Assembly: GCA_000002435.2 (NCBI GenBank)
Contig: CM018790.1
Reading direction: 5' to 3' (one strand)
Source of the DNA: Giardia intestinalis
Taxonomy: Eukaryota
DNA length: 64,000 nt
The translations under genes and the position numbers were made by a program. Shown piece after piece: positions 1 to 64,000 of the stretch. Positions within the stretch are counted from its first letter, which is position 1; each line of letters begins with the position of its first letter. The notes under the pieces were generated by a model. The model did no database searches. It saw nothing but the letters and a program-made list of their open reading frames with translations, and was not told the origin of the DNA.

Positions 1-1
1 A

Positions 2-241
2 GCACAATCCTTTTCCTTGAGCTTCTTACCACCGTCCTCTCTGGAGATAGACACGGAGCTTCACAAGGATGCAGGACTAGGAGAGAAGGAGGAACAGCCT
101 ATTGAGTCTGCGATGGAGGTACTGGTGAAGATGATTCTACGTACCGATGCCCTACTAGTTCACTGCGACACCGACGACCGCTATGAGAAGACGGATCTCC
201 AACTCATCCACGTGGCCTCTGACTTCTGGGGCATGATCTAG
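2..241 (+). CDS. 3' end of an upstream gene truncated by the window start (open from base 2, stop TAG 239..241); hypothetical protein
   Basis: Reading frame is open from the window edge with no ATG; the track's start at 17 is a TTG. Acidic C-terminal peptide, no recognisable domain. Confidence 0.3.
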   Translation, partial: AQSFSLSFLPPSSLEIDTELHKDAGLGEKEEQPIESAMEVLVKMILRTDALLVHCDTDDRYEKTDLQLIHVASDFWGMI

Positions 242-355
242 CGCAGCTGTCCTTCTGATCTGTCTCACACTTGAACCTGAGCCAGGTACTTGAGCCAGGT
301 ACCAGTGCTGTTCTTTGTGCAGTAAATTTAGTCTTGTTAATTCAAATTTCAGAAA

Positions 356-3300
356 ATGGCGTCCACGGGGGAACAGCAGCTCAGTATACATCAACTCCTG
401 TGCAAGAAAGTGGCGCAACTAACTAAAGTGGTTTATCAATTGAACGTAAAGAGCGAGGATAGGGACATAGACCTCAACCTTATTGCTAAGTCCTATGAGG
501 CACAGATCGATCAGATGGCCACAGACAACGAGCAAAAGGTGCGCCAGGTACAGGAGCAATTTAGGAAGCATCAGCAGGACCTGGAGGCCGAGGTCACTAA
601 GCTTTTAGGTGATATCAAGCGTTTAGAGAAGGAGAAAATGCAGTTCCTCAGCAAGATGAACGAATACAAGAAGGAAAACGAGGAGAGAATGACCCGCTTC
701 AAGGATGTCACGAAGCAGCGGATCGATCAGCTCATTCTCGAGGTGGACGCTCTTCGCAGAGATAACGTTGATGATGTGCGGAACAGCCGCAAAGCCGCAA
801 AAGATGAGCTTGCACGCGTATCTGCTGAGCTGCGGGGCCAAAACGAAGCCCTTGCGGCCCAGTTATCCCAAATGACAGCGGCTCGCGATAGATTGCAGAA
901 GGAGTTAGACGCCGTCCGTGCAGATCTAGACAAATCTACACGGGACGTAGATGATCTAAAGCAGCAACTGAATGCGGCACTAAAAGACAAGCTCAGTTTA
1001 AGTGATGTTACGCAAAAGAAGATAGCAGCCCTAGAAAAACAGTTGGAAGAAGCACGTTCTCAGTCCCTCAATAGCGGGGACCAAATAAACAAGCTAGTAA
1101 AGCGAATAGATAGCCTGGAAGCAGAACTTAAGACAGCACAAGCAAACTATAAACAGGAAGTCAGCACCTCTACAGAGTTGAAAAAGGAGATAGCTCAGCT
1201 GAAAACTGAGATTGCTAATTGGAAGCAAGCATCTGATGAGCATGCTGCAGGGTCTAGAGAGCTAGAAAAAAAGCTGAGAGAACTCGAGACCAGGTGTGCT
1301 GGGCTCGATAAAGCTGTGGGGGAGAAGGACTTACTGTTAAAACAACTACAGCAAGATAAGTCACAGCTTAATACAGAAATTGACGGACTCAGAAAACGTA
1401 TAGAGGACCTCCAGTCTAAGAGCACTGCCTCTTCGGAGTCTGAGCGGAAGCTCCAGCTATCTCTTGAAAATGCCACTAAGGAAGCATCGTTCTTCCGGAC
1501 ACAGCTCTCTGATGCTAACGCAAAGATAGATGAATTAAAGATGCAGCTGGCCGCCGAGCGCACTGCTAAAGAAAAGGCTCAAACAGAGCTTACTGCCGCA
1601 TCTGCACAGGTGGTCAAGTTAGAAACGGAATTGCAGCGTCTTCGAGATGAATTTATTACTGCCCAATCCAGCGAGTCCAATAAATATAACCAACTGGAAG
1701 CAAAGCTCAGGACACTAATACAGGAGCTTGAGCAATCATTGGTAGAAGAAAAGATAAATCATGAGAAGGCTCTACAAGCGCAGAGAGATACTCATGAAGC
1801 AGAATCTGCAGCACTAAAAGCGCACATTTCTGACCAGGAGAAGCTACATCAGGAGAAGGTGGAACGATTAGAACAGAAGATTTCAGAACTGGAGACAGAA
1901 TTATCAAAAAGTCTCAGTGGACTGAGTTCTGCACAAGAGCTGAACGCGTCTCTCATGCAGAAGACACAGGATGAAATAGAAGCACTAAAGACTAAGGTTA
2001 TGAAGTACAAACTGTTAGTGGATAGTATCCAGGTGGAGATAAAGCAGTTCTGCGGCTCAACGAAAGAGACATGCAAGCTATTGCTCGATGCCCTGGAGTT
2101 ATCCCAGAGAGATATTTCATCATTACTAGATTCACAAGCAGAAACAATATTATTGCGCGTCTCACAGTATATTACCAGCATGCGGAACGAGGCTGACTCC
2201 AGTAACACTATGAAACGAGAGTACGAAGAATTGGTAGGTGGCCTTCGGCGACAGATTGATGGCTTGAATGCCGAGCTTGGGAAAAAGACAGAACAGACGG
2301 CTACACTAACAAGTGAGATAGAAAATCTCAAACAATTACTGGAAAATTATCGTTTGGAGTTAGGTTCTGTAAGGTCAGATTTAGATTGTAAAGTGCGTGA
2401 ACTGGCGGAGATTACCCAAAGATATCAAGACGAGATTAGAAAAGCTGATTTGTCTTCCAAAGAAATAAAAGAATTGAGCAAGAAAATCAAATGCCTGGAG
2501 GAACAAATAGCCGAGATGGAGAACACTCTGGGCAGTACCCTCAATACAACGTCAGCAGAGGCTATTCAATTGAAAAAACAAATAACTGAATTAGAGGCAA
2601 GACTTGCACGAGAGATGGAAGCAGGTCACAAGCTGGCAGCAGAGAAAGATCAGCAAATAGATACGATGAAGAGTGAGCTCAAGTCTGCACAAGAGAAGTA
2701 CCTTAGTCGTGACCGTGAATATAAGGATCTAATGGAAAAACTAAATATCACCATAGCAGATAACAACGCTCGAACAGCACTTCTACAGAAAGAGCACGAC
2801 GAGCAACTGGCAAAAGAGCAGGAAAAGATTAAAAAGCTTTCAGATGAAAACTTATTATTATCTGGTGAGCTAGAGCGTAGCAAACAAGCTCTAGCCTCGC
2901 TGACTGATATGCATGAAAAGGAGATTCGAGCGCTCCGAAAAGAACTTGCAATTAACCAGGAGGCTCTTGAAAGCATGCGCGAAAGCCAGCGGCTGTCCCA
3001 TGAGAAGATACAAGGTCTCGAGGCACGCCTTCAACATGTAACAGCTGACGCTGGACGCAAACTAGACGAAGAGTTTAGAAAGCACCAGGAAGCGTTGGCC
3101 GCCCTCAAAAAGGAACACCAGGAAAAGATCAATAGCCTGATTAGCGAGTATGAGGGCAGACTAACTTCTGCAAACGAGCAGTTGGCACAGGCCATGGCAG
3201 AGGCTGAGAAGTCAAGAAATGAGCTCTTGTTTGAGATCGAAGGTTTAAAGGCAGAGTTCAAAAACAGGCCTAGTCGTCTAGAAGATGTGGAGCTAATTAA

Positions 3301-3712
3301 TCAGCTTCGGGCACTGTTAGATAAGCGCGAACAAGAGCTGGATGCAGCGGCCAAAGCAGTCGCTTATTATAAACGAGAGCTTCTAGCACGAGAAGAGTCC
3401 TACAACAAGCGATTTCATAAGGAGAACAGCCGAGTGGGAACTATGCAGATACCGGGCGTCCCTGCACACGCAATGAACGCCCAGCAAAACTCTATCGTAG
3501 GCAATATGATTGGAGCGCCACTGGGAACCGCGGGCCTCAGTGCGGGGGGCGTACCCATGGGATCCTTCAGTCAGACTGGTCCGCTCACGGGCCGTGTGAG
3601 TAAGGGGTCTGCTAGTCCAAAGGCTAAGCGTCCACTATCTAACAATGGGCTGGGCCCAAAGGGAGCTATAGGCCCCATCAGTATGCCAAAACACCTCCCA
3701 GCACCTCTTTAA
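356..3712 (+). CDS. Large coiled-coil protein (1118 aa; heptad-rich E/K/L/Q rod, SMC/myosin-tail-like), Gly/Pro-rich C-terminal tail
   Basis: True ATG at 356 preceded by ttaattcaaatttcagaaaATG (Giardia-type A/T-rich initiator). More than 1000 aa of uninterrupted heptad-like EKLQ-rich sequence. Many Giardia cytoskeletal proteins have this form. Confidence 0.75.
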   Translation: MASTGEQQLSIHQLLCKKVAQLTKVVYQLNVKSEDRDIDLNLIAKSYEAQIDQMATDNEQKVRQVQEQFRKHQQDLEAEVTKLLGDIKRLEKEKMQFLSKMNEYKKENEERMTRFKDVTKQRIDQLILEVDALRRDNVDDVRNSRKAAKDELARVSAELRGQNEALAAQLSQMTAARDRLQKELDAVRADLDKSTRDVDDLKQQLNAALKDKLSLSDVTQKKIAALEKQLEEARSQSLNSGDQINKLVKRIDSLEAELKTAQANYKQEVSTSTELKKEIAQLKTEIANWKQASDEHAAGSRELEKKLRELETRCAGLDKAVGEKDLLLKQLQQDKSQLNTEIDGLRKRIEDLQSKSTASSESERKLQLSLENATKEASFFRTQLSDANAKIDELKMQLAAERTAKEKAQTELTAASAQVVKLETELQRLRDEFITAQSSESNKYNQLEAKLRTLIQELEQSLVEEKINHEKALQAQRDTHEAESAALKAHISDQEKLHQEKVERLEQKISELETELSKSLSGLSSAQELNASLMQKTQDEIEALKTKVMKYKLLVDSIQVEIKQFCGSTKETCKLLLDALELSQRDISSLLDSQAETILLRVSQYITSMRNEADSSNTMKREYEELVGGLRRQIDGLNAELGKKTEQTATLTSEIENLKQLLENYRLELGSVRSDLDCKVRELAEITQRYQDEIRKADLSSKEIKELSKKIKCLEEQIAEMENTLGSTLNTTSAEAIQLKKQITELEARLAREMEAGHKLAAEKDQQIDTMKSELKSAQEKYLSRDREYKDLMEKLNITIADNNARTALLQKEHDEQLAKEQEKIKKLSDENLLLSGELERSKQALASLTDMHEKEIRALRKELAINQEALESMRESQRLSHEKIQGLEARLQHVTADAGRKLDEEFRKHQEALAALKKEHQEKINSLISEYEGRLTSANEQLAQAMAEAEKSRNELLFEIEGLKAEFKNRPSRLEDVELINQLRALLDKREQELDAAAKAVAYYKRELLAREESYNKRFHKENSRVGTMQIPGVPAHAMNAQQNSIVGNMIGAPLGTAGLSAGGVPMGSFSQTGPLTGRVSKGSASPKAKRPLSNNGLGPKGAIGPISMPKHLPAPL

Positions 3713-3795
3713 TTGTTTTAATTAGATAGAAACTTTTGCTGAATAAAATGTATAGAGTTGATAAAAAGACGGCCACTTTGGCTTTCTGCTCTAAC

Positions 3796-5158
3796 GATGA
3801 CTACAATGAGCGGCTCCGTCAGTACTGCCCTTGGCGAGTCGCACTACAAAGAGAACATTAACATGGCTATTTCCGCCACAGACCAGGTTTCTAATTCCGT
3901 GAATCCGGCCACCATCGTCGTTGAATTCCCTCGTGATAGCCCTTTCATTGACCGGGGGTCGGTCTGTAAAAGACTATCTATCGGTTTTTCGTTGTCACTT
4001 CTTGACTTTGTGTTGGGCTATGCCGCTTCAGTATTGTTTGCAGTGTTTACATTTATTGTCTTAGGGCTCAATAAGTCTCTCATGAATGAAATAGGAGGGG
4101 GACTCCATGCTCATTTCGGTGTGGCGTCCATTTCACTGTTCTTTGGGCTTCTAGATGATAGGTTTATCAGTTGGACGCAGAAGAAAAACATTCCAGTCCC
4201 CATGTTTAACTTCATATTCCTGCTTATTTGCTTAGTAACATACGTTCCTCTATACCTTCTAGAATACTTAACTATAGCAGCTGTATTCCAGGTTGATCGC
4301 TCGACTAACCACATGCCTGCGGTGTGGGCTATCACGTTTAGAGAACAGCTGCTCTTTCTTATCTTCAATATGACTAATGCGTTTTTGGGTGGCAATGTTA
4401 TCCCTGGCCTATCTGGCTGGCGTTACATGGTCTTTGTACATGCAGTTTCCTTCTTCATCTGGTTCCTTTTTGTTGATAAGATACTAACCCAGACGCTGTT
4501 CTGGACACCGGAGCTACCCAGGTTTACCGATTATGAAGGATACAAGCTCCTGGGTGGGATGATGCAGACTTTTGTGATGGGAACACTGAGCTTTCTATCA
4601 ATACACCGCTTCCTAGTGCGAGAGGTCTTGAGCAAACTGTCACCGGGAAAGCGGCTGAGTTATGTTCTTCCTCCGTTCCTAGGATATGCTGTTCTACAGT
4701 GGGCCACTCTGTATGGAATTAACGTCCTTGCGTTTCCAAAGGCGACGCTCTACGCGCGAGCGAATGCTGTGTGGAGCAATATTTCCATGAGCTGGGTGGG
4801 CTTCCAGATTGTTGGCTTCCGTTTGTCTGGGCCTATGTGGCACGGTCTCTGTCGTGTCTACGACCCGTTTACTAATCAACTACGTCACAATAGGTACGGT
4901 ATCGTTCTTTACATCTTCTTTTCTGTGATACTGGGGCATCTCTACGGCTTCTTCTTTTACCTTCTTTTCCACTACGTCTCTTGGCCATATATCTGGTCGA
5001 GGTTCTTTGGGATGACGTTTGCTGACGACGATATGCTTGCGCGTTTGGATTATACTCTACCGTTCTCATTAGGCACCATCCTTCTGGCAGTTTATAACAA
5101 CGATGTCTATTACAAACGGGGAAACTGGGGCCGTTTTCAGCTCAACTGCGAGGAATAA
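3796..5158 (+). CDS. Polytopic integral membrane protein, hypothetical (multiple hydrophobic helices)
   Basis: The long ORF in the track begins at TTG 3758. The first ATG is at 3796, about 25 nt downstream of an ataaaaag A/T-rich box. There are 10 or more hydrophobic segments. Start choice is uncertain (ATG 3862 is also possible). Confidence 0.5.
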
Positions 5159-5195
5159 TTGCTAATGACATTTTAGTGATTTGCTAACAGCTTTA

Positions 5196-5834
5196 CTACT
5201 TGTGTTGAGATAAAAAAGCCGTCAATTTGCTATTTAGATTGAAGAATTGTTTGATGACCTCTGCCTGTAAACACGACAGCTGGGCCTTGACATGGTCCAG
5301 CTCTCCTTGCAGTCTGCGGAGCGTTTCATTCTCTTCCGTGAGTACAGGTGGTGTCTGCGTCCCCACAGAGTGTGCACCGAGGCGCCTCGGAGGCTCTTCC
5401 TTGTAGTGCTCAATGGCTTCAGAGATCTTGACGTTCTTCTCTGCTTTCTCTATCGGAGTCTGACCTTTGGCTAGTCCCATTGGCAATACCTGTTGAGACT
5501 TTTGATCTCCTGCTTCTCTATTTCTATGACCGTCCTCTTTCTTAACGGAGACATCTGCTCCCATTGTTCTGGGAAGAATTGCAGGCCTCTCACCGGGCCT
5601 GGCTGTTCCAGGTGACGAACCTGATATCTCTGGCGCCAAAGATCCGCTATACTTCGTTGCTGGCTGGAGCTCTGTCGACCCAGGGGCAGCCACAGCTTCA
5701 GCAATATTTGTATGCACGGGCTGCTGATCTACCCTTTCGTTAGCCCGAGATAGAGCGCTGTCTAATGTCGCCTGTATTTGTGGGGCCACTCTATATTTGG
5801 CCAGCAAGCTCTGAAGGTCATCATTGGAGGGCAT
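5196..5834 (-). CDS. Hypothetical protein (~212 aa)
   Basis: The track ORF 5196..5849 starts at TTG. The first ATG (minus strand) is at 5832..5834 with an A/T-rich upstream context. No recognisable domain. Confidence 0.4.
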   Translation of the reverse strand: MPSNDDLQSLLAKYRVAPQIQATLDSALSRANERVDQQPVHTNIAEAVAAPGSTELQPATKYSGSLAPEISGSSPGTARPGERPAILPRTMGADVSVKKEDGHRNREAGDQKSQQVLPMGLAKGQTPIEKAEKNVKISEAIEHYKEEPPRRLGAHSVGTQTPPVLTEENETLRRLQGELDHVKAQLSCLQAEVIKQFFNLNSKLTAFLSQHK

Positions 5835-5959
5835 ATTTCTAAAATGCAATCTTGAAATTTTTAATGAAGTTAAGTGACCAAATCATTGGGGCTTTTAAAA
5901 CCCTCTAATCATGACCCCCCCTAAATGCCCCGGTTTACTTGTCTATTGCACACTCTATC

Positions 5960-7378
5960 CTACATCCCGATATACTCAAGGTAGTCCTTGCTTTCTGCAG
6001 CCTCATACTCCTTACTTAGAGATGTACATACAGCTTGTGCATCCGTGAACTGCTCTAAAATTTCAGGCTCTCCTCCGGTTACCATGCTGTCGATGTAGTT
6101 TTGCAGATAGGCCCTCTTACTGAACAATTGTGTAAATGTATTGTTGATATTGTCAAAGATTTTACGGATAGCTGTGTGATTGGCCAGCATAAGACCGGAC
6201 ACCTTATGTGCTTCGTTAGTAAATGGAGAACGCTTGGATAAGGCCATCTGCATGTTACTTGGGCCCCAGTCAATAAACTTAACATCCCTGCCCTCCTTAA
6301 TCTGCTGAAGTGACTTATAAAGCTGATTGCTTTCGGCTTCACCCTGTACAATGTTCAGTAGAGAGATGTACTTTCCATCTCGGCCACAGCTCACCATCCC
6401 ATTTGTTGGGTGGAGAAGGCGTTTAACCAGCTGAACGATAGAATCTGTGTGGACCTGCCTGCGGGTGGCGCCAGCTGCGGCCCCTGCTACCGCTCCTGAC
6501 CCTGCCTCCTGGTCCTTCGTGTGTTCTTTTACATTCAAGCTTGATGAAGTTATGGGTGTATATGAACTCATCAAGAAGTGAAGGCGGGGAGTGGGCACCA
6601 GGCTGGACACCAGGCTAAGCAGGTCGTTGGACATAAACCCAGGAAGTCTCAAGGTGCTGGTGCTGGCTGCCATAACGGTGCTAACCAAGGAGTTGACGTG
6701 TTCAAACGGATTGGTAAGTAGCTCATTGGGTATATGATTAGTAATTATCCGATCGAGTGCGGTATTGTCCAGAACAACAACTGCATCCGCGCACAGTGCC
6801 AGGCGCTGAAGAGTTAGTATGCTATTGTAAGGCTGCACAATGATATCTGCCGTAGTGTTGGGGAAGACACTATAGGTCTGCAGCAGCGCCTTGGGATACC
6901 GATCAGAAAGTCTGTCAAGCAAGAAGCTGCCCATACCAGACCCTGTGCCACCGGCGATACTGTGGGTTAGAGAAAAGCCGGCCAATGAGTCCGCTCCGTC
7001 TGCTTCTCTATCAATAATTTCAACTATTTTCTCAAAGCCAGCTTCTCCACACTGGAACCCCTTCGTCCATATGTTGCCAGCTCCCCCACCCGTAGAATCA
7101 ATGTAAACGTTCTCAGGGTTGATCAACTCTTTGATAGGCCCGTTACGAATGTGACTGATCACGCCTGGCTCTGTATCTAGTAGGATGGCCCGGGGAACGT
7201 AGTGCTCGTCATCAGACTGATAGAAAAAGACATCCTTCCTGTCATTGAAGGTGTACGCCTCTGGCCTGAGAGTCCCGTCGGGATTTATGCCGTGTTCAGT
7301 GCACAACCTATTCCAGAAGACCTCGCCTATCTGGTTTCCACACTGGCCGCACTGAATCGTAATAACTTCTCTCGGCAT
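5960..7378 (-). CDS. Gamma-tubulin
   Basis: N-terminus [18 protein letters not shown] matches the gamma-tubulin start, and the tubulin signature AGGTGSG is present. Similarity to human gamma-tubulin runs throughout (DREADG, NTAL(D/N)RI, STIMSASTTTLR-type blocks). The protein has a Gly/Ala-rich insertion near the C-terminus. The true ATG is at 7376..7378; the track's 7435 start is not an ATG. Confidence 0.9.
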
Positions 7379-7478
7379 ATAAAACGCACTTACAAAGTTG
7401 CAGAATTGCTTCAAATTTTCAATATAAACGCACATTGCGAAGAGAAAAGGTACTTGTGTGTTGTTTTTGCGTCTTAAG
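7379..7478. promoter_or_regulatory. 100-bp A/T-rich divergent intergenic region shared by gamma-tubulin (-) and the 553-aa membrane glycoprotein gene (+)
   Basis: Both start codons face outward from this short A/T-rich stretch. Giardia promoters are short A/T-rich initiators directly upstream of the ATG. Confidence 0.4.
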
Positions 7479-9140
7479 ATGCAGGAGGAGGACTCTGCAG
7501 ACGCTCTGTTCCTCTCGCCAAATGCGAAGGGTTACATGGACAGCCTGCGTAAGGAGGGTCTCATAGTCAAACGAGATACAAACATAAAGCACCTCAACAA
7601 CTCTCCCTTGTACTACACCATCCGCCTCATCCTAATTATCTACCTAGTCACCTTCATTTTAGCAACCATTTATAACGCATCCGATTTGCTTTTTTGTTAC
7701 CTCCAGGCGCCAGTTCACAGCATTCGCATAAGAAATACTTCCCTGCCTACGGAGAATAAAGGCTTCCTGTTTAACGCATCAAGCTATCACCCAGGAGAAA
7801 CTATAGCATATTATTTGCAAGGATACCTGAAGGACGTCAACATCGTTGTTCTCGAGCCGTATGGTTTGAATACCAACTACGAACCCAACAGTATTGAGGA
7901 AAAACAAAATTATCTAATTAACATCGATCCAAATGTTACCCCACGCTTGATTCAAGGAGCGTTTCCAATGGCTATCGTGATGAACGGCACCAATAGTGCA
8001 GATCCTGCACACAGCATATGCATGGACTCCCTGTGGTTTACCACGTTTCCAAAGGCATCTGTCAGGCCCACAGATGGCGGTATTGCGGCTAGTGTCGATA
8101 TCCTCAACCCTAACAGAAAGCGTATATGGGTTAACTCCATGTGGTATAGCTTCTCATATTGGAGTAGCGTGGAGAGCATATACAGCGACACCAGGTTTAC
8201 GGACGACCAGAAGAAAGCACATGGTATACCAAATCTTTCAGACGTCCCCAAGACTAATTATTACTGTACAACACAAATATCCAGCATTCTTCCCAGTCAG
8301 TACAACAAGTCTAATGTTCCCATCTGGTTTATGAACCTTAGCGAAGCTTCTACTGCTAGACTAAAGGGAATTATCTGCTCTAGTAACTATGGATTAGTCC
8401 TCAATTTATCAACGTGGTTCTGCATTTCGCCTCTTCTAATTTATGACTTACGCCTGAAAAAAGTTATGCTATCTAATGTAACCTTTAACGGTAACTTAGT
8501 TTTAGATTTTAGAACAGACGAAAAAGATTCATCTATTACTCCCGAGACATTTTCCTGCTTACATCCTGAGGAATTCTATATACCATATAACTTAATATTG
8601 AATAACTCTTCTCTTAGAATCATGACGGTAACAAAAGACATTAAAGAGCTCGTCATAGACTCCTTTGGCCAATCCAGTTTTACATTCACTATTCCAAAGC
8701 GTGTGCTTACGTGTACACCAGGTAACATTTCACTTGGGGCACCCATTGCTGCCAACGAAGAGCCGTGCAGGCTAGAATTCAGTGGAATCTCTGGCGAGTC
8801 CTACTTTACTGGAGACTTTCACAGATACTACTCGGCTAGATACATAGCACCCTTGAACAAGCTCACTGAGCTCACGGTTGTTGTTAATCTCCATGTCTTG
8901 GACGATTTGACTCTTTCATTTCCATTTTGTTCGTCAAAGGTTACCCCAAAGTTTCCTTTGAACGTAATGGACTCTAGAAATAATGCAATTTTTTCACTTG
9001 ATTATGTTGAGGATGCAGAGATTGTATTTAAGGGTGCTTCTTCTAACACAGTAGGCCAACACTTTGTTGCTACAGTCACCTGCGACGGGGCGGGGCGGGG
9101 GTTCACGCTCGCGCTCCGGGCGCAGCCAGCCAGGCAGTAA
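7479..9140 (+). CDS. Type II membrane, N-glycosylation-site-rich hypothetical protein (553 aa); the last 23 codons lie inside the palindrome arm
   Basis: ATG at 7479 (aagATGcag); the track start 7458 is GTG. A single hydrophobic segment sits near the N-terminus ([22 protein letters not shown]) and there are many NxS/T sequons. The C-terminus ...[22 protein letters not shown] is encoded from 9071 onward by the inverted-repeat arm. The stop is embedded in AGTAAAC. Confidence 0.5.
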
Positions 9141-9142
9141 AC
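9136..9142 (+). promoter_or_regulatory. Giardia-type polyadenylation signal AGTAAAC overlapping the stop codon of the 553-aa gene (mirrored at 35561..35567 on the minus strand)
   Basis: AGTRAAY consensus, gcAGTAAACgagg, with the TAA stop at 9138..9140. Confidence 0.5.
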
Positions 9143-9218
9143 GAGGACACGAGGCGCCGCTCCCGGGCCACACAACACGGTACTCTGCCATCTGTTCTGG
9201 TATTTTTCTCCGCTCCGA

Positions 9219-9291
9219 GGGCGGTTAGCTCAGTTGGTAGAGCGCTTGCCTAGCATGCAAGAGGCCGGGGGTTCAAATCCCTCATCGTCCA
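9219..9291 (+). tRNA. tRNA-Ala (anticodon AGC), 73 nt, no intron
   Basis: Manual cloverleaf fold: acceptor GGGCGGT/ATCGTCC with the G3:U70 Ala identity pair; D-arm GCTC-AGTTGGTA-GAGC; anticodon arm CTTGC-CTAGCAT-GCAAG (anticodon AGC); T-arm GGGGG-TTCAAAT-CCCTC; discriminator A. The track ORF 9230..9562 (-) overlapping it is spurious. Confidence 0.85.
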
Positions 9292-9991
9292 CTTTCCGTC
9301 CCGCTCCACCGCACGGCCTGCAGCTCAGCGCGCCCTTGTGGGGCCTTGTCGTGCTCGCTGGGGCGCTTCCTGTTAATTTCTGGGGCCTTGCTCTTCGCCG
9401 TAAATGACCGACCTTGACCATGTGTGCTGTTCTGTACATGCAGCAGCTAGTTGTGAGCCGCGCCATCACCCCGTGGACGACCGTGGTCTGCAGCTTGTTC
9501 AGCGCAGCTTTCACTCGTTCTTGTAAGTATAAAGGCGCGCAAATCATCTCCCTGTTAGTCAATATACTCAGCTAGTGGGTCTACAGTGTGCCGAGACTAA
9601 AGCTCGTTGTAGAATTTATTGCAGGCATACTTAGAAGCACACAGGATCTTCACAGCGCACAGCACGAGTCTAAACTTATCTAGTGCTAAACTTTCGAAAA
9701 AAGACTGACAGTAGACTCGCTATCCCTGGTAAACGGGCATATATGTGTGAATAAAATACCAGTAAGGCTATGCAGAGCAGGGTCTACGTTGAAGAGGCCT
9801 GGATCTCGAAATGGAAAGAGAAAATAGAGCAAAAAAGTGAAGAATATTCTTCGAAAACAAGCGGCAGAAATAGTCCTAGATGCTAGATGAAGCATATCCT
9901 GGTCACAGAAGCCGCCGGCGACGCCAAATCACAACCGTTACGCTATATTAATGCATCAGATTGTGGCCATATATAATATTTGCAGAAGACC

Positions 9992-10945
9992 ATGGTTGGC
10001 TGCTGTCTATCACCCGCTGACCAAATTGAGGTCCTTCGTAAGCTAGCTGAAGAAGTTATCAGGGTACGAAAGATCCAAGAGACTGCAAATGATCTTGTTG
10101 CAAATCCTTACAGACTTTATACTTACGTTATAAAAACGTCTGTAAACTGGCGCAAAATTGCCACGGAGATCAACCAAAATCGCAACAGGATCTACCACTG
10201 GTACCGTGAAACGCATCTAAGAAACATTCTGAACATAAAGATGACAGAAGAAGATCGTCAGATTATCCGTGGAATTATCATAGATGGGATTGAAAGCAGA
10301 AGGATTGTGAGAGAAGACATCTATGGAAAGGTTCGCGAGAAATTTGGGAAAAAGTATCCACGCCAAGAATTGCGGATGACTTATAACAATATAATCAACA
10401 GCCGTAGTATCAAAACCCTCTTCAAGAAGTGCGGTATTCAGCATTCCTCGAGACGCAGCAGATCATGTGCGGCCATCCATCACCCATCTAGCGCAGAGCA
10501 GTGCCTCCCTAACGAGGAGGTGTTTAAACCACCCGTATTTCGCCTACCTGGTTACAATGATGAAACCCCATCTTCTCCTCAGGACGAAGACGAAACAGGG
10601 ACGTCTGTACCTGAGAACTCGCTATCTGCGCCACCAGAGTCTGTTGCTTGCAGCATTGTCGAGCCAAGGAACCTACCATCCAGCCTTTCCTTGGTTCCGC
10701 CCTTCGCGCCCACTCCTAGCGCTGCTCCGAATGTTTATCCGATCCCGGGTGTCTATCCGGCCCCTGGTGCCGTCCCTTATCTCCAGGCGTCGGGGGTGCT
10801 CAGTCTACAGCCGACGCCCTACCCCTTCGGCTTCGGGGTGCCGCTGACATACGTCCCTGTTCTGATACAATCGCCAGGACATACTGGCGGATGGCCCGTG
10901 GGCACGGGTGACGGTCCGCTCGGAAGGCCGACCAGGCAGCCCTGA
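9992..10945 (+). CDS. Myb/SANT-like DNA-binding protein with a proline-rich low-complexity C-terminus (317 aa)
   Basis: ATG at 9992 after atataatatttgcagaagaccATG; the track start 9980 is TTG. NWRKIATEINQNRNRIYHWYRETHL followed by MTEEDRQII fits the Myb-repeat pattern W..IA....R......W and the W-T-EED start of a second repeat. The C-terminal ~120 aa are P/G/Y-rich. Confidence 0.5.
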   Translation: MVGCCLSPADQIEVLRKLAEEVIRVRKIQETANDLVANPYRLYTYVIKTSVNWRKIATEINQNRNRIYHWYRETHLRNILNIKMTEEDRQIIRGIIIDGIESRRIVREDIYGKVREKFGKKYPRQELRMTYNNIINSRSIKTLFKKCGIQHSSRRSRSCAAIHHPSSAEQCLPNEEVFKPPVFRLPGYNDETPSSPQDEDETGTSVPENSLSAPPESVACSIVEPRNLPSSLSLVPPFAPTPSAAPNVYPIPGVYPAPGAVPYLQASGVLSLQPTPYPFGFGVPLTYVPVLIQSPGHTGGWPVGTGDGPLGRPTRQP

Positions 10946-12159
10946 GCCCCTGCTGCACCGCCTCGCACCAGAGGAGGAATCACGGTCTACAGCCAGAAGG
11001 GCAAAAGAGGCGCGTGGGTGGAAGCGCTCTCCCGATTTTCTTTTCGAGCTCGAACAGAACAGCCGTAGAGACTGTACGAAAACATCCTACAGTACCATCG
11101 AGGCCTCGCACGGAGGGGTTCTGAATGGACGAACGCCTAGGCTGGGAGCCATTCTAGAGCCGATTCTGGCCGAGGAAGGGGCTCCCCGCTTACGGGGGCA
11201 TGGCGGCTCCGCTGGCCACGTACGGCGACAGTTGCCGGGTCAGCGGCCCAGCCAAACCAGCGATGCCGCTGCGGAAGCCACCCCCGGCCCTGTCCCACAC
11301 AGTCGATGCCCTTGGCAGCCGCCTGCTCCAGTCCAGATCCACCCCACCGGCTGCGTGCCAGGGCCAGACATCTAGCAACCACAGAGACACGTCCACCGAG
11401 GCCGACACTGGCTGCACACACCGACCGGCGCGTCGATTCGAGGCACAGACGCGCATTTTTTCTTTTGTCCGGCGAGATTCCGGGCTGCGCTGGCTGCACG
11501 GATGCACGCAGCTGTTCCGCGCCGGCCGGGGCTTTCCGAGGCAGGCCTTGCGCGAGAACGCGACGTCTCGTGCAGGTCCACCGACCCTCTGGCGGGCCCA
11601 CGGCCGCGGAGTGTCCGTCCCTGTTGCGATGCAGTGCACACGGCTTTGTAGCACGTGCAGAGACCCAGTTGCCCTGCCCTGGCTGTGGCTCCTGCGCGCT
11701 GCGGCCAGCCACTGAGACCAGCCCCCATTGGAGCAGGCCACGGCAGGGCCCGCCGGACAAGCTCTCTACATGAGCACATGCTGCACAGCTTAGAGGCGAA
11801 CGCTGCACAGCCCGGCTAGTGCTCGCTGCCCCTATCGCTGCGTGGTACCTCTTCGTGAGACGACTGCGCAAGGCCACCCGATCGAGGGCTACGGCAGGAC
11901 GCAAAGAGTGGACTAGTTCAGGGCGTTGTGCATCTAGTAGGCCTGTGAGTACGCCTAGGTCGTGTATAGCTATTACATCAACATACTCATGTAGGTGGAT
12001 ACAACTGATTGCTCCGAATGGACTGGTTCTTGATGGCGTGGGCTGATGGAAGGACGCATTTGTATTACAGGTCCAAGCATAGAGGGTGGCAGCAGGAAAC
12101 GAAAAGTGGCCTGATTGCTGGTGTGCAGGTAAATGCAGCTATTTACATTTGACTTACCT

Positions 12160-12700
12160 AGCATACTGGATGATCATACTGATTGGATTCCGATAAAATG
12201 CATGCACGAGACTTACTGGTGTCTACTGATTTAAGAATTGAATGAGCAAACGCTAGGATAAGCTTGGTATGCCAATAGATAAATCACATTTAGGGAGGTA
12301 ACAATGAAATTTGTAGGAATAAAGAGACGCTCATAATATGCTGTTTCGATGATAGTAAAGGCTCTAGCACGAAGTTCATTAATCTATTATCAACAGAGAT
12401 AATAAGAAATCCAGGAGAAATGATAGCGAATCTATAATACACCCCATAAAAGGCTATAAGCACTATGGGATAATTAAGAAATGTGAAGGATATACCAGAG
12501 AATGTTATTTAAAAGGAAAGAAGTGCGTATTCAAAATCAGCAATAGTAACAAGGATAGCCTCGTTGCCAAGGATTCCATCACTGTCATCCTTATTGTCAA
12601 CCTTTCTGTCAGAGGTTCTTTTACTGTAGGAAAGTATAAACATAATCATCTATTTAAGTGGTAAACGCATCGTCTAACATCTGCTCAGCAGCCTTACACA
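12160..12700. other. ~0.5 kb A/T-rich island with no ORF inside the otherwise GC-rich arm (mirror 32003..32543)
   Basis: Abrupt composition shift visible by eye; stop-codon-dense in all frames. Confidence 0.4.
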
Positions 12701-13104
12701 GAAGTCCCGAAATAAGTAGTCACGGGGCAGAGTCTCCTGACGCTGCCAAATAAGCATATATAGTGCTCCCTCTGCATGGAGCACTGGAGGCCCGGCACGG
12801 AGTGGCCACAACTTCTCGTGGATACAGGCTGGTCGAAGCCGCTGGTGGCTGTATCCTCCAACCCCCTGCTTCAGAGCGTGGCTGCGCATGCTCTGCACGG
12901 CGCCTTCTCCTGCAGTGTCCGTGCGCTCGCCGGATGGAGCGAACCCAGCTAGCTACGCGGCCGCCACTGCAGGCCCCTCTTCACCCTGTATGCAGAAGCG
13001 CTGACCCGGGAAGAGGTGTCCCAGGGAGCCACGGGCAGCTGGTTGGAGTGAAACACGTTGGGACTTTTTGAAAATGGCCCTGTCCCGTGCCGGCCACGCG
13101 GCCT

Positions 13105-13725
13105 CTAGACCAGCGAGGCGAGGAGCTTCTTGATCCCTGGGCGCGCACGGTAGCCATCAGATAGCTCGCGCAGCGGTGGAAACTGGTCCACGAGCTCCGG
13201 ATACTCTGCGTCCGCATAATACAGGACCTCCAGGACCGCGTAGTCCGAATAGAGCGGCTCGGGAGCCAGGCTCCGGAGGCTCAGCACGTCCCGGGTCAGA
13301 ACGGTCAATCCCGGAAGGATCCTGTTCTGTCGGTAGGCCGCGATGCACTCCGAGCGCGTCATCTCTGCCCCAGCGGCAAGGGCCTCTGCCACGGCTTCGG
13401 GCTCCTTCCAGACGGCGGCAAGAAGATCCTCACAGAAGAGCACCAGGGCCCGCGCAGCAGCCTGCACCTGCAATGACGTGCTGTACCGCCCCAGGCTCGC
13501 CCCCAGGTACTCTAGAATGACCATGCCCCCGGCCACCCGCGCTGCGCTGTCTTCCCACACGGGGAGCGTGCACGATGGTGCACCTACCTTCGCCGCGGCC
13601 ACCTGCTCAGCGCTCGCCAAGGGCGCCCACTCGTACCGTATCTCCAGGTCTGCGAGCAGGAGCCGGCACTTCAATGCGGTGCCCCGGGCGTCGTAGTACG
13701 TGAGTCTCGGCGGAACTACGTCCAT
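13105..13725 (-). CDS. Glutathione S-transferase-like protein (cytosolic Tyr-type, alpha/sigma-like), 206 aa
   Basis: MDVVPPRLTYYDARGTALKCRLLLADLEIRYEW aligns with the GST N-terminal motif (LTYFNMRGRAEIIRYIFAYLDIQYE in sigma-class HPGDS; [25 protein letters not shown] in alpha class), including the catalytic Tyr. TLPVWEDSAARVAGGMVILEYLGA matches the lPvle.dg..l.qS.AI..Yla block. The C-terminal helical domain ends ...PELVDQFPPLRELSDGYRARPGIKKLLAS. Internal ATG at 13723..13725 preceded by ggaagtaaaATG; the track ORF extends to 13773. Very GC-rich coding sequence. Confidence 0.6.
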   Translation of the reverse strand: MDVVPPRLTYYDARGTALKCRLLLADLEIRYEWAPLASAEQVAAAKVGAPSCTLPVWEDSAARVAGGMVILEYLGASLGRYSTSLQVQAAARALVLFCEDLLAAVWKEPEAVAEALAAGAEMTRSECIAAYRQNRILPGLTVLTRDVLSLRSLAPEPLYSDYAVLEVLYYADAEYPELVDQFPPLRELSDGYRARPGIKKLLASLV

Positions 13726-14803
13726 TTTACTTCCCCGGTGGGCTCGTATCAACCGTGCCAAGGTGCGAGGCAACCCCTGGCACGCGGGCCGCCTCTCCCA
13801 GGGGGAGATCCTTGGGTTTCAGTTTACAACCTGAGCACCAGCTTCGTGTAGCTGCTATGCATTGCTAGCTACTACTGCCTGCATAGATAGTGGTGGGGTT
13901 GGGGTGGACACTAGGCTGGCGCGGTTTATGGAGGTCGTCTGCCTCCCGGGTCGCTTGAACCTAGCCGGAGTCTTCCCATTGGACCCTCTAAGTCATATCA
14001 CGAATCATAGGACGGATAAACTAGCCCCTAGCGGGTCAAAAGGGTCGGCAGTGATCGCAGCCACTGTGTCACTCGAGGACCTGTTGAGGCCCGGGACTCT
14101 GCAGAAGCCCCTCACTAGCTCGGTCTTGAAGTCCACGCTCTTGTGTGCCAAGATCCACGTCTTGTTATGCGTGCCGTGCTTTCCAGTACAATCGTGCTTA
14201 TACTTGTCGCCCTCTCTAATGCAGCTTCTAATGCTACCATGACGGGAGTTCTCGCTGTTTTGTACTTCATGTTTGTCAACACGGCCTAGGTGCCCTGCTG
14301 TCTGCTCTGCAGTCGCTTTATCTCCTGCTAAAAGGAAGTGAGAGCTCTTGGGTATCCGGTAAGACGTCCGGGCAAACGCGATAATGCTTCGATGAGTGTA
14401 CGTTAGTCGCATCGGCACAGAGCGCGTGCTAACCGGACGAAGCCATGTGCCTGCTGACTTCTATACAATATTCTAAGGCTATCCGGTCTCTGCATGGCAC
14501 CGCCAGGTGTGTAGTGGGGCCTGTGGCCATTAAGACCCAGAAGAGCCTCTTCTCCTACTTGGCTTCGGAGTCACTCCCAGTAGAGTATTGTTATGAGGCT
14601 GGTGTGCAGAGAAACACCGAATAGTTTGTACCGGTACACATGACCCCTTATCCCCAGACGGCACTCGCCATGGCTAGGCATTCGTAGAACCGCAGCATCG
14701 TGGGCTTGTGCACCGCTCACTGCCCATGCACGTGTAGCTGCAGACACACAAGCCAGTCGAGAGGCGCTTGCTTGCCCGGCTCCCTCATCACTGTTCAGAA
14801 CAT

Positions 14804-16466
14804 CGAACTCCTTATGCGAGCCACCGCCGCCCTGGGCAAGCGGGTCTCCCTCATCCCTGCATCAACCAAGATCAAAACCTAGAGTTCGAACTCAGGTGTC
14901 AAGCGACTCTGGTGGGAGAAAAAGAACTTTTGTTCTGCCCTCTTCCCAAGAACGAGACAGGACAACCACGATCAGGGGACGATCATGATACGCTCCACAA
15001 GGCAGCCCCGAGCCGCCTGGAGACCAGACCCTGGCCTTCCTCGAGACCTAGCAGATTGCGTTCCACTGGATGTACATGGGTGGCGTTTGCATGGCGCAGG
15101 GAGACGCAGGCTGATGGGTACAGCGGTCTTGCTCGACATAATGAACTCCAACAGTAGACGGCCTCTGCCAGGCGAGTGTGCCCCGTCCCGAGGAGCTGCG
15201 TCGGGGCCTTCCTCCGGCTGCGACACACGAGGTATCTGGACTCGGTCCCTCAGGGCCCTGCGCATGCTTCTGTGCTGCGGGAGACAGAACCTGCTCGCCA
15301 GGAGCTGAAGGAGAGGCCCCGCTCAGTACCCATGCCGACGACACATTCAGCTTCCATAGTGACGACAAGCCTGGCGAAACGCTATAGCTCGACGGTCAAC
15401 ACTGGGTGTGGGAGCACTGAGGGGCAGGAGGCCTCCTTTCTAACTAGTCTCGAAGGAGCTTCCAAGACAACGAAGAGCCGAAGCTAGTGATGATGCGCCG
15501 ATCATTTGCCACGCTTGTCGAGATGGACCCACACGTGACCTATGTGAATCCCTCGACAGGCAAGTCGGCCCTTGGGGTGCTTGGCTGACAGAGGCGGACT
15601 GATCCCGACCGCACCGAAGAGTGGTAGCGGCTTGGACCACCTGCCGGGCGTCTGCCGCAGTAGCTGGCAGTGTCTGACATCCTCGAGTAGATGGGCGCCA
15701 AGCGAGACGGCCTGAGGGTGAACCAGTCCTGACCGCTCCCGGTGTCTCAGACGACGCCTCTTAGAGAGGTGGCCCTGGACCGACGCCTCGACAGACCGAA
15801 GCATCACCCCAGGTGTGCTGTGCGGTGTGAAGACGGACGTAGTCCGCATCGTCAGCTGAGCCAGACGCACTGCACAGGGTGAGCGTCGACATGATCTCGT
15901 GCTAGGTGATGGACCACCTGCAAGAGCGCACTGCGATCCATGGGCAGAGGGATGGGCCTCTTCCCCGACACCACCGCATGGGATTACTCCATCGGCATCC
16001 ATGAACGCGTACTCTGACTCCAAGACAGAGGCGTACGGGGGGCGCGCTCTCCCGGTCATACTCGGGACCGATGATACAATCCACGAGGAGACGAAGAGGC
16101 ACCCCGAGGAACGGGGTAGACACCCGGGGTCGTGGCGTATCCCATCTTCGTCGTAGAGCATCAGCGCCACAAAGCTACTCCGGAGTACATGGCCAGAGTC
16201 AAGCTTCCAAGGCCAGATCCTGTGACCGACGGCAGGCCCTGATATAGCGGGTGTCCACCCAGGTGCCAGACGATAGTTGACTCCGATGGGTCAGAGGAAG
16301 GGAAGTCCTAGAGGGCACCGCGAGGAGCGGCAGCTTCCAGGGGAAGCGGGAATAGGAGTTCTTCCGCCGGGATCAAGGGCATCCGCCTCTCGAACTCTGG
16401 ATTTGGATCTCGGCTGGTACAGGGGCGAGAGAGACTCGCTTGCCCAGGGTGGCGGTGGCTCGCATG
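14804..16466. mobile_element. Candidate non-autonomous element (~1.66 kb) bounded by ~80-bp terminal inverted repeats (mirror copy 28237..29899)
   Basis: 14804..14883 (atgcgagccaccgccgccctgggcaagcgggtctccctcatccctgcatcaaccaagatcaaaacctagagttcgaa) and the reverse complement of 16388..16466 align at roughly 85% identity. Each TIR carries a GC hairpin (GCGAG-AGAGA-CTCGC) and a GAGTTCGA(A/G) box. No convincing ORF inside and no clear target-site duplication. Confidence 0.35.
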
Positions 16467-19400
16467 GGAAGATTACTCAGATAGCAGGCGACAGCCCCAC
16501 CCCGGCTAAAAAACTTGAGGCAGCCGTTGCACCCGCCGCCCCCAGGACAGAGCTTCTGCACGCATGGCCAGCTGCCCTCGTCAGTCCGGTCTACTGGTCC
16601 AATAGTCTGGGGACCCTTTACGCCGTTTTCTGGCATACGATGTATCGCAACTGCTCATGGGAGTAAGCAGTATGAAAAGGCAATTGCATGTGTGGACAGC
16701 GTGTTATGCTCGTCTCAGAGGACCGATGTGTCTAAATACGGATCGCTGTACTGAGCCACACGCCCCACTGTCTTGCGCCAGTGACTGCCTCCACCACTGC
16801 ACTTGCTACAATGGAGCTGTGTCGGCCCAACAGATTGAACATGCCCCATATCGGCTCCCTCTGACGATGCGTACACGCCGCATAAGGTCTGATAGTAGAG
16901 CGGACACCGTGTGCCGAGGCGTCTGCCATTGATGGGAGACAGCACTTGGTTGCACCAGAGGTGCCTTTATGTAGGCCTACAATCTCTGTGCCTGCCCATC
17001 CACCGGTTGTAATGACAACTGCACACTCGGAAAGGCGCTATGGAAAGCTGCCTTTCAAGATGAGACGTAAACCCACATATAAAGCCAGAAGCAGAACCTT
17101 GTGCACAAACTGTTATGATCCTAGTGTGGTGACCGGTTTGGACTGCGGCACGCTCCTCGCCTATCTTATGTTCGTTTGCATGGTCGCTGCTAATGTTGAA
17201 CAGGACTGCGAGGAGATCTGTCTTTGGCTGCGCTCATCTTATAACACTTACCCCTTGATGACACACCTTAGCAAAGGAGGATGTCAGCCAGGTGCGTAGA
17301 AGGCTGCCCGTGCATGACGATTCCTGGAGAACTGGTTCATACAGAGAAGGTAGAGGTGACTAGCGGACCAGTTGGGCAAGGCTGACACCAGAGAGGCCAG
17401 CCACCGACCTGGATTGCAATAGGGACGCCTGTAGTGTCTTTCTTCCCTTCGGGTGTAGAAAGGTCGTGAGGCCCGCGGACAAGCTAGACGCTGCTTTCTG
17501 ATTTTATGCATTTGTAGCAGCATAGTGTTTATAGGGGTCTGCTTTGCCTGAGGCCGAGGACGTTCGCTTCCTCCTCGTATACGGACGAAGATCGGTTATA
17601 AGGATACACTGTGCAGGCTGGTACCAGTCGACGTGGTTGCTGTCCACAAATGTCTCGCCTGCGTCTTCTCATGGCAGATGATTACTAGCAGCGCTCTCAG
17701 CCCACGTGGCTAAGTCTACGGTGCATCTCCATTTCGGTCAAGGGTTGTATACGCATTACGTAGTCTGATTGATCATCAGCCAGGATAGTGTGGTCCACTC
17801 CTGTCCCCTGCTTGTCCATCTCGTGCAACTACTGCTGATGGCTTTTCTGGGTCAGTGGGTGCTTCCGTCAGTCCCACAAAGGAATGTGTCATGCAGACGG
17901 CCACTACAGGCAAGAGTCTTGTCTATCAAGAAAAGGGTCAATCGGTTTACTGCGTGGGGATCCTCTGTGCGTCTCATATAAGCCCGGCAGACCTTGTGCC
18001 CCCAGTATCTCCTCACAAGCCCCACCAGGCTCTTTTACCGTCTGGAATATCGCTACTGCCAAGCACCTTAGCTTCACTTGGCCACCCAGGGCGTTGACCC
18101 TTTGCAGCGCACTGTGGGCGTACTCACTGTGGGAGATGCACAATCAGCATTGGTCTTCTCAGCTCATCGTCTGTATGGTACTATGCTGCTTCTCAGCACA
18201 ACCCATTCTGTCGACCAGCAGGCCTTCAGACCAGGCAGCATCCCACCAAGGGGCGGTAGCAGGGACCGTGACGCGTATCTCCACCAAGGCACGGCCTCCT
18301 GGGGCATGAAGCGGGACCTCTGCCATCCTGTGGCCCTACTGATTCCTCGGATAGCAGAGATCGGAGCAGCCTAGGCTAGCGCCTTTGGGTCTCCATCTGT
18401 TCTCGTTGTCTGAGGTATACTTGACTCCAGAGACTCAGAAGGGTGCTGTACTATGTTCGTGCCTACGAGTCTTAGCCAGGCAGGGCTACCCTCTTGGAGA
18501 TTGCGCTGAGGTAGCCACATACCTGGAGCTCACCACAGCGGACCCACAGGGTCCAATCCATGGAACCCTTACCTGTCGAATGCAGGCCGTAATTGCAGCC
18601 CCACTGGTGCAGACTTTCTTAGAATAACCGGTCGACTATAGAGCCCCCCCCCACTCAGTCCACGTGAATGGACCACTCTCATCGATGGCCTACCTTGCAC
18701 GCCGAACGATCCCTACAGGCGAACAAAAATCATCCAGCCCGTAGCAGTGGACATCCTCTACACCGATGAATGGATGATCACAGCAGCCGCTTTCCTATTG
18801 AAGATTCTCCAGCCACTGAGGCCCAGGCCGGCCTCCTGCAGGATTCTTAGCAGGATCGTGCCCGATGCATGTTTGTGGCACTCCCCTCAAGGTGTATTCT
18901 GTTGGACCTTCGCTTCCTATACTGGCCTGCGAACATCGAGCCCTTCTAGCGGGGCCATACTGGAGATCACAAGGATATGGTGTCTTCGGAGACTATCCGG
19001 CTTCTGAGCCACACAATAGGGGCCCACTTCTCGCAGCAGCATCACGGAGAGGTGTATAGAGCTATACCATACCCTCTACCAGGTGACATGATGCATAAAT
19101 TAAGGGTAGGACACTTACACCGATCGGCATATCTACCCATGACCAGACACAGATTGGCCCGAAGGTAGCAATTAAATGTTGCTCGACACCCTTATCAGTG
19201 GATGGGCGCCCAACTACCCTGGTACCCGTACGAGGCCACAAGGGGCGCTGGGTCATAGATCTACTTAATGGCTGAGAAAGCGGCATGGACGCATCAGACC
19301 CCCATTCTTTCTATTCAAGTAGCCCACGACAGAGAGCCCTTTGACACTCCACACCCACAGGTTCGGGGTGCTGCGGGCAATCGTACTCCACTATTGCTTG

Positions 19401-20223
19401 CAGCGGATGGCATCAGGATAACCTTGGGTGGGAGAGAGTTGACTGGCCCAGAAAGCAGCGGTTTGGATAGCGTTTCCTCTCTGCCCAGGCTTGGAAGGTC
19501 TAGCCTGCGCCTTCTGCGCTTCACCTGACACCTCGTTGTGTACTGGGGTGGCTTATTAGTATTTACTCCAAAAGATCAAAACTAGCGCCATGTGCACTTA
19601 GCAGGCCGGTGCGCCTCGTTAGCTAGTTTATGCTGGCTTACGCCTTCCACAGACTCTAGCGGCTGCTGGGATCTTCTCTCGGGATCCAGCAAAGGTTTGT
19701 CTTTGAGCGTAGCTCCCCTGCGACAGCAAAGGGTCGCGGGCATGATCTGGTGGGTGGGAATACTAGGAGCGGATAGGAGAGTGCCGGCATACATGGGCCC
19801 GTAGAGCTCTAACCAGCGCAGGGAAGTGCAGGTGTCTGGCTCTCCGGAAATGCAGAGGCGCCGGTAGCGGGCATGGGCACAGTGGGGGCGCCCGGGCTGT
19901 CCTCCGATTGGCCGCGGAGAAGGGGGATGCCCGGCGCACGGGACGGTTCTGCTGTTTGCTTTTAGAATTTCTACTTCCTTGCGTGCTTTGCAAGGAGTGC
20001 GGGGCTCCTCGGATGTCGCTTGGCCAGGCCTGGAGGGCCCGCGATGGACGAGGTGGTGGGCTTATATAATGAACGCGTTTGGCATTCGCTGGGCTCCTCC
20101 TTCCTAGACCGAGGTATCGTAGGAGTAGGGTCTCTTCGGACTACCTGCATAGCACAGTCAGATAGACGTTTTTAGCTCTAACTATCGGACTCTTATCTAT
20201 GTAATAAGCCGAGAGGGATATCA

Positions 20224-20991
20224 ATGTTACTCATAGCCTTCTACCTTGTGCTAAGTACGCTCGCTGTCCGGCATACAACAAATCACCACTCTGAATATCT
20301 ACGCTCGGGATCTCGGTCTAATAGAGATACAGGCAATCGTGATAATGCATATGCTGCAGGGAACTGCAAGGACGGGATGGAAGAGCAGGTCGGCGCGGAT
20401 ACCGTGTGCAAGCAGTGCAACGCAGGGTTTGTCCCCATAAACGGAGTCTGCACCGCACAGGGCACCCCATCAATTGCGACCGCAGGGTGCAAGCTGGCCA
20501 ATAATGACCCTCCTGGACAGGACTCCACTGTGTGTGAGCAGTGCGGAACAGACGCCACTTACTTCCTATACAAGGGCGGATGCTACGACGCCAGCACAGG
20601 CGTGGGGCAGAGCCTTTGTAAGCGCGCATCTAACGGAGCCTGCACAGAGGCGGGAGAAGGCTACTTTGCTGCACCAAACGCCAAGGCTACCGAGCAGTCT
20701 GTTATCCCGTGCTCGGACACGACAGGGGTGACTCTCACCGGAGATAAGCAATACGTGGGGGTGGAGAACTGCGCGACGTGTGATGCTCCAGCTGGAGATG
20801 AAACGGTAGCAAAATGTAAGACATGTAGTGACAGATTCAGTTTAAGAGACAACCAATGTGTGCCTTCTAGCGTCAACAAGAGCGGCCTTTCTACCGGCGC
20901 CATTGCGGGCATCGCCGTGGCTGCTGTCATAGTTGTTGGTGGTCTCGTTGGGTTCCTCTGCTGGTGGTTCCTCTGCCGGGGCAAGGCGTAG
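20224..20991 (+). CDS. vsp: Variant-specific surface protein (VSP), short form, 255 aa
   Basis: N-terminal signal peptide MLLIAFYLVLSTLA; four CXXC motifs (CKQC, CEQC, CATC, CKTC); GGCY motif (YKGGCYD); C-terminal TM helix IAGIAVAAVIVVGGLVGFLCWWFL; terminal CRGKA pentapeptide plus stop. AGTAAAC polyA signal 13 nt downstream. Confidence 0.92.
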   Translation: MLLIAFYLVLSTLAVRHTTNHHSEYLRSGSRSNRDTGNRDNAYAAGNCKDGMEEQVGADTVCKQCNAGFVPINGVCTAQGTPSIATAGCKLANNDPPGQDSTVCEQCGTDATYFLYKGGCYDASTGVGQSLCKRASNGACTEAGEGYFAAPNAKATEQSVIPCSDTTGVTLTGDKQYVGVENCATCDAPAGDETVAKCKTCSDRFSLRDNQCVPSSVNKSGLSTGAIAGIAVAAVIVVGGLVGFLCWWFLCRGKA

Positions 20992-21003
20992 ATGTACTTA
21001 GGT

Positions 21004-21010
21004 AGTAAAC
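21004..21010 (+). promoter_or_regulatory. AGTAAAC polyadenylation signal of the VSP gene (mirror 23693..23699 on the minus strand)
   Basis: ggcaaggcgTAGatgtacttaggtAGTAAACgcg. AGTRAAY lies just downstream of the stop. Confidence 0.55.
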
Positions 21011-21355
21011 GCGTTACTTTATGTAGCTTATGTAGATGTGCTGCTAGGCTCACTTGCTGGTGTGTCCAGAAGTTTCACGAGTAAATCCTCGTTCAAGTCC
21101 TGGCTGTCCAAAGACGAGAACTGATTGTGGATAACATGACGGAGAGTCCTCTCCAGTGATGCATCCAGAGCCTGGTGCGCTCCTCTGCCGTTTCGCAGGC
21201 GTGTGCTCAGGCTGAGTATGCACGTCGGTCCTTTCGGGGTTCAGGCCTTCTCGTGGACTCTCTGCTCTACCAGCGGTGTCTCTCCTTGGTCTTCCTTCAC
21301 GGTGGGTGAAGCTTGGATCGCCGTCTTTTTTAGATGCCCCGTCTGTCAGGGGCTG

Positions 21356-23347
21356 CCATCGGGCTCTCCGCTGGCCGCCCCTCGGTGTCCGTCCGGCTGT
21401 GTCCCGGGTCAGCGCTTCTACAGTCGCGGTCACGTAGGTCTCAGTGGGCCAGCTGGGGGGTGGGGCGGGGGTATGGGCGGTGAGGCTGGAGGGGACCGGG
21501 TGGGGGCTGAGGTGGGGTGTCCGTATGTGATCCTGGGTCCGGTGGGTCATTGCGGTGGTGGGTGATCCCCGCTCTGTTTGCTAAGGTGGTTGTGTCTGAT
21601 CACCAGCCTGCGTTGCACTCCCGAGACAGAGGCACCGACGATCGTGTCGTGTCCCCCGACTGAGCGCCTCCCTTAGCCCCTGCATGTCTCAGGCAGTACT
21701 GCTGCTCTGTCTGGCTGGTGCGTGAAGGGTGAGGCAGGCCATCGCAGCCCCTCCTGATGCTCTGCGCGGGTCTGCTGAGCCCCTGGCATGCCCTGTCCAG
21801 TGCCTCGACGGGGAGTTCGCCTCGGGCCAGCAGGGGTGTGGATGACCTTGTGAATGGGATGGGGTTCTCTCAGGCCTCTAGTGTGATGGCCCAGAAGACT
21901 GGCACGGTGGGGCACCAGTGACTGCACTGTCCCCGTGGTCAGCTGTGCTGCTCCTGGTGGGTCCTTGTCATGGAGCGCTGTGTGTTGTTCATAGGCAGAG
22001 GTGATCCCTCTTGGTCTCAAGATGCTCTACCAGCAGAGAGAAGCACGCTGAGGGTCACCCAACATCACCTGCTGTGTCCTCTTGGGAGTTCCCGATGTGA
22101 TCTATCAGGACCTTGACACCTCCTCGTGGCTCTGATGACCCCTCGGGGAGAGCCGGCATCCTATACTGAGGGGCGTACACCTTCCTGCATGAGCTGGGCC
22201 CCACTGCACTGCCCCCAAGGAGGTCTGCTATGAGAGGCAGTGGGATGATTGACAGCCCCTCAGAGTGCGGTGGAGGGTGCTCGTGGTCATCTCTGTGACC
22301 GGGCATCACTCATGATGGTCGGCTCTGTGCCTTATGGTGCTCAGAGACCACCTGTGCTCCATCGCCTGCTGGACAGCCGGGCCTCTTGTGGCGTCCGAAG
22401 GTCTCCTCACTCCTCTGGTCACTGCCCCCTCGGATCATCGGTGGAGGCCAGCGAGTCTTCGGAGTCTGGTGCCTGCCTGGGTGTCATGGGGGGCTGGCAG
22501 CTGTCAAGGCTCTGCCACTGCTCACCTGCCTGGAGTGTGCCTCCCTTGGGCCTGCTTTGCTGTGCTGCTTGAGTCCTCTGGCTTCTATCAGGCCCTGGTT
22601 GTGAGGGTGACCCCACCTGGCCTTCTGATGCCCCTGTGGATGAGCATAGCAATGTGTCTGGCTGGGGATCTCTAGTGCCCGTGTCTGTCACTGCCTCTCG
22701 GGTGCTCGGGTAGTTGCCTGGCGCTCTCGTATGGGCACACAGTCAGCGTATGTGGGTGGTCCTCCTGCACTCGTGTCCGTCTGTGTGCACTGTCACTCAG
22801 TCTCGAGAGCAGGCCAGTGCAGTCACCAGGGCTGCTGTCAGAGGGAGTCGTCTGCCACTACCATCGCTCGAGCAGCCCCTGCAGATCAGGCTGGTTGCTG
22901 TGCACCCTCATGGCAGGGCTGCTTGGCTCCCTTGGTCTCCTCTCTGTCCCGGTGTGCACGGCTCCTTCGGGTGGCTGACGGGGTAGTGGCCTCCGGTGAG
23001 TCTGCACTGGGAGGCACCGAGGAGGGAGGACAGCTAGGCTGGCACCACTCTCTGACTCCTGAGGGTTGCCTGGATGGAGGCACTCACGAGTCCACAGAGG
23101 GGTGAGTTATAGATACACAGCCCCCAGTCACCACAGCTGCGATCACCCCAGTCTATCGAGTGGCCAGGGGCACAGACAACACCGCTCCAATGGCCCACCA
23201 GTCCCCTCCAGCCTCACCGTCCCATACTCCCGCCCCACCCACCATCCGAACCCACTGAGACCCAGGTGACTGCGACCGTAGAGCGCTGACTCGAGTCACA
23301 GCCGGACGGACACCGAGGGGCCCAGCCAGGGGAGAGCCCCGACAGCA
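21356..23347. other. Central spacer of the palindrome (~2.0 kb, GC-rich): the outer ~200 bp on each side are a degenerate (~80% identity) palindrome and the core ~1.6 kb is unique and non-palindromic
   Basis: Direct comparison of 21356..21560 with the reverse complement of 23140..23347 shows substitutions and indels. The symmetry centre (22351/22352) is not self-complementary. Only short overlapping ORFs of the GC-rich type. Confidence 0.7.
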
Positions 23348-23711
23348 ATCACCGAGTCAGACGGGGCATCTAAAAAAGACGGCGATCCAAGCTTCACCCA
23401 CCGTGAAGGAAGACCAAGGAGAGACACCGCTGGTAGAGCAGAGAGTCCACGAGAAGGCCTGAACCCCGAAAGGACCGACGTGCATACTCAGCCTGAGCAC
23501 ACGCCTGCGAAACGGCAGAGGAGCGCACCAGGCTCTGGATGCATCACTGGAGAGGACTCTCCGTCATGTTATCCACAATCAGTTCTCGTCTTTGGACAGC
23601 CAGGACTTGAACGAGGATTTACTCGTGAAACTTCTGGACACACCAGCAAGTGAGCCTAGCAGCACATCTACATAAGCTACATAAAGTAACGCGTTTACTA
23701 CCTAAGTACAT

Positions 23712-24479
23712 CTACGCCTTGCCCCGGCAGAGGAACCACCAGCAGAGGAACCCAACGAGACCACCAACAACTATGACAGCAGCCACGGCGATGCCCGCAA
23801 TGGCGCCGGTAGAAAGGCCGCTCTTGTTGACGCTAGAAGGCACACATTGGTTGTCTCTTAAACTGAATCTGTCACTACATGTCTTACATTTTGCTACCGT
23901 TTCATCTCCAGCTGGAGCATCACACGTCGCGCAGTTCTCCACCCCCACGTATTGCTTATCTCCGGTGAGAGTCACCCCTGTCGTGTCCGAGCACGGGATA
24001 ACAGACTGCTCGGTAGCCTTGGCGTTTGGTGCAGCAAAGTAGCCTTCTCCCGCCTCTGTGCAGGCTCCGTTAGATGCGCGCTTACAAAGGCTCTGCCCCA
24101 CGCCTGTGCTGGCGTCGTAGCATCCGCCCTTGTATAGGAAGTAAGTGGCGTCTGTTCCGCACTGCTCACACACAGTGGAGTCCTGTCCAGGAGGGTCATT
24201 ATTGGCCAGCTTGCACCCTGCGGTCGCAATTGATGGGGTGCCCTGTGCGGTGCAGACTCCGTTTATGGGGACAAACCCTGCGTTGCACTGCTTGCACACG
24301 GTATCCGCGCCGACCTGCTCTTCCATCCCGTCCTTGCAGTTCCCTGCAGCATATGCATTATCACGATTGCCTGTATCTCTATTAGACCGAGATCCCGAGC
24401 GTAGATATTCAGAGTGGTGATTTGTTGTATGCCGGACAGCGAGCGTACTTAGCACAAGGTAGAAGGCTATGAGTAACAT
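23712..24479 (-). CDS. vsp: Variant-specific surface protein, second copy (identical protein), convergent with 20224..20991
   Basis: Identical 255-aa translation ending CRGKA. The 3' ends of the two copies face each other across 2720 bp. Confidence 0.92.
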   Translation of the reverse strand: MLLIAFYLVLSTLAVRHTTNHHSEYLRSGSRSNRDTGNRDNAYAAGNCKDGMEEQVGADTVCKQCNAGFVPINGVCTAQGTPSIATAGCKLANNDPPGQDSTVCEQCGTDATYFLYKGGCYDASTGVGQSLCKRASNGACTEAGEGYFAAPNAKATEQSVIPCSDTTGVTLTGDKQYVGVENCATCDAPAGDETVAKCKTCSDRFSLRDNQCVPSSVNKSGLSTGAIAGIAVAAVIVVGGLVGFLCWWFLCRGKA

Positions 24480-27400
24480 TGATATCCCTCTCGGCTTATT
24501 ACATAGATAAGAGTCCGATAGTTAGAGCTAAAAACGTCTATCTGACTGTGCTATGCAGGTAGTCCGAAGAGACCCTACTCCTACGATACCTCGGTCTAGG
24601 AAGGAGGAGCCCAGCGAATGCCAAACGCGTTCATTATATAAGCCCACCACCTCGTCCATCGCGGGCCCTCCAGGCCTGGCCAAGCGACATCCGAGGAGCC
24701 CCGCACTCCTTGCAAAGCACGCAAGGAAGTAGAAATTCTAAAAGCAAACAGCAGAACCGTCCCGTGCGCCGGGCATCCCCCTTCTCCGCGGCCAATCGGA
24801 GGACAGCCCGGGCGCCCCCACTGTGCCCATGCCCGCTACCGGCGCCTCTGCATTTCCGGAGAGCCAGACACCTGCACTTCCCTGCGCTGGTTAGAGCTCT
24901 ACGGGCCCATGTATGCCGGCACTCTCCTATCCGCTCCTAGTATTCCCACCCACCAGATCATGCCCGCGACCCTTTGCTGTCGCAGGGGAGCTACGCTCAA
25001 AGACAAACCTTTGCTGGATCCCGAGAGAAGATCCCAGCAGCCGCTAGAGTCTGTGGAAGGCGTAAGCCAGCATAAACTAGCTAACGAGGCGCACCGGCCT
25101 GCTAAGTGCACATGGCGCTAGTTTTGATCTTTTGGAGTAAATACTAATAAGCCACCCCAGTACACAACGAGGTGTCAGGTGAAGCGCAGAAGGCGCAGGC
25201 TAGACCTTCCAAGCCTGGGCAGAGAGGAAACGCTATCCAAACCGCTGCTTTCTGGGCCAGTCAACTCTCTCCCACCCAAGGTTATCCTGATGCCATCCGC
25301 TGCAAGCAATAGTGGAGTACGATTGCCCGCAGCACCCCGAACCTGTGGGTGTGGAGTGTCAAAGGGCTCTCTGTCGTGGGCTACTTGAATAGAAAGAATG
25401 GGGGTCTGATGCGTCCATGCCGCTTTCTCAGCCATTAAGTAGATCTATGACCCAGCGCCCCTTGTGGCCTCGTACGGGTACCAGGGTAGTTGGGCGCCCA
25501 TCCACTGATAAGGGTGTCGAGCAACATTTAATTGCTACCTTCGGGCCAATCTGTGTCTGGTCATGGGTAGATATGCCGATCGGTGTAAGTGTCCTACCCT
25601 TAATTTATGCATCATGTCACCTGGTAGAGGGTATGGTATAGCTCTATACACCTCTCCGTGATGCTGCTGCGAGAAGTGGGCCCCTATTGTGTGGCTCAGA
25701 AGCCGGATAGTCTCCGAAGACACCATATCCTTGTGATCTCCAGTATGGCCCCGCTAGAAGGGCTCGATGTTCGCAGGCCAGTATAGGAAGCGAAGGTCCA
25801 ACAGAATACACCTTGAGGGGAGTGCCACAAACATGCATCGGGCACGATCCTGCTAAGAATCCTGCAGGAGGCCGGCCTGGGCCTCAGTGGCTGGAGAATC
25901 TTCAATAGGAAAGCGGCTGCTGTGATCATCCATTCATCGGTGTAGAGGATGTCCACTGCTACGGGCTGGATGATTTTTGTTCGCCTGTAGGGATCGTTCG
26001 GCGTGCAAGGTAGGCCATCGATGAGAGTGGTCCATTCACGTGGACTGAGTGGGGGGGGGCTCTATAGTCGACCGGTTATTCTAAGAAAGTCTGCACCAGT
26101 GGGGCTGCAATTACGGCCTGCATTCGACAGGTAAGGGTTCCATGGATTGGACCCTGTGGGTCCGCTGTGGTGAGCTCCAGGTATGTGGCTACCTCAGCGC
26201 AATCTCCAAGAGGGTAGCCCTGCCTGGCTAAGACTCGTAGGCACGAACATAGTACAGCACCCTTCTGAGTCTCTGGAGTCAAGTATACCTCAGACAACGA
26301 GAACAGATGGAGACCCAAAGGCGCTAGCCTAGGCTGCTCCGATCTCTGCTATCCGAGGAATCAGTAGGGCCACAGGATGGCAGAGGTCCCGCTTCATGCC
26401 CCAGGAGGCCGTGCCTTGGTGGAGATACGCGTCACGGTCCCTGCTACCGCCCCTTGGTGGGATGCTGCCTGGTCTGAAGGCCTGCTGGTCGACAGAATGG
26501 GTTGTGCTGAGAAGCAGCATAGTACCATACAGACGATGAGCTGAGAAGACCAATGCTGATTGTGCATCTCCCACAGTGAGTACGCCCACAGTGCGCTGCA
26601 AAGGGTCAACGCCCTGGGTGGCCAAGTGAAGCTAAGGTGCTTGGCAGTAGCGATATTCCAGACGGTAAAAGAGCCTGGTGGGGCTTGTGAGGAGATACTG
26701 GGGGCACAAGGTCTGCCGGGCTTATATGAGACGCACAGAGGATCCCCACGCAGTAAACCGATTGACCCTTTTCTTGATAGACAAGACTCTTGCCTGTAGT
26801 GGCCGTCTGCATGACACATTCCTTTGTGGGACTGACGGAAGCACCCACTGACCCAGAAAAGCCATCAGCAGTAGTTGCACGAGATGGACAAGCAGGGGAC
26901 AGGAGTGGACCACACTATCCTGGCTGATGATCAATCAGACTACGTAATGCGTATACAACCCTTGACCGAAATGGAGATGCACCGTAGACTTAGCCACGTG
27001 GGCTGAGAGCGCTGCTAGTAATCATCTGCCATGAGAAGACGCAGGCGAGACATTTGTGGACAGCAACCACGTCGACTGGTACCAGCCTGCACAGTGTATC
27101 CTTATAACCGATCTTCGTCCGTATACGAGGAGGAAGCGAACGTCCTCGGCCTCAGGCAAAGCAGACCCCTATAAACACTATGCTGCTACAAATGCATAAA
27201 ATCAGAAAGCAGCGTCTAGCTTGTCCGCGGGCCTCACGACCTTTCTACACCCGAAGGGAAGAAAGACACTACAGGCGTCCCTATTGCAATCCAGGTCGGT
27301 GGCTGGCCTCTCTGGTGTCAGCCTTGCCCAACTGGTCCGCTAGTCACCTCTACCTTCTCTGTATGAACCAGTTCTCCAGGAATCGTCATGCACGGGCAGC

Positions 27401-30400
27401 CTTCTACGCACCTGGCTGACATCCTCCTTTGCTAAGGTGTGTCATCAAGGGGTAAGTGTTATAAGATGAGCGCAGCCAAAGACAGATCTCCTCGCAGTCC
27501 TGTTCAACATTAGCAGCGACCATGCAAACGAACATAAGATAGGCGAGGAGCGTGCCGCAGTCCAAACCGGTCACCACACTAGGATCATAACAGTTTGTGC
27601 ACAAGGTTCTGCTTCTGGCTTTATATGTGGGTTTACGTCTCATCTTGAAAGGCAGCTTTCCATAGCGCCTTTCCGAGTGTGCAGTTGTCATTACAACCGG
27701 TGGATGGGCAGGCACAGAGATTGTAGGCCTACATAAAGGCACCTCTGGTGCAACCAAGTGCTGTCTCCCATCAATGGCAGACGCCTCGGCACACGGTGTC
27801 CGCTCTACTATCAGACCTTATGCGGCGTGTACGCATCGTCAGAGGGAGCCGATATGGGGCATGTTCAATCTGTTGGGCCGACACAGCTCCATTGTAGCAA
27901 GTGCAGTGGTGGAGGCAGTCACTGGCGCAAGACAGTGGGGCGTGTGGCTCAGTACAGCGATCCGTATTTAGACACATCGGTCCTCTGAGACGAGCATAAC
28001 ACGCTGTCCACACATGCAATTGCCTTTTCATACTGCTTACTCCCATGAGCAGTTGCGATACATCGTATGCCAGAAAACGGCGTAAAGGGTCCCCAGACTA
28101 TTGGACCAGTAGACCGGACTGACGAGGGCAGCTGGCCATGCGTGCAGAAGCTCTGTCCTGGGGGCGGCGGGTGCAACGGCTGCCTCAAGTTTTTTAGCCG
28201 GGGTGGGGCTGTCGCCTGCTATCTGAGTAATCTTCCCATGCGAGCCACCGCCACCCTGGGCAAGCGAGTCTCTCTCGCCCCTGTACCAGCCGAGATCCAA
28301 ATCCAGAGTTCGAGAGGCGGATGCCCTTGATCCCGGCGGAAGAACTCCTATTCCCGCTTCCCCTGGAAGCTGCCGCTCCTCGCGGTGCCCTCTAGGACTT
28401 CCCTTCCTCTGACCCATCGGAGTCAACTATCGTCTGGCACCTGGGTGGACACCCGCTATATCAGGGCCTGCCGTCGGTCACAGGATCTGGCCTTGGAAGC
28501 TTGACTCTGGCCATGTACTCCGGAGTAGCTTTGTGGCGCTGATGCTCTACGACGAAGATGGGATACGCCACGACCCCGGGTGTCTACCCCGTTCCTCGGG
28601 GTGCCTCTTCGTCTCCTCGTGGATTGTATCATCGGTCCCGAGTATGACCGGGAGAGCGCGCCCCCCGTACGCCTCTGTCTTGGAGTCAGAGTACGCGTTC
28701 ATGGATGCCGATGGAGTAATCCCATGCGGTGGTGTCGGGGAAGAGGCCCATCCCTCTGCCCATGGATCGCAGTGCGCTCTTGCAGGTGGTCCATCACCTA
28801 GCACGAGATCATGTCGACGCTCACCCTGTGCAGTGCGTCTGGCTCAGCTGACGATGCGGACTACGTCCGTCTTCACACCGCACAGCACACCTGGGGTGAT
28901 GCTTCGGTCTGTCGAGGCGTCGGTCCAGGGCCACCTCTCTAAGAGGCGTCGTCTGAGACACCGGGAGCGGTCAGGACTGGTTCACCCTCAGGCCGTCTCG
29001 CTTGGCGCCCATCTACTCGAGGATGTCAGACACTGCCAGCTACTGCGGCAGACGCCCGGCAGGTGGTCCAAGCCGCTACCACTCTTCGGTGCGGTCGGGA
29101 TCAGTCCGCCTCTGTCAGCCAAGCACCCCAAGGGCCGACTTGCCTGTCGAGGGATTCACATAGGTCACGTGTGGGTCCATCTCGACAAGCGTGGCAAATG
29201 ATCGGCGCATCATCACTAGCTTCGGCTCTTCGTTGTCTTGGAAGCTCCTTCGAGACTAGTTAGAAAGGAGGCCTCCTGCCCCTCAGTGCTCCCACACCCA
29301 GTGTTGACCGTCGAGCTATAGCGTTTCGCCAGGCTTGTCGTCACTATGGAAGCTGAATGTGTCGTCGGCATGGGTACTGAGCGGGGCCTCTCCTTCAGCT
29401 CCTGGCGAGCAGGTTCTGTCTCCCGCAGCACAGAAGCATGCGCAGGGCCCTGAGGGACCGAGTCCAGATACCTCGTGTGTCGCAGCCGGAGGAAGGCCCC
29501 GACGCAGCTCCTCGGGACGGGGCACACTCGCCTGGCAGAGGCCGTCTACTGTTGGAGTTCATTATGTCGAGCAAGACCGCTGTACCCATCAGCCTGCGTC
29601 TCCCTGCGCCATGCAAACGCCACCCATGTACATCCAGTGGAACGCAATCTGCTAGGTCTCGAGGAAGGCCAGGGTCTGGTCTCCAGGCGGCTCGGGGCTG
29701 CCTTGTGGAGCGTATCATGATCGTCCCCTGATCGTGGTTGTCCTGTCTCGTTCTTGGGAAGAGGGCAGAACAAAAGTTCTTTTTCTCCCACCAGAGTCGC
29801 TTGACACCTGAGTTCGAACTCTAGGTTTTGATCTTGGTTGATGCAGGGATGAGGGAGACCCGCTTGCCCAGGGCGGCGGTGGCTCGCATAAGGAGTTCGA
29901 TGTTCTGAACAGTGATGAGGGAGCCGGGCAAGCAAGCGCCTCTCGACTGGCTTGTGTGTCTGCAGCTACACGTGCATGGGCAGTGAGCGGTGCACAAGCC
30001 CACGATGCTGCGGTTCTACGAATGCCTAGCCATGGCGAGTGCCGTCTGGGGATAAGGGGTCATGTGTACCGGTACAAACTATTCGGTGTTTCTCTGCACA
30101 CCAGCCTCATAACAATACTCTACTGGGAGTGACTCCGAAGCCAAGTAGGAGAAGAGGCTCTTCTGGGTCTTAATGGCCACAGGCCCCACTACACACCTGG
30201 CGGTGCCATGCAGAGACCGGATAGCCTTAGAATATTGTATAGAAGTCAGCAGGCACATGGCTTCGTCCGGTTAGCACGCGCTCTGTGCCGATGCGACTAA
30301 CGTACACTCATCGAAGCATTATCGCGTTTGCCCGGACGTCTTACCGGATACCCAAGAGCTCTCACTTCCTTTTAGCAGGAGATAAAGCGACTGCAGAGCA

Positions 30401-30977
30401 GACAGCAGGGCACCTAGGCCGTGTTGACAAACATGAAGTACAAAACAGCGAGAACTCCCGTCATGGTAGCATTAGAAGCTGCATTAGAGAGGGCGACAAG
30501 TATAAGCACGATTGTACTGGAAAGCACGGCACGCATAACAAGACGTGGATCTTGGCACACAAGAGCGTGGACTTCAAGACCGAGCTAGTGAGGGGCTTCT
30601 GCAGAGTCCCGGGCCTCAACAGGTCCTCGAGTGACACAGTGGCTGCGATCACTGCCGACCCTTTTGACCCGCTAGGGGCTAGTTTATCCGTCCTATGATT
30701 CGTGATATGACTTAGAGGGTCCAATGGGAAGACTCCGGCTAGGTTCAAGCGACCCGGGAGGCAGACGACCTCCATAAACCGCGCCAGCCTAGTGTCCACC
30801 CCAACCCCACCACTATCTATGCAGGCAGTAGTAGCTAGCAATGCATAGCAGCTACACGAAGCTGGTGCTCAGGTTGTAAACTGAAACCCAAGGATCTCCC
30901 CCTGGGAGAGGCGGCCCGCGTGCCAGGGGTTGCCTCGCACCTTGGCACGGTTGATACGAGCCCACCGGGGAAGTAAA

Positions 30978-31598
30978 ATGGACGTAGTTCCGCCGAGACT
31001 CACGTACTACGACGCCCGGGGCACCGCATTGAAGTGCCGGCTCCTGCTCGCAGACCTGGAGATACGGTACGAGTGGGCGCCCTTGGCGAGCGCTGAGCAG
31101 GTGGCCGCGGCGAAGGTAGGTGCACCATCGTGCACGCTCCCCGTGTGGGAAGACAGCGCAGCGCGGGTGGCCGGGGGCATGGTCATTCTAGAGTACCTGG
31201 GGGCGAGCCTGGGGCGGTACAGCACGTCATTGCAGGTGCAGGCTGCTGCGCGGGCCCTGGTGCTCTTCTGTGAGGATCTTCTTGCCGCCGTCTGGAAGGA
31301 GCCCGAAGCCGTGGCAGAGGCCCTTGCCGCTGGGGCAGAGATGACGCGCTCGGAGTGCATCGCGGCCTACCGACAGAACAGGATCCTTCCGGGATTGACC
31401 GTTCTGACCCGGGACGTGCTGAGCCTCCGGAGCCTGGCTCCCGAGCCGCTCTATTCGGACTACGCGGTCCTGGAGGTCCTGTATTATGCGGACGCAGAGT
31501 ATCCGGAGCTCGTGGACCAGTTTCCACCGCTGCGCGAGCTATCTGATGGCTACCGTGCGCGCCCAGGGATCAAGAAGCTCCTCGCCTCGCTGGTCTAG
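30978..31598 (+). CDS. Glutathione S-transferase-like protein, second copy (identical protein)
   Basis: Mirror of 13105..13725. A single A/G difference (13063/31640) lies 42-45 nt beyond the stop in the 3' flank. Confidence 0.6.
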   Translation: MDVVPPRLTYYDARGTALKCRLLLADLEIRYEWAPLASAEQVAAAKVGAPSCTLPVWEDSAARVAGGMVILEYLGASLGRYSTSLQVQAAARALVLFCEDLLAAVWKEPEAVAEALAAGAEMTRSECIAAYRQNRILPGLTVLTRDVLSLRSLAPEPLYSDYAVLEVLYYADAEYPELVDQFPPLRELSDGYRARPGIKKLLASLV

Positions 31599-33757
31599 AG
31601 GCCGCGTGGCCGGCACGGGACAGGGCCATTTTCAAAAAGCCCCAACGTGTTTCACTCCAACCAGCTGCCCGTGGCTCCCTGGGACACCTCTTCCCGGGTC
31701 AGCGCTTCTGCATACAGGGTGAAGAGGGGCCTGCAGTGGCGGCCGCGTAGCTAGCTGGGTTCGCTCCATCCGGCGAGCGCACGGACACTGCAGGAGAAGG
31801 CGCCGTGCAGAGCATGCGCAGCCACGCTCTGAAGCAGGGGGTTGGAGGATACAGCCACCAGCGGCTTCGACCAGCCTGTATCCACGAGAAGTTGTGGCCA
31901 CTCCGTGCCGGGCCTCCAGTGCTCCATGCAGAGGGAGCACTATATATGCTTATTTGGCAGCGTCAGGAGACTCTGCCCCGTGACTACTTATTTCGGGACT
32001 TCTGTGTAAGGCTGCTGAGCAGATGTTAGACGATGCGTTTACCACTTAAATAGATGATTATGTTTATACTTTCCTACAGTAAAAGAACCTCTGACAGAAA
32101 GGTTGACAATAAGGATGACAGTGATGGAATCCTTGGCAACGAGGCTATCCTTGTTACTATTGCTGATTTTGAATACGCACTTCTTTCCTTTTAAATAACA
32201 TTCTCTGGTATATCCTTCACATTTCTTAATTATCCCATAGTGCTTATAGCCTTTTATGGGGTGTATTATAGATTCGCTATCATTTCTCCTGGATTTCTTA
32301 TTATCTCTGTTGATAATAGATTAATGAACTTCGTGCTAGAGCCTTTACTATCATCGAAACAGCATATTATGAGCGTCTCTTTATTCCTACAAATTTCATT
32401 GTTACCTCCCTAAATGTGATTTATCTATTGGCATACCAAGCTTATCCTAGCGTTTGCTCATTCAATTCTTAAATCAGTAGACACCAGTAAGTCTCGTGCA
32501 TGCATTTTATCGGAATCCAATCAGTATGATCATCCAGTATGCTAGGTAAGTCAAATGTAAATAGCTGCATTTACCTGCACACCAGCAATCAGGCCACTTT
32601 TCGTTTCCTGCTGCCACCCTCTATGCTTGGACCTGTAATACAAATGCGTCCTTCCATCAGCCCACGCCATCAAGAACCAGTCCATTCGGAGCAATCAGTT
32701 GTATCCACCTACATGAGTATGTTGATGTAATAGCTATACACGACCTAGGCGTACTCACAGGCCTACTAGATGCACAACGCCCTGAACTAGTCCACTCTTT
32801 GCGTCCTGCCGTAGCCCTCGATCGGGTGGCCTTGCGCAGTCGTCTCACGAAGAGGTACCACGCAGCGATAGGGGCAGCGAGCACTAGCCGGGCTGTGCAG
32901 CGTTCGCCTCTAAGCTGTGCAGCATGTGCTCATGTAGAGAGCTTGTCCGGCGGGCCCTGCCGTGGCCTGCTCCAATGGGGGCTGGTCTCAGTGGCTGGCC
33001 GCAGCGCGCAGGAGCCACAGCCAGGGCAGGGCAACTGGGTCTCTGCACGTGCTACAAAGCCGTGTGCACTGCATCGCAACAGGGACGGACACTCCGCGGC
33101 CGTGGGCCCGCCAGAGGGTCGGTGGACCTGCACGAGACGTCGCGTTCTCGCGCAAGGCCTGCCTCGGAAAGCCCCGGCCGGCGCGGAACAGCTGCGTGCA
33201 TCCGTGCAGCCAGCGCAGCCCGGAATCTCGCCGGACAAAAGAAAAAATGCGCGTCTGTGCCTCGAATCGACGCGCCGGTCGGTGTGTGCAGCCAGTGTCG
33301 GCCTCGGTGGACGTGTCTCTGTGGTTGCTAGATGTCTGGCCCTGGTACGCAGCCAGTGGGGTGGATCTGGACTGGAGCAGGCGGCTGCCAAGGGCATCGA
33401 CTGTGTGGGACAGGGCCGGGGGTGGCTTCCGCAGCGGCATCGCTGGTTTGGCTGGGCCGCTGACCCGGCAACTGTCGCCGTACGTGGCCAGCGGAGCCGC
33501 CATGCCCCCGTAAGCGGGGAGCCCCTTCCTCGGCCAGAATCGGCTCTAGAATGGCTCCCAGCCTAGGCGTTCGTCCATTCAGAACCCCTCCGTGCGAGGC
33601 CTCGATGGTACTGTAGGATGTTTTCGTACAGTCTCTACGGCTGTTCTGTTCGAGCTCGAAAAGAAAATCGGGAGAGCGCTTCCACCCACGCGCCTCTTTT
33701 GCCCTTCTGGCTGTAGACCGTGATTCCTCCTCTGGTGCGAGGCGGTGCAGCAGGGGC

Positions 33758-34711
33758 TCAGGGCTGCCTGGTCGGCCTTCCGAGCGGACCGTCACCCGTG
33801 CCCACGGGCCATCCGCCAGTATGTCCTGGCGATTGTATCAGAACAGGGACGTATGTCAGCGGCACCCCGAAGCCGAAGGGGTAGGGCGTCGGCTGTAGAC
33901 TGAGCACCCCCGACGCCTGGAGATAAGGGACGGCACCAGGGGCCGGATAGACACCCGGGATCGGATAAACATTCGGAGCAGCGCTAGGAGTGGGCGCGAA
34001 GGGCGGAACCAAGGAAAGGCTGGATGGTAGGTTCCTTGGCTCGACAATGCTGCAAGCAACAGACTCTGGTGGCGCAGATAGCGAGTTCTCAGGTACAGAC
34101 GTCCCTGTTTCGTCTTCGTCCTGAGGAGAAGATGGGGTTTCATCATTGTAACCAGGTAGGCGAAATACGGGTGGTTTAAACACCTCCTCGTTAGGGAGGC
34201 ACTGCTCTGCGCTAGATGGGTGATGGATGGCCGCACATGATCTGCTGCGTCTCGAGGAATGCTGAATACCGCACTTCTTGAAGAGGGTTTTGATACTACG
34301 GCTGTTGATTATATTGTTATAAGTCATCCGCAATTCTTGGCGTGGATACTTTTTCCCAAATTTCTCGCGAACCTTTCCATAGATGTCTTCTCTCACAATC
34401 CTTCTGCTTTCAATCCCATCTATGATAATTCCACGGATAATCTGACGATCTTCTTCTGTCATCTTTATGTTCAGAATGTTTCTTAGATGCGTTTCACGGT
34501 ACCAGTGGTAGATCCTGTTGCGATTTTGGTTGATCTCCGTGGCAATTTTGCGCCAGTTTACAGACGTTTTTATAACGTAAGTATAAAGTCTGTAAGGATT
34601 TGCAACAAGATCATTTGCAGTCTCTTGGATCTTTCGTACCCTGATAACTTCTTCAGCTAGCTTACGAAGGACCTCAATTTGGTCAGCGGGTGATAGACAG
34701 CAGCCAACCAT
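33758..34711 (-). CDS. Myb/SANT-like DNA-binding protein, second copy
   Basis: Mirror of 9992..10945; identical translation. Confidence 0.5.
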   Translation of the reverse strand: MVGCCLSPADQIEVLRKLAEEVIRVRKIQETANDLVANPYRLYTYVIKTSVNWRKIATEINQNRNRIYHWYRETHLRNILNIKMTEEDRQIIRGIIIDGIESRRIVREDIYGKVREKFGKKYPRQELRMTYNNIINSRSIKTLFKKCGIQHSSRRSRSCAAIHHPSSAEQCLPNEEVFKPPVFRLPGYNDETPSSPQDEDETGTSVPENSLSAPPESVACSIVEPRNLPSSLSLVPPFAPTPSAAPNVYPIPGVYPAPGAVPYLQASGVLSLQPTPYPFGFGVPLTYVPVLIQSPGHTGGWPVGTGDGPLGRPTRQP

Positions 34712-35411
34712 GGTCTTCTGCAAATATTATATATGGCCACAATCTGATGCATTAATATAGCGTAACGGTTGTGATTTGGCGTCGCCGGCGGCTTCTGTGA
34801 CCAGGATATGCTTCATCTAGCATCTAGGACTATTTCTGCCGCTTGTTTTCGAAGAATATTCTTCACTTTTTTGCTCTATTTTCTCTTTCCATTTCGAGAT
34901 CCAGGCCTCTTCAACGTAGACCCTGCTCTGCATAGCCTTACTGGTATTTTATTCACACATATATGCCCGTTTACCAGGGATAGCGAGTCTACTGTCAGTC
35001 TTTTTTCGAAAGTTTAGCACTAGATAAGTTTAGACTCGTGCTGTGCGCTGTGAAGATCCTGTGTGCTTCTAAGTATGCCTGCAATAAATTCTACAACGAG
35101 CTTTAGTCTCGGCACACTGTAGACCCACTAGCTGAGTATATTGACTAACAGGGAGATGATTTGCGCGCCTTTATACTTACAAGAACGAGTGAAAGCTGCG
35201 CTGAACAAGCTGCAGACCACGGTCGTCCACGGGGTGATGGCGCGGCTCACAACTAGCTGCTGCATGTACAGAACAGCACACATGGTCAAGGTCGGTCATT
35301 TACGGCGAAGAGCAAGGCCCCAGAAATTAACAGGAAGCGCCCCAGCGAGCACGACAAGGCCCCACAAGGGCGCGCTGAGCTGCAGGCCGTGCGGTGGAGC
35401 GGGACGGAAAG

Positions 35412-35484
35412 TGGACGATGAGGGATTTGAACCCCCGGCCTCTTGCATGCTAGGCAAGCGCTCTACCAACTGAGCTAACCGCCC
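35412..35484 (-). tRNA. tRNA-Ala (AGC), second copy
   Basis: Exact reverse complement of 9219..9291. Confidence 0.85.
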
Positions 35485-35676
35485 TCGGAGCGGAGAAAAA
35501 TACCAGAACAGATGGCAGAGTACCGTGTTGTGTGGCCCGGGAGCGGCGCCTCGTGTCCTCGTTTACTGCCTGGCTGGCTGCGCCCGGAGCGCGAGCGTGA
35601 ACCCCCGCCCCGCCCCGTCGCAGGTGACTGTATTATCGAACCATACTAATCTTTAATCAAATAAACCCGCCTAAAA

Positions 35677-36669
35677 ATGAATACAGAGGTTTTGCTAGAG
35701 ATAGCGGAGAGTGTGCTGCTGTGTCTTCCATCTAGACTGCGAGATAAGTACTTCAAACTTAAAACTGAACTATCTGGCATGGATCTGAAGTCCTCAGCTC
35801 CAGATTTCGGGAGTGTAGAGCTTCGGCCATTAACACGGTCAAACACAACAGAGTACCAGCATGACCCTCTGATTCTCCCACAAACAGCAAATAAAAGCAT
35901 CCAGGCACCGCACGATCCCTTTGTTCGTGATTCTATTAATGCCGCGACTCAATCAGAGCTTCCAGTATTACACTTTTTAGAGGTTTCCCAGATTACTGAG
36001 ATTCTAGACCAGATATACCTAGTACTGCGGCGACTTAGATCGTCAATCGCTCCCGCTGCAAGAACACGGGCTCAATCAGAAGCCCCTAGTTTATTTTCAG
36101 AAGCCATTAATTTACTATCCATTCCGGACAAAGACAATGACCTTTTGATTTGCGTGTTGAATGGCTGCAAAAGTATTCTAGAGGAAGCAGAATGCTGTTC
36201 AAGAAACTTTTCTGTGTTCAGCAAAAATTTATCCGAGTCGGCAGCTGCATCCAGGGTTGCTTCTTCAACTTTGACCAATATGGAGAAGGAAAATACAAAG
36301 CTTCAGTCTATCATTTGCGAAAGAGACCGACAGATATCACAGCTTCTAAGTGAAGCGGAACTATATAATAAGGTACAAAGCGCGCTTAAGGAGCAAAACC
36401 ATACTCTCGAGTACAACATGAACGTGCTTCAACAGCGGATAGATGGCTTTGACCGGAAGATGAACGACAGTGACAGGCTCTTCAAGGAATGTAACACGGC
36501 ATACCTTTCTAGCCTTACAACTCTTCGGAAGGAGGCCGAGAAGCAGATTTCGCATTTAGGAAATCAGCTGGCTATTACACACGATCGGCTGCGGCGGATG
36601 AAGGGCCGTGTTGAAGATCTCTCAGCAACTGGAAGCATCTTGACGGCAAGCATTTTGGCTGACAGCTAA
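35677..36669 (+). CDS. Hypothetical coiled-coil protein (330 aa)
   Basis: ATG at 35677 preceded by aaataaacccgcctaaaaATG, 45 bp outside the palindrome end. The C-terminal half is heptad-rich (LQSIICERDRQISQLLSEAELYNKVQSALKEQ...). Confidence 0.5.
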   Translation: MNTEVLLEIAESVLLCLPSRLRDKYFKLKTELSGMDLKSSAPDFGSVELRPLTRSNTTEYQHDPLILPQTANKSIQAPHDPFVRDSINAATQSELPVLHFLEVSQITEILDQIYLVLRRLRSSIAPAARTRAQSEAPSLFSEAINLLSIPDKDNDLLICVLNGCKSILEEAECCSRNFSVFSKNLSESAAASRVASSTLTNMEKENTKLQSIICERDRQISQLLSEAELYNKVQSALKEQNHTLEYNMNVLQQRIDGFDRKMNDSDRLFKECNTAYLSSLTTLRKEAEKQISHLGNQLAITHDRLRRMKGRVEDLSATGSILTASILADS

Positions 36670-36676
36670 CAAAAAA

Positions 36677-37177
36677 ATGAAACGTGGTGGCACGAACACA
36701 CGCGAAAAGAATGTTGCATCCTTCTCAGACACCTCTTCAGAAAGTAGTGCGTCGTTTGATGTTGCAGTTGCAGAGCAATATCTCACCATTTTAGCGAGCC
36801 CCTGGCATACTGTCCGCACTCCAGTCAAGGCCAAGCTACGGCCTAAAAAGCTGCAGCGGCAGCGCTTTACCCGCACAAGGAGCACTAGGCTTATGCTCCT
36901 CGACGAAAGCTCTGACATAAACAGTGATGCAACCTCAACAAGTTCTGAGGATTATGAAGTCGTCGCCCAACTCATTCGGCGGCGTCCTCGGACAAAGATC
37001 CCGTCCGCCCCATCTGATAGTGAGACGAGTGATGGGGCATCGGATGACGGAGATGCAGGAGTCGTCTTTTTTGTCCCAGGCGGCCGTCGGCCTGCACGGT
37101 CTTCACAATCCGAGCCACCTCGAAAGTTGTGCCTTGACGGTCTCATTGATATCCTTCTGGACCTTGCTGAGTCATAA
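36677..37177 (+). CDS. Hypothetical acidic, Ser-rich protein (166 aa)
   Basis: ATG 7 nt after the preceding stop (caaaaaaATG) and in a different frame. Low-complexity S/D/E-rich sequence. Confidence 0.35.
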   Translation: MKRGGTNTREKNVASFSDTSSESSASFDVAVAEQYLTILASPWHTVRTPVKAKLRPKKLQRQRFTRTRSTRLMLLDESSDINSDATSTSSEDYEVVAQLIRRRPRTKIPSAPSDSETSDGASDDGDAGVVFFVPGGRRPARSSQSEPPRKLCLDGLIDILLDLAES

Positions 37178-37291
37178 GGACCACCATAGCTGCATTTATT
37201 CTGATTCTGTTCGGAAGCGTGAGCATATGCACTGTACGACTGTGCTTGAAATCATGGTCCACAAAGACAGTACTGGAGATAGTACAGCTCA

Positions 37292-40200
37292 CTAGTGATG
37301 CCCCTCTTCGTCTGAGTCCGGCCCACGCCCTTCATCATACGTCTTATTGATACTCCGCATCGTTTCATCGGGGCCCGCAATTCTGCTGATATCTGGTGTA
37401 TCAGGTAGGGTAGCCATTCGTGGGTTCTTGCTCATTATGCTGGGACCTCCGTCTCCAAATATGCCGCTCTGTGCTTCCTGGATTCTAACTCCGATGGTGC
37501 TCATGAGGCTATCACCCACTATGGTGGAAGCTCCCGGGGCCTGGGTACCTGGGACCTGTGGCGTTGACCTGGCTGGTGGCAGAGGTGTTGGTTTGGCGAC
37601 TGAAGCACTCGCTGCTCTGCTTCCTTTCTTGTTACCCTTCTTCCCCTTCTTGCCCTTCACTCCCTTTTCTTGCAGTTTCTTCAACTTTTCAGGATTCATC
37701 TGCTCCATGACCATGGTCTTAACGCAGTCTCTTAGCTCCAAACGCTCTCGCTTCTCTTGTAAACGTTGGTCCTTCGTCTTTAGCTTATCTAACTTCTTGA
37801 GTTCGGCCTCAGATATCTCATACTCCGGGGGCTGGCTATCGTCAGAGTCTGAGACTGGCTGGTCGTAACCGTTCTTGTCCAAGAAGTCAAATACTTTGGT
37901 GGTGGCAATGATCTTATTAATGGAAACAACGTGATCGAATTCTGTGTTACTCAGAGCCTCAAATTGCGCAAAGATATGTATTCGCTCTTTGAGTTTTGCC
38001 TTCAGAGAAAGAGAGAGCTTATCCATGTCAAAGCCGACAATGTCTCTCTTCGGATTGGTAATAAGATAACTGAAGGCATGCTTCATCCACGTAACATAGT
38101 CTGCCCTGATCTTCTCCAGCTCGCCTGTATATGCTTCGCAATTCTTGTCATACATTGTTCCTAGAGTAGATATCAGTGCCTCTCCATAGATGAAATAATC
38201 TAGGGGAGTGAGGTGCCGGTTGTCCAGAGGCCAATCGCTCTCAAAAACGCGAGAGTCGTCTCCCATAGCACCTAGCTTCGGGTCATTCGGGTCTCCTTCC
38301 ACAGGTACCACACCCGGAGCTGTTGTTGCTGCTAGAGCAGATGAGTAATCTCCCCCAGTGGGCAAACTGTTGGTAGTATCTTGAGTGTATTCAGATGTCG
38401 TGTCCATTGTCTCTGAAGAGAACATGGACATGAAGTTGCAGTTTCTCAAATCCAAGATCCCTCCATATTTAACTACATCCAGCGATTGTTCTAGGTCAAC
38501 CTTGCTCATTCCATACACACTGGCCTCAATCGTGTAGATGTTCTCGCACGCCCATTTCTTGACACCATATACACGCAACGTACCCGGTTTAGTGACTTCG
38601 GAATTGTTGTAGGTACAACTCTTAAGATCAAAGATATAGTTTTCCTTGTTATTCTGCAGCATGATAGGAAAGATCATTTCAGAGAAAAGGAGTCGATAAG
38701 GAGACTCTTCTGGGATCTGGTGTATCTGTGGAGACTTCTGTTCTAGCCTATCATTACGTGTGCTCAGTACCCCTGTGACTTGTGGTCCTTTTCCAGAAGC
38801 CGGGGCAATCGTGGTTGTAGGATTAAATCTGACCCCTACACCGCCTGCCTGTCCGCTCCCCACGCCTGCACTGGGGACACGCGAATTCTCTGCTGTGTGA
38901 CTAGTTGAAGAGGTCTCTTGGACAGTTTTGTACGTTGCCATCATGATCTTATGCCGCAAGAGCGCGTATTCGTTAGGATTTATGGTGTATTTGTAGGCTG
39001 CTTTAAGCAGCGAAGATTTGCTTTCTGCTTCCTTTTTAGCTGTTATGTTTCCCCCTTCTTCTCCTTCTGCTGAAAATACAGCCTTTGCAAAGTCTGTCTT
39101 CATTATGTTGACACCTACAAACTTAATAAACTGTTCTTCGTAGTAGCGCTCTATAAGGGGGACATCTAGCTCTGGCTTGATCATAGACTCATAAGTATTG
39201 GCCCCAAACAGTGCGTTCTTAGTTGCCATATGCCTGTCCATTGCTTCTTTGTATAGCTTTTCGAATACATCCTTGTCGACTCCTCCAGTCCGCTGAGTCG
39301 TTATGGAAGATGAGTCCAATAGTTTAGACGTGGTGGATGATAGCATAGAGTCCTGAGACGACTTCTCTTTTTCTTGTTCTCTTCGCCTTTCACGAGCGGT
39401 ATTTAGTAAAGTGTTGATGCTAATCAGGTCGTGAGTGAAGAAGGAGACCATGTTTTCCATTCCGAGATTAGGAATAAGGCCCAACTGACCGCAAGAAATC
39501 CAGAAGAGACGCTTAAGATCAGCGTAATTAATGCTCTCATTGGTATGGAGAAAGAAGTTGGGTTGCTTCGAGGTTCCGTGAATGTCCATTATAAATTTCA
39601 ATGTGTACTTTTGTTCTATCACATAGTCCTGGATCAATTCCCGCAGGGCAAACAGCGTAGGACTGTCTAGGTTAGTGGTTGTGGCCCAATGCTTATTGAG
39701 ATCTATTCGCCCGATATCGACACGCGAATTCCCTACTATAACACCATCAACGTTCACCATGGGGACGATCTTGAACAAAAACTTGTCTAGGAGAAACTTT
39801 CTAAGAAGCTCATTCTTATATAAACGCACCTTCAATTCCTTTAGCTCTTCGGCCGTAAGGTGATTATTTTGTCGGTAGCGCTCATCTATGCCGTAGTAAT
39901 TTCCAGCCACACCAAACAGTTCATCCTGTGAGGGTAAATCTGGCGGGATGTACTGCTGCGGTGGAGCTGGTCGAGATCCATCAGGATTCAGGACAATTTT
40001 AGGGGTTACTTCAGCTGCTGGCTGCTCTTGTGGCGATATGGTTGCAGCTAAGTCACGCATCTGCATGTCCTCTTGAGCTCCAGCATTGCCAAGAGAAACA
40101 TCTGGGCCTTCCACTGAATTATCCTGAAGCAGAAACTCTGGATTGTTATTGGCAACATGGTTCAATAGCCACGTAATGTATCGTTTCAGCTCTGCGTCGC

Positions 40201-41560
40201 GACGGCCAGATAGAAAGTCCAGAAGCCCCTGAAGAACATAACTTCCGGAAGTCTCACAGGGGTGAACCCGTGCAAGAATTACTATGAGCTCCTTACTCTG
40301 GGACGTGCCACCCATTGTTATTACATTGCAACTGTTCTCCATGAGTGTACGTGTAAGCTTCTCTATCCGCACCAGGGGGATAGCGCGCAAATATTCCATG
40401 TATCTGTTAAGATCAGTGTAAGTATATGGAAAGGCAGAGGCCAAGAAAACAATGTCTTCGTCTGATTTGAATGTTAAACTAAAGGAAAGAGTGTACTGGG
40501 ATCCCATCACATCTTGCTGTGGTTTAGATGACACCTTCTTCTTCTTAGTTATGGGCTTCTGCTCCTTTTTGTCAGATGATTTTGCTCGTGTTCCAGACTT
40601 AGATGCCGCACGACTAGCTGGCCTAGACTTTGTCCCCGATGTCTTAGGGCGCTCCGCAGCAGCCTCTACAATTGGGTTTGCATAGATATTCTCAACCATT
40701 CCGTAATAGTATTCACCTCTCTTTTTCAGCACATTAGGATAGTAGCATATCTCCTCGCCCATACGCCTCCAACCCTTTTTATGTTGTGATGGAGTATACA
40801 CCAAAATGCCAGCTCCTTCCAAAAACATCGAGGTGGGCTTTACAAAGTTAAGGATCTTGAATGTGTACCTAGTATGCTTTCTCACGTTACCGATCGCAAA
40901 ATAGAACCAATTCATGTGCTCACAAGTGCCAAAATCTGGGCTCATCATAAGCTCGTACTGCTGAGAGCCAAGAACACGTGCTGCAGAGAAGAGATTTCCT
41001 GCCTCAAAGCGTGCATCAAAGACAAGGGAATCTCCCCAACGAGTGGTCCCTTTGCACTGATACCATCCCTTGCCCCTGTATTCGCTCACGAGTAACGCAT
41101 GATAAAGAAGGATACGCTGCGGATTGGCCACCACCAGATCTGTGTCTCGCCTCTTTGCTCGCTCTATATAAAGCTTTATTGTCGCCTTGTCATTGAGTGG
41201 AGACGAAGAGGAATTAATCCTGAGGTTATCTGGGGGATAGAAGGGGCCAACTACTCGCCGTGGAATATCAGTCCGTACGCGAGGATCAGGAACAGCTACG
41301 TTGTCCCGCGGATCTTCCACGAGCTTTTTCATCTGCGATTTAGACATGTTATCACCTTCAAAGCGCTTGTCTGCGTTATTAATGGCTAGCTCTGGGTTGT
41401 GGTTAAAGGACGGCAAGACGGTCTGATTGAAAAGAGCCTGCCGGTCTGGCCGCAAAATGCACCTAGCAGACACTGTGTCTGAGATGTCATATGATTCTCC
41501 ACGCGATAACAGAGTCCCCATGATCTCATTTTCTTCGGGGGTTACCCGCTGAGCGTGCAT
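37292..41560 (-). CDS. Cytosolic carboxypeptidase (M14 family, CCP/Nna1-like; putative tubulin deglutamylase) with a long K/E-rich C-terminal extension
   Basis: The CCP N-domain motif FDARFEAGNL fits the FESGNL consensus. The catalytic domain has ILARVHPCETSGSYVLQGLLDFL, the HPGE-type zinc-binding block carrying a G-to-C substitution. True ATG at 41558..41560. 1422 aa. Confidence 0.75.
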   Translation of the reverse strand: MHAQRVTPEENEIMGTLLSRGESYDISDTVSARCILRPDRQALFNQTVLPSFNHNPELAINNADKRFEGDNMSKSQMKKLVEDPRDNVAVPDPRVRTDIPRRVVGPFYPPDNLRINSSSSPLNDKATIKLYIERAKRRDTDLVVANPQRILLYHALLVSEYRGKGWYQCKGTTRWGDSLVFDARFEAGNLFSAARVLGSQQYELMMSPDFGTCEHMNWFYFAIGNVRKHTRYTFKILNFVKPTSMFLEGAGILVYTPSQHKKGWRRMGEEICYYPNVLKKRGEYYYGMVENIYANPIVEAAAERPKTSGTKSRPASRAASKSGTRAKSSDKKEQKPITKKKKVSSKPQQDVMGSQYTLSFSLTFKSDEDIVFLASAFPYTYTDLNRYMEYLRAIPLVRIEKLTRTLMENSCNVITMGGTSQSKELIVILARVHPCETSGSYVLQGLLDFLSGRRDAELKRYITWLLNHVANNNPEFLLQDNSVEGPDVSLGNAGAQEDMQMRDLAATISPQEQPAAEVTPKIVLNPDGSRPAPPQQYIPPDLPSQDELFGVAGNYYGIDERYRQNNHLTAEELKELKVRLYKNELLRKFLLDKFLFKIVPMVNVDGVIVGNSRVDIGRIDLNKHWATTTNLDSPTLFALRELIQDYVIEQKYTLKFIMDIHGTSKQPNFFLHTNESINYADLKRLFWISCGQLGLIPNLGMENMVSFFTHDLISINTLLNTARERRREQEKEKSSQDSMLSSTTSKLLDSSSITTQRTGGVDKDVFEKLYKEAMDRHMATKNALFGANTYESMIKPELDVPLIERYYEEQFIKFVGVNIMKTDFAKAVFSAEGEEGGNITAKKEAESKSSLLKAAYKYTINPNEYALLRHKIMMATYKTVQETSSTSHTAENSRVPSAGVGSGQAGGVGVRFNPTTTIAPASGKGPQVTGVLSTRNDRLEQKSPQIHQIPEESPYRLLFSEMIFPIMLQNNKENYIFDLKSCTYNNSEVTKPGTLRVYGVKKWACENIYTIEASVYGMSKVDLEQSLDVVKYGGILDLRNCNFMSMFSSETMDTTSEYTQDTTNSLPTGGDYSSALAATTAPGVVPVEGDPNDPKLGAMGDDSRVFESDWPLDNRHLTPLDYFIYGEALISTLGTMYDKNCEAYTGELEKIRADYVTWMKHAFSYLITNPKRDIVGFDMDKLSLSLKAKLKERIHIFAQFEALSNTEFDHVVSINKIIATTKVFDFLDKNGYDQPVSDSDDSQPPEYEISEAELKKLDKLKTKDQRLQEKRERLELRDCVKTMVMEQMNPEKLKKLQEKGVKGKKGKKGNKKGSRAASASVAKPTPLPPARSTPQVPGTQAPGASTIVGDSLMSTIGVRIQEAQSGIFGDGGPSIMSKNPRMATLPDTPDISRIAGPDETMRSINKTYDEGRGPDSDEEGHH

Positions 41561-41621
41561 TTTTAGATTCTGGTATTTTTCTTAGCTCGCCCAAGAATCT
41601 GTAGATTGTGTTAGAGGGCTG

Positions 41622-43232
41622 TTAGCTATAGCTCCCCTTTAGCAAAAGCTTATCTATGCACATACTAAACTTCTCTGAAAGAGGCGTCCGAGAACATTTC
41701 AATCTTTTCTCCAGCAATTGTAGGGCCGTCTCTCCTTCAGCATTAGAAAGGATTGCCTCGTACATGGCCAAGAGTGCAACGCATTCTACATTCCCCTCTA
41801 GAGTGGCGAGAATAAGTGCTGTGTTCCCTGAGATATCCTGCATTCCTGCCTCATCCAAAAGAAGTCTGACACATTGTGGATGGTTGTTCTCCGCTGCGTA
41901 CATTAACGCCGTGCGACCGGATGTTGTAGTCATCCGCATTTCCCTATTCCGTAAGAGCTTCACGCAGTCTTGGTGTCCATTTCTAGCTGCTCCCATTAGT
42001 GCCGTATGCCCGTCTGGCCTCTGGATGCACGCCTCAAGCATGAGCAGAGGAATGCATGCCTTCTGGCCAGAATATGCTGCATCCTGAAGTGCTGTCCAGC
42101 CTCGTCTGCTTTGGATGCCCAACTCTGAGAGCAAAGCTGAAACACACTCCACATGTCCTTTGCGTGCAGCTTTGATGAGAGCGGTGCCTTGCCAATCTGT
42201 TTTGCCCGCTTCAGATATATACTCTGTCAGTTGATCTACATTTCCTTTCTCTGCTGCTAACATTAGTGGGGTAGGAGCATCAACCTCTATTCCCATGCGC
42301 GGCATCACCTGGACCAGATTTCCTGGTGTTTTCCAATCGTTGTAGCGTCCAAAGCTTATCTGAAGAGGTGCAGATATCGATTTGTTGGAGATTGCAGACT
42401 CTCTCGTGCATATCGTATTATTTTGGCAAAGATATTGAATATGCAGAAGCAGCTCAGCTGCAGAAGGCCGGCTCTGTGGGTCAGAGAGTAAGCACTTACC
42501 TATCATATTAGTCAGGTTTATAGAGTACTCCGAAAGATTGACGTGTTGAAAATCTAAAGATTCGTTTTGTTGATTGATAAGTAGGTCTGGTTTGCAGAGA
42601 TGTAATAGTAGAGAGCCAAACGACCAGATGTCTGTCTTGGTGGTATGGGTCTTTGAACTCATCTGCTCTGGAGCTCTATACAAATTGCCGGCTGAATATA
42701 TCCAATCTTGATTAGTCTCATCTATTGTAGCACTCATAGATATGCCACCACACCAGCAGTCGCACAATTTGTAAACACCAATACCTGCGATAAGGATGTT
42801 TTCTGGCCTAAGGGCCTTGTAAACTAGTGGCCCCATGGGATTGAATTTCGAATGAAGATGTGCCAAAGCATCCGCCACGGACCTAGCTATGCTCCAAATT
42901 TCCTCCTCCTCCACTGGATTTTGCTGCTTAATATGCCTATCTAACAATGCTGAGAGGTTCTCACCCTGGAGATACTCTGTTTCAACAAGAAGTCTATCCT
43001 CTTTTCTTGGCCAGATCCTATGTATTTTTACAACCGATTCTGTGTCAAGAGATGAAAACCTGTCGTAAAACGCAAGAATTTCAGTTCTATCGACAGAGTC
43101 CAACTCGTGCAGGTCAATATCTTTCACAAGTACAAAAGTATCATCTACGAGACGCCGAGCTATGTACACCGTTTCCTTATCATTCGCGTGGAGCAGCTGG
43201 GCATCTGCGTGATGCTTAGAAATTTGATTCAT
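41622..43232 (-). CDS. NEK-family-like protein (pseudo)kinase with C-terminal ankyrin repeats
   Basis: The kinase fold is recognisable but catalytic motifs are degenerate: HRDLKPEN is replaced by YKALRPENILI and DFG by DCW, and there is no glycine loop. The C-terminal half has ankyrin repeats (GHTALMGAARNGHQDCVKLL, GRTALMYAAENNHPQCVRLL, GNTALILATLEGNVECVALL). Start re-set to ATG 43230..43232; the track's 43253 is GTG. Confidence 0.7.
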   Translation of the reverse strand: MNQISKHHADAQLLHANDKETVYIARRLVDDTFVLVKDIDLHELDSVDRTEILAFYDRFSSLDTESVVKIHRIWPRKEDRLLVETEYLQGENLSALLDRHIKQQNPVEEEEIWSIARSVADALAHLHSKFNPMGPLVYKALRPENILIAGIGVYKLCDCWCGGISMSATIDETNQDWIYSAGNLYRAPEQMSSKTHTTKTDIWSFGSLLLHLCKPDLLINQQNESLDFQHVNLSEYSINLTNMIGKCLLSDPQSRPSAAELLLHIQYLCQNNTICTRESAISNKSISAPLQISFGRYNDWKTPGNLVQVMPRMGIEVDAPTPLMLAAEKGNVDQLTEYISEAGKTDWQGTALIKAARKGHVECVSALLSELGIQSRRGWTALQDAAYSGQKACIPLLMLEACIQRPDGHTALMGAARNGHQDCVKLLRNREMRMTTTSGRTALMYAAENNHPQCVRLLLDEAGMQDISGNTALILATLEGNVECVALLAMYEAILSNAEGETALQLLEKRLKCSRTPLSEKFSMCIDKLLLKGSYS

Positions 43233-43265
43233 GGTCTTTCGGTATACAACCACAGAGAAAATAAA
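43233..43265. promoter_or_regulatory. 33-bp divergent intergenic region between the NEK-like gene and NBP35 paralog 1
   Basis: gtctttcggtatacaaccacagagaaaataaa ends in an A/T-rich initiator immediately before ATG 43266. Confidence 0.4.
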
Positions 43266-44330
43266 ATGCCATGTTGTGGTGGTGGTAGCAATGGGCCTTG
43301 TGCCTGCCGATCTGGAACTAGAGATGTCGAAGGTGACTCAGCTGTAGGTTTAAGAATGTCTGGGCCTAATGACCCTACTCCAGAGCAGATTTCTCTCAAG
43401 GGTGAGTGCGCTCCTGAAAAGTGCAGCGGCTGCCCTGCACGAGGAGCATGCTCTAGCCGTGGAGCAGACAATAGCACGAGTGTTGCTATTTCAGAACGCA
43501 TTCAGCATGTAGGCCGCATTTTACTTGTCCTTTCCGGTAAGGGTGGCGTTGGGAAGTCTACCCTGGCTACTCAGCTGGCGTTCTTTCTTGCTGACATCAT
43601 GGGGAAGTATGTGGGGCTTTTGGACTTAGATATATGTGGTCCGTCTATACCAACTATGACATTTACTAAAACTGAACAAGTGCAGAACTTGCCCACAGGA
43701 TGGGAGCCTGTTAGCGTTTCTCACACACTTCAAGCGCTTTCTGTTGGCCACCTGGTGACACAGGAGGACGCCCCAGTGATCTTGCGTGGCCCAAAAAAGC
43801 ATGGCATGGTGAAACAGATGCTAACAGAGACTAATTGGGAATTCGACCCCCGCTTTCCGAAGAGCAACATCATTATAGTAGATACGCCACCGGGTACATC
43901 GGACGAGCACCTATCCATAATAGATATGTATCAGAGTACAATCCGTTATATGCAATCTAACGGATTCCCCAATGTTCCTGTATTAGAAGCAGTTGTGATC
44001 TCTACTCCTCAGGAGGTTGCATTAGCTGATGTGCGCAAAGAGATCAACTTTTGCAAGCAGTTAAATCTCCGTATTAGAGGAGTTATTGAGAACATGTCCG
44101 GGTTTGTGTGTCCCTTCTGTGAGGCAGAGACTCCTGTAATAGAAGCAACAACTGGTGGCGTCAAGAAGATGTGTGAGGACATGAACGTCCCCTATATTGG
44201 GAGCATGCCCCTTGACCCTCAGCTTATGAAGGCAGGAGAGGATGGGGTGGCGTGGTCAACCATATGCGACATAGAGACTTCACCTGGGTATGATGCATTC
44301 GCGAATATATGCGGTAAGATCATCGAATGA
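43266..44330 (+). CDS. NBP35: Cytosolic Fe-S cluster assembly ATPase NBP35 (Mrp/NBP35 ParA-type), paralog 1
   Basis: N-terminal ferredoxin-like Cys cluster (MPCCGGG...CAPEKCSGCPARGAC); Walker A ILVLSGKGGVGKST; DLDICGPSIP motif; IVDTPPGTSDEHL; C-terminal CPFC. ATG at 43266 after agagaaaataaaATG. Confidence 0.8.
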   Translation: MPCCGGGSNGPCACRSGTRDVEGDSAVGLRMSGPNDPTPEQISLKGECAPEKCSGCPARGACSSRGADNSTSVAISERIQHVGRILLVLSGKGGVGKSTLATQLAFFLADIMGKYVGLLDLDICGPSIPTMTFTKTEQVQNLPTGWEPVSVSHTLQALSVGHLVTQEDAPVILRGPKKHGMVKQMLTETNWEFDPRFPKSNIIIVDTPPGTSDEHLSIIDMYQSTIRYMQSNGFPNVPVLEAVVISTPQEVALADVRKEINFCKQLNLRIRGVIENMSGFVCPFCEAETPVIEATTGGVKKMCEDMNVPYIGSMPLDPQLMKAGEDGVAWSTICDIETSPGYDAFANICGKIIE

Positions 44331-44509
44331 GTGTGACGTTTGATGGTCTGCTGGGGCGTAAACATTAATTAATGCGCGAATAAATAGCTTATCTTTTGAG
44401 TGACTGTCTCCTCACCTTTTGTGCTTGGGTAAGGATTAGGGAGTCTGGAAAACATGGGCTCTGATGTCGACTGCCATGTACATGTGCACATGTGTGGACA
44501 TGCTTCACT

Positions 44510-46570
44510 CTATGTACTCAAGTCGAGCAAATTATCGGCAGGGGTCTCGTCCTTAGAATTGCTAGATATTCCGCTCAGGTTAATGTCGACGGGGATTGAT
44601 GCTAGATTTGCTTTGGCGAGCTGCTTATCTACATGCACAGCAGAATTTGAGTATTCTCGAGCCAAAATGCGGTCGAGAACACTGTCCATGCGTTCTGTAG
44701 CAGGATTCGTTTCGATTAGACGTGTGTATGCGGTTTGCCTGGAGTTTAGAAGGATATTGATATCAATTTCCTCAGGGAGGATGTAACTACTCGAACTTTT
44801 CTTTGAAATCAAGGTGGAATCTTTGTCCTGCCTAAAAGATAAACCGAGAAGTCCTGGGCCAATTGACTTGTGGAACATCAGGGGGGATAGGTTAAACGAT
44901 GGATCGATAGTAAGCGACATTACATGACAACCGATAAACTGACCGACAAAGTCGTCACCGAGCGTTAAGTGAGAAAAGTGGCAGGAAACATATACACCGT
45001 TCCCAGACACGACCACTGGACCGGTGAACACACAGTTAGCCACTAGCTTCACACTTTGAAGACTGGTCCTTTGGCCCTCAAAGATTGAAAAGCGTATGAC
45101 AGAAATATTATGATCGACACCGTTAAATGAACTGTCATCTCCAAATACAGCATCCGCTATAAATAGGTTCATGCTTCCAGTGATCTCTGCGCCATTTTCC
45201 ACATAACAGCGTTCTATGAGGGAAGGACAGTCAGCAACCAGTGTGTGCGCTCTAACATTCTTAAGGATTGAAAGTTGCCCAGCGTGAACGGACCCCAGCA
45301 CAACTAGGTCTGACATCGTTGCTGCTATTCCTGAGGTAATGTTGGCAATAATCGTGGCAATTGCTTGATACATCCAGGAGATCTCTTTTGCGCAAAGCTG
45401 ATAAATTGGGTCATCTTTTATGTATATTCTTGATTCTTCTTCGCTCAAGAATGACCCGAACAGGGAGGTTGTATCACTCATAACGATGTCAGGGTAGCTC
45501 ATGAAATAGCCTATACATTTGCGCGGCGGGGGCCTACCCTTGGATAGTGTGCACTCTTGAAGCTCAGTATTAACGTTAGCGCCGAATTTTGATACACTTG
45601 CATTCCTACCCAAGATGTTATTCGTGAGCACCGCATGCTGGTGTATAGACGTCGTGCTGAGTTCCAGTTCAGTAATGCACATCTGTACAGACGACTCCAA
45701 ATCGATGTTGGTGCTTAAGTCTGGCGAGTCTATAAAGCATTTTGTTCTAGACAATTCAGATCCCTGTCTTGATTTAATGCTCCGGCGCCTCCTTGAAGGG
45801 CGAATGATTTTTGCTAGAGACTCTGGTCTAACAATGCTTTTTGTTTGAAGAGGTGATGGAGAGCTTTTATCTACCAATAATGCAGAAGGAGGAGATGCGG
45901 TAGTAGTAGTAAGCGTGGAGCTCAATATAGTTTCAAGAGGCCACATGCCGATACTGTACTCTTGGGGGGTAGGGTTGATAAGTCTTAGCAGCTTTTGATC
46001 CTTCCTAGATACCTTCTTATTTTGCTTCTTCCAGGCATAGGCCTCAGCATTAACGTTTCTGATAATACACCCGCTTCCAGAGTGAGATAATTTGAACAAT
46101 AGGTCTCGGTATGACCACACAGGAAGTATAGAAAGCGTAAGCTGAAAGGCTTTATTGAAGTCCTTTACTATATTGGTTGCCATGAGCCCGAATACAACGC
46201 GCTCTTCAAGGATATTGTAGAGAGAACTAATAGACTTCTTAACAGATTCGTTCTTACGGCCAAACCACTGAAGCTTGAGGGCCTGAAACTTACTTTCTAT
46301 AGCCTGGTACATATCTCGTATGTAATCCTGGCCTGCACTTATTACCTCCTTCATTTGTCTGATTCTCTCCGTAATGACTTCCTGCTGGTTCACAGAGTTG
46401 TCTGCCCTGGCCTTGATAGCATTTAAAAGATTACTAACTGTACAGGTGGGGTGGTCCTCTTTGATATGGGCTTGAATGGTACACTCTGGGCACTTGGTGG
46501 TGGAGATGGTTGACTCACAAAGAGGACAATAAATGGAATCTGATCTTTTTCCACAGCTGCAATAGGGCAT
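44510..46570 (-). CDS. Hypothetical protein with N-terminal C4 zinc-ribbon-like motif (CSCGKRSDSIYCPLC...CPEC) followed by a coiled-coil segment
   Basis: The track ORF starts at GTG 46660; the first ATG (MPYCSCGK) is at 46568..46570, 36 bp from the divergent neighbour's ATG. No confident family assignment. Confidence 0.45.
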   Translation of the reverse strand: MPYCSCGKRSDSIYCPLCESTISTTKCPECTIQAHIKEDHPTCTVSNLLNAIKARADNSVNQQEVITERIRQMKEVISAGQDYIRDMYQAIESKFQALKLQWFGRKNESVKKSISSLYNILEERVVFGLMATNIVKDFNKAFQLTLSILPVWSYRDLLFKLSHSGSGCIIRNVNAEAYAWKKQNKKVSRKDQKLLRLINPTPQEYSIGMWPLETILSSTLTTTTASPPSALLVDKSSPSPLQTKSIVRPESLAKIIRPSRRRRSIKSRQGSELSRTKCFIDSPDLSTNIDLESSVQMCITELELSTTSIHQHAVLTNNILGRNASVSKFGANVNTELQECTLSKGRPPPRKCIGYFMSYPDIVMSDTTSLFGSFLSEEESRIYIKDDPIYQLCAKEISWMYQAIATIIANITSGIAATMSDLVVLGSVHAGQLSILKNVRAHTLVADCPSLIERCYVENGAEITGSMNLFIADAVFGDDSSFNGVDHNISVIRFSIFEGQRTSLQSVKLVANCVFTGPVVVSGNGVYVSCHFSHLTLGDDFVGQFIGCHVMSLTIDPSFNLSPLMFHKSIGPGLLGLSFRQDKDSTLISKKSSSSYILPEEIDINILLNSRQTAYTRLIETNPATERMDSVLDRILAREYSNSAVHVDKQLAKANLASIPVDINLSGISSNSKDETPADNLLDLST

Positions 46571-46606
46571 TTCAAAGATTGAAGCACAGAAGACAAATGA
46601 AAATTT

Positions 46607-48484
46607 ATGAATGTTGCTGTCTTTGGACCTGCGTCCAACTCTGAACGTACATATCTGCACAATGTTCTCACAAGGGTTCTCTCAGATGTAACTACTATGG
46701 ATAGCGCCAGAGAAGCCCTTTCATTGGGGGGAGATGCATTGCTCGGCTATCCTCAATTTTCCGAAGTGGACTTGAAGCTAGAGCCCCCATTTCTCTCTCG
46801 AAATGCTACCGTGCCAAAACTTTTATCTAAGTTAGCACATGTCCCGGTGCTGGCTCGTTTGTTTCCCAAGCGGCTTCACAAACCAACTGCCATTGCCAAT
46901 TACACCCCATCCAAGAGAGCTTCCGGACGTGTATTTTGTGGCGTGTCAGACGGCCGTTTCATTGGAGAGGTAGTTGGATCTGCTCATCTAGGCGTCTCCA
47001 TGGCTTCGGCTAGCGTCTCCTATGACCCCGTGAGAAACATGACAGAGGGAAATCTAGAAGCTTGTCGTTTAGATCCCCTTCAGGTGTGTAATACTAAGCA
47101 CATACTGGTGCGCAAGGAAGCTGGTCAACAATTCTCTAACTATCAATCTTTTCTTAATACTATTTTCAATCAATCAGAGAGCAGGGAAAATAGCAGGGAG
47201 GGTAGCACTATTTCGCCACTTTCAGATACACAGGTAGAAGGGGTATCTCTCAAAGTGTCCAACACAGGAAACTTCAGATCCAATGACAACAATGACAAGC
47301 ATCAATTTGGTTCGGCACCATTCACAACAGAACTTTCTTTAATACTAACAGAGATAACCAAGGATATCCCGACGATGTTAAAGAAGCCCCAAGAGGATTC
47401 TCATTGGACATTTGCTAGCCCCGGACCAGCCTATCATCTTTCACAACTAGATGACGTGACCAGGTCTCTTCACTTCTACCGCAACTCTTCCCGTGTGTCA
47501 GTCGTTACGCAGAAGAATACTTTCATCACAAGCAGGGGTGTCTGGGACTCAGCCTCACGTAGCCATAGAGACGTACCACTGGATAGATATCTCAAGATAG
47601 GTAGGCAGATACTTACTACAGCGTCTCCACATCCGAACGTGTCTGTTCTCTTTGGGGTGGAGCCGTTCTGCAGATTCCATTTTGCTAGGGGTGCGACAAA
47701 CAGACGCTTGGCGTCAAATATTGTAACAGGCCTTCGTGCCGAAGTGGCAACGACGGCAGCAATGTACCTGAGTCCCAGTCTTATGCTTTCCGCATCTGGG
47801 TCTGTCCACGTATCTGAATCTATTGATAGAAGGCGTATATGCAACTTCATTAAGCAATTGCCTGCTGCTGCAAAACAAGACAGTACCCACCAAACCAACA
47901 GCAGCTATAGTCATAGGGCAGTGCTCTCTAATTTAACAAAATCGGAGATAGATGAGAATCTGGGTGACAGCATTAGAAGCAAATTGCGAGGGTTTGCTGA
48001 AGTAATGAGTCCCACGAGCTTTTCATATGTGAAGAACGAGATAATGAATCTCGAGAGCCACTCTGTCCAACCGCATGGGTATACATATACCCCAATTCAC
48101 GATGGTTACGGATGCGCAAGCTCTTCAAAACTGACTCTTTCACCAGTAACAACAGGAAGACATATGGGCAACGGGTTCCTGGCACGCACACACCTGATGG
48201 GGATATGGAAGTCGCCACTCCGAACACCTATATCTAGACCAAATTCAATATATCTGCTAGCAGGCATTGAGGCAGCCATCCCCAAGGATACTCCCCTGGG
48301 GTTAATAAAGGACCTTTCTGTCTATGGGGCGCGTAGAGTGATGCATAATTTTTTGGAATATGCAGCCTATACAGGCGTTCACGTTCGTACACCCATCCCC
48401 GTCACTGCAACTGTCTCACTGTGGTCAAGCAGGGACTTAACTATTAAGCAGAGATTCACATTTGGCTTTTCGCTGAATACATGA
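46607..48484 (+). CDS. Hypothetical protein (625 aa)
   Basis: True ATG at 46607 after gaagacaaatgaaaatttATG. No recognisable domain by eye. Confidence 0.45.
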   Translation: MNVAVFGPASNSERTYLHNVLTRVLSDVTTMDSAREALSLGGDALLGYPQFSEVDLKLEPPFLSRNATVPKLLSKLAHVPVLARLFPKRLHKPTAIANYTPSKRASGRVFCGVSDGRFIGEVVGSAHLGVSMASASVSYDPVRNMTEGNLEACRLDPLQVCNTKHILVRKEAGQQFSNYQSFLNTIFNQSESRENSREGSTISPLSDTQVEGVSLKVSNTGNFRSNDNNDKHQFGSAPFTTELSLILTEITKDIPTMLKKPQEDSHWTFASPGPAYHLSQLDDVTRSLHFYRNSSRVSVVTQKNTFITSRGVWDSASRSHRDVPLDRYLKIGRQILTTASPHPNVSVLFGVEPFCRFHFARGATNRRLASNIVTGLRAEVATTAAMYLSPSLMLSASGSVHVSESIDRRRICNFIKQLPAAAKQDSTHQTNSSYSHRAVLSNLTKSEIDENLGDSIRSKLRGFAEVMSPTSFSYVKNEIMNLESHSVQPHGYTYTPIHDGYGCASSSKLTLSPVTTGRHMGNGFLARTHLMGIWKSPLRTPISRPNSIYLLAGIEAAIPKDTPLGLIKDLSVYGARRVMHNFLEYAAYTGVHVRTPIPVTATVSLWSSRDLTIKQRFTFGFSLNT

Positions 48485-48531
48485 CGGCTGACCACAAATG
48501 CAACTGTAGGTCTCGTGCGACATTTCTAAAA

Positions 48532-49500
48532 ATGGCAGACCAGCCTGTGTCGGCTTCAAATTGCCAGCCCGACAAGTGTGCAGGCTGTCCGTCCAAGGGG
48601 TCGTGTGGATCATCTACAGAATCGCCTGATAATAGGGCTATCGCTGAAAAGCTGAAGAACATTGGAACAATTATCTTGGTCCTTTCCGGCAAGGGTGGAG
48701 TTGGCAAGTCCACTGTTTCCACACAATTGGGCTTCTACTTGGCTGAGAACATGGAGAAGAATGTGGGTCTTATGGATGTGGATATCTGCGGGCCGTCGAT
48801 ACCGACGATGACGTCGTCTCAGGGATCCGAAGTCCACCAGTCTGCACTTGGTTGGGAGCCGATCAGCGTGCTGCCCAATATGGCAATCATATCTATTGGG
48901 TTTATGCTCGAGAAGCTGGACGACCCTGTCATACTGAGAGGTCCCAAGAAGCATGGGATCATAAGCAACTTCTTAAAAGATGTTCACTGGCATTTTGACA
49001 GCGAGAAAATTGAAGATAATTACCTCATCATAGATACGCCACCGGGCACGTCTGACGAACACCTCTCTGTGATCAACATGCTTTCGGCGGCAATGCGTGT
49101 GCTAAATAAAGAGAAAGAGACTGACCCTAGTGTGCACACCCCCACGTTCTTTGCTGTGGTTGTTTCCACTCCCCAGGAAGTTGCTTTGGCCGACGTGCGT
49201 AAAGAGATTAATTTCTGTAAGCAGATTAAGGTGGATGTGAAGGGAGTGATCGAGAATATGTCCGGTTTTGTGTGCCCATGTTGCAATAAAGAGACTCAGA
49301 TCTTCAACCCGTCCTCTGGTGGTGTAAAGCAGCTCTGTGCAGACTACAAAGTAAAGTTCTTGGGCAGAGTGCCACTGGATCCCCAACTCACAAAGGCCAG
49401 TGAGAGTGGGCAAGCATGGAAGAAAGCCGTTGAGGAGGGCACCGTTAGCAAGGGGATGGAGATGTTCTATGAGGTGGTCAAGGGGATTCTTTCTGAGTGA
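48532..49500 (+). CDS. NBP35: Cytosolic Fe-S cluster assembly ATPase NBP35 (Mrp/NBP35 ParA-type), paralog 2
   Basis: N-terminal CX4CX2CX5C (NCQPDKCAGCPSKGSC); ILVLSGKGGVGKST; DVDICGPSIP; IIDTPPGTSDEHL; C-terminal CPCC. ATG 48532 after catttctaaaaATG; ATG 48481, which overlaps the upstream stop in ATGA, is an alternative. Confidence 0.8.
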   Translation: MADQPVSASNCQPDKCAGCPSKGSCGSSTESPDNRAIAEKLKNIGTIILVLSGKGGVGKSTVSTQLGFYLAENMEKNVGLMDVDICGPSIPTMTSSQGSEVHQSALGWEPISVLPNMAIISIGFMLEKLDDPVILRGPKKHGIISNFLKDVHWHFDSEKIEDNYLIIDTPPGTSDEHLSVINMLSAAMRVLNKEKETDPSVHTPTFFAVVVSTPQEVALADVRKEINFCKQIKVDVKGVIENMSGFVCPCCNKETQIFNPSSGGVKQLCADYKVKFLGRVPLDPQLTKASESGQAWKKAVEEGTVSKGMEMFYEVVKGILSE

Positions 49501-52500
49501 GCTTGCTGAAGTTCTGTTTTAGTGAATGAGTCCTGCATATGTCTGAGAGAAATGAGATGTCCACCGTGTTGACGAACGAGTACGGGCCACACCGGAAGCG
49601 TCTATGAGACTCGCTGGCTATGGAGGTTGTCGGATTATACAGACCGTTCTTGTGTGCAGTCTCCTGATCACACAAAAGACATGAGAAGGTGCTCCTATCA
49701 GTTATCAACTCAATCTTGCCTATTTCTCCTGTGAAAAGGGTATAGTAAATGATGGTAGTGGATTCCTTGCCCCTTCGTGGCTCAGCAGTTAGTGACGTAA
49801 CTGGAGAAGCAACACATATCTCTGCATATAAGGAGAGCTTTTTAGAGACAGATGCTTGATGATACCGGCTATCTATTGTGCATGATAGTACTGAAATTGT
49901 CCCAAATCGGTCTCCGACGACAATGATGTCTGGATTGAGTGGTAAAATCGCAGTTATAATTCGCATAGGGACACTGTCAGTAAGTTCCAAAGCAAGCTTG
50001 CACTTTGGGGCTTGCGAAAAAGAGAAAATAGCCAGCCCAGCTTTGTTCATGACAACTACTATGCGTGAGCTGCCTAGAAATACTAAACGAATGATTGCAT
50101 CTGGAAGCAGCTCTTGAGCAACGACTTCTTTAATTGCTGTGTCGTACACTAAAAGTCTTTGTGCCATCCCAATACACAAGGTGGCTGAAGATTGCCCCAT
50201 GCCACAGAGTGCAGTGATATCCCATTCAGAAGATAGGAGATAGTGTGCTGGATGTATCTCTTTTATCTGCCGAGATAGCAACTTTGCTATGTTGTCAATA
50301 GTGTAGAAAGATTGTCCATCGGCCCAGGACAATCTGCCAGATGAGTAGTCATATGAAAGAAGACTCGTGCGTGCTGCCAGAGGGAGAGTATACTTAATTC
50401 CCAGCTCGCTATCTGGTAATTTACGGCCTAATCCCATTGTTCGTATAACCACTAAACTTGTTTTATCAGGCACTGAGTGAGATCTAATTATGCATGCGCA
50501 ATATCCACCTTTAAGCATCGTTAGTCCATGCACCGAAAGACCTGCATTATCTTCTACAAATACTTTAATGCTCGTTAGCGATGGACACAGAAGCCCTTCA
50601 ACTGGTTCAAAGACGTGAAATTGCAAATCGGCTGTCACACCTATGAAGTACTTATCCAGAGCACCTTCTATACTCAATGAAGCTATGGACAGAAACGAAG
50701 ATATAGGAAAGTCTAGGCGATAGAGCTGGCGTGGTATCAGACAATCTTTTATAACGGAAAACGCAAGCCAATAGAATACTACTCCATTAGATGTAAGCAT
50801 AACGCTGGTTGTAGATACAGGATGAACCTTGAAGCTCTTCATCTCATGAGGTTGATCGTTAAATAAAATTGGGGCGTCCTTTGCAAAGATTGAAGCAGTT
50901 GTCTCTAGATATTCATTGAGCTCAAGCAAGGACATGATACTCTTCATGTCTAAGATCTTCTCCTCCTTTTTATCAACATAGAAAATATGCAATCCATCTG
51001 TGGCAACTACAAACACTGGAGTATACCTATAGTCGGTAGGCGATGACCAATATGGGCTTAGAAATATGTATATGATGTGTCGCTTTTCATCCAATACAAA
51101 GACTGAGGCAGCGTATTTAAAGTCACTATCTACACTATCTATAGCCTGGTTAACATTCTCCGAAAAAAGGAAGTTAGAATATAATGCTAAAACGTTATTA
51201 TTGCTGCAAAGAAAGAGATCTGAGCATATATGTGCGAGCTGATGACAAGATTGCTTAATGTACTGATTGAAAGAGACATGACAATCTACCATAAATGTGG
51301 GCAAAAATTGCGATATATGGAGATTATGAGGATGTGACTCTTTATCTCTGCCTGTGTAGAGCTGTAATCGGTGAAGATTCCCTATATTAACAGATAGCTT
51401 TAGCAGCCCATTCTGTGTCTGAAAGCATATTTGTGCAGACCTGTCGTTGATAGGCATGCAATATAACACTGATACTAGCGGCACTTTTAAGGAACAGTCA
51501 TAGGTGAAGAGAAGATATGACGACGATTCTGATACCCCAGGTTCGTCCTCCGATAGCTCGTTATCATATTTATGCCTCCCGACTCCGCTTGAAGACCATT
51601 TGCTTGTTAGGAAATCGGTAGTAGAATCGTCTGTGTATTCGTCATGGTCTGGTGGGATCTGAGAGGCATAGCTTAAGGCTCTCCTAATACTGCTATGACA
51701 CAATGAGATAAACACTAGCTTAAGCCTACAAGGCTCGTCTCCTTCAAATATTTGCAAGATAATACCGTTGTGAAGCGTAAAGATCCCCAGTAGGTGACCT
51801 TCCATGTAGATAGGCGTGGCATTTTGTTGAGTTGCAAGGGACTCAGAGACGAATAAGAGATTCATCTCAAGTACCTCCGTACGTACGCTAGATAGTATAG
51901 TTGGTTTATACACGATCTTAGAGTGATGCGACGCGTATTTTAGGCCCGTGTCGACGACTTTCAGACATATGTTTCTTCGGGTCTGTTGAGGATTGAGTGT
52001 GGTGCATGAAAAGATTAAGTACCCAGTAGAATCAAACATAACTTGATAGAGTGCAACAGAGGACACTGCAGAGCTCTCTTCCTTGATCAAGGGCCCCGAG
52101 TATATGTGTGTCATGGGGACAGCAAGAGAGCATAATGAGAGAGATGTTTTGTTTGCCACAAGGTACTTTGAGTCAACCGCATTTGGTGCTGACAATACCA
52201 CCGCAGATGCTATTATGTCAGCAATTGGAAGAGAAATCTCATGGAGCAGTATTCTTGATAGAAACTCAGCCGTATCCTCCTCTCTGAATCCTTCCTTGAG
52301 TGCGACTGGTTGAGTCAATAGCCGCAATAGCTGCAAGGCTGGATAGATAGGGCTACCGTCTCTGTATGTAGGATACTGTACCAGTCGACTAAGTAAAGGG
52401 AGCGGTGCCAGCTTATGACCCCTAGGCAAGTCCACAATCCTGTACAAGGTCAAGCTTCCTGTAGCCATGACACACCCCAGAAACCCACTAGTGAGAAGAA

Positions 52501-53851
52501 AGCATCCTTGACAGGGAATGGACAAAGTTCCAACTCGGGTAATCTGTATTGAAAGAGAGCCCGTGGAATGAAGTGTAAACCGCTCAACTTGTGTATTGGC
52601 TTCTGATATATGGGAGAGATTGCTACTAACTGCAGAACTGAGGAATAAAATGTTATTCAATGTAAAGCTAGATTGATCGGTTGGTATAAGTACACTTGTC
52701 AGCTCACCGGTTTCGCTACAAAGCCAAACGTGGGAGCAGCTGCTACTTTGATCAAGGTGCACCTCCTGTGCAAATATAATGTGCCCCGTCGATGGAGAGA
52801 CGGGTGCTTCTGAAGCTATTGCCAGATATGTCCCAAATAGAGCACATCCCACCAAACGAAGTGGGTCAGGAAGCTCATAAGACGAAAGAGAAGCTATACT
52901 TATAAGAAGTTCTCCTTCCTCAGCGTAGTCGAACGCGCCAGTACCGTCCCGATGCGCATGCAAGAATGGATAAATATCCAACCACATTGTGTTAAGAAAG
53001 TCAGATGACAAGCAGAGAATCAGTTTCCCGCCAAAGCCAATAAGTCCAGACGAGATGGTCCTAATTGCTAGAATGGATGGGTGCACAATAAGATGGTGCA
53101 CTTTAGAGCACGTGTCCACCATAGCGACGCGGAAGAGAAGATGCAGCCCTGTACTTGTGTCTTTTCCTAGTATGATGCAGCACGGTTCGGATAGTAGTGC
53201 GATGCAAAGATCTAGGCTTAGCAGCTGTGGCACTCCCCAGCGCCTTGGTGGCCTAGGCCCTTCAATCTTGTCGGTGCTACCTGGAGTAAGGAGGGCATCA
53301 CTCAAGCTAATTACAGTGGGAGGGAGCAAGAACATTTCATCAGGCCCCAGTGTTTCCAAGAGCATAGAGTCAGCTCCATGGAGCCTTTCCTTTGTCTCTA
53401 GCTTGAAAATGAGCAACGTGGCATCAAGGAGAAGCACGGCAATATAGCCAAGCCGGCTAGCCACACGCCAGGGGGATGTGCTTCTGATGCCGGAACGGGA
53501 CACCCTGTGCGTGAGGATGCAGTGAAAGAATGATACAGACGCTCTGTTGTCGGCCGTGCATTGGACGGCATGAACAGACAAGCGCCCTCCGTCGTCTATA
53601 GCTAGTAGGAGTGCTCTAGAGCCGCTCTCTTTGGATAGGTCTAAAACATCAAGACCCAGAATCGTTGAATAAAGCTCCTGACTGGCTAAGCAAATAAGTC
53701 TTCGCGTCCCTGTTAGTGGAGACTCTATGACAGAATAGAGATAGAGCACGGAGCCAGAGGATGCTATTATGTGCTCTTCATTGGAACTTGTAAACCGACC
53801 TACAACCCAGTGTTCCCAGCCTTGCCGCTCTTTTACAGAGGTGTGTAACAT
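49478..53851 (-). CDS. CPSF160/DDB1/SF3b3-family triple beta-propeller protein (about 1457 aa)
   Basis: The N-terminal block HWVVGRFTSSNEEHIIASSGSVLYLYSV parallels CPSF160 [28 protein letters not shown]. C-terminal CPSF_A-like blocks are IIVVGDRFGTISVL and IIYYTLFTGEIGKI. Size fits the family. The start is uncertain: the track's 53920 is TTG and the first in-frame ATG is 53849..53851. Its 3' end overlaps the NBP35 paralog 2 3' end by 23 bp. Confidence 0.55.
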   Translation of the reverse strand: MLHTSVKERQGWEHWVVGRFTSSNEEHIIASSGSVLYLYSVIESPLTGTRRLICLASQELYSTILGLDVLDLSKESGSRALLLAIDDGGRLSVHAVQCTADNRASVSFFHCILTHRVSRSGIRSTSPWRVASRLGYIAVLLLDATLLIFKLETKERLHGADSMLLETLGPDEMFLLPPTVISLSDALLTPGSTDKIEGPRPPRRWGVPQLLSLDLCIALLSEPCCIILGKDTSTGLHLLFRVAMVDTCSKVHHLIVHPSILAIRTISSGLIGFGGKLILCLSSDFLNTMWLDIYPFLHAHRDGTGAFDYAEEGELLISIASLSSYELPDPLRLVGCALFGTYLAIASEAPVSPSTGHIIFAQEVHLDQSSSCSHVWLCSETGELTSVLIPTDQSSFTLNNILFLSSAVSSNLSHISEANTQVERFTLHSTGSLSIQITRVGTLSIPCQGCFLLTSGFLGCVMATGSLTLYRIVDLPRGHKLAPLPLLSRLVQYPTYRDGSPIYPALQLLRLLTQPVALKEGFREEDTAEFLSRILLHEISLPIADIIASAVVLSAPNAVDSKYLVANKTSLSLCSLAVPMTHIYSGPLIKEESSAVSSVALYQVMFDSTGYLIFSCTTLNPQQTRRNICLKVVDTGLKYASHHSKIVYKPTILSSVRTEVLEMNLLFVSESLATQQNATPIYMEGHLLGIFTLHNGIILQIFEGDEPCRLKLVFISLCHSSIRRALSYASQIPPDHDEYTDDSTTDFLTSKWSSSGVGRHKYDNELSEDEPGVSESSSYLLFTYDCSLKVPLVSVLYCMPINDRSAQICFQTQNGLLKLSVNIGNLHRLQLYTGRDKESHPHNLHISQFLPTFMVDCHVSFNQYIKQSCHQLAHICSDLFLCSNNNVLALYSNFLFSENVNQAIDSVDSDFKYAASVFVLDEKRHIIYIFLSPYWSSPTDYRYTPVFVVATDGLHIFYVDKKEEKILDMKSIMSLLELNEYLETTASIFAKDAPILFNDQPHEMKSFKVHPVSTTSVMLTSNGVVFYWLAFSVIKDCLIPRQLYRLDFPISSFLSIASLSIEGALDKYFIGVTADLQFHVFEPVEGLLCPSLTSIKVFVEDNAGLSVHGLTMLKGGYCACIIRSHSVPDKTSLVVIRTMGLGRKLPDSELGIKYTLPLAARTSLLSYDYSSGRLSWADGQSFYTIDNIAKLLSRQIKEIHPAHYLLSSEWDITALCGMGQSSATLCIGMAQRLLVYDTAIKEVVAQELLPDAIIRLVFLGSSRIVVVMNKAGLAIFSFSQAPKCKLALELTDSVPMRIITAILPLNPDIIVVGDRFGTISVLSCTIDSRYHQASVSKKLSLYAEICVASPVTSLTAEPRRGKESTTIIYYTLFTGEIGKIELITDRSTFSCLLCDQETAHKNGLYNPTTSIASESHRRFRCGPYSFVNTVDISFLSDICRTHSLKQNFSKLTQKESP
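49521..49527 (+). promoter_or_regulatory. AGTGAAT polyadenylation signal 21 nt after the NBP35 paralog 2 stop
   Basis: ttttAGTGAATgag matches AGTRAAY. Confidence 0.4.
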
Positions 53852-53979
53852 ACCCTCTGAAGAGGTCGAGTAGTGGATAAAATTAGGATCTTTTTTCAGC
53901 AATTTACTATGTGCTTTCAAAAAGCATGGAGCAACCAGGCTGACGAAAAATCAGGAGACTAAAATCAAAAGAGGAAATC

Positions 53980-54609
53980 CTACTTTCTTTCTACTACCAC
54001 GGGCCTGATATCCGCGCGCGACACTAGGGGAACTTGAGGAATGGTAACTAAGGAAAGAGCATGGGGACACCCATTTACGGGTGCTGCTTTGAGACACTTC
54101 CCTGTTCGTACGTCGGCAGCCACGTGTGCACTACACTGCTGAAAAACCCGCTCGACCGTTGGCTTGTAAATTGGTCTATATGGAATGTGAATATTTCTGT
54201 TTTGTAAGTTGAGGGATTGACGCTCGGAGGACTCAGAATAATTTAGGGCCGCAGAAGCCTTCCCTGTCTCTTCTTGCCCGTCCTCTTGGCGTGCAAATAT
54301 AGAATCATTTAAGCTACTAAACGATGAGTATATTTCCTTGTTCCGTAAACGTCTATCGACGTACTCTGTTTTGAAAAACTTGACCTTATTAACAGAAGGA
54401 TGGTTCACCTGCTTTGTTAGATTAGCTATTCGCTTTTGCTCCTCGCGCTTTTGTGGAGATATGTCTTCATAATAGTCATCAAGCTGAGGCAGGGGAGGAC
54501 CAGACCTATAGGCATAATTATCGTAGCAGAGGCACAGGTCTGGATACCGTATGGCCCCCTTTCCAACAGTACCATCATGCATACCAGGTAGAGGTATTCT
54601 AAGAGCCAT
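53980..54609 (-). CDS. Hypothetical protein (209 aa)
   Basis: ATG-initiated ORF in a gene-dense context; no recognisable domain. Confidence 0.4.
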   Translation of the reverse strand: MALRIPLPGMHDGTVGKGAIRYPDLCLCYDNYAYRSGPPLPQLDDYYEDISPQKREEQKRIANLTKQVNHPSVNKVKFFKTEYVDRRLRNKEIYSSFSSLNDSIFARQEDGQEETGKASAALNYSESSERQSLNLQNRNIHIPYRPIYKPTVERVFQQCSAHVAADVRTGKCLKAAPVNGCPHALSLVTIPQVPLVSRADIRPVVVERK

Positions 54610-54637
54610 GTAGACGTGAAAGAATTTACTTTGGGAA

Positions 54638-56215
54638 TCAAGCGCGTTCTATGGTGGCTCCTCTCTCTACCTCATCGAGCACATAGTTGACCGCGAGGCC
54701 TCCCTGAGATGTCTCCTTGTACTTTTCGTTCAGAGACTTTCCGGTGACAACCATCGTGTGGACAACTTCGTCCCAGCTAATAAGCTCATCATTGAACCCG
54801 AGGATTGCCGCTTCAGCACACCCGTCTGCAAAAAGAGATGCATTCCCGTTACGCTCTATGCATGGTATAACGACAAGATCACGTACAGGATCACATGTGA
54901 GACCCAGGTTGTGCTTTAGGGCCATCACAGCTGCGTATTCGATTGACTTCACTAAGATGACGGGGTCTATAGCGCTTGCCGCATCATCTCTTTTGTTCAT
55001 ACAGTTGAGGAGGTACGTGCAGCCCGCAGCCGCCATTGCGGTGGCCACTCCAGTCTCTGCCTGGCAGCCTGCCTCTGCCCCAGAGACAGACCCGTAGCAC
55101 TTTGCAATATTGCCGATGATCCCCGCTACGGCTAGCGCATTGACAAGCTCCTCCTCAGGAAGGTCGTAGTGCTTCCAGTAGTAATAGAACACACCCGGAA
55201 TAATTCCAGATGAGCATGCTGTAGGAGCAGTGACAATCTCTGTCATGGCCGATGCATTCTCCTGAGATACAGCCATTGCATATGAAAGAATGTACTTCTC
55301 TTTTTTAATAGACGCCAAGTGCGGATTCTTCTTGATGGACTCTGAAGAAATCTGGTCGGCTTGTTTTTTATAATAATATGCCTTCCGCGGATATCGTAAA
55401 TCTCCGGAACCCTCGACGGGTTCCGTTTTTGGTAGCCCAACTTCAACAGCGTTCTTCATTACAGTCCAGATGTTCCTTAGATACTCACGAAGCTCATGAC
55501 CCTCCTGGTCCCACACAAAGTCCAAGAGACTACGCTTATTGCTTAGACAGTATTTACGTATTTTACTGAAGCGTGTGAATGACGAATAAAGTGGGGCAGT
55601 AGGTGGTGTGATGTTGGCAACCCCTGGCGTGGCGTTGCACCCATCACTATTTGCAGGCCAGATTGGGGCGGAACCGTCCCCAAGACGAAGAGAGCCTCCT
55701 CCAACACTATAGTATGTCTCTTCATACATCACAATTCCTTTCTCGCGGTCTTCAGCGCTTTTGTACGCTTGGATTGTCAGCGCCTTGGGGTGAAAGGGTA
55801 GCTTCTTATTTGGTAACCAAACAAACTCTGTGCTCTCGGGATCTAAGACCGTGAGCATTGCCTTGTCGGTAAGATAGCCCACGCCTGCCTTAGCCAAAAG
55901 GCTATAGAGTGTGACTTTGAAGAAGACACGCCCACCACCCAGCAAAAGTTCGTTGATCCCATGCGTTAATACAAAGTGCTGCGCAGCCTTGCGAGGGCCC
56001 ATTGTGTGGGATGACGATGGCCCCGTTCCAACCTTATACATCTCTCTGAGAGAGGACATCGTCTTACGATTAGAACTATAAGAAATGGTCATTGGGACAT
56101 ATTCATCGAGAACGACAAGGCCATCATCGATACTGATCGTGGCAGTAGCCGGAGTTACGGATCCAGAGGTTACATCACCAAGGGTCAGACTGCTAGTGAA
56201 CTCATCTTCTGGCAT
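54638..56215 (-). CDS. sdaA: L-serine dehydratase, iron-sulfur-dependent, single-chain (beta plus alpha domains)
   Basis: EMYKVGTGPSSSHTMGP matches the bacterial SdaA N-terminal motif (FKVGIGPSSSHTVGPM). GLTCDPVRDLVVIPCIERNGNASLFA matches the alpha-domain motif ([20 protein letters not shown]). Confidence 0.8.
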   Translation of the reverse strand: MPEDEFTSSLTLGDVTSGSVTPATATISIDDGLVVLDEYVPMTISYSSNRKTMSSLREMYKVGTGPSSSHTMGPRKAAQHFVLTHGINELLLGGGRVFFKVTLYSLLAKAGVGYLTDKAMLTVLDPESTEFVWLPNKKLPFHPKALTIQAYKSAEDREKGIVMYEETYYSVGGGSLRLGDGSAPIWPANSDGCNATPGVANITPPTAPLYSSFTRFSKIRKYCLSNKRSLLDFVWDQEGHELREYLRNIWTVMKNAVEVGLPKTEPVEGSGDLRYPRKAYYYKKQADQISSESIKKNPHLASIKKEKYILSYAMAVSQENASAMTEIVTAPTACSSGIIPGVFYYYWKHYDLPEEELVNALAVAGIIGNIAKCYGSVSGAEAGCQAETGVATAMAAAGCTYLLNCMNKRDDAASAIDPVILVKSIEYAAVMALKHNLGLTCDPVRDLVVIPCIERNGNASLFADGCAEAAILGFNDELISWDEVVHTMVVTGKSLNEKYKETSQGGLAVNYVLDEVERGATIERA

Positions 56216-56334
56216 GCGTCAATATAGAGTTTTTAATTGCACAACTACCATTGAAATAGCTTGACCAACAATGTCTCACAGGAGCAGTCCTTACATGAAT
56301 TGTGAGGTAGGGTACGTTTATCCTCAGACTCTGC

Positions 56335-59300
56335 TCAAGCACGACGCTTGTTCAATCCCTTCACGTCAAGCCTACGAGAGTATGCCTGCCAGGATGCCGT
56401 ACTATCCTTTGCTAGAAACTTCTTCTCAGCATCATCGTACCCGAGAACTTCCACGTCTTCTAATTTCATTATACACAACAGGAGGTCTCTGAGGTGTGAG
56501 CAACTATTAGCAATCATATGAGTCGGAAGCATGGATGACGGTCCGTTGAAGCAGTGTGAATCATCTGCTTTTACAGAAAGCTCATACCTTTTCAAGCAGA
56601 TAGGGCAAGTAGTTGGATTGACTGAGTGACAACTATCGCATACGCTGTCACCACAAGGAAAAAGTATGTATCTGATACCATTTCCTGCGGCTCCCTGACA
56701 CGTAACTGCGGTACACTGCTCGTATCCCATGGCCACCCAATTTCCGAGGCATCTTGATAACACGCAATAGATGTCCTTGAGCTTCTCGATAATTGTCTGG
56801 CCAATCTGTGGAATACGCTCATGGATTCCTGCTCGTGCTAAGGATAGTTGGACCTTCTTCTCTACATTCTTTGCCCCGGATTTGTGAGCAGCGAGAGTTG
56901 CCTTTATAGACGCTTGTAAGTACGATATCCGTTCCATTATTTCGTTCTTATTTTCGGTTATAGTGAGCCGCACATTCTCGTATTCTGCTCTACGTTGATT
57001 GGTAGCTGTCTTAACCCGATTTTGGAGGTCTCTTTCAACCGACCCCAACTTCTTGGCCAGCTCTTCCTGGAGTGTTCCTATAAACTTCGCATACATAGCT
57101 GAGATATCGCTTGTGATGTAGCGTTGTATTTCATTTAGAAGAGCCTTGTTGATGGAGCTTGTTGGACCAGTGTCATGGAGCACCTGAGCGAGCCTTAAGG
57201 GACTGTTACTGTCTTCAGTGTGTTGTTCTGTGTTGCTAATTTCTGTAAGCTCTCCTGTACCTGTATTTATGTGCCGAATCGTGTTCACAACGGCTTCGCT
57301 TGTTCGTCGAGTTGCCTCTGCTGTCTTCGCCTTTAGTGTAGAGAGAAAGCCGAACTTCAATGGGGACTCCGGTGAATTCAGATTTAGCTCTAGGGTAACT
57401 CTACGCGGAGATGAGATAGGGGCTCGAAGAAGATCCGTTGGAGGACCTGTTTGCTTTTCAGTATAGTCTTGAACAGGACGATAGGTCCGATATCGTCTTG
57501 GCTGCATGATGCCAATGGCTGTGCTATGCTTGGCTTTATTTCTCTCCAAGTAACCAACTGTACTTTCCAAGTTAACAATCTGCGGCTTGACTCCATGGCC
57601 AGGTGTCTTCAAAGTGCTAATGGGGACATACTGAACAGATCTACTTGTATGAATTCCAGCTATATCTGGAGAAGATAGGTCTCTGGTATCTTGTTGCATG
57701 TGTGAATTTGTTGGTACAGCAGTCCCTTTGGGAGAACCAGCTCCTCGAAGCCTGTCTAGGTGCGAGTAATAATTCAGAAACATAGCTTCCTCTTCATGAC
57801 CCGGCTGATGTAGTAAGTTGTGGTTGACAGGTCTACAAGTTGTGTTGTGTGCTATTACAGTATCATCTAATTGATGGTCAACCAGGCTTTTATTCGATAG
57901 ATTCTCTAGCTCCTTCATAACGATAAGGGCGACTGCCGGGCTGTCATAGTCGCAGCTCTCCTTAGACATATGCTCGTGTTCATTAGCTGAATGCAAGGCC
58001 ATGCTAGTGGACGTGCTGAGAGTGAATTCACGGAAGGCCTGGGTATCGGCACAGTCATCAACTTGAGAGTTTGACATTTGCCTGTCTGTATTGAGGGGAG
58101 CGATGCCTATCTCAGATTCTTCTATGTGACAATCTCCCAAGTGCAGGGTTGTTGAAATACGAGAGGAAGAGTGCCCCCGAACCCAAGGATGAATAGTCTT
58201 AATACCTAGGGAATCGTGCAGAGAAGACGACATATCTGGCTGGGTATGCGATGTTTTCATGGCACTAAGCTTAGACTGGATTGCTCTTTGTGTCCTCACG
58301 ATGAGAGAAAGGGCGGAGCCAGGGCTAGCATTCGTGTCATTATGGTTCAGGTGTGTTAGCATAATGTTTCTCTCTACAGAATAATCTCCACTACCAGATG
58401 TAATCCGTACGGAAGGGGTTGACGGCTTGGAGCTCTGAGGAAGGCTGTCAATACCACTAGAAAGACACTGACAGAGAACAACGGGGTTATCCCTGTACTT
58501 GCTCTTGACAAACTCATTATAAATTTGCTGCTTAGACTCTAACTCTGCAAGCATTTCATTTAGAGTATTGACTTCTAGTGGTGAGCGGGGATACACACTT
58601 TCCGTACCCTTTATGTAAGAGGTAATCTCGTGCCGCAGTGTGTTAAACCTTTCTGCAATCTGAATTTCTATTTCCGCGGCTTTGCTCGGTTCTGGATGGA
58701 GGCTTTGGACTGTTTGAGAGTCTGTAAAAGATTTAGAGCTTTTACCTGGCCAACGTGGATCTACCTCATGGCCACCCTGTGATGCCACAATAGACGTAGT
58801 ATCCAGAGCCGTATTCGAAGTATTGGAGCACACTGCTTGAAACTCGTGGTTTGTTAATGCTGATGATGTTGTCTGCGGTATCGCGGCACTCTGCACTGAT
58901 GTCCGGGGCTTTGCAGATAACCTCTTCCATGACACAAACCGATTCTGCGGCCCCTCAACTAAAGAATAATCATCAGTGCTACAGATTGCTGCTGAATGCG
59001 GTCTGTCAGATCTTGGAAGGGTAAGGTGAAATTGTGGAGATTGAGGGGCCTTGAAGTTCTTTGGGAGATAAGATGGTGCAAAGTAGTTTGTGTCTGCCGA
59101 GAGGGGACAAGGGTTAGTGCCTTTGAATTGGTTACGCAAAATGGGGTAGTTGTCTAAAACATAAAGGGCCTCACGATTGAGATTTGTGGGTGAACTGGAA
59201 AATTTCTTAGCACCATTACGTGCGATTGCCACAGACATCTCCTGCCTGCGTTTTGCTGCTCGTTTGGAGTCACCAGAAAAGACTAAGGATGGATCATTGT

Positions 59301-59352
59301 ATAGCTTGGCTGCTAATTGCCGCCGATCCATGCGCAAAAAAGGGTTAAACAT
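56335..59352 (-). CDS. Hypothetical protein with C-terminal RING/zinc-finger-like Cys cluster (about 1005 aa)
   Basis: C-terminal region has ...CTAVTCQGAAGNGIRYILFPCGDSVCDSCHSVNPTTCPICLKRY..., a C3HC4-like arrangement. The rest is low-complexity or coiled-coil. ATG at 59350..59352; the track's 59355 is GTG. Confidence 0.45.
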   Translation of the reverse strand: MFNPFLRMDRRQLAAKLYNDPSLVFSGDSKRAAKRRQEMSVAIARNGAKKFSSSPTNLNREALYVLDNYPILRNQFKGTNPCPLSADTNYFAPSYLPKNFKAPQSPQFHLTLPRSDRPHSAAICSTDDYSLVEGPQNRFVSWKRLSAKPRTSVQSAAIPQTTSSALTNHEFQAVCSNTSNTALDTTSIVASQGGHEVDPRWPGKSSKSFTDSQTVQSLHPEPSKAAEIEIQIAERFNTLRHEITSYIKGTESVYPRSPLEVNTLNEMLAELESKQQIYNEFVKSKYRDNPVVLCQCLSSGIDSLPQSSKPSTPSVRITSGSGDYSVERNIMLTHLNHNDTNASPGSALSLIVRTQRAIQSKLSAMKTSHTQPDMSSSLHDSLGIKTIHPWVRGHSSSRISTTLHLGDCHIEESEIGIAPLNTDRQMSNSQVDDCADTQAFREFTLSTSTSMALHSANEHEHMSKESCDYDSPAVALIVMKELENLSNKSLVDHQLDDTVIAHNTTCRPVNHNLLHQPGHEEEAMFLNYYSHLDRLRGAGSPKGTAVPTNSHMQQDTRDLSSPDIAGIHTSRSVQYVPISTLKTPGHGVKPQIVNLESTVGYLERNKAKHSTAIGIMQPRRYRTYRPVQDYTEKQTGPPTDLLRAPISSPRRVTLELNLNSPESPLKFGFLSTLKAKTAEATRRTSEAVVNTIRHINTGTGELTEISNTEQHTEDSNSPLRLAQVLHDTGPTSSINKALLNEIQRYITSDISAMYAKFIGTLQEELAKKLGSVERDLQNRVKTATNQRRAEYENVRLTITENKNEIMERISYLQASIKATLAAHKSGAKNVEKKVQLSLARAGIHERIPQIGQTIIEKLKDIYCVLSRCLGNWVAMGYEQCTAVTCQGAAGNGIRYILFPCGDSVCDSCHSVNPTTCPICLKRYELSVKADDSHCFNGPSSMLPTHMIANSCSHLRDLLLCIMKLEDVEVLGYDDAEKKFLAKDSTASWQAYSRRLDVKGLNKRRA

Positions 59353-59436
59353 CACCCAGGTAGAGGGCTTGCAACGTCCTTTTACTCAAAACGCAAAACA
59401 CAAAAACAGCTAAATTTTTACGCCGAGCAACTCTTT

Positions 59437-60267
59437 ATGCTTCTGGTCAATCCATTCACACAAGACCCAGTGACTCATCCCTCAATCACATGGGCTCCAA
59501 TATTCGAAGCATCAACGCAAGTGTTCAGGATTAGGCCACATTTGACAGATGCCAATTCTGTTTTGGTCATTGGTCTCAATGGTCATATAAATGCCCACAA
59601 TTTGGAGTCCGGTGCCTATCAGCCGTATGTGGCAACAGGAGGACAGCCCACTGACATAATAGCTACAGGTGCAGAGTCCAACATTTTAATCACCGATATA
59701 GCATGGAATAACGTTCTCTCCCTGCGCAACGGTCAGGTCTCTGGCATACTCGGGAACGAGAGTGGCATCCTCAGTCCTGTATCTCTCTGCTATCTAGGCG
59801 GGACTGTGTACATTGCCGATCAGACAGGCCTCTTCTCCTTCAGTACAGAGGGGATTGTACAAAGACATGTAGATCAATTGGGAATAGTAGCTCTTGCAGT
59901 GGTGCACGACTGTATCATCTTAGCAATAAACGGAGAGAACTGTCTTAAGGCACTACGTCCTGGGTTCCATCCAACCATCTATGCCTCTGGCTTCTTTGGC
60001 GCGTTTCGGTTAATAGATATGTGTGTTGGGCCCGATAACTCTGTGCTCGTCGTTACGGAATCCATCGCAACGCGGGTGAGCGAGGCAGAGGCAGACGCGA
60101 TGCCTCAGAATGGGTTTCTCTTTGTTGTCAGCTGTTACGGCGTCCCTAGCGCGTGTATTCCGCTTCCTGGCACCCCGACCAGTGTATGCTTTATCAATGG
60201 CCGTATCCTTCTTAGTGTACAAGAGTCTAAGGATGTATATGCCGTGCCCATTAGCGCCTTTCTATAA
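59437..60267 (+). CDS. Hypothetical protein, possible NHL/beta-propeller-like repeats (276 aa)
   Basis: Track ORF 59317 starts at TTG and overlaps the 5' end of the RING gene on the other strand. The first ATG is at 59437. It has repetitive G-rich beta-strand-like segments (GTVYIADQTGLF, LVIGLNGHINAHN). Confidence 0.35.
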   Translation: MLLVNPFTQDPVTHPSITWAPIFEASTQVFRIRPHLTDANSVLVIGLNGHINAHNLESGAYQPYVATGGQPTDIIATGAESNILITDIAWNNVLSLRNGQVSGILGNESGILSPVSLCYLGGTVYIADQTGLFSFSTEGIVQRHVDQLGIVALAVVHDCIILAINGENCLKALRPGFHPTIYASGFFGAFRLIDMCVGPDNSVLVVTESIATRVSEAEADAMPQNGFLFVVSCYGVPSACIPLPGTPTSVCFINGRILLSVQESKDVYAVPISAFL

Positions 60268-60399
60268 CCCTCTATAACTCTGTAAACTGGAGCAGTATGT
60301 GCTGGTTCAGTTGCCTGATCAGCTTTTCCAATTTATCTTTGCACGGGAAACGCTCAGCAAGGCTGTGCTGGGTAACAGGCGAAGGGGACAAAAATTAAA

Positions 60400-61023
60400 A
60401 TGAACCAGAAGATTAGCAATATGGTCCACTTTATCGATGCTGAGACGGATAGAACAATCGCCCAACTCCGTAAGGTGGCGGAGCAGACTGCCACTGTGTC
60501 GTATGACCAAATACTCAACACGGATACGTCTAAGGTTGTGGCAAAAGTCCAGGAGATGCGTCTCGCAGAGGAGCACAAGAGGCAAGTGGAAATCTCCCGC
60601 TTAATTAGCAAGGCTCGCCTGAGTGTCCAAGACGCACAGTACAAAAAGTACAAGGACCTCAGGGCCACGTGTGTAAAAAAGCTTGAGGAGTTTACTAAGA
60701 ACACAGCCGAATACACGAGGACCATGCGAACCATCCTGAGTGAAGCAGTGGAATGTTGCAATCTGACTCACGCATCGATACAGCTGCTGCCGCGTGACTC
60801 TGGAGCGCTCATTGCAATCTCTGACCAAATACCCTGCAAGATTGTTCTCGACAAGCAGGTTCTTCCAGACACTGCCATTGGGGGCTTCATACTGCGTTCT
60901 GAGGATGGAAGGGTTTGCATAGACTGCACCCTGTCAGAAAGACTCGAACAGGGGCTCAAGTGCATGGAGCCCACGATATTCAAGGCACTGTTCCCCGCAT
61001 CCGTAGGTCTCTGGGAAGACTGA
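60400..61023 (+). CDS. V-type H+-ATPase subunit E
   Basis: aaaaattaaaATG initiator. MVHFIDAETDRTIAQLRKVAEQ, LISKARLSVQDAQ and the C-terminal CTLSERLEQGLKCMEPTIFKALFPAS parallel V-ATPase E ([63 protein letters not shown]). Confidence 0.65.
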   Translation: MNQKISNMVHFIDAETDRTIAQLRKVAEQTATVSYDQILNTDTSKVVAKVQEMRLAEEHKRQVEISRLISKARLSVQDAQYKKYKDLRATCVKKLEEFTKNTAEYTRTMRTILSEAVECCNLTHASIQLLPRDSGALIAISDQIPCKIVLDKQVLPDTAIGGFILRSEDGRVCIDCTLSERLEQGLKCMEPTIFKALFPASVGLWED

Positions 61024-61494
61024 CCGCATATCACTTGGTCTCTCAATGGATTCTTCAGTAAATGGCTCTATCTGGTCCACTTGACGGACGGACCTTTCAA
61101 TTGTCTCTGCTTCAGGGGCGATCCCCAGACGCCGCAAGAACTCGTCACACTGTATCTCGAACTTCTTGGTTGGGGTTGGCGCTCCGAGAAGCGCCTTGTA
61201 TGTATTTGTAACATGTACGCTATGCATGGAAATACTCAGTAGCTTGGCAAATTGTTGCTCAAGGGGGAGATCATCATCTATATTATCAAAGAGAGAGCCC
61301 TCATATGCAGCAGGGCCAGCAGAAAGAGATGGAGGATTATTCTGCGCCTCCTCAAATCTGTGACAGTTTGGTGTGGAGGCCGTGGTGCCGGCCTGTTTGG
61401 CCTTCATTTGCAGCCGCTGGCACTGTATAGCAAGTGCTGACCTGCAAAGGGTGCTTCCCACCGGATAGAACGCATCCGCTCTAACAACGTTCAT
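60934..61494 (-). CDS. Hypothetical protein (186 aa); its 3' end overlaps the V-ATPase E 3' end by 90 bp
   Basis: ATG 61492..61494 lies only 18 bp from the divergent PCH2 ATG. No domain recognised. Confidence 0.3.
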   Translation of the reverse strand: MNVVRADAFYPVGSTLCRSALAIQCQRLQMKAKQAGTTASTPNCHRFEEAQNNPPSLSAGPAAYEGSLFDNIDDDLPLEQQFAKLLSISMHSVHVTNTYKALLGAPTPTKKFEIQCDEFLRRLGIAPEAETIERSVRQVDQIEPFTEESIERPSDMRSVFPETYGCGEQCLEYRGLHALEPLFESF

Positions 61495-61512
61495 GCAGAT
61501 TCCAGATTTTTA

Positions 61513-62802
61513 ATGGACATCAAGATAAGCGTCTCTGCCGACTTCGAGGCCAGCCCCGAGAACATACTGGCCTTCCAAACAATGGTGGCCCAGATGGTGC
61601 AGGAGACTCCTGAAATTCAGAAGAGGATTAGCTGCTTTGGCACAGGATTTTCGTGTCACAGCCCGCTTGGGTACCTGACGATTAGAAATCGTGCTGAAGC
61701 ACACGGGCCAGTAGAGGATTTTGGTAGTGCAAACTCTGCCGGTAAGATGGAGTTCAAGGGCATCTCTTCCGAAGATATCAAGGTATATCTTCCCTCCACG
61801 GAGGAGCCCGAGGAGGTAGTACACTCTAACACTGTCCTCTATTCAACCCTTCATTTGCCGCATGTTCTTCTGCAGACAACGTGGGATAATATCATACTCC
61901 CAGACACCGTAAAGACGCAGCTCAGGCAATTAGTCAGGGCCTCCAAGCGGCTGTCGTCCCATAAGGTGGATCCGAACATTGTCTCTATGCACAAAATGCT
62001 TCTCTTGCATTCTGTCCCGGGATGTGGCAAGACGTCTATCGCAACTGCTCTCGCACAGGAGCTTTCTGTGGACCTGGCGCCTCCCGGTGCTATCATTACC
62101 AATACTTCGCTACTTATTACAGTCAATGCACACGCCCTCTTCAGCAAGTGGTTCTCTGAGTCTGGCAAGATTATCACGAGGCTATTTACCAGCATAGCGG
62201 AGGAAGCCAATGACAACAAGGAAATATATCTGTTAATTGATGAAATAGAATCTCTTGCTGGGAATCGGGAGCGAGCCATATCTGCTGGAGAGCCATCAGA
62301 CATGGTTCGAGCAGCGAATGCCATGCTCACGCAGCTTGACCAGTTGAAACGATTCAGTAATGTTTATGTCCTCTGCACAACTAACTTGATCGACACACTC
62401 GATCCAGCTTTTGTAGATCGCTGTGACGCTGTTATCAATTTGACGCTTCCTGGCGACACTGCTCGTCAGTTGATCTTGGAAGGCGTCATTAGCGAGCTTC
62501 TGGACAAGCAAGTCCTTACTAGCCTACTTCATGTCGATGCTGCTGCACATCCTTTTACCGTTACCAGCAATGCCTGCTCTCTCGGCACGGACGGTAAACC
62601 TTGTCAACGGTGTCACCAGTGCTTAGAACACATAACCCTACAGACTCTGTTCAAGACTATTATTACGAGTAGCTTCGGGTTATCTGGAAGGCAACTACGA
62701 AAGCTCCCTTACACTGCCCTCTCTCTCTGCAGTGATGATGACTTTTCACTTGTTGCCTTCTTGAGGTCATTTATTTCACTTCTTAAGGACAGACAGAAGT
62801 AA
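61513..62802 (+). CDS. PCH2: PCH2/TRIP13 AAA+ ATPase (pachytene checkpoint protein 2 homolog)
   Basis: Walker A [43 protein letters not shown] is nearly identical to TRIP13 [22 protein letters not shown]; Walker B [39 protein letters not shown] (TRIP13 GTEPSDAIRVVNAVLTQIDQIKRHSNV); PAFVDRCD (TRIP13 VAFVDRAD). Confidence 0.8.
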   Translation: [429 protein letters not shown]

Positions 62803-62918
62803 GACATTGACCTTCACTTAAGTTACTAAGTCTCAACTCACTTGAATCTTTAATAAAAAGGTAAATAGTTTCTTAGTTCCACTTTCCACCTATCAATTCC
62901 CTGCGGCGTTGGCGCACA

Positions 62919-64000
62919 ATGGATACTGAGCAAGATCAATCAAAGTTAGTATGTACTACCCACGAAAATGCGGCGGTACCAAGTGGACCCGAGGGCCCCA
63001 AGCAGGCGGAGAAAGTTGCTTCTGACGCAAAGGGACTTTATGATGCCACAGTGACCCTATCTAACACAATGATAGGAGTGTCTATCCTCACGTTCCCATA
63101 CACGGTTTATAGGTTGGGGTGGGTTATCTCTGCAGTTTTGCTAGCAGGTGCCTTCCTATATTCCGTACTGGGGTTTAACGCCATAATTGACGCAGCCTAC
63201 TTCACGCAAGAGCGCTCTCTAAAAGCAATAGTGCAAATAGTGACTAACAAGCATACGGCGATAACCACAGATGTCGTTATGATCATTCACATGATTGGTG
63301 TGTTGGTAGTGTATACGAGTATATGCGGTGATTATTTCCATTCCTCGATCGTCGGGTTTAGCTATGGAAAGTTTCAGCTAGACGCCCGCTATGTCAAGGT
63401 CATCGTTGCCATACTCCTCGTACCCTTTATGTTTCTTAGAGACGCGTCGAAGCTCTCGCGCATCGGGATATTTTCAACTCTATTCATTATGATCACTGTT
63501 GCTAGCACAGCAGTGTACTTTATTGTCTTTATGATCCGCGGCACGGTGACCTATGCGGGCACGGTTGAAGGGGCAATTGTGGAGCTAAAAGATCCTCATG
63601 GCCACATGACCACCTCATCCAAAGCAACGATATCATCTCTGATCTCGCCTCTGGGCACCATAATAGAGTGCCCCACGGAGGGATGCAAGATGAAGTTTCC
63701 CAATCCCTTACTGATTGCCTTTCCAGCACACACAATACCTTGGCAGGCCTTCCTCGAAATAGTGAGGAGAGTGAGCATCTTCCTAGCTCTCTTTGGCTGC
63801 CAGATTAGTATTGCTCCCCTGTTGGCAGAGCTGAAGGGGAGTCCAGTCAAGAGACGAAGAATCTTTAGGAAGTCTCTATTCATATCTGCTCTTATGGTGC
63901 TTATCCTTCAAGTGATCATGGCTGTTGCTGCAGCGTTTTCTTTTGGGGACAAGTTGCAGTCTAATGTTCTTTTGTCGTTTCCGTCGGTAGAGATTTATAT
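62919..64000 (+). CDS. Amino acid transporter (AAAP/Aa_trans family), 5' partial, runs off the window
   Basis: ATG 62919, then LSNTMIGVSILTFPY (the Aa_trans N..iG.GiL.lP motif) and multiple TM helices. No stop before the window end, and the ORF is not in the track. Confidence 0.6.
   Translation, partial: MDTEQDQSKLVCTTHENAAVPSGPEGPKQAEKVASDAKGLYDATVTLSNTMIGVSILTFPYTVYRLGWVISAVLLAGAFLYSVLGFNAIIDAAYFTQERSLKAIVQIVTNKHTAITTDVVMIIHMIGVLVVYTSICGDYFHSSIVGFSYGKFQLDARYVKVIVAILLVPFMFLRDASKLSRIGIFSTLFIMITVASTAVYFIVFMIRGTVTYAGTVEGAIVELKDPHGHMTTSSKATISSLISPLGTIIECPTEGCKMKFPNPLLIAFPAHTIPWQAFLEIVRRVSIFLALFGCQISIAPLLAELKGSPVKRRRIFRKSLFISALMVLILQVIMAVAAAFSFGDKLQSNVLLSFPSVEIY

Follow-up and report, generated by a model that had tools for sequence, protein, structure and literature searches.

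A near-perfect 26.5-kb palindrome around the vsp47 gene pair of Giardia intestinalis, probably old and homogenised by gene conversion

Inverted repeats in Giardia and other systems

In plastids, copy correction that depends on recombination preserves the identity of the inverted repeats IRa and IRb over very long periods, while their boundaries creep. A double-strand break can also give rise to palindromes by way of short inverted repeats, as in Tetrahymena rDNA and in yeast and mammalian gene amplification. The Y and X palindromes of primates (P1-P8) are described in two accounts (PMC3723533, PMC8981503) as long arms more than 99.9% identical around a unique spacer; orthologous arms are closer within a genome than between genomes and undergo arm-to-arm gene conversion, and X palindromes are conserved in human, chimpanzee and macaque. 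In Giardia, identical vsp genes are reported to have been found only as inverted pairs (Adam 2010, BMC Genomics 11:424). Fourteen such pairs were listed there, vsp1267 among the examples, and 19 in Xu 2020 (Sci Data 7:38); seven identical VSP pairs are reported from G. muris (Xu et al. 2020, Microb Genom). The vsp-pair papers give the tail-to-tail pairs without an outer limit and call them cryptic and probably recent.

The locus described here lies in a window of 64,000 nucleotides (GCA_000002435.2, CM018790.1), the whole stretch of DNA that was analysed. The original prediction, made from this sequence alone, assigned it to Giardia, which is supported by proteins of the window that exactly match those of G. 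intestinalis WB-C6; the palindrome sits on WB-C6 chromosome 2. Compared with the published vsp pairs, identity here extends 11.2 kb upstream of the VSP gene, across two further genes and a tRNA; the duplication appears older than the split of assemblages A, B and E and seems to have been homogenised since, and the spacer belongs to a repeated family. No description of the 12-kb extent of the arms was found in the literature that could be searched.

Two features of a sex-chromosome-type palindrome, multi-kilobase arms more than 99% identical that enclose a non-repeated spacer and greater similarity within than between genomes, were both found at this locus, the second over the outer 1.1-2.3 kb that was compared. 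The Giardia palindrome differs from those of primates in being 10-100 times smaller, in lying on an autosome-like chromosome of a tetraploid binucleate protist and in carrying a surface antigen where the primate palindromes carry testis genes. GC-biased fixation, which many such palindromes show but which does not define them, was not detectable in the small sample available from the Giardia arms. The long-term identity of the inverted copies and the shifting of their boundaries resemble the plastid repeats, which belong to a multicopy circular organellar genome with flip-flop isomers, whereas the Giardia palindrome is nuclear and linear. As in break-induced palindromes, the exact centre of a much larger, perfect palindrome is taken up by an asymmetric core with an imperfect inverted repeat on its two sides. 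Unlike them, the Giardia palindrome is interstitial rather than terminal or extrachromosomal, and its identity appears to stem from later conversion and not from the founding event.

Structure and gene content of the palindrome

Comparison of the window with its own reverse complement gave a mirror rule, x' = 44703 - x, that is valid inward from positions 9071 and 35632. The left arm (9071-21345, plus strand) is 12,275 bp long and matches the reverse complement of 35632-23358 with three mismatches, a divergence of 2.4e-4 (99.98% identity); the right arm (23358-35632, minus strand, 12,275 bp) is its mirror. The whole palindrome measures 26,562 bp with a non-identical centre of 2,012 bp. These arm measurements mean that the palindrome cannot be a product of chance. 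The large, near-perfect palindrome of the original prediction was therefore borne out by self-comparison, and its outer boundary (9071/35632) was exact. The proposed inner boundary needs a slight change, since perfect identity ends at 21345/23358 and not at 21355/23348. The predicted location, between a gamma-tubulin side and an M14/CCP-like side, is also supported.

The three arm-to-arm differences (left/right) are C/T at 11348, G/A at 11357 and A/G at 13063, with mirror positions 33355, 33346 and 31640. At 11348 and 11357 the right arm is derived, the left having kept the ancestral base. The arms have a GC content of 0.558 and the spacer one of 0.632, as compared to 0.461 and 0.467 in the flanks, and the listed genes (three protein ORFs and a tRNA) occupy only about 20% of each arm. 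Within each arm, 1.5 kb is bracketed by a nested 76-nt inverted repeat (14814-14889 versus 16465-16390, 84% identical), and the segment between these repeats is inverted in a divergent lineage, L014.

On the left, the palindrome begins inside a resident gene. The flanking gene GL50803_0061276 (7479-9140, plus strand) encodes a hypothetical protein of 553 aa, and its final 70 nt, stop codon included, fall within the left arm; the 3' end of this gene also lies inside the arm in GS (75 nt) and in P15. On the right, the outer edge of the arm lies 44 nt upstream of the ATG of GL50803_10979 (GL50803_0010979; 35677-36669, plus strand), whose 330-aa product is coiled-coil-like. Each arm carries a tRNA-Ala(AGC), detected by ARAGORN and Rfam at 9219-9292 (plus strand, 68.4 bits) and at 35411-35484 (minus strand), as had been predicted; P15 and GS also carry tRNA-Ala in both arms. 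A Giardia-specific family is represented by a hypothetical 317-aa protein at 9992-10945 (plus strand; GL50803_00117192 or 00117191) and at 33758-34711 (minus strand; the other of GL50803_00117191/00117192). Its N-terminal ~150 aa form a helical domain that is possibly Myb/SANT-like or homeodomain-like; the protein matched no Pfam family at E <= 0.1, Myb/SANT included. The predicted GST-like ORF (13105-13773, minus strand; mirror 30930-31598, plus strand) encodes 222 aa with the TTG start as listed, and its Pfam GST_N_2 score of 27.2 bits exceeds the cut-off, which is 25. In P15 the ortholog has 214 aa and ~87% nucleotide identity.

Each arm also contains a VSP gene, again as predicted. The left copy, vsp47 (GL50803_117204 or d117204; 20224-20991, plus strand), encodes 255 aa with a CRGKA end (Pfam PF03302, 106 bits), and its protein exactly matches KAE8302023.1 and XP_001708276. 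The second, identical copy (23712-24479, minus strand) lies tail-to-tail with the first. An AGTAAAC motif 14 nt past the VSP stop codon matches the Giardia polyadenylation signal. The two ORFs are separated by 2,720 bp, an interval with no Pfam or Rfam match, and the arms diverge 354 nt after the stop codon (20991 to 21345). According to Adam 2010 (Table 5, row 47), the vsp47 copies diverge 354 nt past the stop codon and their ORFs are 2,721 bp apart; the supplement of that paper gives the pair as GL50803_117203/117204 on chromosome 2, with 255 aa (vsp47.1/47.2). Table 2 of Xu 2020 lists d117204/117204 on chromosome 2 in '-> <-' orientation, with 255 aa and 2,720 bp. With identical complete ORFs, convergent and separated by a distance within the 2-4 kb range of such pairs, and a catalogued counterpart, the central pair is the identical inverted vsp pair already described in these papers. 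In the case of the proposed role as a candidate antigenic-variation cassette, no support was obtained, as there was no sign of a donor or expression-site function; the two VSP copies are identical, so exchange between the arms yields no new antigen.

Beyond 21345 and 23358, inverted homology persists in diverged form, with indels, to about 21504/23194 as seen by gapped blastn and MAFFT. The left zone (21346-21504, plus strand) is ~80-85% identical to its partner (23194-23357, minus strand) and carries the G-run tract GGGGGGTGGGGCGGGGG. The outermost ~18 nt of the right zone (~23340-23357) form a derived complex patch, which is the source of the abrupt identity boundary; the left-type sequence is found at this patch in L013, L014 and both repeat copies of a paralogous module, L023. 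The asymmetric core that remains (21505-23193, plus strand) comprises 1,689 bp with a GC content of 0.62 and a T>A skew, and internal symmetry and Pfam or Rfam matches were not found in it. The core is 85-98% identical to L023, which is sited downstream of a different VSP gene and has the VSP 3'-flank inverted-repeat module without a second VSP. At least eight variant ORF translations of the core family are present in public data. Between paralogous loci, conservation is higher in the core (85-98%) than in the repeats on either side of it (74-88%). For four other tail-to-tail pairs in Table 5 of Adam 2010, the distance between the ORFs minus twice the 3' divergence gives 1,677-1,698 bp, as compared to 1,689 bp here. 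Sequence comparison places the core in a family of repeated sequences that lie 3' of VSP genes.

Comparison across lineages and competing explanations

Both outer junctions were present in each of the four lineages compared, WB, AII, E (P15) and B (GS), and they coincide within 17 nt. A left-right comparison of the outermost ~1.1 kb showed differences at 0/1,118 positions in WB, 0/1,099 in P15 and 0/1,150 in GS. Assemblers of 454 data could blend reads of both arms, so that the "100%" is perhaps slightly flattering, but this cannot mask 19-34% divergence. Between lineages, identity in the same region was 81% for WB-P15 and 66% for WB-GS. The GS left and right arms, which come from two different GS-isolate assemblies, were 99.5% identical over 2,267 nt. 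For P15 and GS the arm comparison covers the outer 1.1-2.3 kb, up to the points where the contigs end. Left and right AII-type arms have the identical three differences from both WB arms, and each of 34 WB-lineage substitutions (outer 3 kb, polarised with P15) occurs in both WB arms. Arms that are identical within genomes yet diverged between lineages point to concerted evolution by arm-to-arm gene conversion. In a small polarised sample, W>S to S>W changes numbered 29:40 in the arms and 93:99 in the flanks, with implied equilibrium GC of 0.475 and 0.447, respectively. Identity has eroded by 8-17 nt at the outer edge and by ~160 nt at the inner edge, and the "lost" outer-edge bases are recognisably homologous at 4/8 positions in WB and 6/9 in P15. 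A DH (AII) contig tracks the right arm for 3.09 kb and then enters a different VSP and PGK, which indicates that the inner part is rearranged in AII or that the contig is chimeric.

Palindromes are a classic long-read artefact, and a single arm could have been mirrored by the PacBio assembler. The evidence against such a fold-back chimera rests on assembled contigs rather than raw long reads, and three WB-identical Logan contigs pass the left junction without a repeat branch, although these runs could be RNA-seq. However, the Sanger assembly of 2007 already included the two VSP copies in this geometry, with 354 nt and 2,721 bp. Each outer junction was also recovered independently, in Illumina, 454 and metagenome assemblies from WB-like, AII, E and B Giardia. 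Logan contigs that match WB at 100% extend 1,554 nt across the left junction; the right junction is spanned by the DH contig (3.09 kb) and an ENA contig (1.58 kb). Other contigs stop at or near an arm edge: in three lineages, de Bruijn contigs break off precisely k-1 or k bases within the arms, right-flank Logan contigs begin exactly 30 nt inside the arm edge, a MEGAHIT k141 contig stops 141 nt inside the left arm edge, and the DH left contig terminates exactly at position 9070. The artefact that was considered alongside the original prediction is thus effectively refuted and extremely improbable. A real but young duplication, or one recurring lineage by lineage, could owe its identity to youth without ongoing conversion. 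It would fit the mere three differences per 12,275 bp, the proposal that identical pairs are relatively recent duplications (Adam 2010) and the inner arm content, which differs between A and E, and apparently in AII, and so shows that parts turn over. The shared outer junction with its still-homologous lost bases argues against this, as does left-right identity inside genomes that are 19-34% diverged from one another; reuse of both breakpoints by independent events is not expected, and a diverged ~160-nt inner zone adjoining perfect identity implies unequal histories inside one duplication. We therefore regard youth as a very unlikely explanation. Where the original prediction offered recent formation or active arm-to-arm gene conversion, the equivalent junctions in AII, E and B refute the former and the data favour the latter.

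The entire 26.5-kb unit could also be taken for a giant transposable element of the foldback type or a TIR-bounded insertion: it has long terminal inverted repeats around a central spacer, its GC content is unlike that of the flanks, and its central module comes from a repeated family that has imperfect inverted repeats of its own. No target-site duplication is present (...GTTGC at the end of the left flank, TTATC... at the start of the right one), and no transposase or reverse-transcriptase Pfam domain was found in the subset of ORFs scanned. The left edge lies within the conserved 3' end of resident gene 61276 in A, B and E, so that the arm includes native chromosomal sequence, and the position is stable across these assemblages. 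It is hardly conceivable that the unit is such an element. A further suggestion is that the palindrome controls VSP expression, with convergent read-through yielding hairpins of sense and antisense RNA as input to the proposed RNAi silencing, and with the core being regulatory. The identical convergent genes just 2.7 kb apart, the conservation of the core above that of its flanking repeats, the 2,526-2,813 bp between ORFs in 12/12 published '-> <-' pairs (Xu 2020) and the occurrence of identical VSP pairs in G. muris are in keeping with such a role. With AGTAAAC 14 nt past the stop codon, read-through may well be infrequent; the centre is without Rfam or Pfam signal, and the identity of 11 kb upstream, comprising a tRNA and two unrelated genes, is left unexplained. 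A control function seems unlikely, and it would not compete with the best explanation, with which it is compatible.

Proposed origin, maintenance and significance

That best explanation, which we consider very probable, is an old inverted duplication around the vsp47 pair that predates the A/B/E divergence and has been homogenised by arm-to-arm gene conversion. A ~12-kb segment would have been copied once in inverted orientation before assemblages A, B and E split, most likely from left to right. It would have comprised the 61276 3' end, the tRNA-Ala(AGC), the 117192-family gene, the GST-like ORF, a long GC-rich non-coding stretch and the VSP gene. Repeated intrachromosomal gene conversion would then have followed, with each arm serving as repair template for its partner, possibly through homologous-recombination repair or synthesis-dependent strand annealing between the arms. 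Conversion fails close to the ends of homology, so the outer and inner edges erode; in WB, the 18-nt complex mutation on the right side would now act as a heterology barrier at the inner edge. In the best reading, the centre is one copy of a repeated module of ~2.5-2.7 kb, in which the VSP 3' flank is followed by the ~1.7-kb asymmetric core and then by the same flank inverted. The module, found downstream of other VSP genes too, plausibly nucleated the palindrome, perhaps by fold-back or template switching at its inverted repeats. The restriction of identical vsp genes to inverted pairs fits this idea, since inverted orientation permits homogenisation without deletion.

The VSP pair itself was already known; what is added here is the extent of the arms, the probable age before the A/B/E split, the homogenisation and the spacer family. 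More tentatively, the tail-to-tail VSP pairs of Giardia in general might be long-lived palindromes, each nucleated by the ~2.5-kb repeated module 3' of VSP genes and homogenised by conversion over species-level timescales, with a core that is possibly functional or mobile. If true, this would account for identical vsp genes occurring solely as inverted pairs, and it would mean that a tetraploid, rarely sexual protist has a self-repair architecture like that of Y chromosomes.

The vsp47 locus and the geometry of its palindrome

The locus was placed by exact protein matches on the chromosome-2 contig of Giardia intestinalis WB clone C6 (1,539,535 bp), with gamma-tubulin and GL50803_0061276 as neighbours at left and GL50803_0010979 at right. 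As originally predicted, the sequence is a palindrome: inward from 9071/35632, an abrupt outer edge that agrees with the original prediction, positions pair exactly by x' = 44703 - x, and arm-to-arm mismatches were found only at 11348, 11357 and 13063. Each arm is 12,275 bp long and the whole structure is 26,562 bp. The predicted inner boundary was close, but perfect identity stops ten bases earlier, at 21345/23358. Past these positions, gapped alignment shows that inverted homology persists with indels, at ~80–85% identity, to ~21504/23194. The result is a diverged inner repeat zone of ~160 bp on each side of an asymmetric core of 1,689 bp (21505–23193), which lacks internal symmetry and has no Rfam match at E ≤ 1. 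The GC content is 0.56 in the arms, 0.63 in the spacer and 0.46–0.47 in the flanks, and listed genes cover ~20% of the arm.

Smaller repeats were also observed. Each arm contains a nested inverted repeat of 76 nt (84% identity) whose two copies enclose 1.5 kb (14814–14889/16390–16465, with mirror copies at 28238–28313 and 29814–29889). The segment between these repeats has the opposite orientation in a divergent metagenome lineage (contig L014, 1–163), which looks like a small repeat-mediated flip. A G-run tract, GGGGGGTGGGGCGGGGGTATGGGCGGTGAGGCTGGAGGGGACCGGGTGGGGG, is present at the inner repeat-core boundary (21446–21510; the mirror, 23193–23257, is C-rich). The tract has G-quadruplex potential, and replication could stall or strands break there. 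In the right flank of the palindrome, a 143-nt direct similarity (76%) links 43521–43660 with 48671–48812, and one member of this pair sits within a ParA/CbiA-like gene.

The predicted cargo of VSP, GST-like gene and tRNA-Ala held up to differing degrees. The VSP and the tRNA-Ala(AGC) are solid, and the GST-like ORF lies narrowly above the Pfam GST_N_2 cut-off and has an ortholog in the assemblage E isolate P15 at ~87% nucleotide identity. No hidden pseudogenes were detected in the arm's 6 kb of non-coding sequence by tblastn with VSP, HCMP-like, 117192-family (the 317-aa arm gene) and P15 arm proteins.

At the centre, two identical VSP ORFs of 255 aa are arranged tail-to-tail (20224–20991, + strand; 23712–24479, - strand); their sequences diverge 354 nt beyond the stop codon, and the ORFs lie 2,720 bp apart. 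Row "47" of Table 5 in Adam et al. 2010 lists 354 nt and 2,721 bp, and the supplement of that paper identifies vsp47.1/47.2 as GL50803_117203/117204, chromosome 2, 255 aa (PMC2996952). Table 2 of Xu et al. 2020 lists d117204/117204 on chromosome 2 as "-> <-", 255 aa and 2,720 bp (PMC7000408). Adam et al. found inverted pairs to be the sole arrangement of identical vsp genes, noted that they made contigs end prematurely, called them "interesting but cryptic" and suggested a relatively recent duplication (PMC2996952). Xu et al. mentioned duplications that take in several genes and reach up to 20 kb, and noted that VSP genes have gene-poor surroundings (PMC7000408). Neither study gives an outer limit for the tail-to-tail pairs, the 5' divergence being entered as "-" throughout (PMC2996952, PMC7000408). 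Among the papers searched, none describes these loci as palindromes or reports their concerted evolution. By membership, the locus is a catalogued Giardia inverted vsp pair; the novelty lies in how large and how old it is, in what it carries, in its homogenisation and in its shared centre, and does not extend to a new kind of element.

Outer junctions and arm identity across assemblages

The original prediction had named a fold-back assembly artefact as a possibility that would refute the palindrome. An artefact is rejected on independent junction evidence, as the junctions recur across other assemblies. Logan contigs are assembled with a k value of 31. At the right junction, four of them (one 100% identical to WB, the assemblage A reference) start 29–30 nt inside the edge, which is the expected k=31 de Bruijn behaviour at a repeat boundary. 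This junction is crossed by a contig of the AII isolate DH (3.09 kb) and by an ENA contig (1.58 kb). At the left junction, three Logan contigs, 100% identical to WB, span 1–10624 and reach 1,554 nt into the arm, with the caveat that they pass the junction instead of stopping and that their source runs are possibly RNA-seq. An AII-like sample yielded a MEGAHIT k141 contig that stops once it is 141 nt past the left edge and into the arm, and a DH contig ends at exactly 9070. The Sanger assembly analysed in Adam et al. 2010 is one further independent line for the palindrome.

Some contigs depart from the arm further in. The DH contig L001 (AHGT01000003, 1–6863) tracks the right arm for 3.09 kb, to 32542 (= 12161), where it changes abruptly to another VSP of 609 aa, with PGK, Cluap1 and a proteasome subunit after it. 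Either the arm has truly been rearranged, with a breakpoint within it, or this 454 contig is chimeric. A partial vsp47-like gene of DH is found on a separate 4.8-kb contig (P0002). Contig ends from two assemblers and different samples cluster at ~10595–10650 in GL50803_00117192 (mirror ~34054–34108); the end points are 10624 for the Logan k31 contigs and the mirror position of 10649 for an ENA contig. Such ends suggest dispersed repeat or paralog-shared sequence from ~10595, in the proline-rich half of the gene.

The arms were compared between assemblages, with the E and B comparison covering the outer 1.1–2.3 kb of both arms. In P15, the left contig carries gamma-tubulin and the 61276 ortholog and ends 1,099 nt into the arm, and the right contig carries the 10979 ortholog together with 117192-family and GST-like genes in right-arm orientation. 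The two P15 arms, inverted in genome terms, are 100.000% identical over these 1,099 nt, whereas P15 and WB are ~81% identical over the same stretch. In the case of the assemblage B isolate GS, the left arm is taken from the GS_B assembly and the right arm from the 2009 assembly. Over 2,267 nt these two arms share 99.5% identity, and the outermost 1,150 nt contain 0 differences; identity to the WB arm is 66%. Logan contigs of assemblage B, too, end 30 nt inside the edge. The AII-type left arm (contig L012) equals the right arm in DH and in contig L002, and three sites, the same in all of them, distinguish these sequences from both WB arms. Polarisation with P15 gave 34 WB-lineage substitutions within the outer 3 kb, every one of which is shared by the two WB arms. 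The tRNA-Ala(AGC) is found in both arms of P15 and of GS, and the position of the outer junction agrees within 17 nt in all lineages.

This pattern shows that the duplication arose before assemblages A, B and E separated. The recent formation offered originally is contradicted by the same outer junction in A, AII, E and B, and an origin that was recent or recurrent fails to explain shared junctions together with within-genome identity against between-lineage divergence. The other original proposal, active arm-to-arm gene conversion, agrees with arms that match within genomes while lineages differ. From these alignments, one ancient duplication followed by continuing conversion between the arms explains all of the lineage data. 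GC-biased conversion was considered as the cause of the GC-rich arms, and the polarised substitutions displayed no clear bias.

Because conversion requires homology on both sides, the arm ends should escape it and decay, and decay was seen at both the outer and the inner ends. Relative to WB, the outer edge lies 8 nt further out in GS and 9 nt further in in P15, and homology is still recognisable in the edge bases lost from identity. The WB inner edge is an abrupt boundary formed by an ~18-nt complex patch on the right side. Left-type sequence at this site is present in contigs L013 and L014 (a lineage ~88% identical to WB) and in both repeat copies of contig L023, and the right-side patch is therefore derived; because of it, the inner 160 nt are now cut off. 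The ancestral bases at 11348 and 11357 are those of the left arm. The derived bases in the right arm are fresh mutations that await conversion, or possibly consensus errors.

Other features of the arms were noted. The GS arms (L017:480–2746 versus L022:9066–11332, from different GS assemblies) have 11 left-right differences, all 1,592–2,227 nt from the outer edge and six of them within 50 nt, which looks like an unconverted or allelic patch. Deeper in the P15 right arm (L015:324–1136), a second, diverged 117192-family paralog occupies a position where WB has unrelated non-coding sequence; the inner arm content is turned over between assemblages A and E, and the outer part is collinear. At the outer arm end, a ~40-nt block, GTTCACGCTYGCGCTCCGGGCGCAGCC...CAGTAAACG (9101–9142; mirror 35561–35602), is almost invariant in A, B and E although its surroundings are merely 66–81% identical. 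It comprises the 10 C-terminal residues of GL50803_61276, the stop codon and an AGTAAAC motif, and an identical non-coding copy lies directly upstream of GL50803_10979.

A central module shared with other sequences

A profile-free HMMER search with a core ORF found homologous ORFs, and further distinct variants raise the number to at least eight. Through one of these ORFs, the 6-kb contig L023 was reached, which comes from an AII-like sample. There, the 3' end of another VSP gives way to sequence collinear with 20875–23622. This module has its own imperfect inverted repeats (87% identical, ~450 nt) and is without the second VSP. Identity to the vsp47 locus is 74–88% in the 3' flank and repeats and 85–98% in the core. 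After the module, at L023:4266–6071, a cysteine-rich gene with a signal peptide, HCMP-like or VSP-like, replaces the second VSP copy.

Published spacings fit a common module. In pairs 1, 20, 53 and 126 of Adam Table 5, the distance minus twice the 3' divergence is 1,696, 1,677, 1,698 and 1,688 bp (PMC2996952), and the counterpart in the vsp47 pair is 1,689 bp. All 12 "-> <-" pairs in Xu Table 2 are 2,526–2,813 bp apart (PMC7000408). For these 12 pairs, L023, the at least eight variant translations and the published spacing together suggest that tail-to-tail pairs have one common central module. ATG-start ORFs of the spacer had no match in the protein collection, and no homologs were found for the junction-spanning ORF at 21053–21550 (-). 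Two patterns from conserved sequence, one a block of the inner repeat and one the VSP 3' end, retrieved no Giardia sequence from JGI metagenome contigs.

Origin, maintenance and significance

The comparisons demonstrate an ancient structure whose arms evolve in concert and erode at their edges, together with a spacer family, and the following steps are proposed for how these arose. The original copying was probably from left to right, because the left edge sits in the native 3' end of GL50803_61276 and its mirror is non-coding, 44 nt upstream of the 10979 ATG. The inverted repeats of the module may have nucleated the duplication, through fold-back or template switching. Homogenisation would then proceed by homologous-recombination repair with the opposite arm as template. 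Crossovers between inverted arms would merely flip the spacer, whereas direct repeats would lose the intervening DNA; this property fits the occurrence of identical vsp genes only as inverted pairs (Adam et al.).

Other origins and roles were weighed. A transposon was rejected, as target-site duplication is absent and the edge lies inside a resident gene. It is possible that the palindrome acts as a regulator, for example through a hairpin RNA in RNAi-based VSP silencing. An AGTAAAC motif, the Giardia polyadenylation signal, lies 14 nt past the VSP stop codon. A role as an antigenic-variation cassette, as first suggested, finds no support: both VSP copies are identical, and Adam et al. describe switching as epigenetic, with two studied vsp genes showing no change in chromosomal location (PMC2996952). 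The original interpretation is thus partly supported, standing for arm-to-arm conversion and not for recent formation or the cassette.

By mechanism, the Giardia palindrome behaves like primate sex-chromosome palindromes and plastid inverted repeats, and it contributes a protist case to the few long-lived, self-correcting palindromes. In practice, palindromic VSP loci break short-read assemblies, double apparent copy number and can mimic heterozygosity or inversions in variant calls near VSP genes. The duplicated unit is tenfold larger than the VSP gene, takes in a tRNA as well as two genes besides the VSP, and undergoes continual homogenisation. For the whole vsp-pair class, these features provide a testable model, in which the pairs are conversion-maintained palindromes built on a common central module.

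Follow-up and report, generated by a model that had tools for sequence, protein, structure and literature searches.

The outer boundary of a 26.6-kb Giardia palindrome lies within a conserved coding region and is shared across assemblages

Inverted repeats whose borders lie within genes are well described in plastids, where a truncated ycf1 or rps19 pseudogene is left at the other border and the inverted repeat (IR) undergoes an "ebb and flow". Large palindromes have also been described on the X and Y chromosomes of primates (PMC3723533, PMC8327919), with long arms more than 99.9% identical and a unique spacer; they are orthologous in diverged lineages, and their arms are more alike within than between lineages. 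In Giardia, identical inverted pairs of VSP genes have been called "duplicated" (PMC7000408) and were suggested to be probably evolutionarily recent (PMC2996952), both papers describing the pairs at the level of the VSP genes. The palindrome analysed here has one of these annotated pairs, d117204/117204 (tail-to-tail, 255 aa), at its centre (PMC2996952, PMC7000408). Neither its 12.3-kb extent nor its outer boundary inside the gene GL50803_0061276 was reported in these two papers, and the same holds for the relic next to GL50803_0010979, the junctions shared across assemblages and the concerted evolution of the arms.

A repeat search of the window (the whole stretch of 64,000 nt that was analysed, from Giardia WB chromosome 2) revealed a single inverted repeat. 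The left arm (9071..21345) and the right arm (23358..35632) were each 12,275 nt long and 100% complementary, which excluded a chance origin, and the palindrome measured 26.6 kb in total. The two arms were separated by a unique spacer of 2,012 nt (21346..23357) with no ORF longer than 166 aa. Each arm contained a tRNA-Ala(AGC) gene, a gene for a 317-aa hypothetical protein, a GST-like ORF and a VSP gene. The tRNA was found with ARAGORN and Rfam at 9219..9292 on the plus strand (RF00005, 68.4 bits) and at 35411..35484 on the minus strand; the left copy was 100% conserved across assemblages A, E and B, and the Rfam search of the window returned nothing besides these two tRNAs. The 317-aa gene (GL50803_00117192/117191 pair; orthologs GLP15_4271 and DHA2_151571) was located at 9992..10945 (plus strand) and mirrored at 33758..34711 (minus strand). 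The VSP gene of the left arm (20224..20991, plus strand; Pfam PF03302, 2e-30) encoded a protein of 255 aa with a CRGKA tail that matched KAE8302023.1 exactly, and its right copy (23712..24479, minus strand) was inside the 100% identical arm. The two VSP ORFs faced each other tail-to-tail with 2,720-2,721 nt between them, and the identity stopped 354 nt past the VSP stop.

The left arm began inside the coding region of a gene for a type-II-like membrane protein of 553 aa (7479..9140, plus strand, stop included), as the earlier note on this DNA had proposed. The translation was 100% identical to GL50803_0061276 (KAE8302021.1), with the ATG at 7479 and the TAA at 9138-9140. Arm sequence started at position 9071, the third base of Ala codon 531, which is 67 nt before the TAA. 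The earlier note had assigned 23 codons to the arm; 22 complete codons plus the stop (9071..9140, plus strand) were found to be arm-derived, and the number 23 is reached by counting the stop or the partial codon. Its statement that the tail, the stop and the motif AGTAAAC (9136..9142, plus strand) are duplicated arm sequence held, with the mirror AGTAAAC at 35561-35567. This motif overlaps the stop and is presumably a Giardia polyadenylation signal of the AGTRAAY type. At the other end, the right arm stopped at 35632, 45 nt before the ATG (35677) of the 330-aa coiled-coil gene GL50803_0010979 (35677..36669, plus strand; identical protein), again in agreement with the earlier note. The intervening 44-nt unique stretch (35633..35676, plus strand) was conserved in all lineages and may serve as the minimal promoter of the 330-aa gene. 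The outermost part of the right arm (35563..35632, minus strand) repeated the final 70 nt of the 553-aa gene in inverted orientation, detached from any gene body.

The arm-borne end of the 553-aa gene was conserved beyond WB. Orthologs of the protein were found in P15 (assemblage E, 87% identity) and in assemblage B (76%), and also in G. muris (GMRT_14239). The C-terminus was kept in the P15 (22 residues) and assemblage B (21 residues) orthologs, with the pattern x-V-x-C-[DNE]-x-x-x-R-x-F-T-L-[AV]-L-[RK]-A-Q-P and changes that were synonymous and conservative, and CAGTAAACG did not vary among A1, A2, E, B and one divergent lineage. Among all 42-nt windows of the coding region, the segment 9101-9142 had the highest three-way nucleotide identity of A, E and B (0.88, against a mean of 0.67 and a standard deviation of 0.10). 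Judged from these comparisons, the 22-codon tail would be best explained as a conserved working C-terminus, translated from the left copy and kept under purifying selection. The RNA-seq-derived contig L004 (SRR2642202, listed as a WB1B trophozoite transcriptome in PMC5224939) spanned position 9071 without a branch, so that the gene body and the tail were contiguous in RNA, in one transcript context; it also showed that the right junction was transcribed too weakly to create a branch. The unbroken passage of the Logan contigs L003-5 across 9071 was first taken as evidence against a right copy, a reading that was dropped, L004 being from an RNA-seq run. A hairpin of the tail modelled by AlphaFold2 (529-535/540-548) was likewise set aside as untrustworthy, since the pLDDT of residues 480-553 was 35-55, though the pTM was 0.71. 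A scan of JGI metagenomes with the conserved tail block gave 0 hits, and Pfam, structure and family searches yielded no function for the 553-aa protein. With regard to annotation, GL50803_0061276 is intact, and flagging it as truncated or chimeric is unwarranted.

The junctions of the palindrome were not confined to WB. The left junction was found in A1, A2, E and B. The A1 junctions were seen in this window, in a break of the L023 type at k-1 and in contigs L009-12, and those of A2 in an A2-like metagenome contig (L023, left) and a DH contig (L006, right). For assemblage E, the left (L001) and right (L025) contigs of P15 carried arm sequence 100% identical over 1,099 nt: ACVC01000055 consisted of the reverse complement of the 330-aa gene followed by the arm, its first 1,099 nt matching the end of the left-junction contig ACVC01000052, and this arm contained the 317-aa gene and the GST-like gene over a length of at least 9.8 kb. 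In assemblage B, the left (AHHH01000013, L020) and right (AHHH01000059, L022) contigs of GS_B were 100% identical over the available 350 nt, and two contigs from B metagenomes (L002 and L018) were 99.9% identical over 1,101 nt. The right junction together with the relic was also detected in two more divergent lineages with 74-76% DNA identity to WB (L013-17; runs ERR3333378-82 and SRR17450160), the contigs of which started just upstream of the 330-aa ortholog and held the inverted gene tail ...TTCACACTTGTGCTTAAGGCGCAGCCAGGCCAGTAAACG. Homologs of the relic were thus present in A2 (L006), E (L025), B (L018, L022) and the two divergent lineages (L013, L015-17). The DNA 3' of the 553-aa gene was colinear in P15 and assemblage B, running through the tRNA-Ala and then into the 317-aa gene. 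An ortholog alignment across the boundary showed that similarity ran to the stop in E and B, both of them repeat-carrying genomes, and no palindrome-free G. duodenalis genome was found among the lineages sampled. A1, A2, E and one divergent lineage shared the right junction to the nucleotide, and in B it was displaced by no more than about 8 nt. Independent duplications would not reach the same nucleotide beside the same 44-nt flank, which argues for a single origin, and the shared junctions together with the divergence between assemblages make the palindrome older than the assemblage radiation.

The exact position of the border differed slightly among the lineages. Arm identity began 67 nt before the stop in A (at TACAGTC, ahead of the TAA, in both A1 and A2), 58 nt before it in E and 72 nt before it in B. 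The right copy of E was homologous from the starting point seen in A, with differences at 4 positions in the outer 12 nt, where the outer codons read ACA ATC CGT (T-I-R) on the right and ACC GTC ACT (T-V-T, as in A) on the left. In B, the repeat was longer by about 5-8 nt, and the right flank contained TTCAGCGCC, corresponding to the F-S-A codons of the gene, where the others have a GATAAT-type flank. This extension indicates that the gene (left) copy was the donor, at least in B. The right copy of one divergent lineage (L015) had an AT-rich outer sequence with an in-frame TAG. A slightly moving border and a right copy that degenerates beyond the reach of conversion are what one would expect of a left copy that is the selected gene end and a right copy that is a relic. 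The right copy would accordingly be best explained as a non-coding relic whose intact look is limited to the part within reach of conversion, and in some assemblage B annotations GL50803_0010979 (357 or 381 aa there) has probably been given a wrong start within this relic.

Comparison of the arm copies revealed concerted evolution. Over the first ~1.1 kb of the arm, the left and right copies within a lineage were 100% identical in A1, 99.6% in E, 100% in B-GS and 99.9% in the B metagenomes, and the identity over the same region between lineages was 81% for A-E, 65% for A-B and 96.7% for the two B sublineages; outside WB, these comparisons covered the outer 0.35-2.3 kb. In the identity matrix of this region the copies clustered by lineage and not by side. 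Single substitutions behaved in the same way: the A2-specific change GGG>GCG was present in both A2 copies, and the two copies of GS and the two of metagenome B each shared their own variant (GGG and GAG, respectively). The consensus calls of older assemblies may mask arm differences below 1%; the 19-35% that would be expected in the absence of conversion is too much to be hidden in this way, and these assemblies do resolve the arm copies where the copies differ. One ancient duplication followed by continuing homogenisation was the only economical reading of these sequences, and arm-to-arm gene conversion would be the homogenising process. For this one, at least, of the identical VSP pairs, the evidence tilts away from a recent duplication and towards an ancient palindrome conserved across species-level lineages (A, B, E and others), with 12-kb arms (a coding gene end, a tRNA gene and a VSP among their contents) that are continuously homogenised by intrachromosomal gene conversion and borders that shift by a few nt. 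A GC bias of the substitutions in the arm was not seen when A1/A2 substitutions were polarised with E, the ratio W>S:S>W being 30:38 for the arm as compared with 30:41 for the flank, both small counts.

Perfect arms may also be produced by an assembler, and some long-read artefacts typically combine perfect identity with a palindromic shape. The independent confirmation obtained here applies to the arm sequence outside the interior from 10.6 to 20 kb. Against fold-back or chimeric long-read assembly as the source of the palindrome or of its perfect identity stood, however, the presence of a unique 2-kb spacer, the conservation of the junctions in other assemblages, and branch points that independent Illumina data placed exactly on the two outer boundaries. 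A MEGAHIT k141 contig from A-type Giardia ended exactly 140 nt (k-1) inside the left arm, and five k=31 Logan contigs began 29-30 nt (one of them 43 nt) within the right arm; such breaks near both outer boundaries arise because a de Bruijn graph there meets one sequence with two different neighbours. The inner boundary and the spacing of the VSP genes matched vsp47 (PMC2996952 Table 5) and the chromosome 2 pair d117204/117204 (PMC7000408 Table 2) and thus agreed with two independent WB assemblies, one based on Sanger reads (2007/2010) and the other on PacBio reads with an optical map (2020). The junctions are no artefact of this assembly, and we give that explanation next to no credence. A duplication or insertion that took place recently in the WB lineage, a scenario implicit in the earlier note and in line with the recency proposed for identical VSP pairs (PMC2996952), would fit the arms being 100% identical across 12,275 nt. 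It conflicted with the occurrence of both junctions in A2, E and B and of the right junction in two more lineages, and with the 19-35% divergence of the arms between lineages. Since the junctions were shared by assemblages that are 20-35% apart here, the identity of the arms probably reflects ongoing gene conversion and not recency. A recent origin, highly improbable in our estimate, is refuted unless the contigs of the other lineages were all mis-assembled.

The earlier note had interpreted the boundary as the trace of a palindrome that was inserted into, or formed at, the 3' end of the gene and created a chimeric C-terminus, the ancestral 3' end perhaps being lost. Our results did not support this interpretation: the same tail was conserved in A1, A2, E and B, all of these have the palindrome junctions, so that nothing recent was seen here, and the decay of the right copy and the extension of the repeat in the B lineage fit the capture of a gene end by the repeat. 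An older event of this kind, in which palindrome formation in the ancestor of G. duodenalis truncated the gene, and 22 arm codons, originally non-coding (or right-arm) sequence that was open by accident, were later fixed and selected, appears unlikely to us but carries some weight. The sharp GC step at the boundary, from gene body to tail, was 42% to 73% in A, 36% to 66% in E and 42% to 73% in B, as a foreign tail would show, and in GC-rich DNA a frame that stays open for 22 codons has a chance probability of about 0.3, which is not low. With 56% GC in the arms and 63% in the spacer, both were GC-rich, which makes this composition regional; GC-biased gene conversion was considered as the cause of the step and rejected, the polarised counts showing no arm-specific bias. 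In G. muris, the ortholog GMRT_14239 adjoined the same divergently oriented tubulin gene, and within +/-10 kb the tubulin gene and the ortholog were all that it shared with the flanks of the WB window. No tRNA and no inverted repeat were present within 10 kb of the ortholog, neither the tRNA-Ala nor the 317-aa gene lay downstream of it, which counts for the older chimeric event, and none of the right-flank genes of the window was found near it. HMMER aligned the G. muris ortholog only up to profile position 462 of 553, on which ground G. muris was rejected as a palindrome-free outgroup for the tail; its C-terminus was unalignable, and the direct view of the ancestral protein therefore ends ~90 residues short of the stop. 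MAFFT, however, placed a G. muris T-[VI]-[TA]-C-[DN] motif at the boundary, a weak match without statistical support that would speak for an inherited tail. A tail made of accidental codons is further opposed by the tail being the most conserved stretch of the coding region, and by the uneven decay of the two copies and the direction in which the repeat grew in B, which point to the gene copy as the donor. A further link between arm-side sequence and the 553-aa gene comes from the synteny of a Cluap1/proteasome-alpha pair with G. muris. There, the pair (both on the minus strand) followed the ortholog at a distance of 8.6 kb downstream. The DH contig, which leaves the WB-/P15-like arm sequence after 3.09 kb, has it 7.1 kb inside arm-like sequence in the same relative orientation as in G. 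muris (Cluap1 46.6% identical). The arrangement is a hint that the 553-aa gene natively has arm sequence on its downstream side, and the point was weighted lightly because the DH contig may be a mis-join; a third copy of the arm segment ~10595-12161 elsewhere in the WB chromosomes would account for this contig and for contig breaks at 10624 and 10649. Insertion into a coding 3' end is costly, whereas a duplication end-point that lands in a gene costs nothing. Together with the copy asymmetries, the conservation of the tail and the synteny hint, this favours capture, and we regard it as likely that the repeat captured the end of the gene and that the left arm is the native one. Taking all results together, the best explanation, in which we have good though not full confidence, is that the 553-aa gene has its own functional C-terminus, that an ancient inverted duplication captured the gene end, and that the arms have been homogenised by conversion.

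In the proposed history, the inverted duplication would have occurred after the split from G. muris and ahead of the divergence of assemblages A, B and E and of two further lineages. The copied block would start within the last ~70 nt of the 553-aa gene and include the tail, the stop with AGTAAAC, the tRNA-Ala and the 317-aa gene and continue onward, and the inverted copy would have been set with its outer end abutting the 44-nt region upstream of GL50803_0010979. It may have formed by fold-back repair, by repair with a template switch or through an inversion whose breaks were staggered, each of which fits an inverted duplication with a 2-kb spacer. Arm-to-arm gene conversion would then have kept the arms identical in each lineage, while the lineages diverged from one another at a normal rate. 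Homology ends at the boundary, which is therefore sharp and would creep by a few nt per lineage. Mutations in the relic could be copied into the last 22 codons of the gene, and vice versa; with copying in both directions, selection on the tail would also constrain the relic.

If the palindrome is indeed ancient and continuously homogenised, VSP palindromes would offer a natural record of recombination, mitotic or parasexual, in an organism without observed meiosis, and the C-terminus of a gene would co-evolve with a non-coding twin. The results bear on copy homogeneity in a tetraploid, apparently asexual parasite and on the evolution of VSP loci, and the locus would suit a simple conversion assay in which one arm is marked and the other arm is followed.

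Among the known systems, the Giardia VSP pairs are the closest, and the duplicated 117191/117192 gene and the duplicated tRNA found here fit published remarks on duplicated regions of up to 20 kb in Giardia, where duplication of neighbouring genes and of tRNAs has been published as well. The features shared with the primate palindromes are the long, nearly identical arms around a unique spacer, the orthology in diverged lineages and the greater likeness of the arms within than between lineages. The Giardia arms are, however, smaller (12 kb), their host is an asexual-appearing tetraploid protist, they carry an antigenic-variation gene pair and not testis genes, and they show no signal of GC-biased substitution. 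The outer border resembles the borders of the plastid IR in lying within a coding region, in leaving a truncated, non-functional gene end on the other arm and in shifting by a few nt. Unlike the plastid IR, the palindrome is nuclear and part of a linear chromosome, and it has a 2-kb spacer in place of a small single-copy region. The outer boundary, the relic, the cross-assemblage junctions and the concerted evolution of the arms are new instances of well-known phenomena, and not a new type of system.

Similarity between the WB arm and the DH (A2) contig that carries the right junction (AHGT01000003.1, 1-6862, L006) stopped 3.09 kb from this junction, at window position 12161 and its mirror 32542. 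Beyond the WB-like arm, the DH contig encoded proteins absent from the window: a 609-aa VSP, PGK, Cluap1, and proteasome alpha. Unlike DH, P15 (assemblage E) tracked the WB arm over at least 5.7 kb. The departure of the DH contig was either a real rearrangement in A2 or a mis-join of the contig at a repeat; in G. muris, Cluap1/proteasome were located 8.6 kb downstream of the ortholog of the 553-aa protein gene. Across the 3.09 kb at the outer end of the arm (9071-12161), the divergence between WB and DH was ~2.6%, compared with ~1.0% in the right flank adjoining the arm (35633-44721). Between A1 and A2, the arm changed faster than the right flank, although both arm copies remained identical, and this may simply reflect weaker coding constraint.

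Breaks were also found inside the 317-aa gene (9992-10945, + strand; mirror copy 33758-34711, - strand). The Logan k31 contigs crossing the left junction (L003-5) all ended at 10624, inside the arm, and the A2-like SPAdes contig L007 ended at mirrored 10649, also inside the arm. Because independent contigs ended at one place in the arm, an additional repeat boundary at about 10595, within the 317-aa gene, was implied. A third, partial copy of ~10595-12161 may be present elsewhere in the genome. The contig ends and the implied boundary fall within window ~10595-10650, mirror ~34053-34108.

No Pfam domain was found in the 553-aa protein (7479-9140, + strand). Its family consisted of 26 representatives at E<=0.001, 13 of them at 1e-10, with P0023 as the G. 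muris member, and the conserved positions included C, H, N-x-T, W, and D. The AlphaFold2 model (pTM 0.71) predicted an N-terminal TM helix and β-rich ectodomains. P0021, an assemblage-B-like fragment of this protein (288 aa), contained a frameshift near its end, and its translation continued past the tail into tRNA-Ala sequence (...VSSVGRALA). Either this frameshift was introduced in error by sequencing or assembly, or the arm-derived tail carries it as a natural frameshift allele. In assemblage B, the ortholog of the 330-aa gene GL50803_0010979 (35677-36669, + strand) was annotated as 357 or 381 aa (L018 2007-3080; L021 2152-3297; L022 235-1380) because the called start lay further upstream, within the inverted relic copy of the tail of the 553-aa gene. 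The true start of this ortholog is probably the conserved AAAAATG, as used in A (330 aa).

Each arm also contained a GST-like ORF of 222 aa (13105-13773, - strand; mirror 30930-31598, + strand) that matched Pfam GST_N_2 (6e-6) and GST_C_3 (3e-3). It was kept in P15 as a called gene with GST_N_2 (L025 13150-13794). Its exact sequence was not found in the protein collection, and the numbering of the WB accessions suggested that it was unannotated in WB; the ORF may represent a gene that annotation missed, or else a pseudogene. A second 222-aa ORF (15502-16170, - strand), with no Pfam match, was flanked by a nested imperfect inverted repeat present once per arm (14814-14889 and 16390-16465; mirror 28238-28313 and 29814-29889), the 76-nt halves of which were 84% complementary and 1,500 nt apart. 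This repeat might be the remnant of a mobile element. The spacer between the arms (21346-23357) had a GC content of 63% and a strongly negative AT skew, and no convincing ORF was found in it. All 12 of 12 tail-to-tail VSP pairs were separated by 2.5-2.8 kb (PMC7000408 Table 2), and this uniform spacing suggested a spacer element common to such pairs.

Follow-up and report, generated by a model that had tools for sequence, protein, structure and literature searches.

Sigma-class glutathione S-transferases (GSTs), which include haematopoietic prostaglandin D synthase, helminth and mollusc GSTs and the S-crystallins, are two-domain proteins of ~200 aa with a tyrosine at the end of strand beta-1, an R-G motif, an L-P cis-Pro loop and a capping Asp of helix alpha-6. 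The class lacks the aromatic "key" of the lock-and-key dimer contact found in the alpha, mu and pi classes.

Giardia is still described in papers as having no GST. Two drug-mechanism studies argue from this absence that NBDHEX cannot act by inhibiting a GST (PMC4450592, PMC5377010). In the literature that we found, EF1B-gamma, through its N-terminal domain, is the sole Giardia protein treated as having a GST fold (PMC5377010). Cysteine is the main non-protein thiol of the parasite; Giardia spp. and Kipferlia are nonetheless reported to have GSH1 and GSH2 together with a glutaredoxin-like protein, all lost in Hexamitinae (PMC6934886). In Giardia they are expressed, and both GSH1 and GSH2 are up-regulated in encystation (PMC8700996). 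These reports do not support the premise of an earlier note on the locus, in which glutathione metabolism was thought to be missing from this organism.

Here we analyse a GST-like gene of G. intestinalis isolate WB in a window of 64,000 nucleotides, the whole stretch of DNA under study, to which all positions refer.

Gene copies and genomic setting

The following features are discussed below.

13105–13725, minus strand: GST-like coding sequence, copy 1; its 206-aa translation equals XP_001708273.1 / KAE8302024.1 / UniProt A8BBE3 (exact-sequence look-up)
30978–31598, plus strand: GST-like coding sequence, copy 2; identical DNA (621/621 bases), tblastn 100% over 206 aa at both places
13726–13736, minus strand: A-rich stretch, GAAGTAAA-ATG, directly upstream of the GST-like start codon
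12701–14100, no strand: local GC island (57–68% GC), covering the GST-like coding sequence and running into both non-coding flanks
9071–21345, no strand: left arm of a perfect inverted repeat, 12,275 nt, carrying copy 1
23358–35632, no strand: right arm of the same repeat, 12,275 nt, carrying copy 2
20224–20991, plus strand: VSP of 255 aa with a CRGKA end, at the inner end of the left arm (Pfam VSP, E 2e-30)
23712–24479, minus strand: mirror copy of the 255-aa VSP, in the right arm

Copy 1 is an ATG-to-TAG frame, and both peptides quoted in the earlier note, LTYYDARGTALKCRLLLADLEIRYEW and LPVWEDSAARVAGGMVILEYLGA, occur in its translation; the two copies are indeed intact and identical. The gene is not new, as it is already named "Glutathione S-transferase-like protein" in GenBank, RefSeq and UniProt. 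Isolate WB carries at least four copies of it, with the paralogues KAE8304971.1 and KAE8304978.1 both located on a 4.02-Mb contig. In WB, copies are placed on chr5. The reading frame of copy 1 extends to position 13773 with a TTG start. The form of the A-rich stretch before the ATG is conserved in orthologues (GAATAAA-ATG, GAAGAAA-ATG), and it appears to resemble the short A/T-rich initiator of Giardia genes.

The arms of the inverted repeat are separated by a spacer of 2,012 nt, and the 12,275-nt repeat with its CRGKA-tailed 255-aa frame agrees with the reported placement of the gene in a palindrome arm beside a VSP. Table 2 of PMC7000408 lists for chr2 the VSP pair d117204/117204 ("-> <-", 255 aa, distance 2720 bp), and the gap between the two VSPs of the window (20991 to 23712) equals 2,720 bp. 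The palindrome is this published pair of the WB reference genome, and both GST-like copies are passengers of this head-to-head VSP arrangement, which has been documented on chromosome 2.

At 65.5% GC the gene is GC-rich, with a GC3 of 78.7% compared to 45–58% in the neighbouring genes; outside the inverted-repeat arms GC amounts to 46.5%, and in the adjoining 12301–12700 to 34–37%. The enrichment is a local feature of the WB locus. In orthologues, GC is 41% and 53% (GC3 37% and 61%), each tracking its host genome, and the GARP content of the WB protein is 35% versus 22–25% in the other orthologues of the G. intestinalis group. Given these orthologue values and an island that reaches into non-coding flanks, high GC does not serve as a sign of foreign origin, contrary to what had been suspected. 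Selection for GC-ending codons through high expression was rejected as the cause of the GC3 value because expression is low, the island includes non-coding DNA and the amino-acid composition is shifted too. The high GC content would stem from mutation or gene conversion being locally biased in this recombining multi-copy region.

The one paralogue found in an expression table, GL50803_0060225, is transcribed at a low level (logCPM 2.37). The supplementary text of the encystation RNA-seq study does not mention the gene name. Searches of the literature by accession and by locus tag found no mention of the gene, and the searchable literature yielded no proteomic or biochemical evidence on the protein.

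Fold and active-site residues

The WB protein matches Pfam GST_N_2 with 27.3 bits (cutoff 25, E 5.5e-6) and falls just below the GST_N cutoff (20.0 versus 20.9 bits), while the orthologues P0004 and P0036 exceed both cutoffs. GST_C_3 is reached neither by the WB protein (18.2 bits, cutoff 21.6) nor by any Giardia orthologue (18–20 bits or nothing). It is passed by the homologous proteins of Fornicata and Ceratiomyxa (29–54 bits), and homology of the Giardia C-terminal domain is thus supported transitively. In a phmmer search against PDB chains, the protein was aligned over its full length to GSTs of the pi and alpha classes (E 7e-6).

An AlphaFold2 (AF2) monomer model built from a 25-sequence alignment (pLDDT 95.0, pTM 0.90; the five Giardia sequences alone gave pLDDT 52) has a Trx-like beta-alpha-beta-alpha-beta-beta-alpha topology followed by helices over residues 85–205. 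Foldseek returned 630 PDB matches at E ≤ 1e-3, the best 50 of which are all GSTs, nearly all of the alpha or pi class, with TM scores of 0.71–0.76; identity to animal GSTs in these structural matches is merely ~21%. The protein is a very divergent cytosolic GST-fold member of the Tyr-type (sigma/pi/alpha-like) lineage. The Tyr-type identity proposed by the earlier note is upheld by the GST_N_2 match, the full-length alignment, the modelled structure and the equivalence of Y10 to Tyr7 of GSTP1. Its GST_C-like helical tail is present in the model, though not at the level of the GST_C_3 profile.

Y10 corresponds to the catalytic Tyr7 of GSTP1 in both HMMER and MAFFT alignments and is invariant through the family, with the sole exception of the Kipferlia protein (Phe). 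L54-P55 is equivalent to Leu52-cisPro53 and invariant in 25 to 27 sequences, which, as far as alignment can tell, agrees with the catalytic Tyr and cis-Pro region indicated before. D161, kept in at least 90% of sequences, matches D152, the N-capping Asp of helix alpha-6; K46 (GSTP1 K44) and D100 (D98) are kept as well, and R14 (R11) belongs to a conserved R14-G15 motif.

A canonical glutathione site is not supported. As mapped by sequence alignment with GSTP1, five of ~10 glutathione-contact positions are substituted: R13→T (T16), W38→E (E40), Q51→T (T53), Q64→G and S65→G. The near-universal Q/E-S motif opens helix alpha-3 and binds the gamma-glutamyl group of glutathione. Its serine, read earlier as part of an "S-x-A-I-x-x-Y-L" region, is absent from the WB copy, where the aligned residues are G66-G67; assemblages B and E have G-S at this place, and G. 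muris has G-A. In the same alignment, Q-S or E-S is retained by most canonical sigma-like matches, and the protist clade as a whole shares Q64→G/H as a derived state. With several glutathione-contact residues replaced, the Q-S motif among them, it is uncertain which thiol serves as substrate. In the alignment, the tyrosine is also kept by cephalopod S-crystallins, and its conservation is no proof of catalysis.

Relatives, selection and descent

Orthologues were found in assemblages A2, B and E of G. intestinalis (DH, P15, GS and assemblage-B isolates), in G. muris and in environmental Giardia contigs, in total in at least five independent Giardia genomes or metagenomes; 114 residues are invariant over five Giardia sequences. 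The WB gene and its orthologue on contig L003 differ by dN 0.166 and dS 1.76 (dN/dS ~0.09). Against the orthologue on the low-GC contig L001, pS is saturated at 0.87 and pN is 0.19 (pN/pS ~0.22). Given this distribution and the dN/dS ratio, the frame is no chance ORF but a genuine, selectively maintained Giardia gene. Comparison of contigs L001 and L002 with the window gave no meaningful match in synteny, with one hit of 27% over 95 aa.

An exhaustive profile search among 1.84e9 representatives produced 30 matches in all at E ≤ 1e-3, led by G. muris (1.9e-52), a Giardia-like organism, Dysnectes, Kipferlia, Chilomastix and the amoebozoan Ceratiomyxa. Among the 18 of these 30 database proteins that bear an organism name (the other 12 are nameless) there is none from Hexamitinae, and the distribution of the family at this coverage parallels that of the glutathione-synthesis genes. 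In a neighbour-joining tree of 27 taxa, Giardia groups with L002 (bootstrap 100%) inside a Fornicata clade (71%) and a protist clade (81%), both of which fall outside the animal sigma-like sequences.

Since the nearest relatives outside Giardia are other Fornicata (Dysnectes, Kipferlia and Chilomastix) and the tree agrees with how the organisms themselves are related, the gene is vertically inherited from protist ancestors, not taken up from an animal or a bacterium. The suggestion of a metazoan-like, horizontally acquired GST, or of host or bacterial contamination in the assembly, drew on the GC and GC3 excess over the neighbours, and it could also point to mammalian pi and alpha GSTs as the top PDB matches. 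The latter ranking carries little weight because no Fornicata GST is present in PDB. Orthologue GC follows each host genome. The gene is embedded in a Giardia chromosome of 1.54 Mb with a CRGKA-tailed VSP beside it, recurs in WB and all the isolates and contigs listed above, and shares only ~21% identity with animal GSTs, its closest non-Giardia relatives being Fornicata and one amoebozoan in a congruent tree. We therefore assign this origin a negligible probability; recent transfer and contamination are refuted by the Giardia-wide distribution and the Fornicata relatives. An ancient transfer into the Fornicata ancestor may have occurred, given present sampling. There is likewise very little chance, if slightly more, that the gene is a duplicate without function, in decay and only swept along when a VSP-associated segment was duplicated. 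Such a fate would fit a gene-poor, rearrangement-prone VSP region (PMC7000408), the low transcript level of one paralogue and the loss of the motif serine in assemblage-A copies, but every copy is intact, the family is kept from G. muris to G. intestinalis with its invariant residues, and constraint is evident across assemblages and even at synonymous saturation.

Probable function

We consider it probable, at roughly 60%, that the gene encodes a selected, vertically inherited, divergent Tyr-type GST which still acts as a thiol-dependent transferase, isomerase or ligand-binding protein. In such a protein, the hydroxyl of Y10 at the end of strand beta-1 would activate a thiol held beside the cis-Pro loop. 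This thiol would most probably be glutathione, either made via GSH1/GSH2 or taken from bile-rich intestinal fluid. Affinity and specificity are probably unlike those of textbook GSTs, because the glutathione pocket is remodelled at the five positions given above.

The same substitutions can be read differently, as a loss of glutathione binding that left a non-catalytic GST-fold protein, a ligandin or carrier of bile salts, fatty acids, haem or drugs, or else a protein-interaction module, much as in S-crystallins or in EF1B-gamma with its GST-like domain. The family profile has an S-crystallin chain as its second-best PDB match, the 30 remote matches include an octopus S-crystallin, the Kipferlia homologue combines Phe at the Tyr position with a fused ubiquitin-like domain, and EF1B-gamma offers a precedent within Giardia itself, a GST-like domain without known GST activity (PMC5377010). 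However, Y10 is invariant in all other members despite saturated synonymous divergence, K46, D100 and the cis-Pro loop are kept, and the family follows the glutathione-synthesis genes in its distribution, so that we regard loss of catalysis as unlikely, albeit the most serious competitor. A thiol transferase using free cysteine or gamma-glutamylcysteine is considerably more doubtful. It would account for the retention of the thiolate-activating Tyr and the backbone contact to the Cys moiety (L54-P55) along with replacement of W38 and Q51, which contact the Gly end, and of Q64, S65 and R13, which contact the gamma-Glu end, for the Q64→G/H state shared across the protist clade, and for the dominance of cysteine among Giardia thiols (PMC6934886). 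Nevertheless, K46 and D100, which are Gly-end and gamma-Glu-end contacts, are preserved, Q64→G also occurs in the free-living Dysnectes and Ceratiomyxa, and cysteine is specified by nothing in the sequence. We also know of no precedent for a non-glutathione thiol among Tyr-type cytosolic GSTs.

Going further, we speculate that the Giardia and Fornicata proteins could form a distinct, undescribed protist class of Tyr-type GSTs, its pocket rebuilt either for another thiol (cysteine, gamma-glutamylcysteine) or for a new mode of glutathione binding. Here the otherwise universal Q/E would have given way to Gly or His, and the catalytic-site Arg to Thr; that the family was kept in Giardiinae and apparently lost in Hexamitinae would track GSH1/GSH2. 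This broader proposal is improbable as it stands, but if true, Giardia would possess a way to detoxify compounds by thiol conjugation, which the drug-resistance literature currently assumes to be absent.

As a genomic finding the locus is ordinary: an annotated gene of vertical descent in a VSP palindrome of a published type. The interest lies in the contrast with the papers denying Giardia a GST, as the reference genome holds at least four copies of a conserved stand-alone GST-fold protein under purifying selection, plus GSH1 and GSH2. Should thiols or electrophilic drugs prove to be bound by the protein, this would bear on the detoxification of nitro drugs and arsenicals and on the reading of experiments with GST inhibitors.

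Comparison with known GST-fold proteins

The Giardia protein has the size and two-domain architecture of sigma-class GSTs, together with all four sequence marks of that class named at the outset, and like them it lacks the aromatic "key" (GSTP1 Y49→S51). Sigma-type sequences form the remote tail of the exhaustive search, under names such as "prostaglandin-H2 D-isomerase / glutathione transferase", S-crystallin 4-like and scallop GST1-like. Unlike in the sigma class, the Q-S motif is G-G or G-S and the Arg14 equivalent is Thr; the sigma-like matches carry a C-terminal "RPxTxF" tail that is missing here, and identity to them is only ~20–26%.

Human GSTP1-1 and GSTA1-1 of the pi and alpha classes are the best single-sequence PDB matches and the best structural ones, with an rmsd of 3–4.8 Å in most of those listed. 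The equivalents of GSTP1 Y7, K44, L52-P53, D98 and D152 are kept, whereas each of R13, W38, Y49, Q51, Q64 and S65 is replaced, identity amounts to 21–22%, and the alpha-class C-terminal helix is absent.

True homologues are found in the protist clade comprising G. muris (TNJ27416.1), Dysnectes, Chilomastix, Kipferlia (GIQ80603.1, with its ubiquitin-like domain at the N-terminus) and Ceratiomyxa, united by the derived Gly or His at the Q64 position. Its free-living members keep a recognizable GST_C_3 domain and a conserved C-terminal SG(N/K)R(F/Y) tail, both of which the Giardia proteins have lost. The N-terminal domain of Giardia EF1B-gamma belongs to another GST subfamily, carries a CXC motif and is fused to an EF1-gamma domain, whereas the protein described here is a stand-alone chain of 206 aa with a Tyr-type N-terminus.

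Locus organization and prior annotation

The 206-aa GST-like protein exactly matches XP_001708273.1 / KAE8302024.1 (UniProt A8BBE3) of Giardia intestinalis ATCC 50803 (WB), encoded on a 1,539,535-bp contig; the UniProt entry is already titled "Glutathione S-transferase-like protein". The gene occurs twice, once in each arm of the single perfect inverted repeat returned by a repeat search of the window, and tblastn found no further copies or fragments there.

Features of the GST-like locus
13105-13725, minus strand: GST-like CDS, copy 1, an ATG-to-TAG ORF of 206 aa
30978-31598, plus strand: GST-like CDS, copy 2, 621/621 bases identical to copy 1
9071-21345, no strand: left arm of the inverted repeat, 12,275 nt, 100% complementary to the right arm
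23358-35632, no strand: right arm, 12,275 nt, 100% complementary to the left arm
21346-23357, no strand: palindrome spacer, 2,012 nt, 63% GC
about 12,700-14,100, no strand: GC island, the CDS plus ~400 bp of non-coding sequence per side

Each arm has at its inner end a 255-aa ORF that strongly matches Pfam VSP and terminates in ...CRGKA. The two ORFs converge with 2,720 bp between them, in exact agreement with an entry that Table 2 of the chromosome-scale WB genome paper gives for chromosome 2 (d117204/117204, "-> <-", 255 aa, distance 2720 bp; PMC7000408). The palindrome had thus been documented before, and the GST-like genes are passengers in it. According to the same paper, WB has 12 such converging VSP pairs, its multi-gene duplications reach 20 kb, and the regions surrounding VSPs are variable and poor in genes (PMC7000408). 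All 12 of the "-> <-" pairs listed have gaps of ~2.5-2.8 kb, a similarity that suggests a common spacer element; here the spacer, inside the 2,720-bp gap, has no long ORFs, and its short ones lack any recognisable domain.

A 491-aa tubulin-family protein (5960-7435, minus strand; Pfam Tubulin, E 1e-55, and Tubulin_C) is encoded just beyond the left arm, and a 1,118-aa coiled-coil protein at 356-3712. GC-rich patches (62-64% GC; 10900-11900 with its mirror 32800-33800, and 15000-16200 with its mirror) alternate with patches of 34-46% GC. Their several long ORFs overlap in multiple frames on both strands, lack Pfam matches and look like chance ORFs within GC-rich non-coding or pseudogene sequence.

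The earlier note had described an intact, GC-rich ORF with an identical second copy in a palindrome arm beside a VSP, and the ORF, repeat, GC and VSP data agree with it. Both the gene, under this name, and the palindrome are already known, from the public reference annotation together with the genome paper. The literature searched does not report that the family is restricted to Fornicata and a small number of further protists, that its glutathione-binding pocket (G-site) is remodelled, or that it clashes with papers denying Giardia a GST. As a genomic discovery the family is unsurprising, but a small biochemical study of it would be reasonable.

A divergent member of the GST fold

The GST fold of the protein is established. 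Pfam GST_N_2 passes its curated cutoff (27.3 bits against 25), bearing out the proposed family assignment, while GST_N (20.0 against 20.9) and GST_C_3 (18.2 against 21.6) fall just under theirs. phmmer against PDB aligned pi and alpha GSTs over the full length (E down to 7e-6). An AlphaFold2 model from a 25-sequence alignment (mean pLDDT 95.0, pTM 0.90) has a thioredoxin-like domain of beta-alpha-beta-alpha-beta-beta-alpha topology and, after it, an all-helical domain. Foldseek returned 630 PDB matches at E<=1e-3, of which the best 50 are all GSTs, nearly all alpha or pi (TM 0.71-0.76, identity 18-23%). The protein is an outlier among GSTs: an exhaustive hmmsearch of 1.84 billion cluster representatives with the Giardia profile yielded just 30 proteins at E<=1e-3.

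Relatives and origin

The best match outside G. intestinalis is G. muris TNJ27416.1 (E 1.9e-52), likewise annotated as GST-like, followed by P0037, encoded on a Logan contig (4e-22), and one metagenome protein. Fornicata are represented by Dysnectes brevis, Kipferlia bialata and Chilomastix cuspidata, and Amoebozoa by Ceratiomyxa; these bridging relatives comfortably exceed the GST_C_3 cutoff (29-54 bits). The weak end of the list is made up of sigma-type animal GSTs (octopus S-crystallin, scallop GST1-like, a mite GST, "prostaglandin-H2 D-isomerase"). In a neighbour-joining tree (100 bootstraps), Giardia and P0037 group at 100%, nested in a Fornicata clade (71%) that lies in a protist clade (81%) separate from the animal sigma-like sequences. 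Such a pattern is that of vertical descent, with accelerated divergence in Giardia. The suggested transfer from a metazoan does not fit it, as the nearest outside relatives are Fornicata and Ceratiomyxa. The chromosomal context, together with the gene's occurrence in WB, DH, P15, GS, isolates of assemblage B, G. muris and environmental contigs, rules out contamination.

The P0037 gene (L002:2832-3482; Logan SRR31929897 contig, 20.6 kb, 59.5% GC) encodes the sister of the entire Giardia clade (100% bootstrap, ~30% identity); its neighbours mostly lack Pfam matches, and the source is possibly an unsampled diplomonad. The Kipferlia protein GIQ80603.1 (P0041, 580 aa) carries its GST-like domain at the C-terminus (residues about 380-575), joined by a long low-complexity Ser/Thr/Pro/Ala/Val/Glu-rich linker to a ubiquitin-family domain at the N-terminus (Pfam ubiquitin, 27.2 bits), and has Phe in place of the catalytic-position Tyr.

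Base composition

The gene has 65.5% GC and a GC3 of 78.7%, against GC3 of 45-58% in six neighbouring ORFs and 46.5% GC outside the arms. This richness had been read as a possible sign of foreign origin. However, two divergent orthologues have lower GC3 (37% in L001, where gene GC is 41%, and 61% in L003, against 79% in WB), each roughly tracking its own genomic background, and the GC island runs into non-coding flanks next to sequence of 34-37% GC (12,301-12,700). GARP residues make up 35% of the WB protein (Ala 16.5%) against 22-25% in other G. intestinalis-group orthologues. Since flanks, synonymous sites and amino-acid composition are all affected together, we infer a process of mutation or gene conversion acting in a region that is multi-copy and recombines; the bias does not indicate a foreign source. 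Translational selection was rejected as the cause, because the bias extends to the flanks and to amino-acid composition.

Glutathione in Giardia

The earlier note took Giardia to be without glutathione metabolism. Among its non-protein thiols cysteine is indeed the main one, but Jimenez-Gonzalez et al. (2019) found GSH1, GSH2 and a glutaredoxin-like protein in Giardia species and Kipferlia, with loss of these genes in the Hexamitinae ancestor (Spironucleus, Trepomonas); glutathione reductase is absent from all Fornicata, and glutathione is reducible by thioredoxin reductase (PMC6934886). The genes for glutamate-cysteine ligase (GL50803_16001) as well as for glutathione synthetase (GL50803_15429) are upregulated in mid-encystation (PMC8700996), and metabolic reconstruction led to a proposal of glutathione-dependent arsenic detoxification in Giardiinae (PMC7762791). 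None of these three papers mentions GST, and the GST-like family is not among the 25 protein families of the Fornicata oxygen-detoxification survey (PMC6934886). Two NBDHEX papers deny outright that Giardia possesses a GST gene (PMC4450592, PMC5377010), one adding that it has no glutathione cycling; these statements conflict with the expressed GSH1/GSH2 and the annotated GST-like genes. The GST-like family is found in Giardia and Kipferlia, and none of the 18 hmmsearch matches with an organism name is from Hexamitinae (the other 12 of the 30 are nameless). Among protein matches, this phylogenetic profile is suggestive of a parallel with the distribution of GSH1/GSH2.

Selection, active site and proposed function

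We consider the product to be, with a probability of about 0.6, a functional Tyr-type GST-fold protein using glutathione with altered affinity, in conjugation, isomerisation or ligand binding; this figure includes the well-supported family identity. The assemblage-B-like L003 orthologue, whose DNA was recovered, shares 71% aa identity and gives dN 0.166, dS 1.76 and dN/dS of about 0.09 against WB (Nei-Gojobori). That of L001 (L001:174-818; Logan ERR3333381, 17.8 kb, 38% GC) shares 68%, with pN 0.19 and a pS of 0.87, at which synonymous sites are saturated. Five Giardia sequences have 114 invariant positions, and WB, L001 and L003 all have a short A-rich stretch ahead of the ATG. A chromosome 5 paralogue in WB, GL50803_0060225, is transcribed, though weakly (RNA-seq logCPM 2.37; PMC9094438 Table S4); reads of identical copies may be under-counted. 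The chromosome 5 paralogue P0001 differs from the chromosome 2 copy at eight residues. L001 is a Giardia-lineage contig whose gene pairs with the assemblage-B-like sequence (99% bootstrap) and has neighbours unlike those in the window.

G-site positions, from alignment of the family with human GSTP1 (sequence from the phmmer-PDB output)
Conserved: Tyr7 = Y10; R11-G12 = R14-G15; Lys44 = K46; Leu52-cisPro53 = L54-P55; Asp98 = D100; Asp152 = D161
Replaced: Arg13 by T16; Trp38 by E40; Tyr49 (lock-and-key residue) by S51; Gln51 by T53; Gln64 by G66; Ser65 by G67

This pattern of conserved and replaced positions suggests that the thiol-activating scaffold is retained and that much of the recognition of both glutathione ends is altered. 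A GST-fold protein that does not catalyse, serving as a ligandin or in a structural role, is compatible with the replacements but less likely, given the kept scaffold. That the enzyme is a transferase with cysteine or gamma-Glu-Cys as its thiol seems unlikely, though cysteine's rank as the main thiol speaks for it. Duplication could point to a decaying gene, which the low dN/dS makes very improbable, and horizontal transfer or contamination, raised by the composition, is more improbable still in light of the tree and the chromosomal context. The data establish the fold, homology, selection and phylogeny of the protein; its substrate and catalytic activity are inferred.

The "canonical" S-x-A-I motif ascribed to the protein is absent from the window copy, where the Q-S equivalents are G66-G67. 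At the Ser65 position, assemblages B and E have Ser, as does L001, whereas G. muris has Ala and the copies from assemblage A (P0001 and the one in the window) have Gly. At the position of Gln64, the protist clade has Gly or His throughout, unlike the sigma-like outgroup sequences, most of which retain Q-S or E-S.
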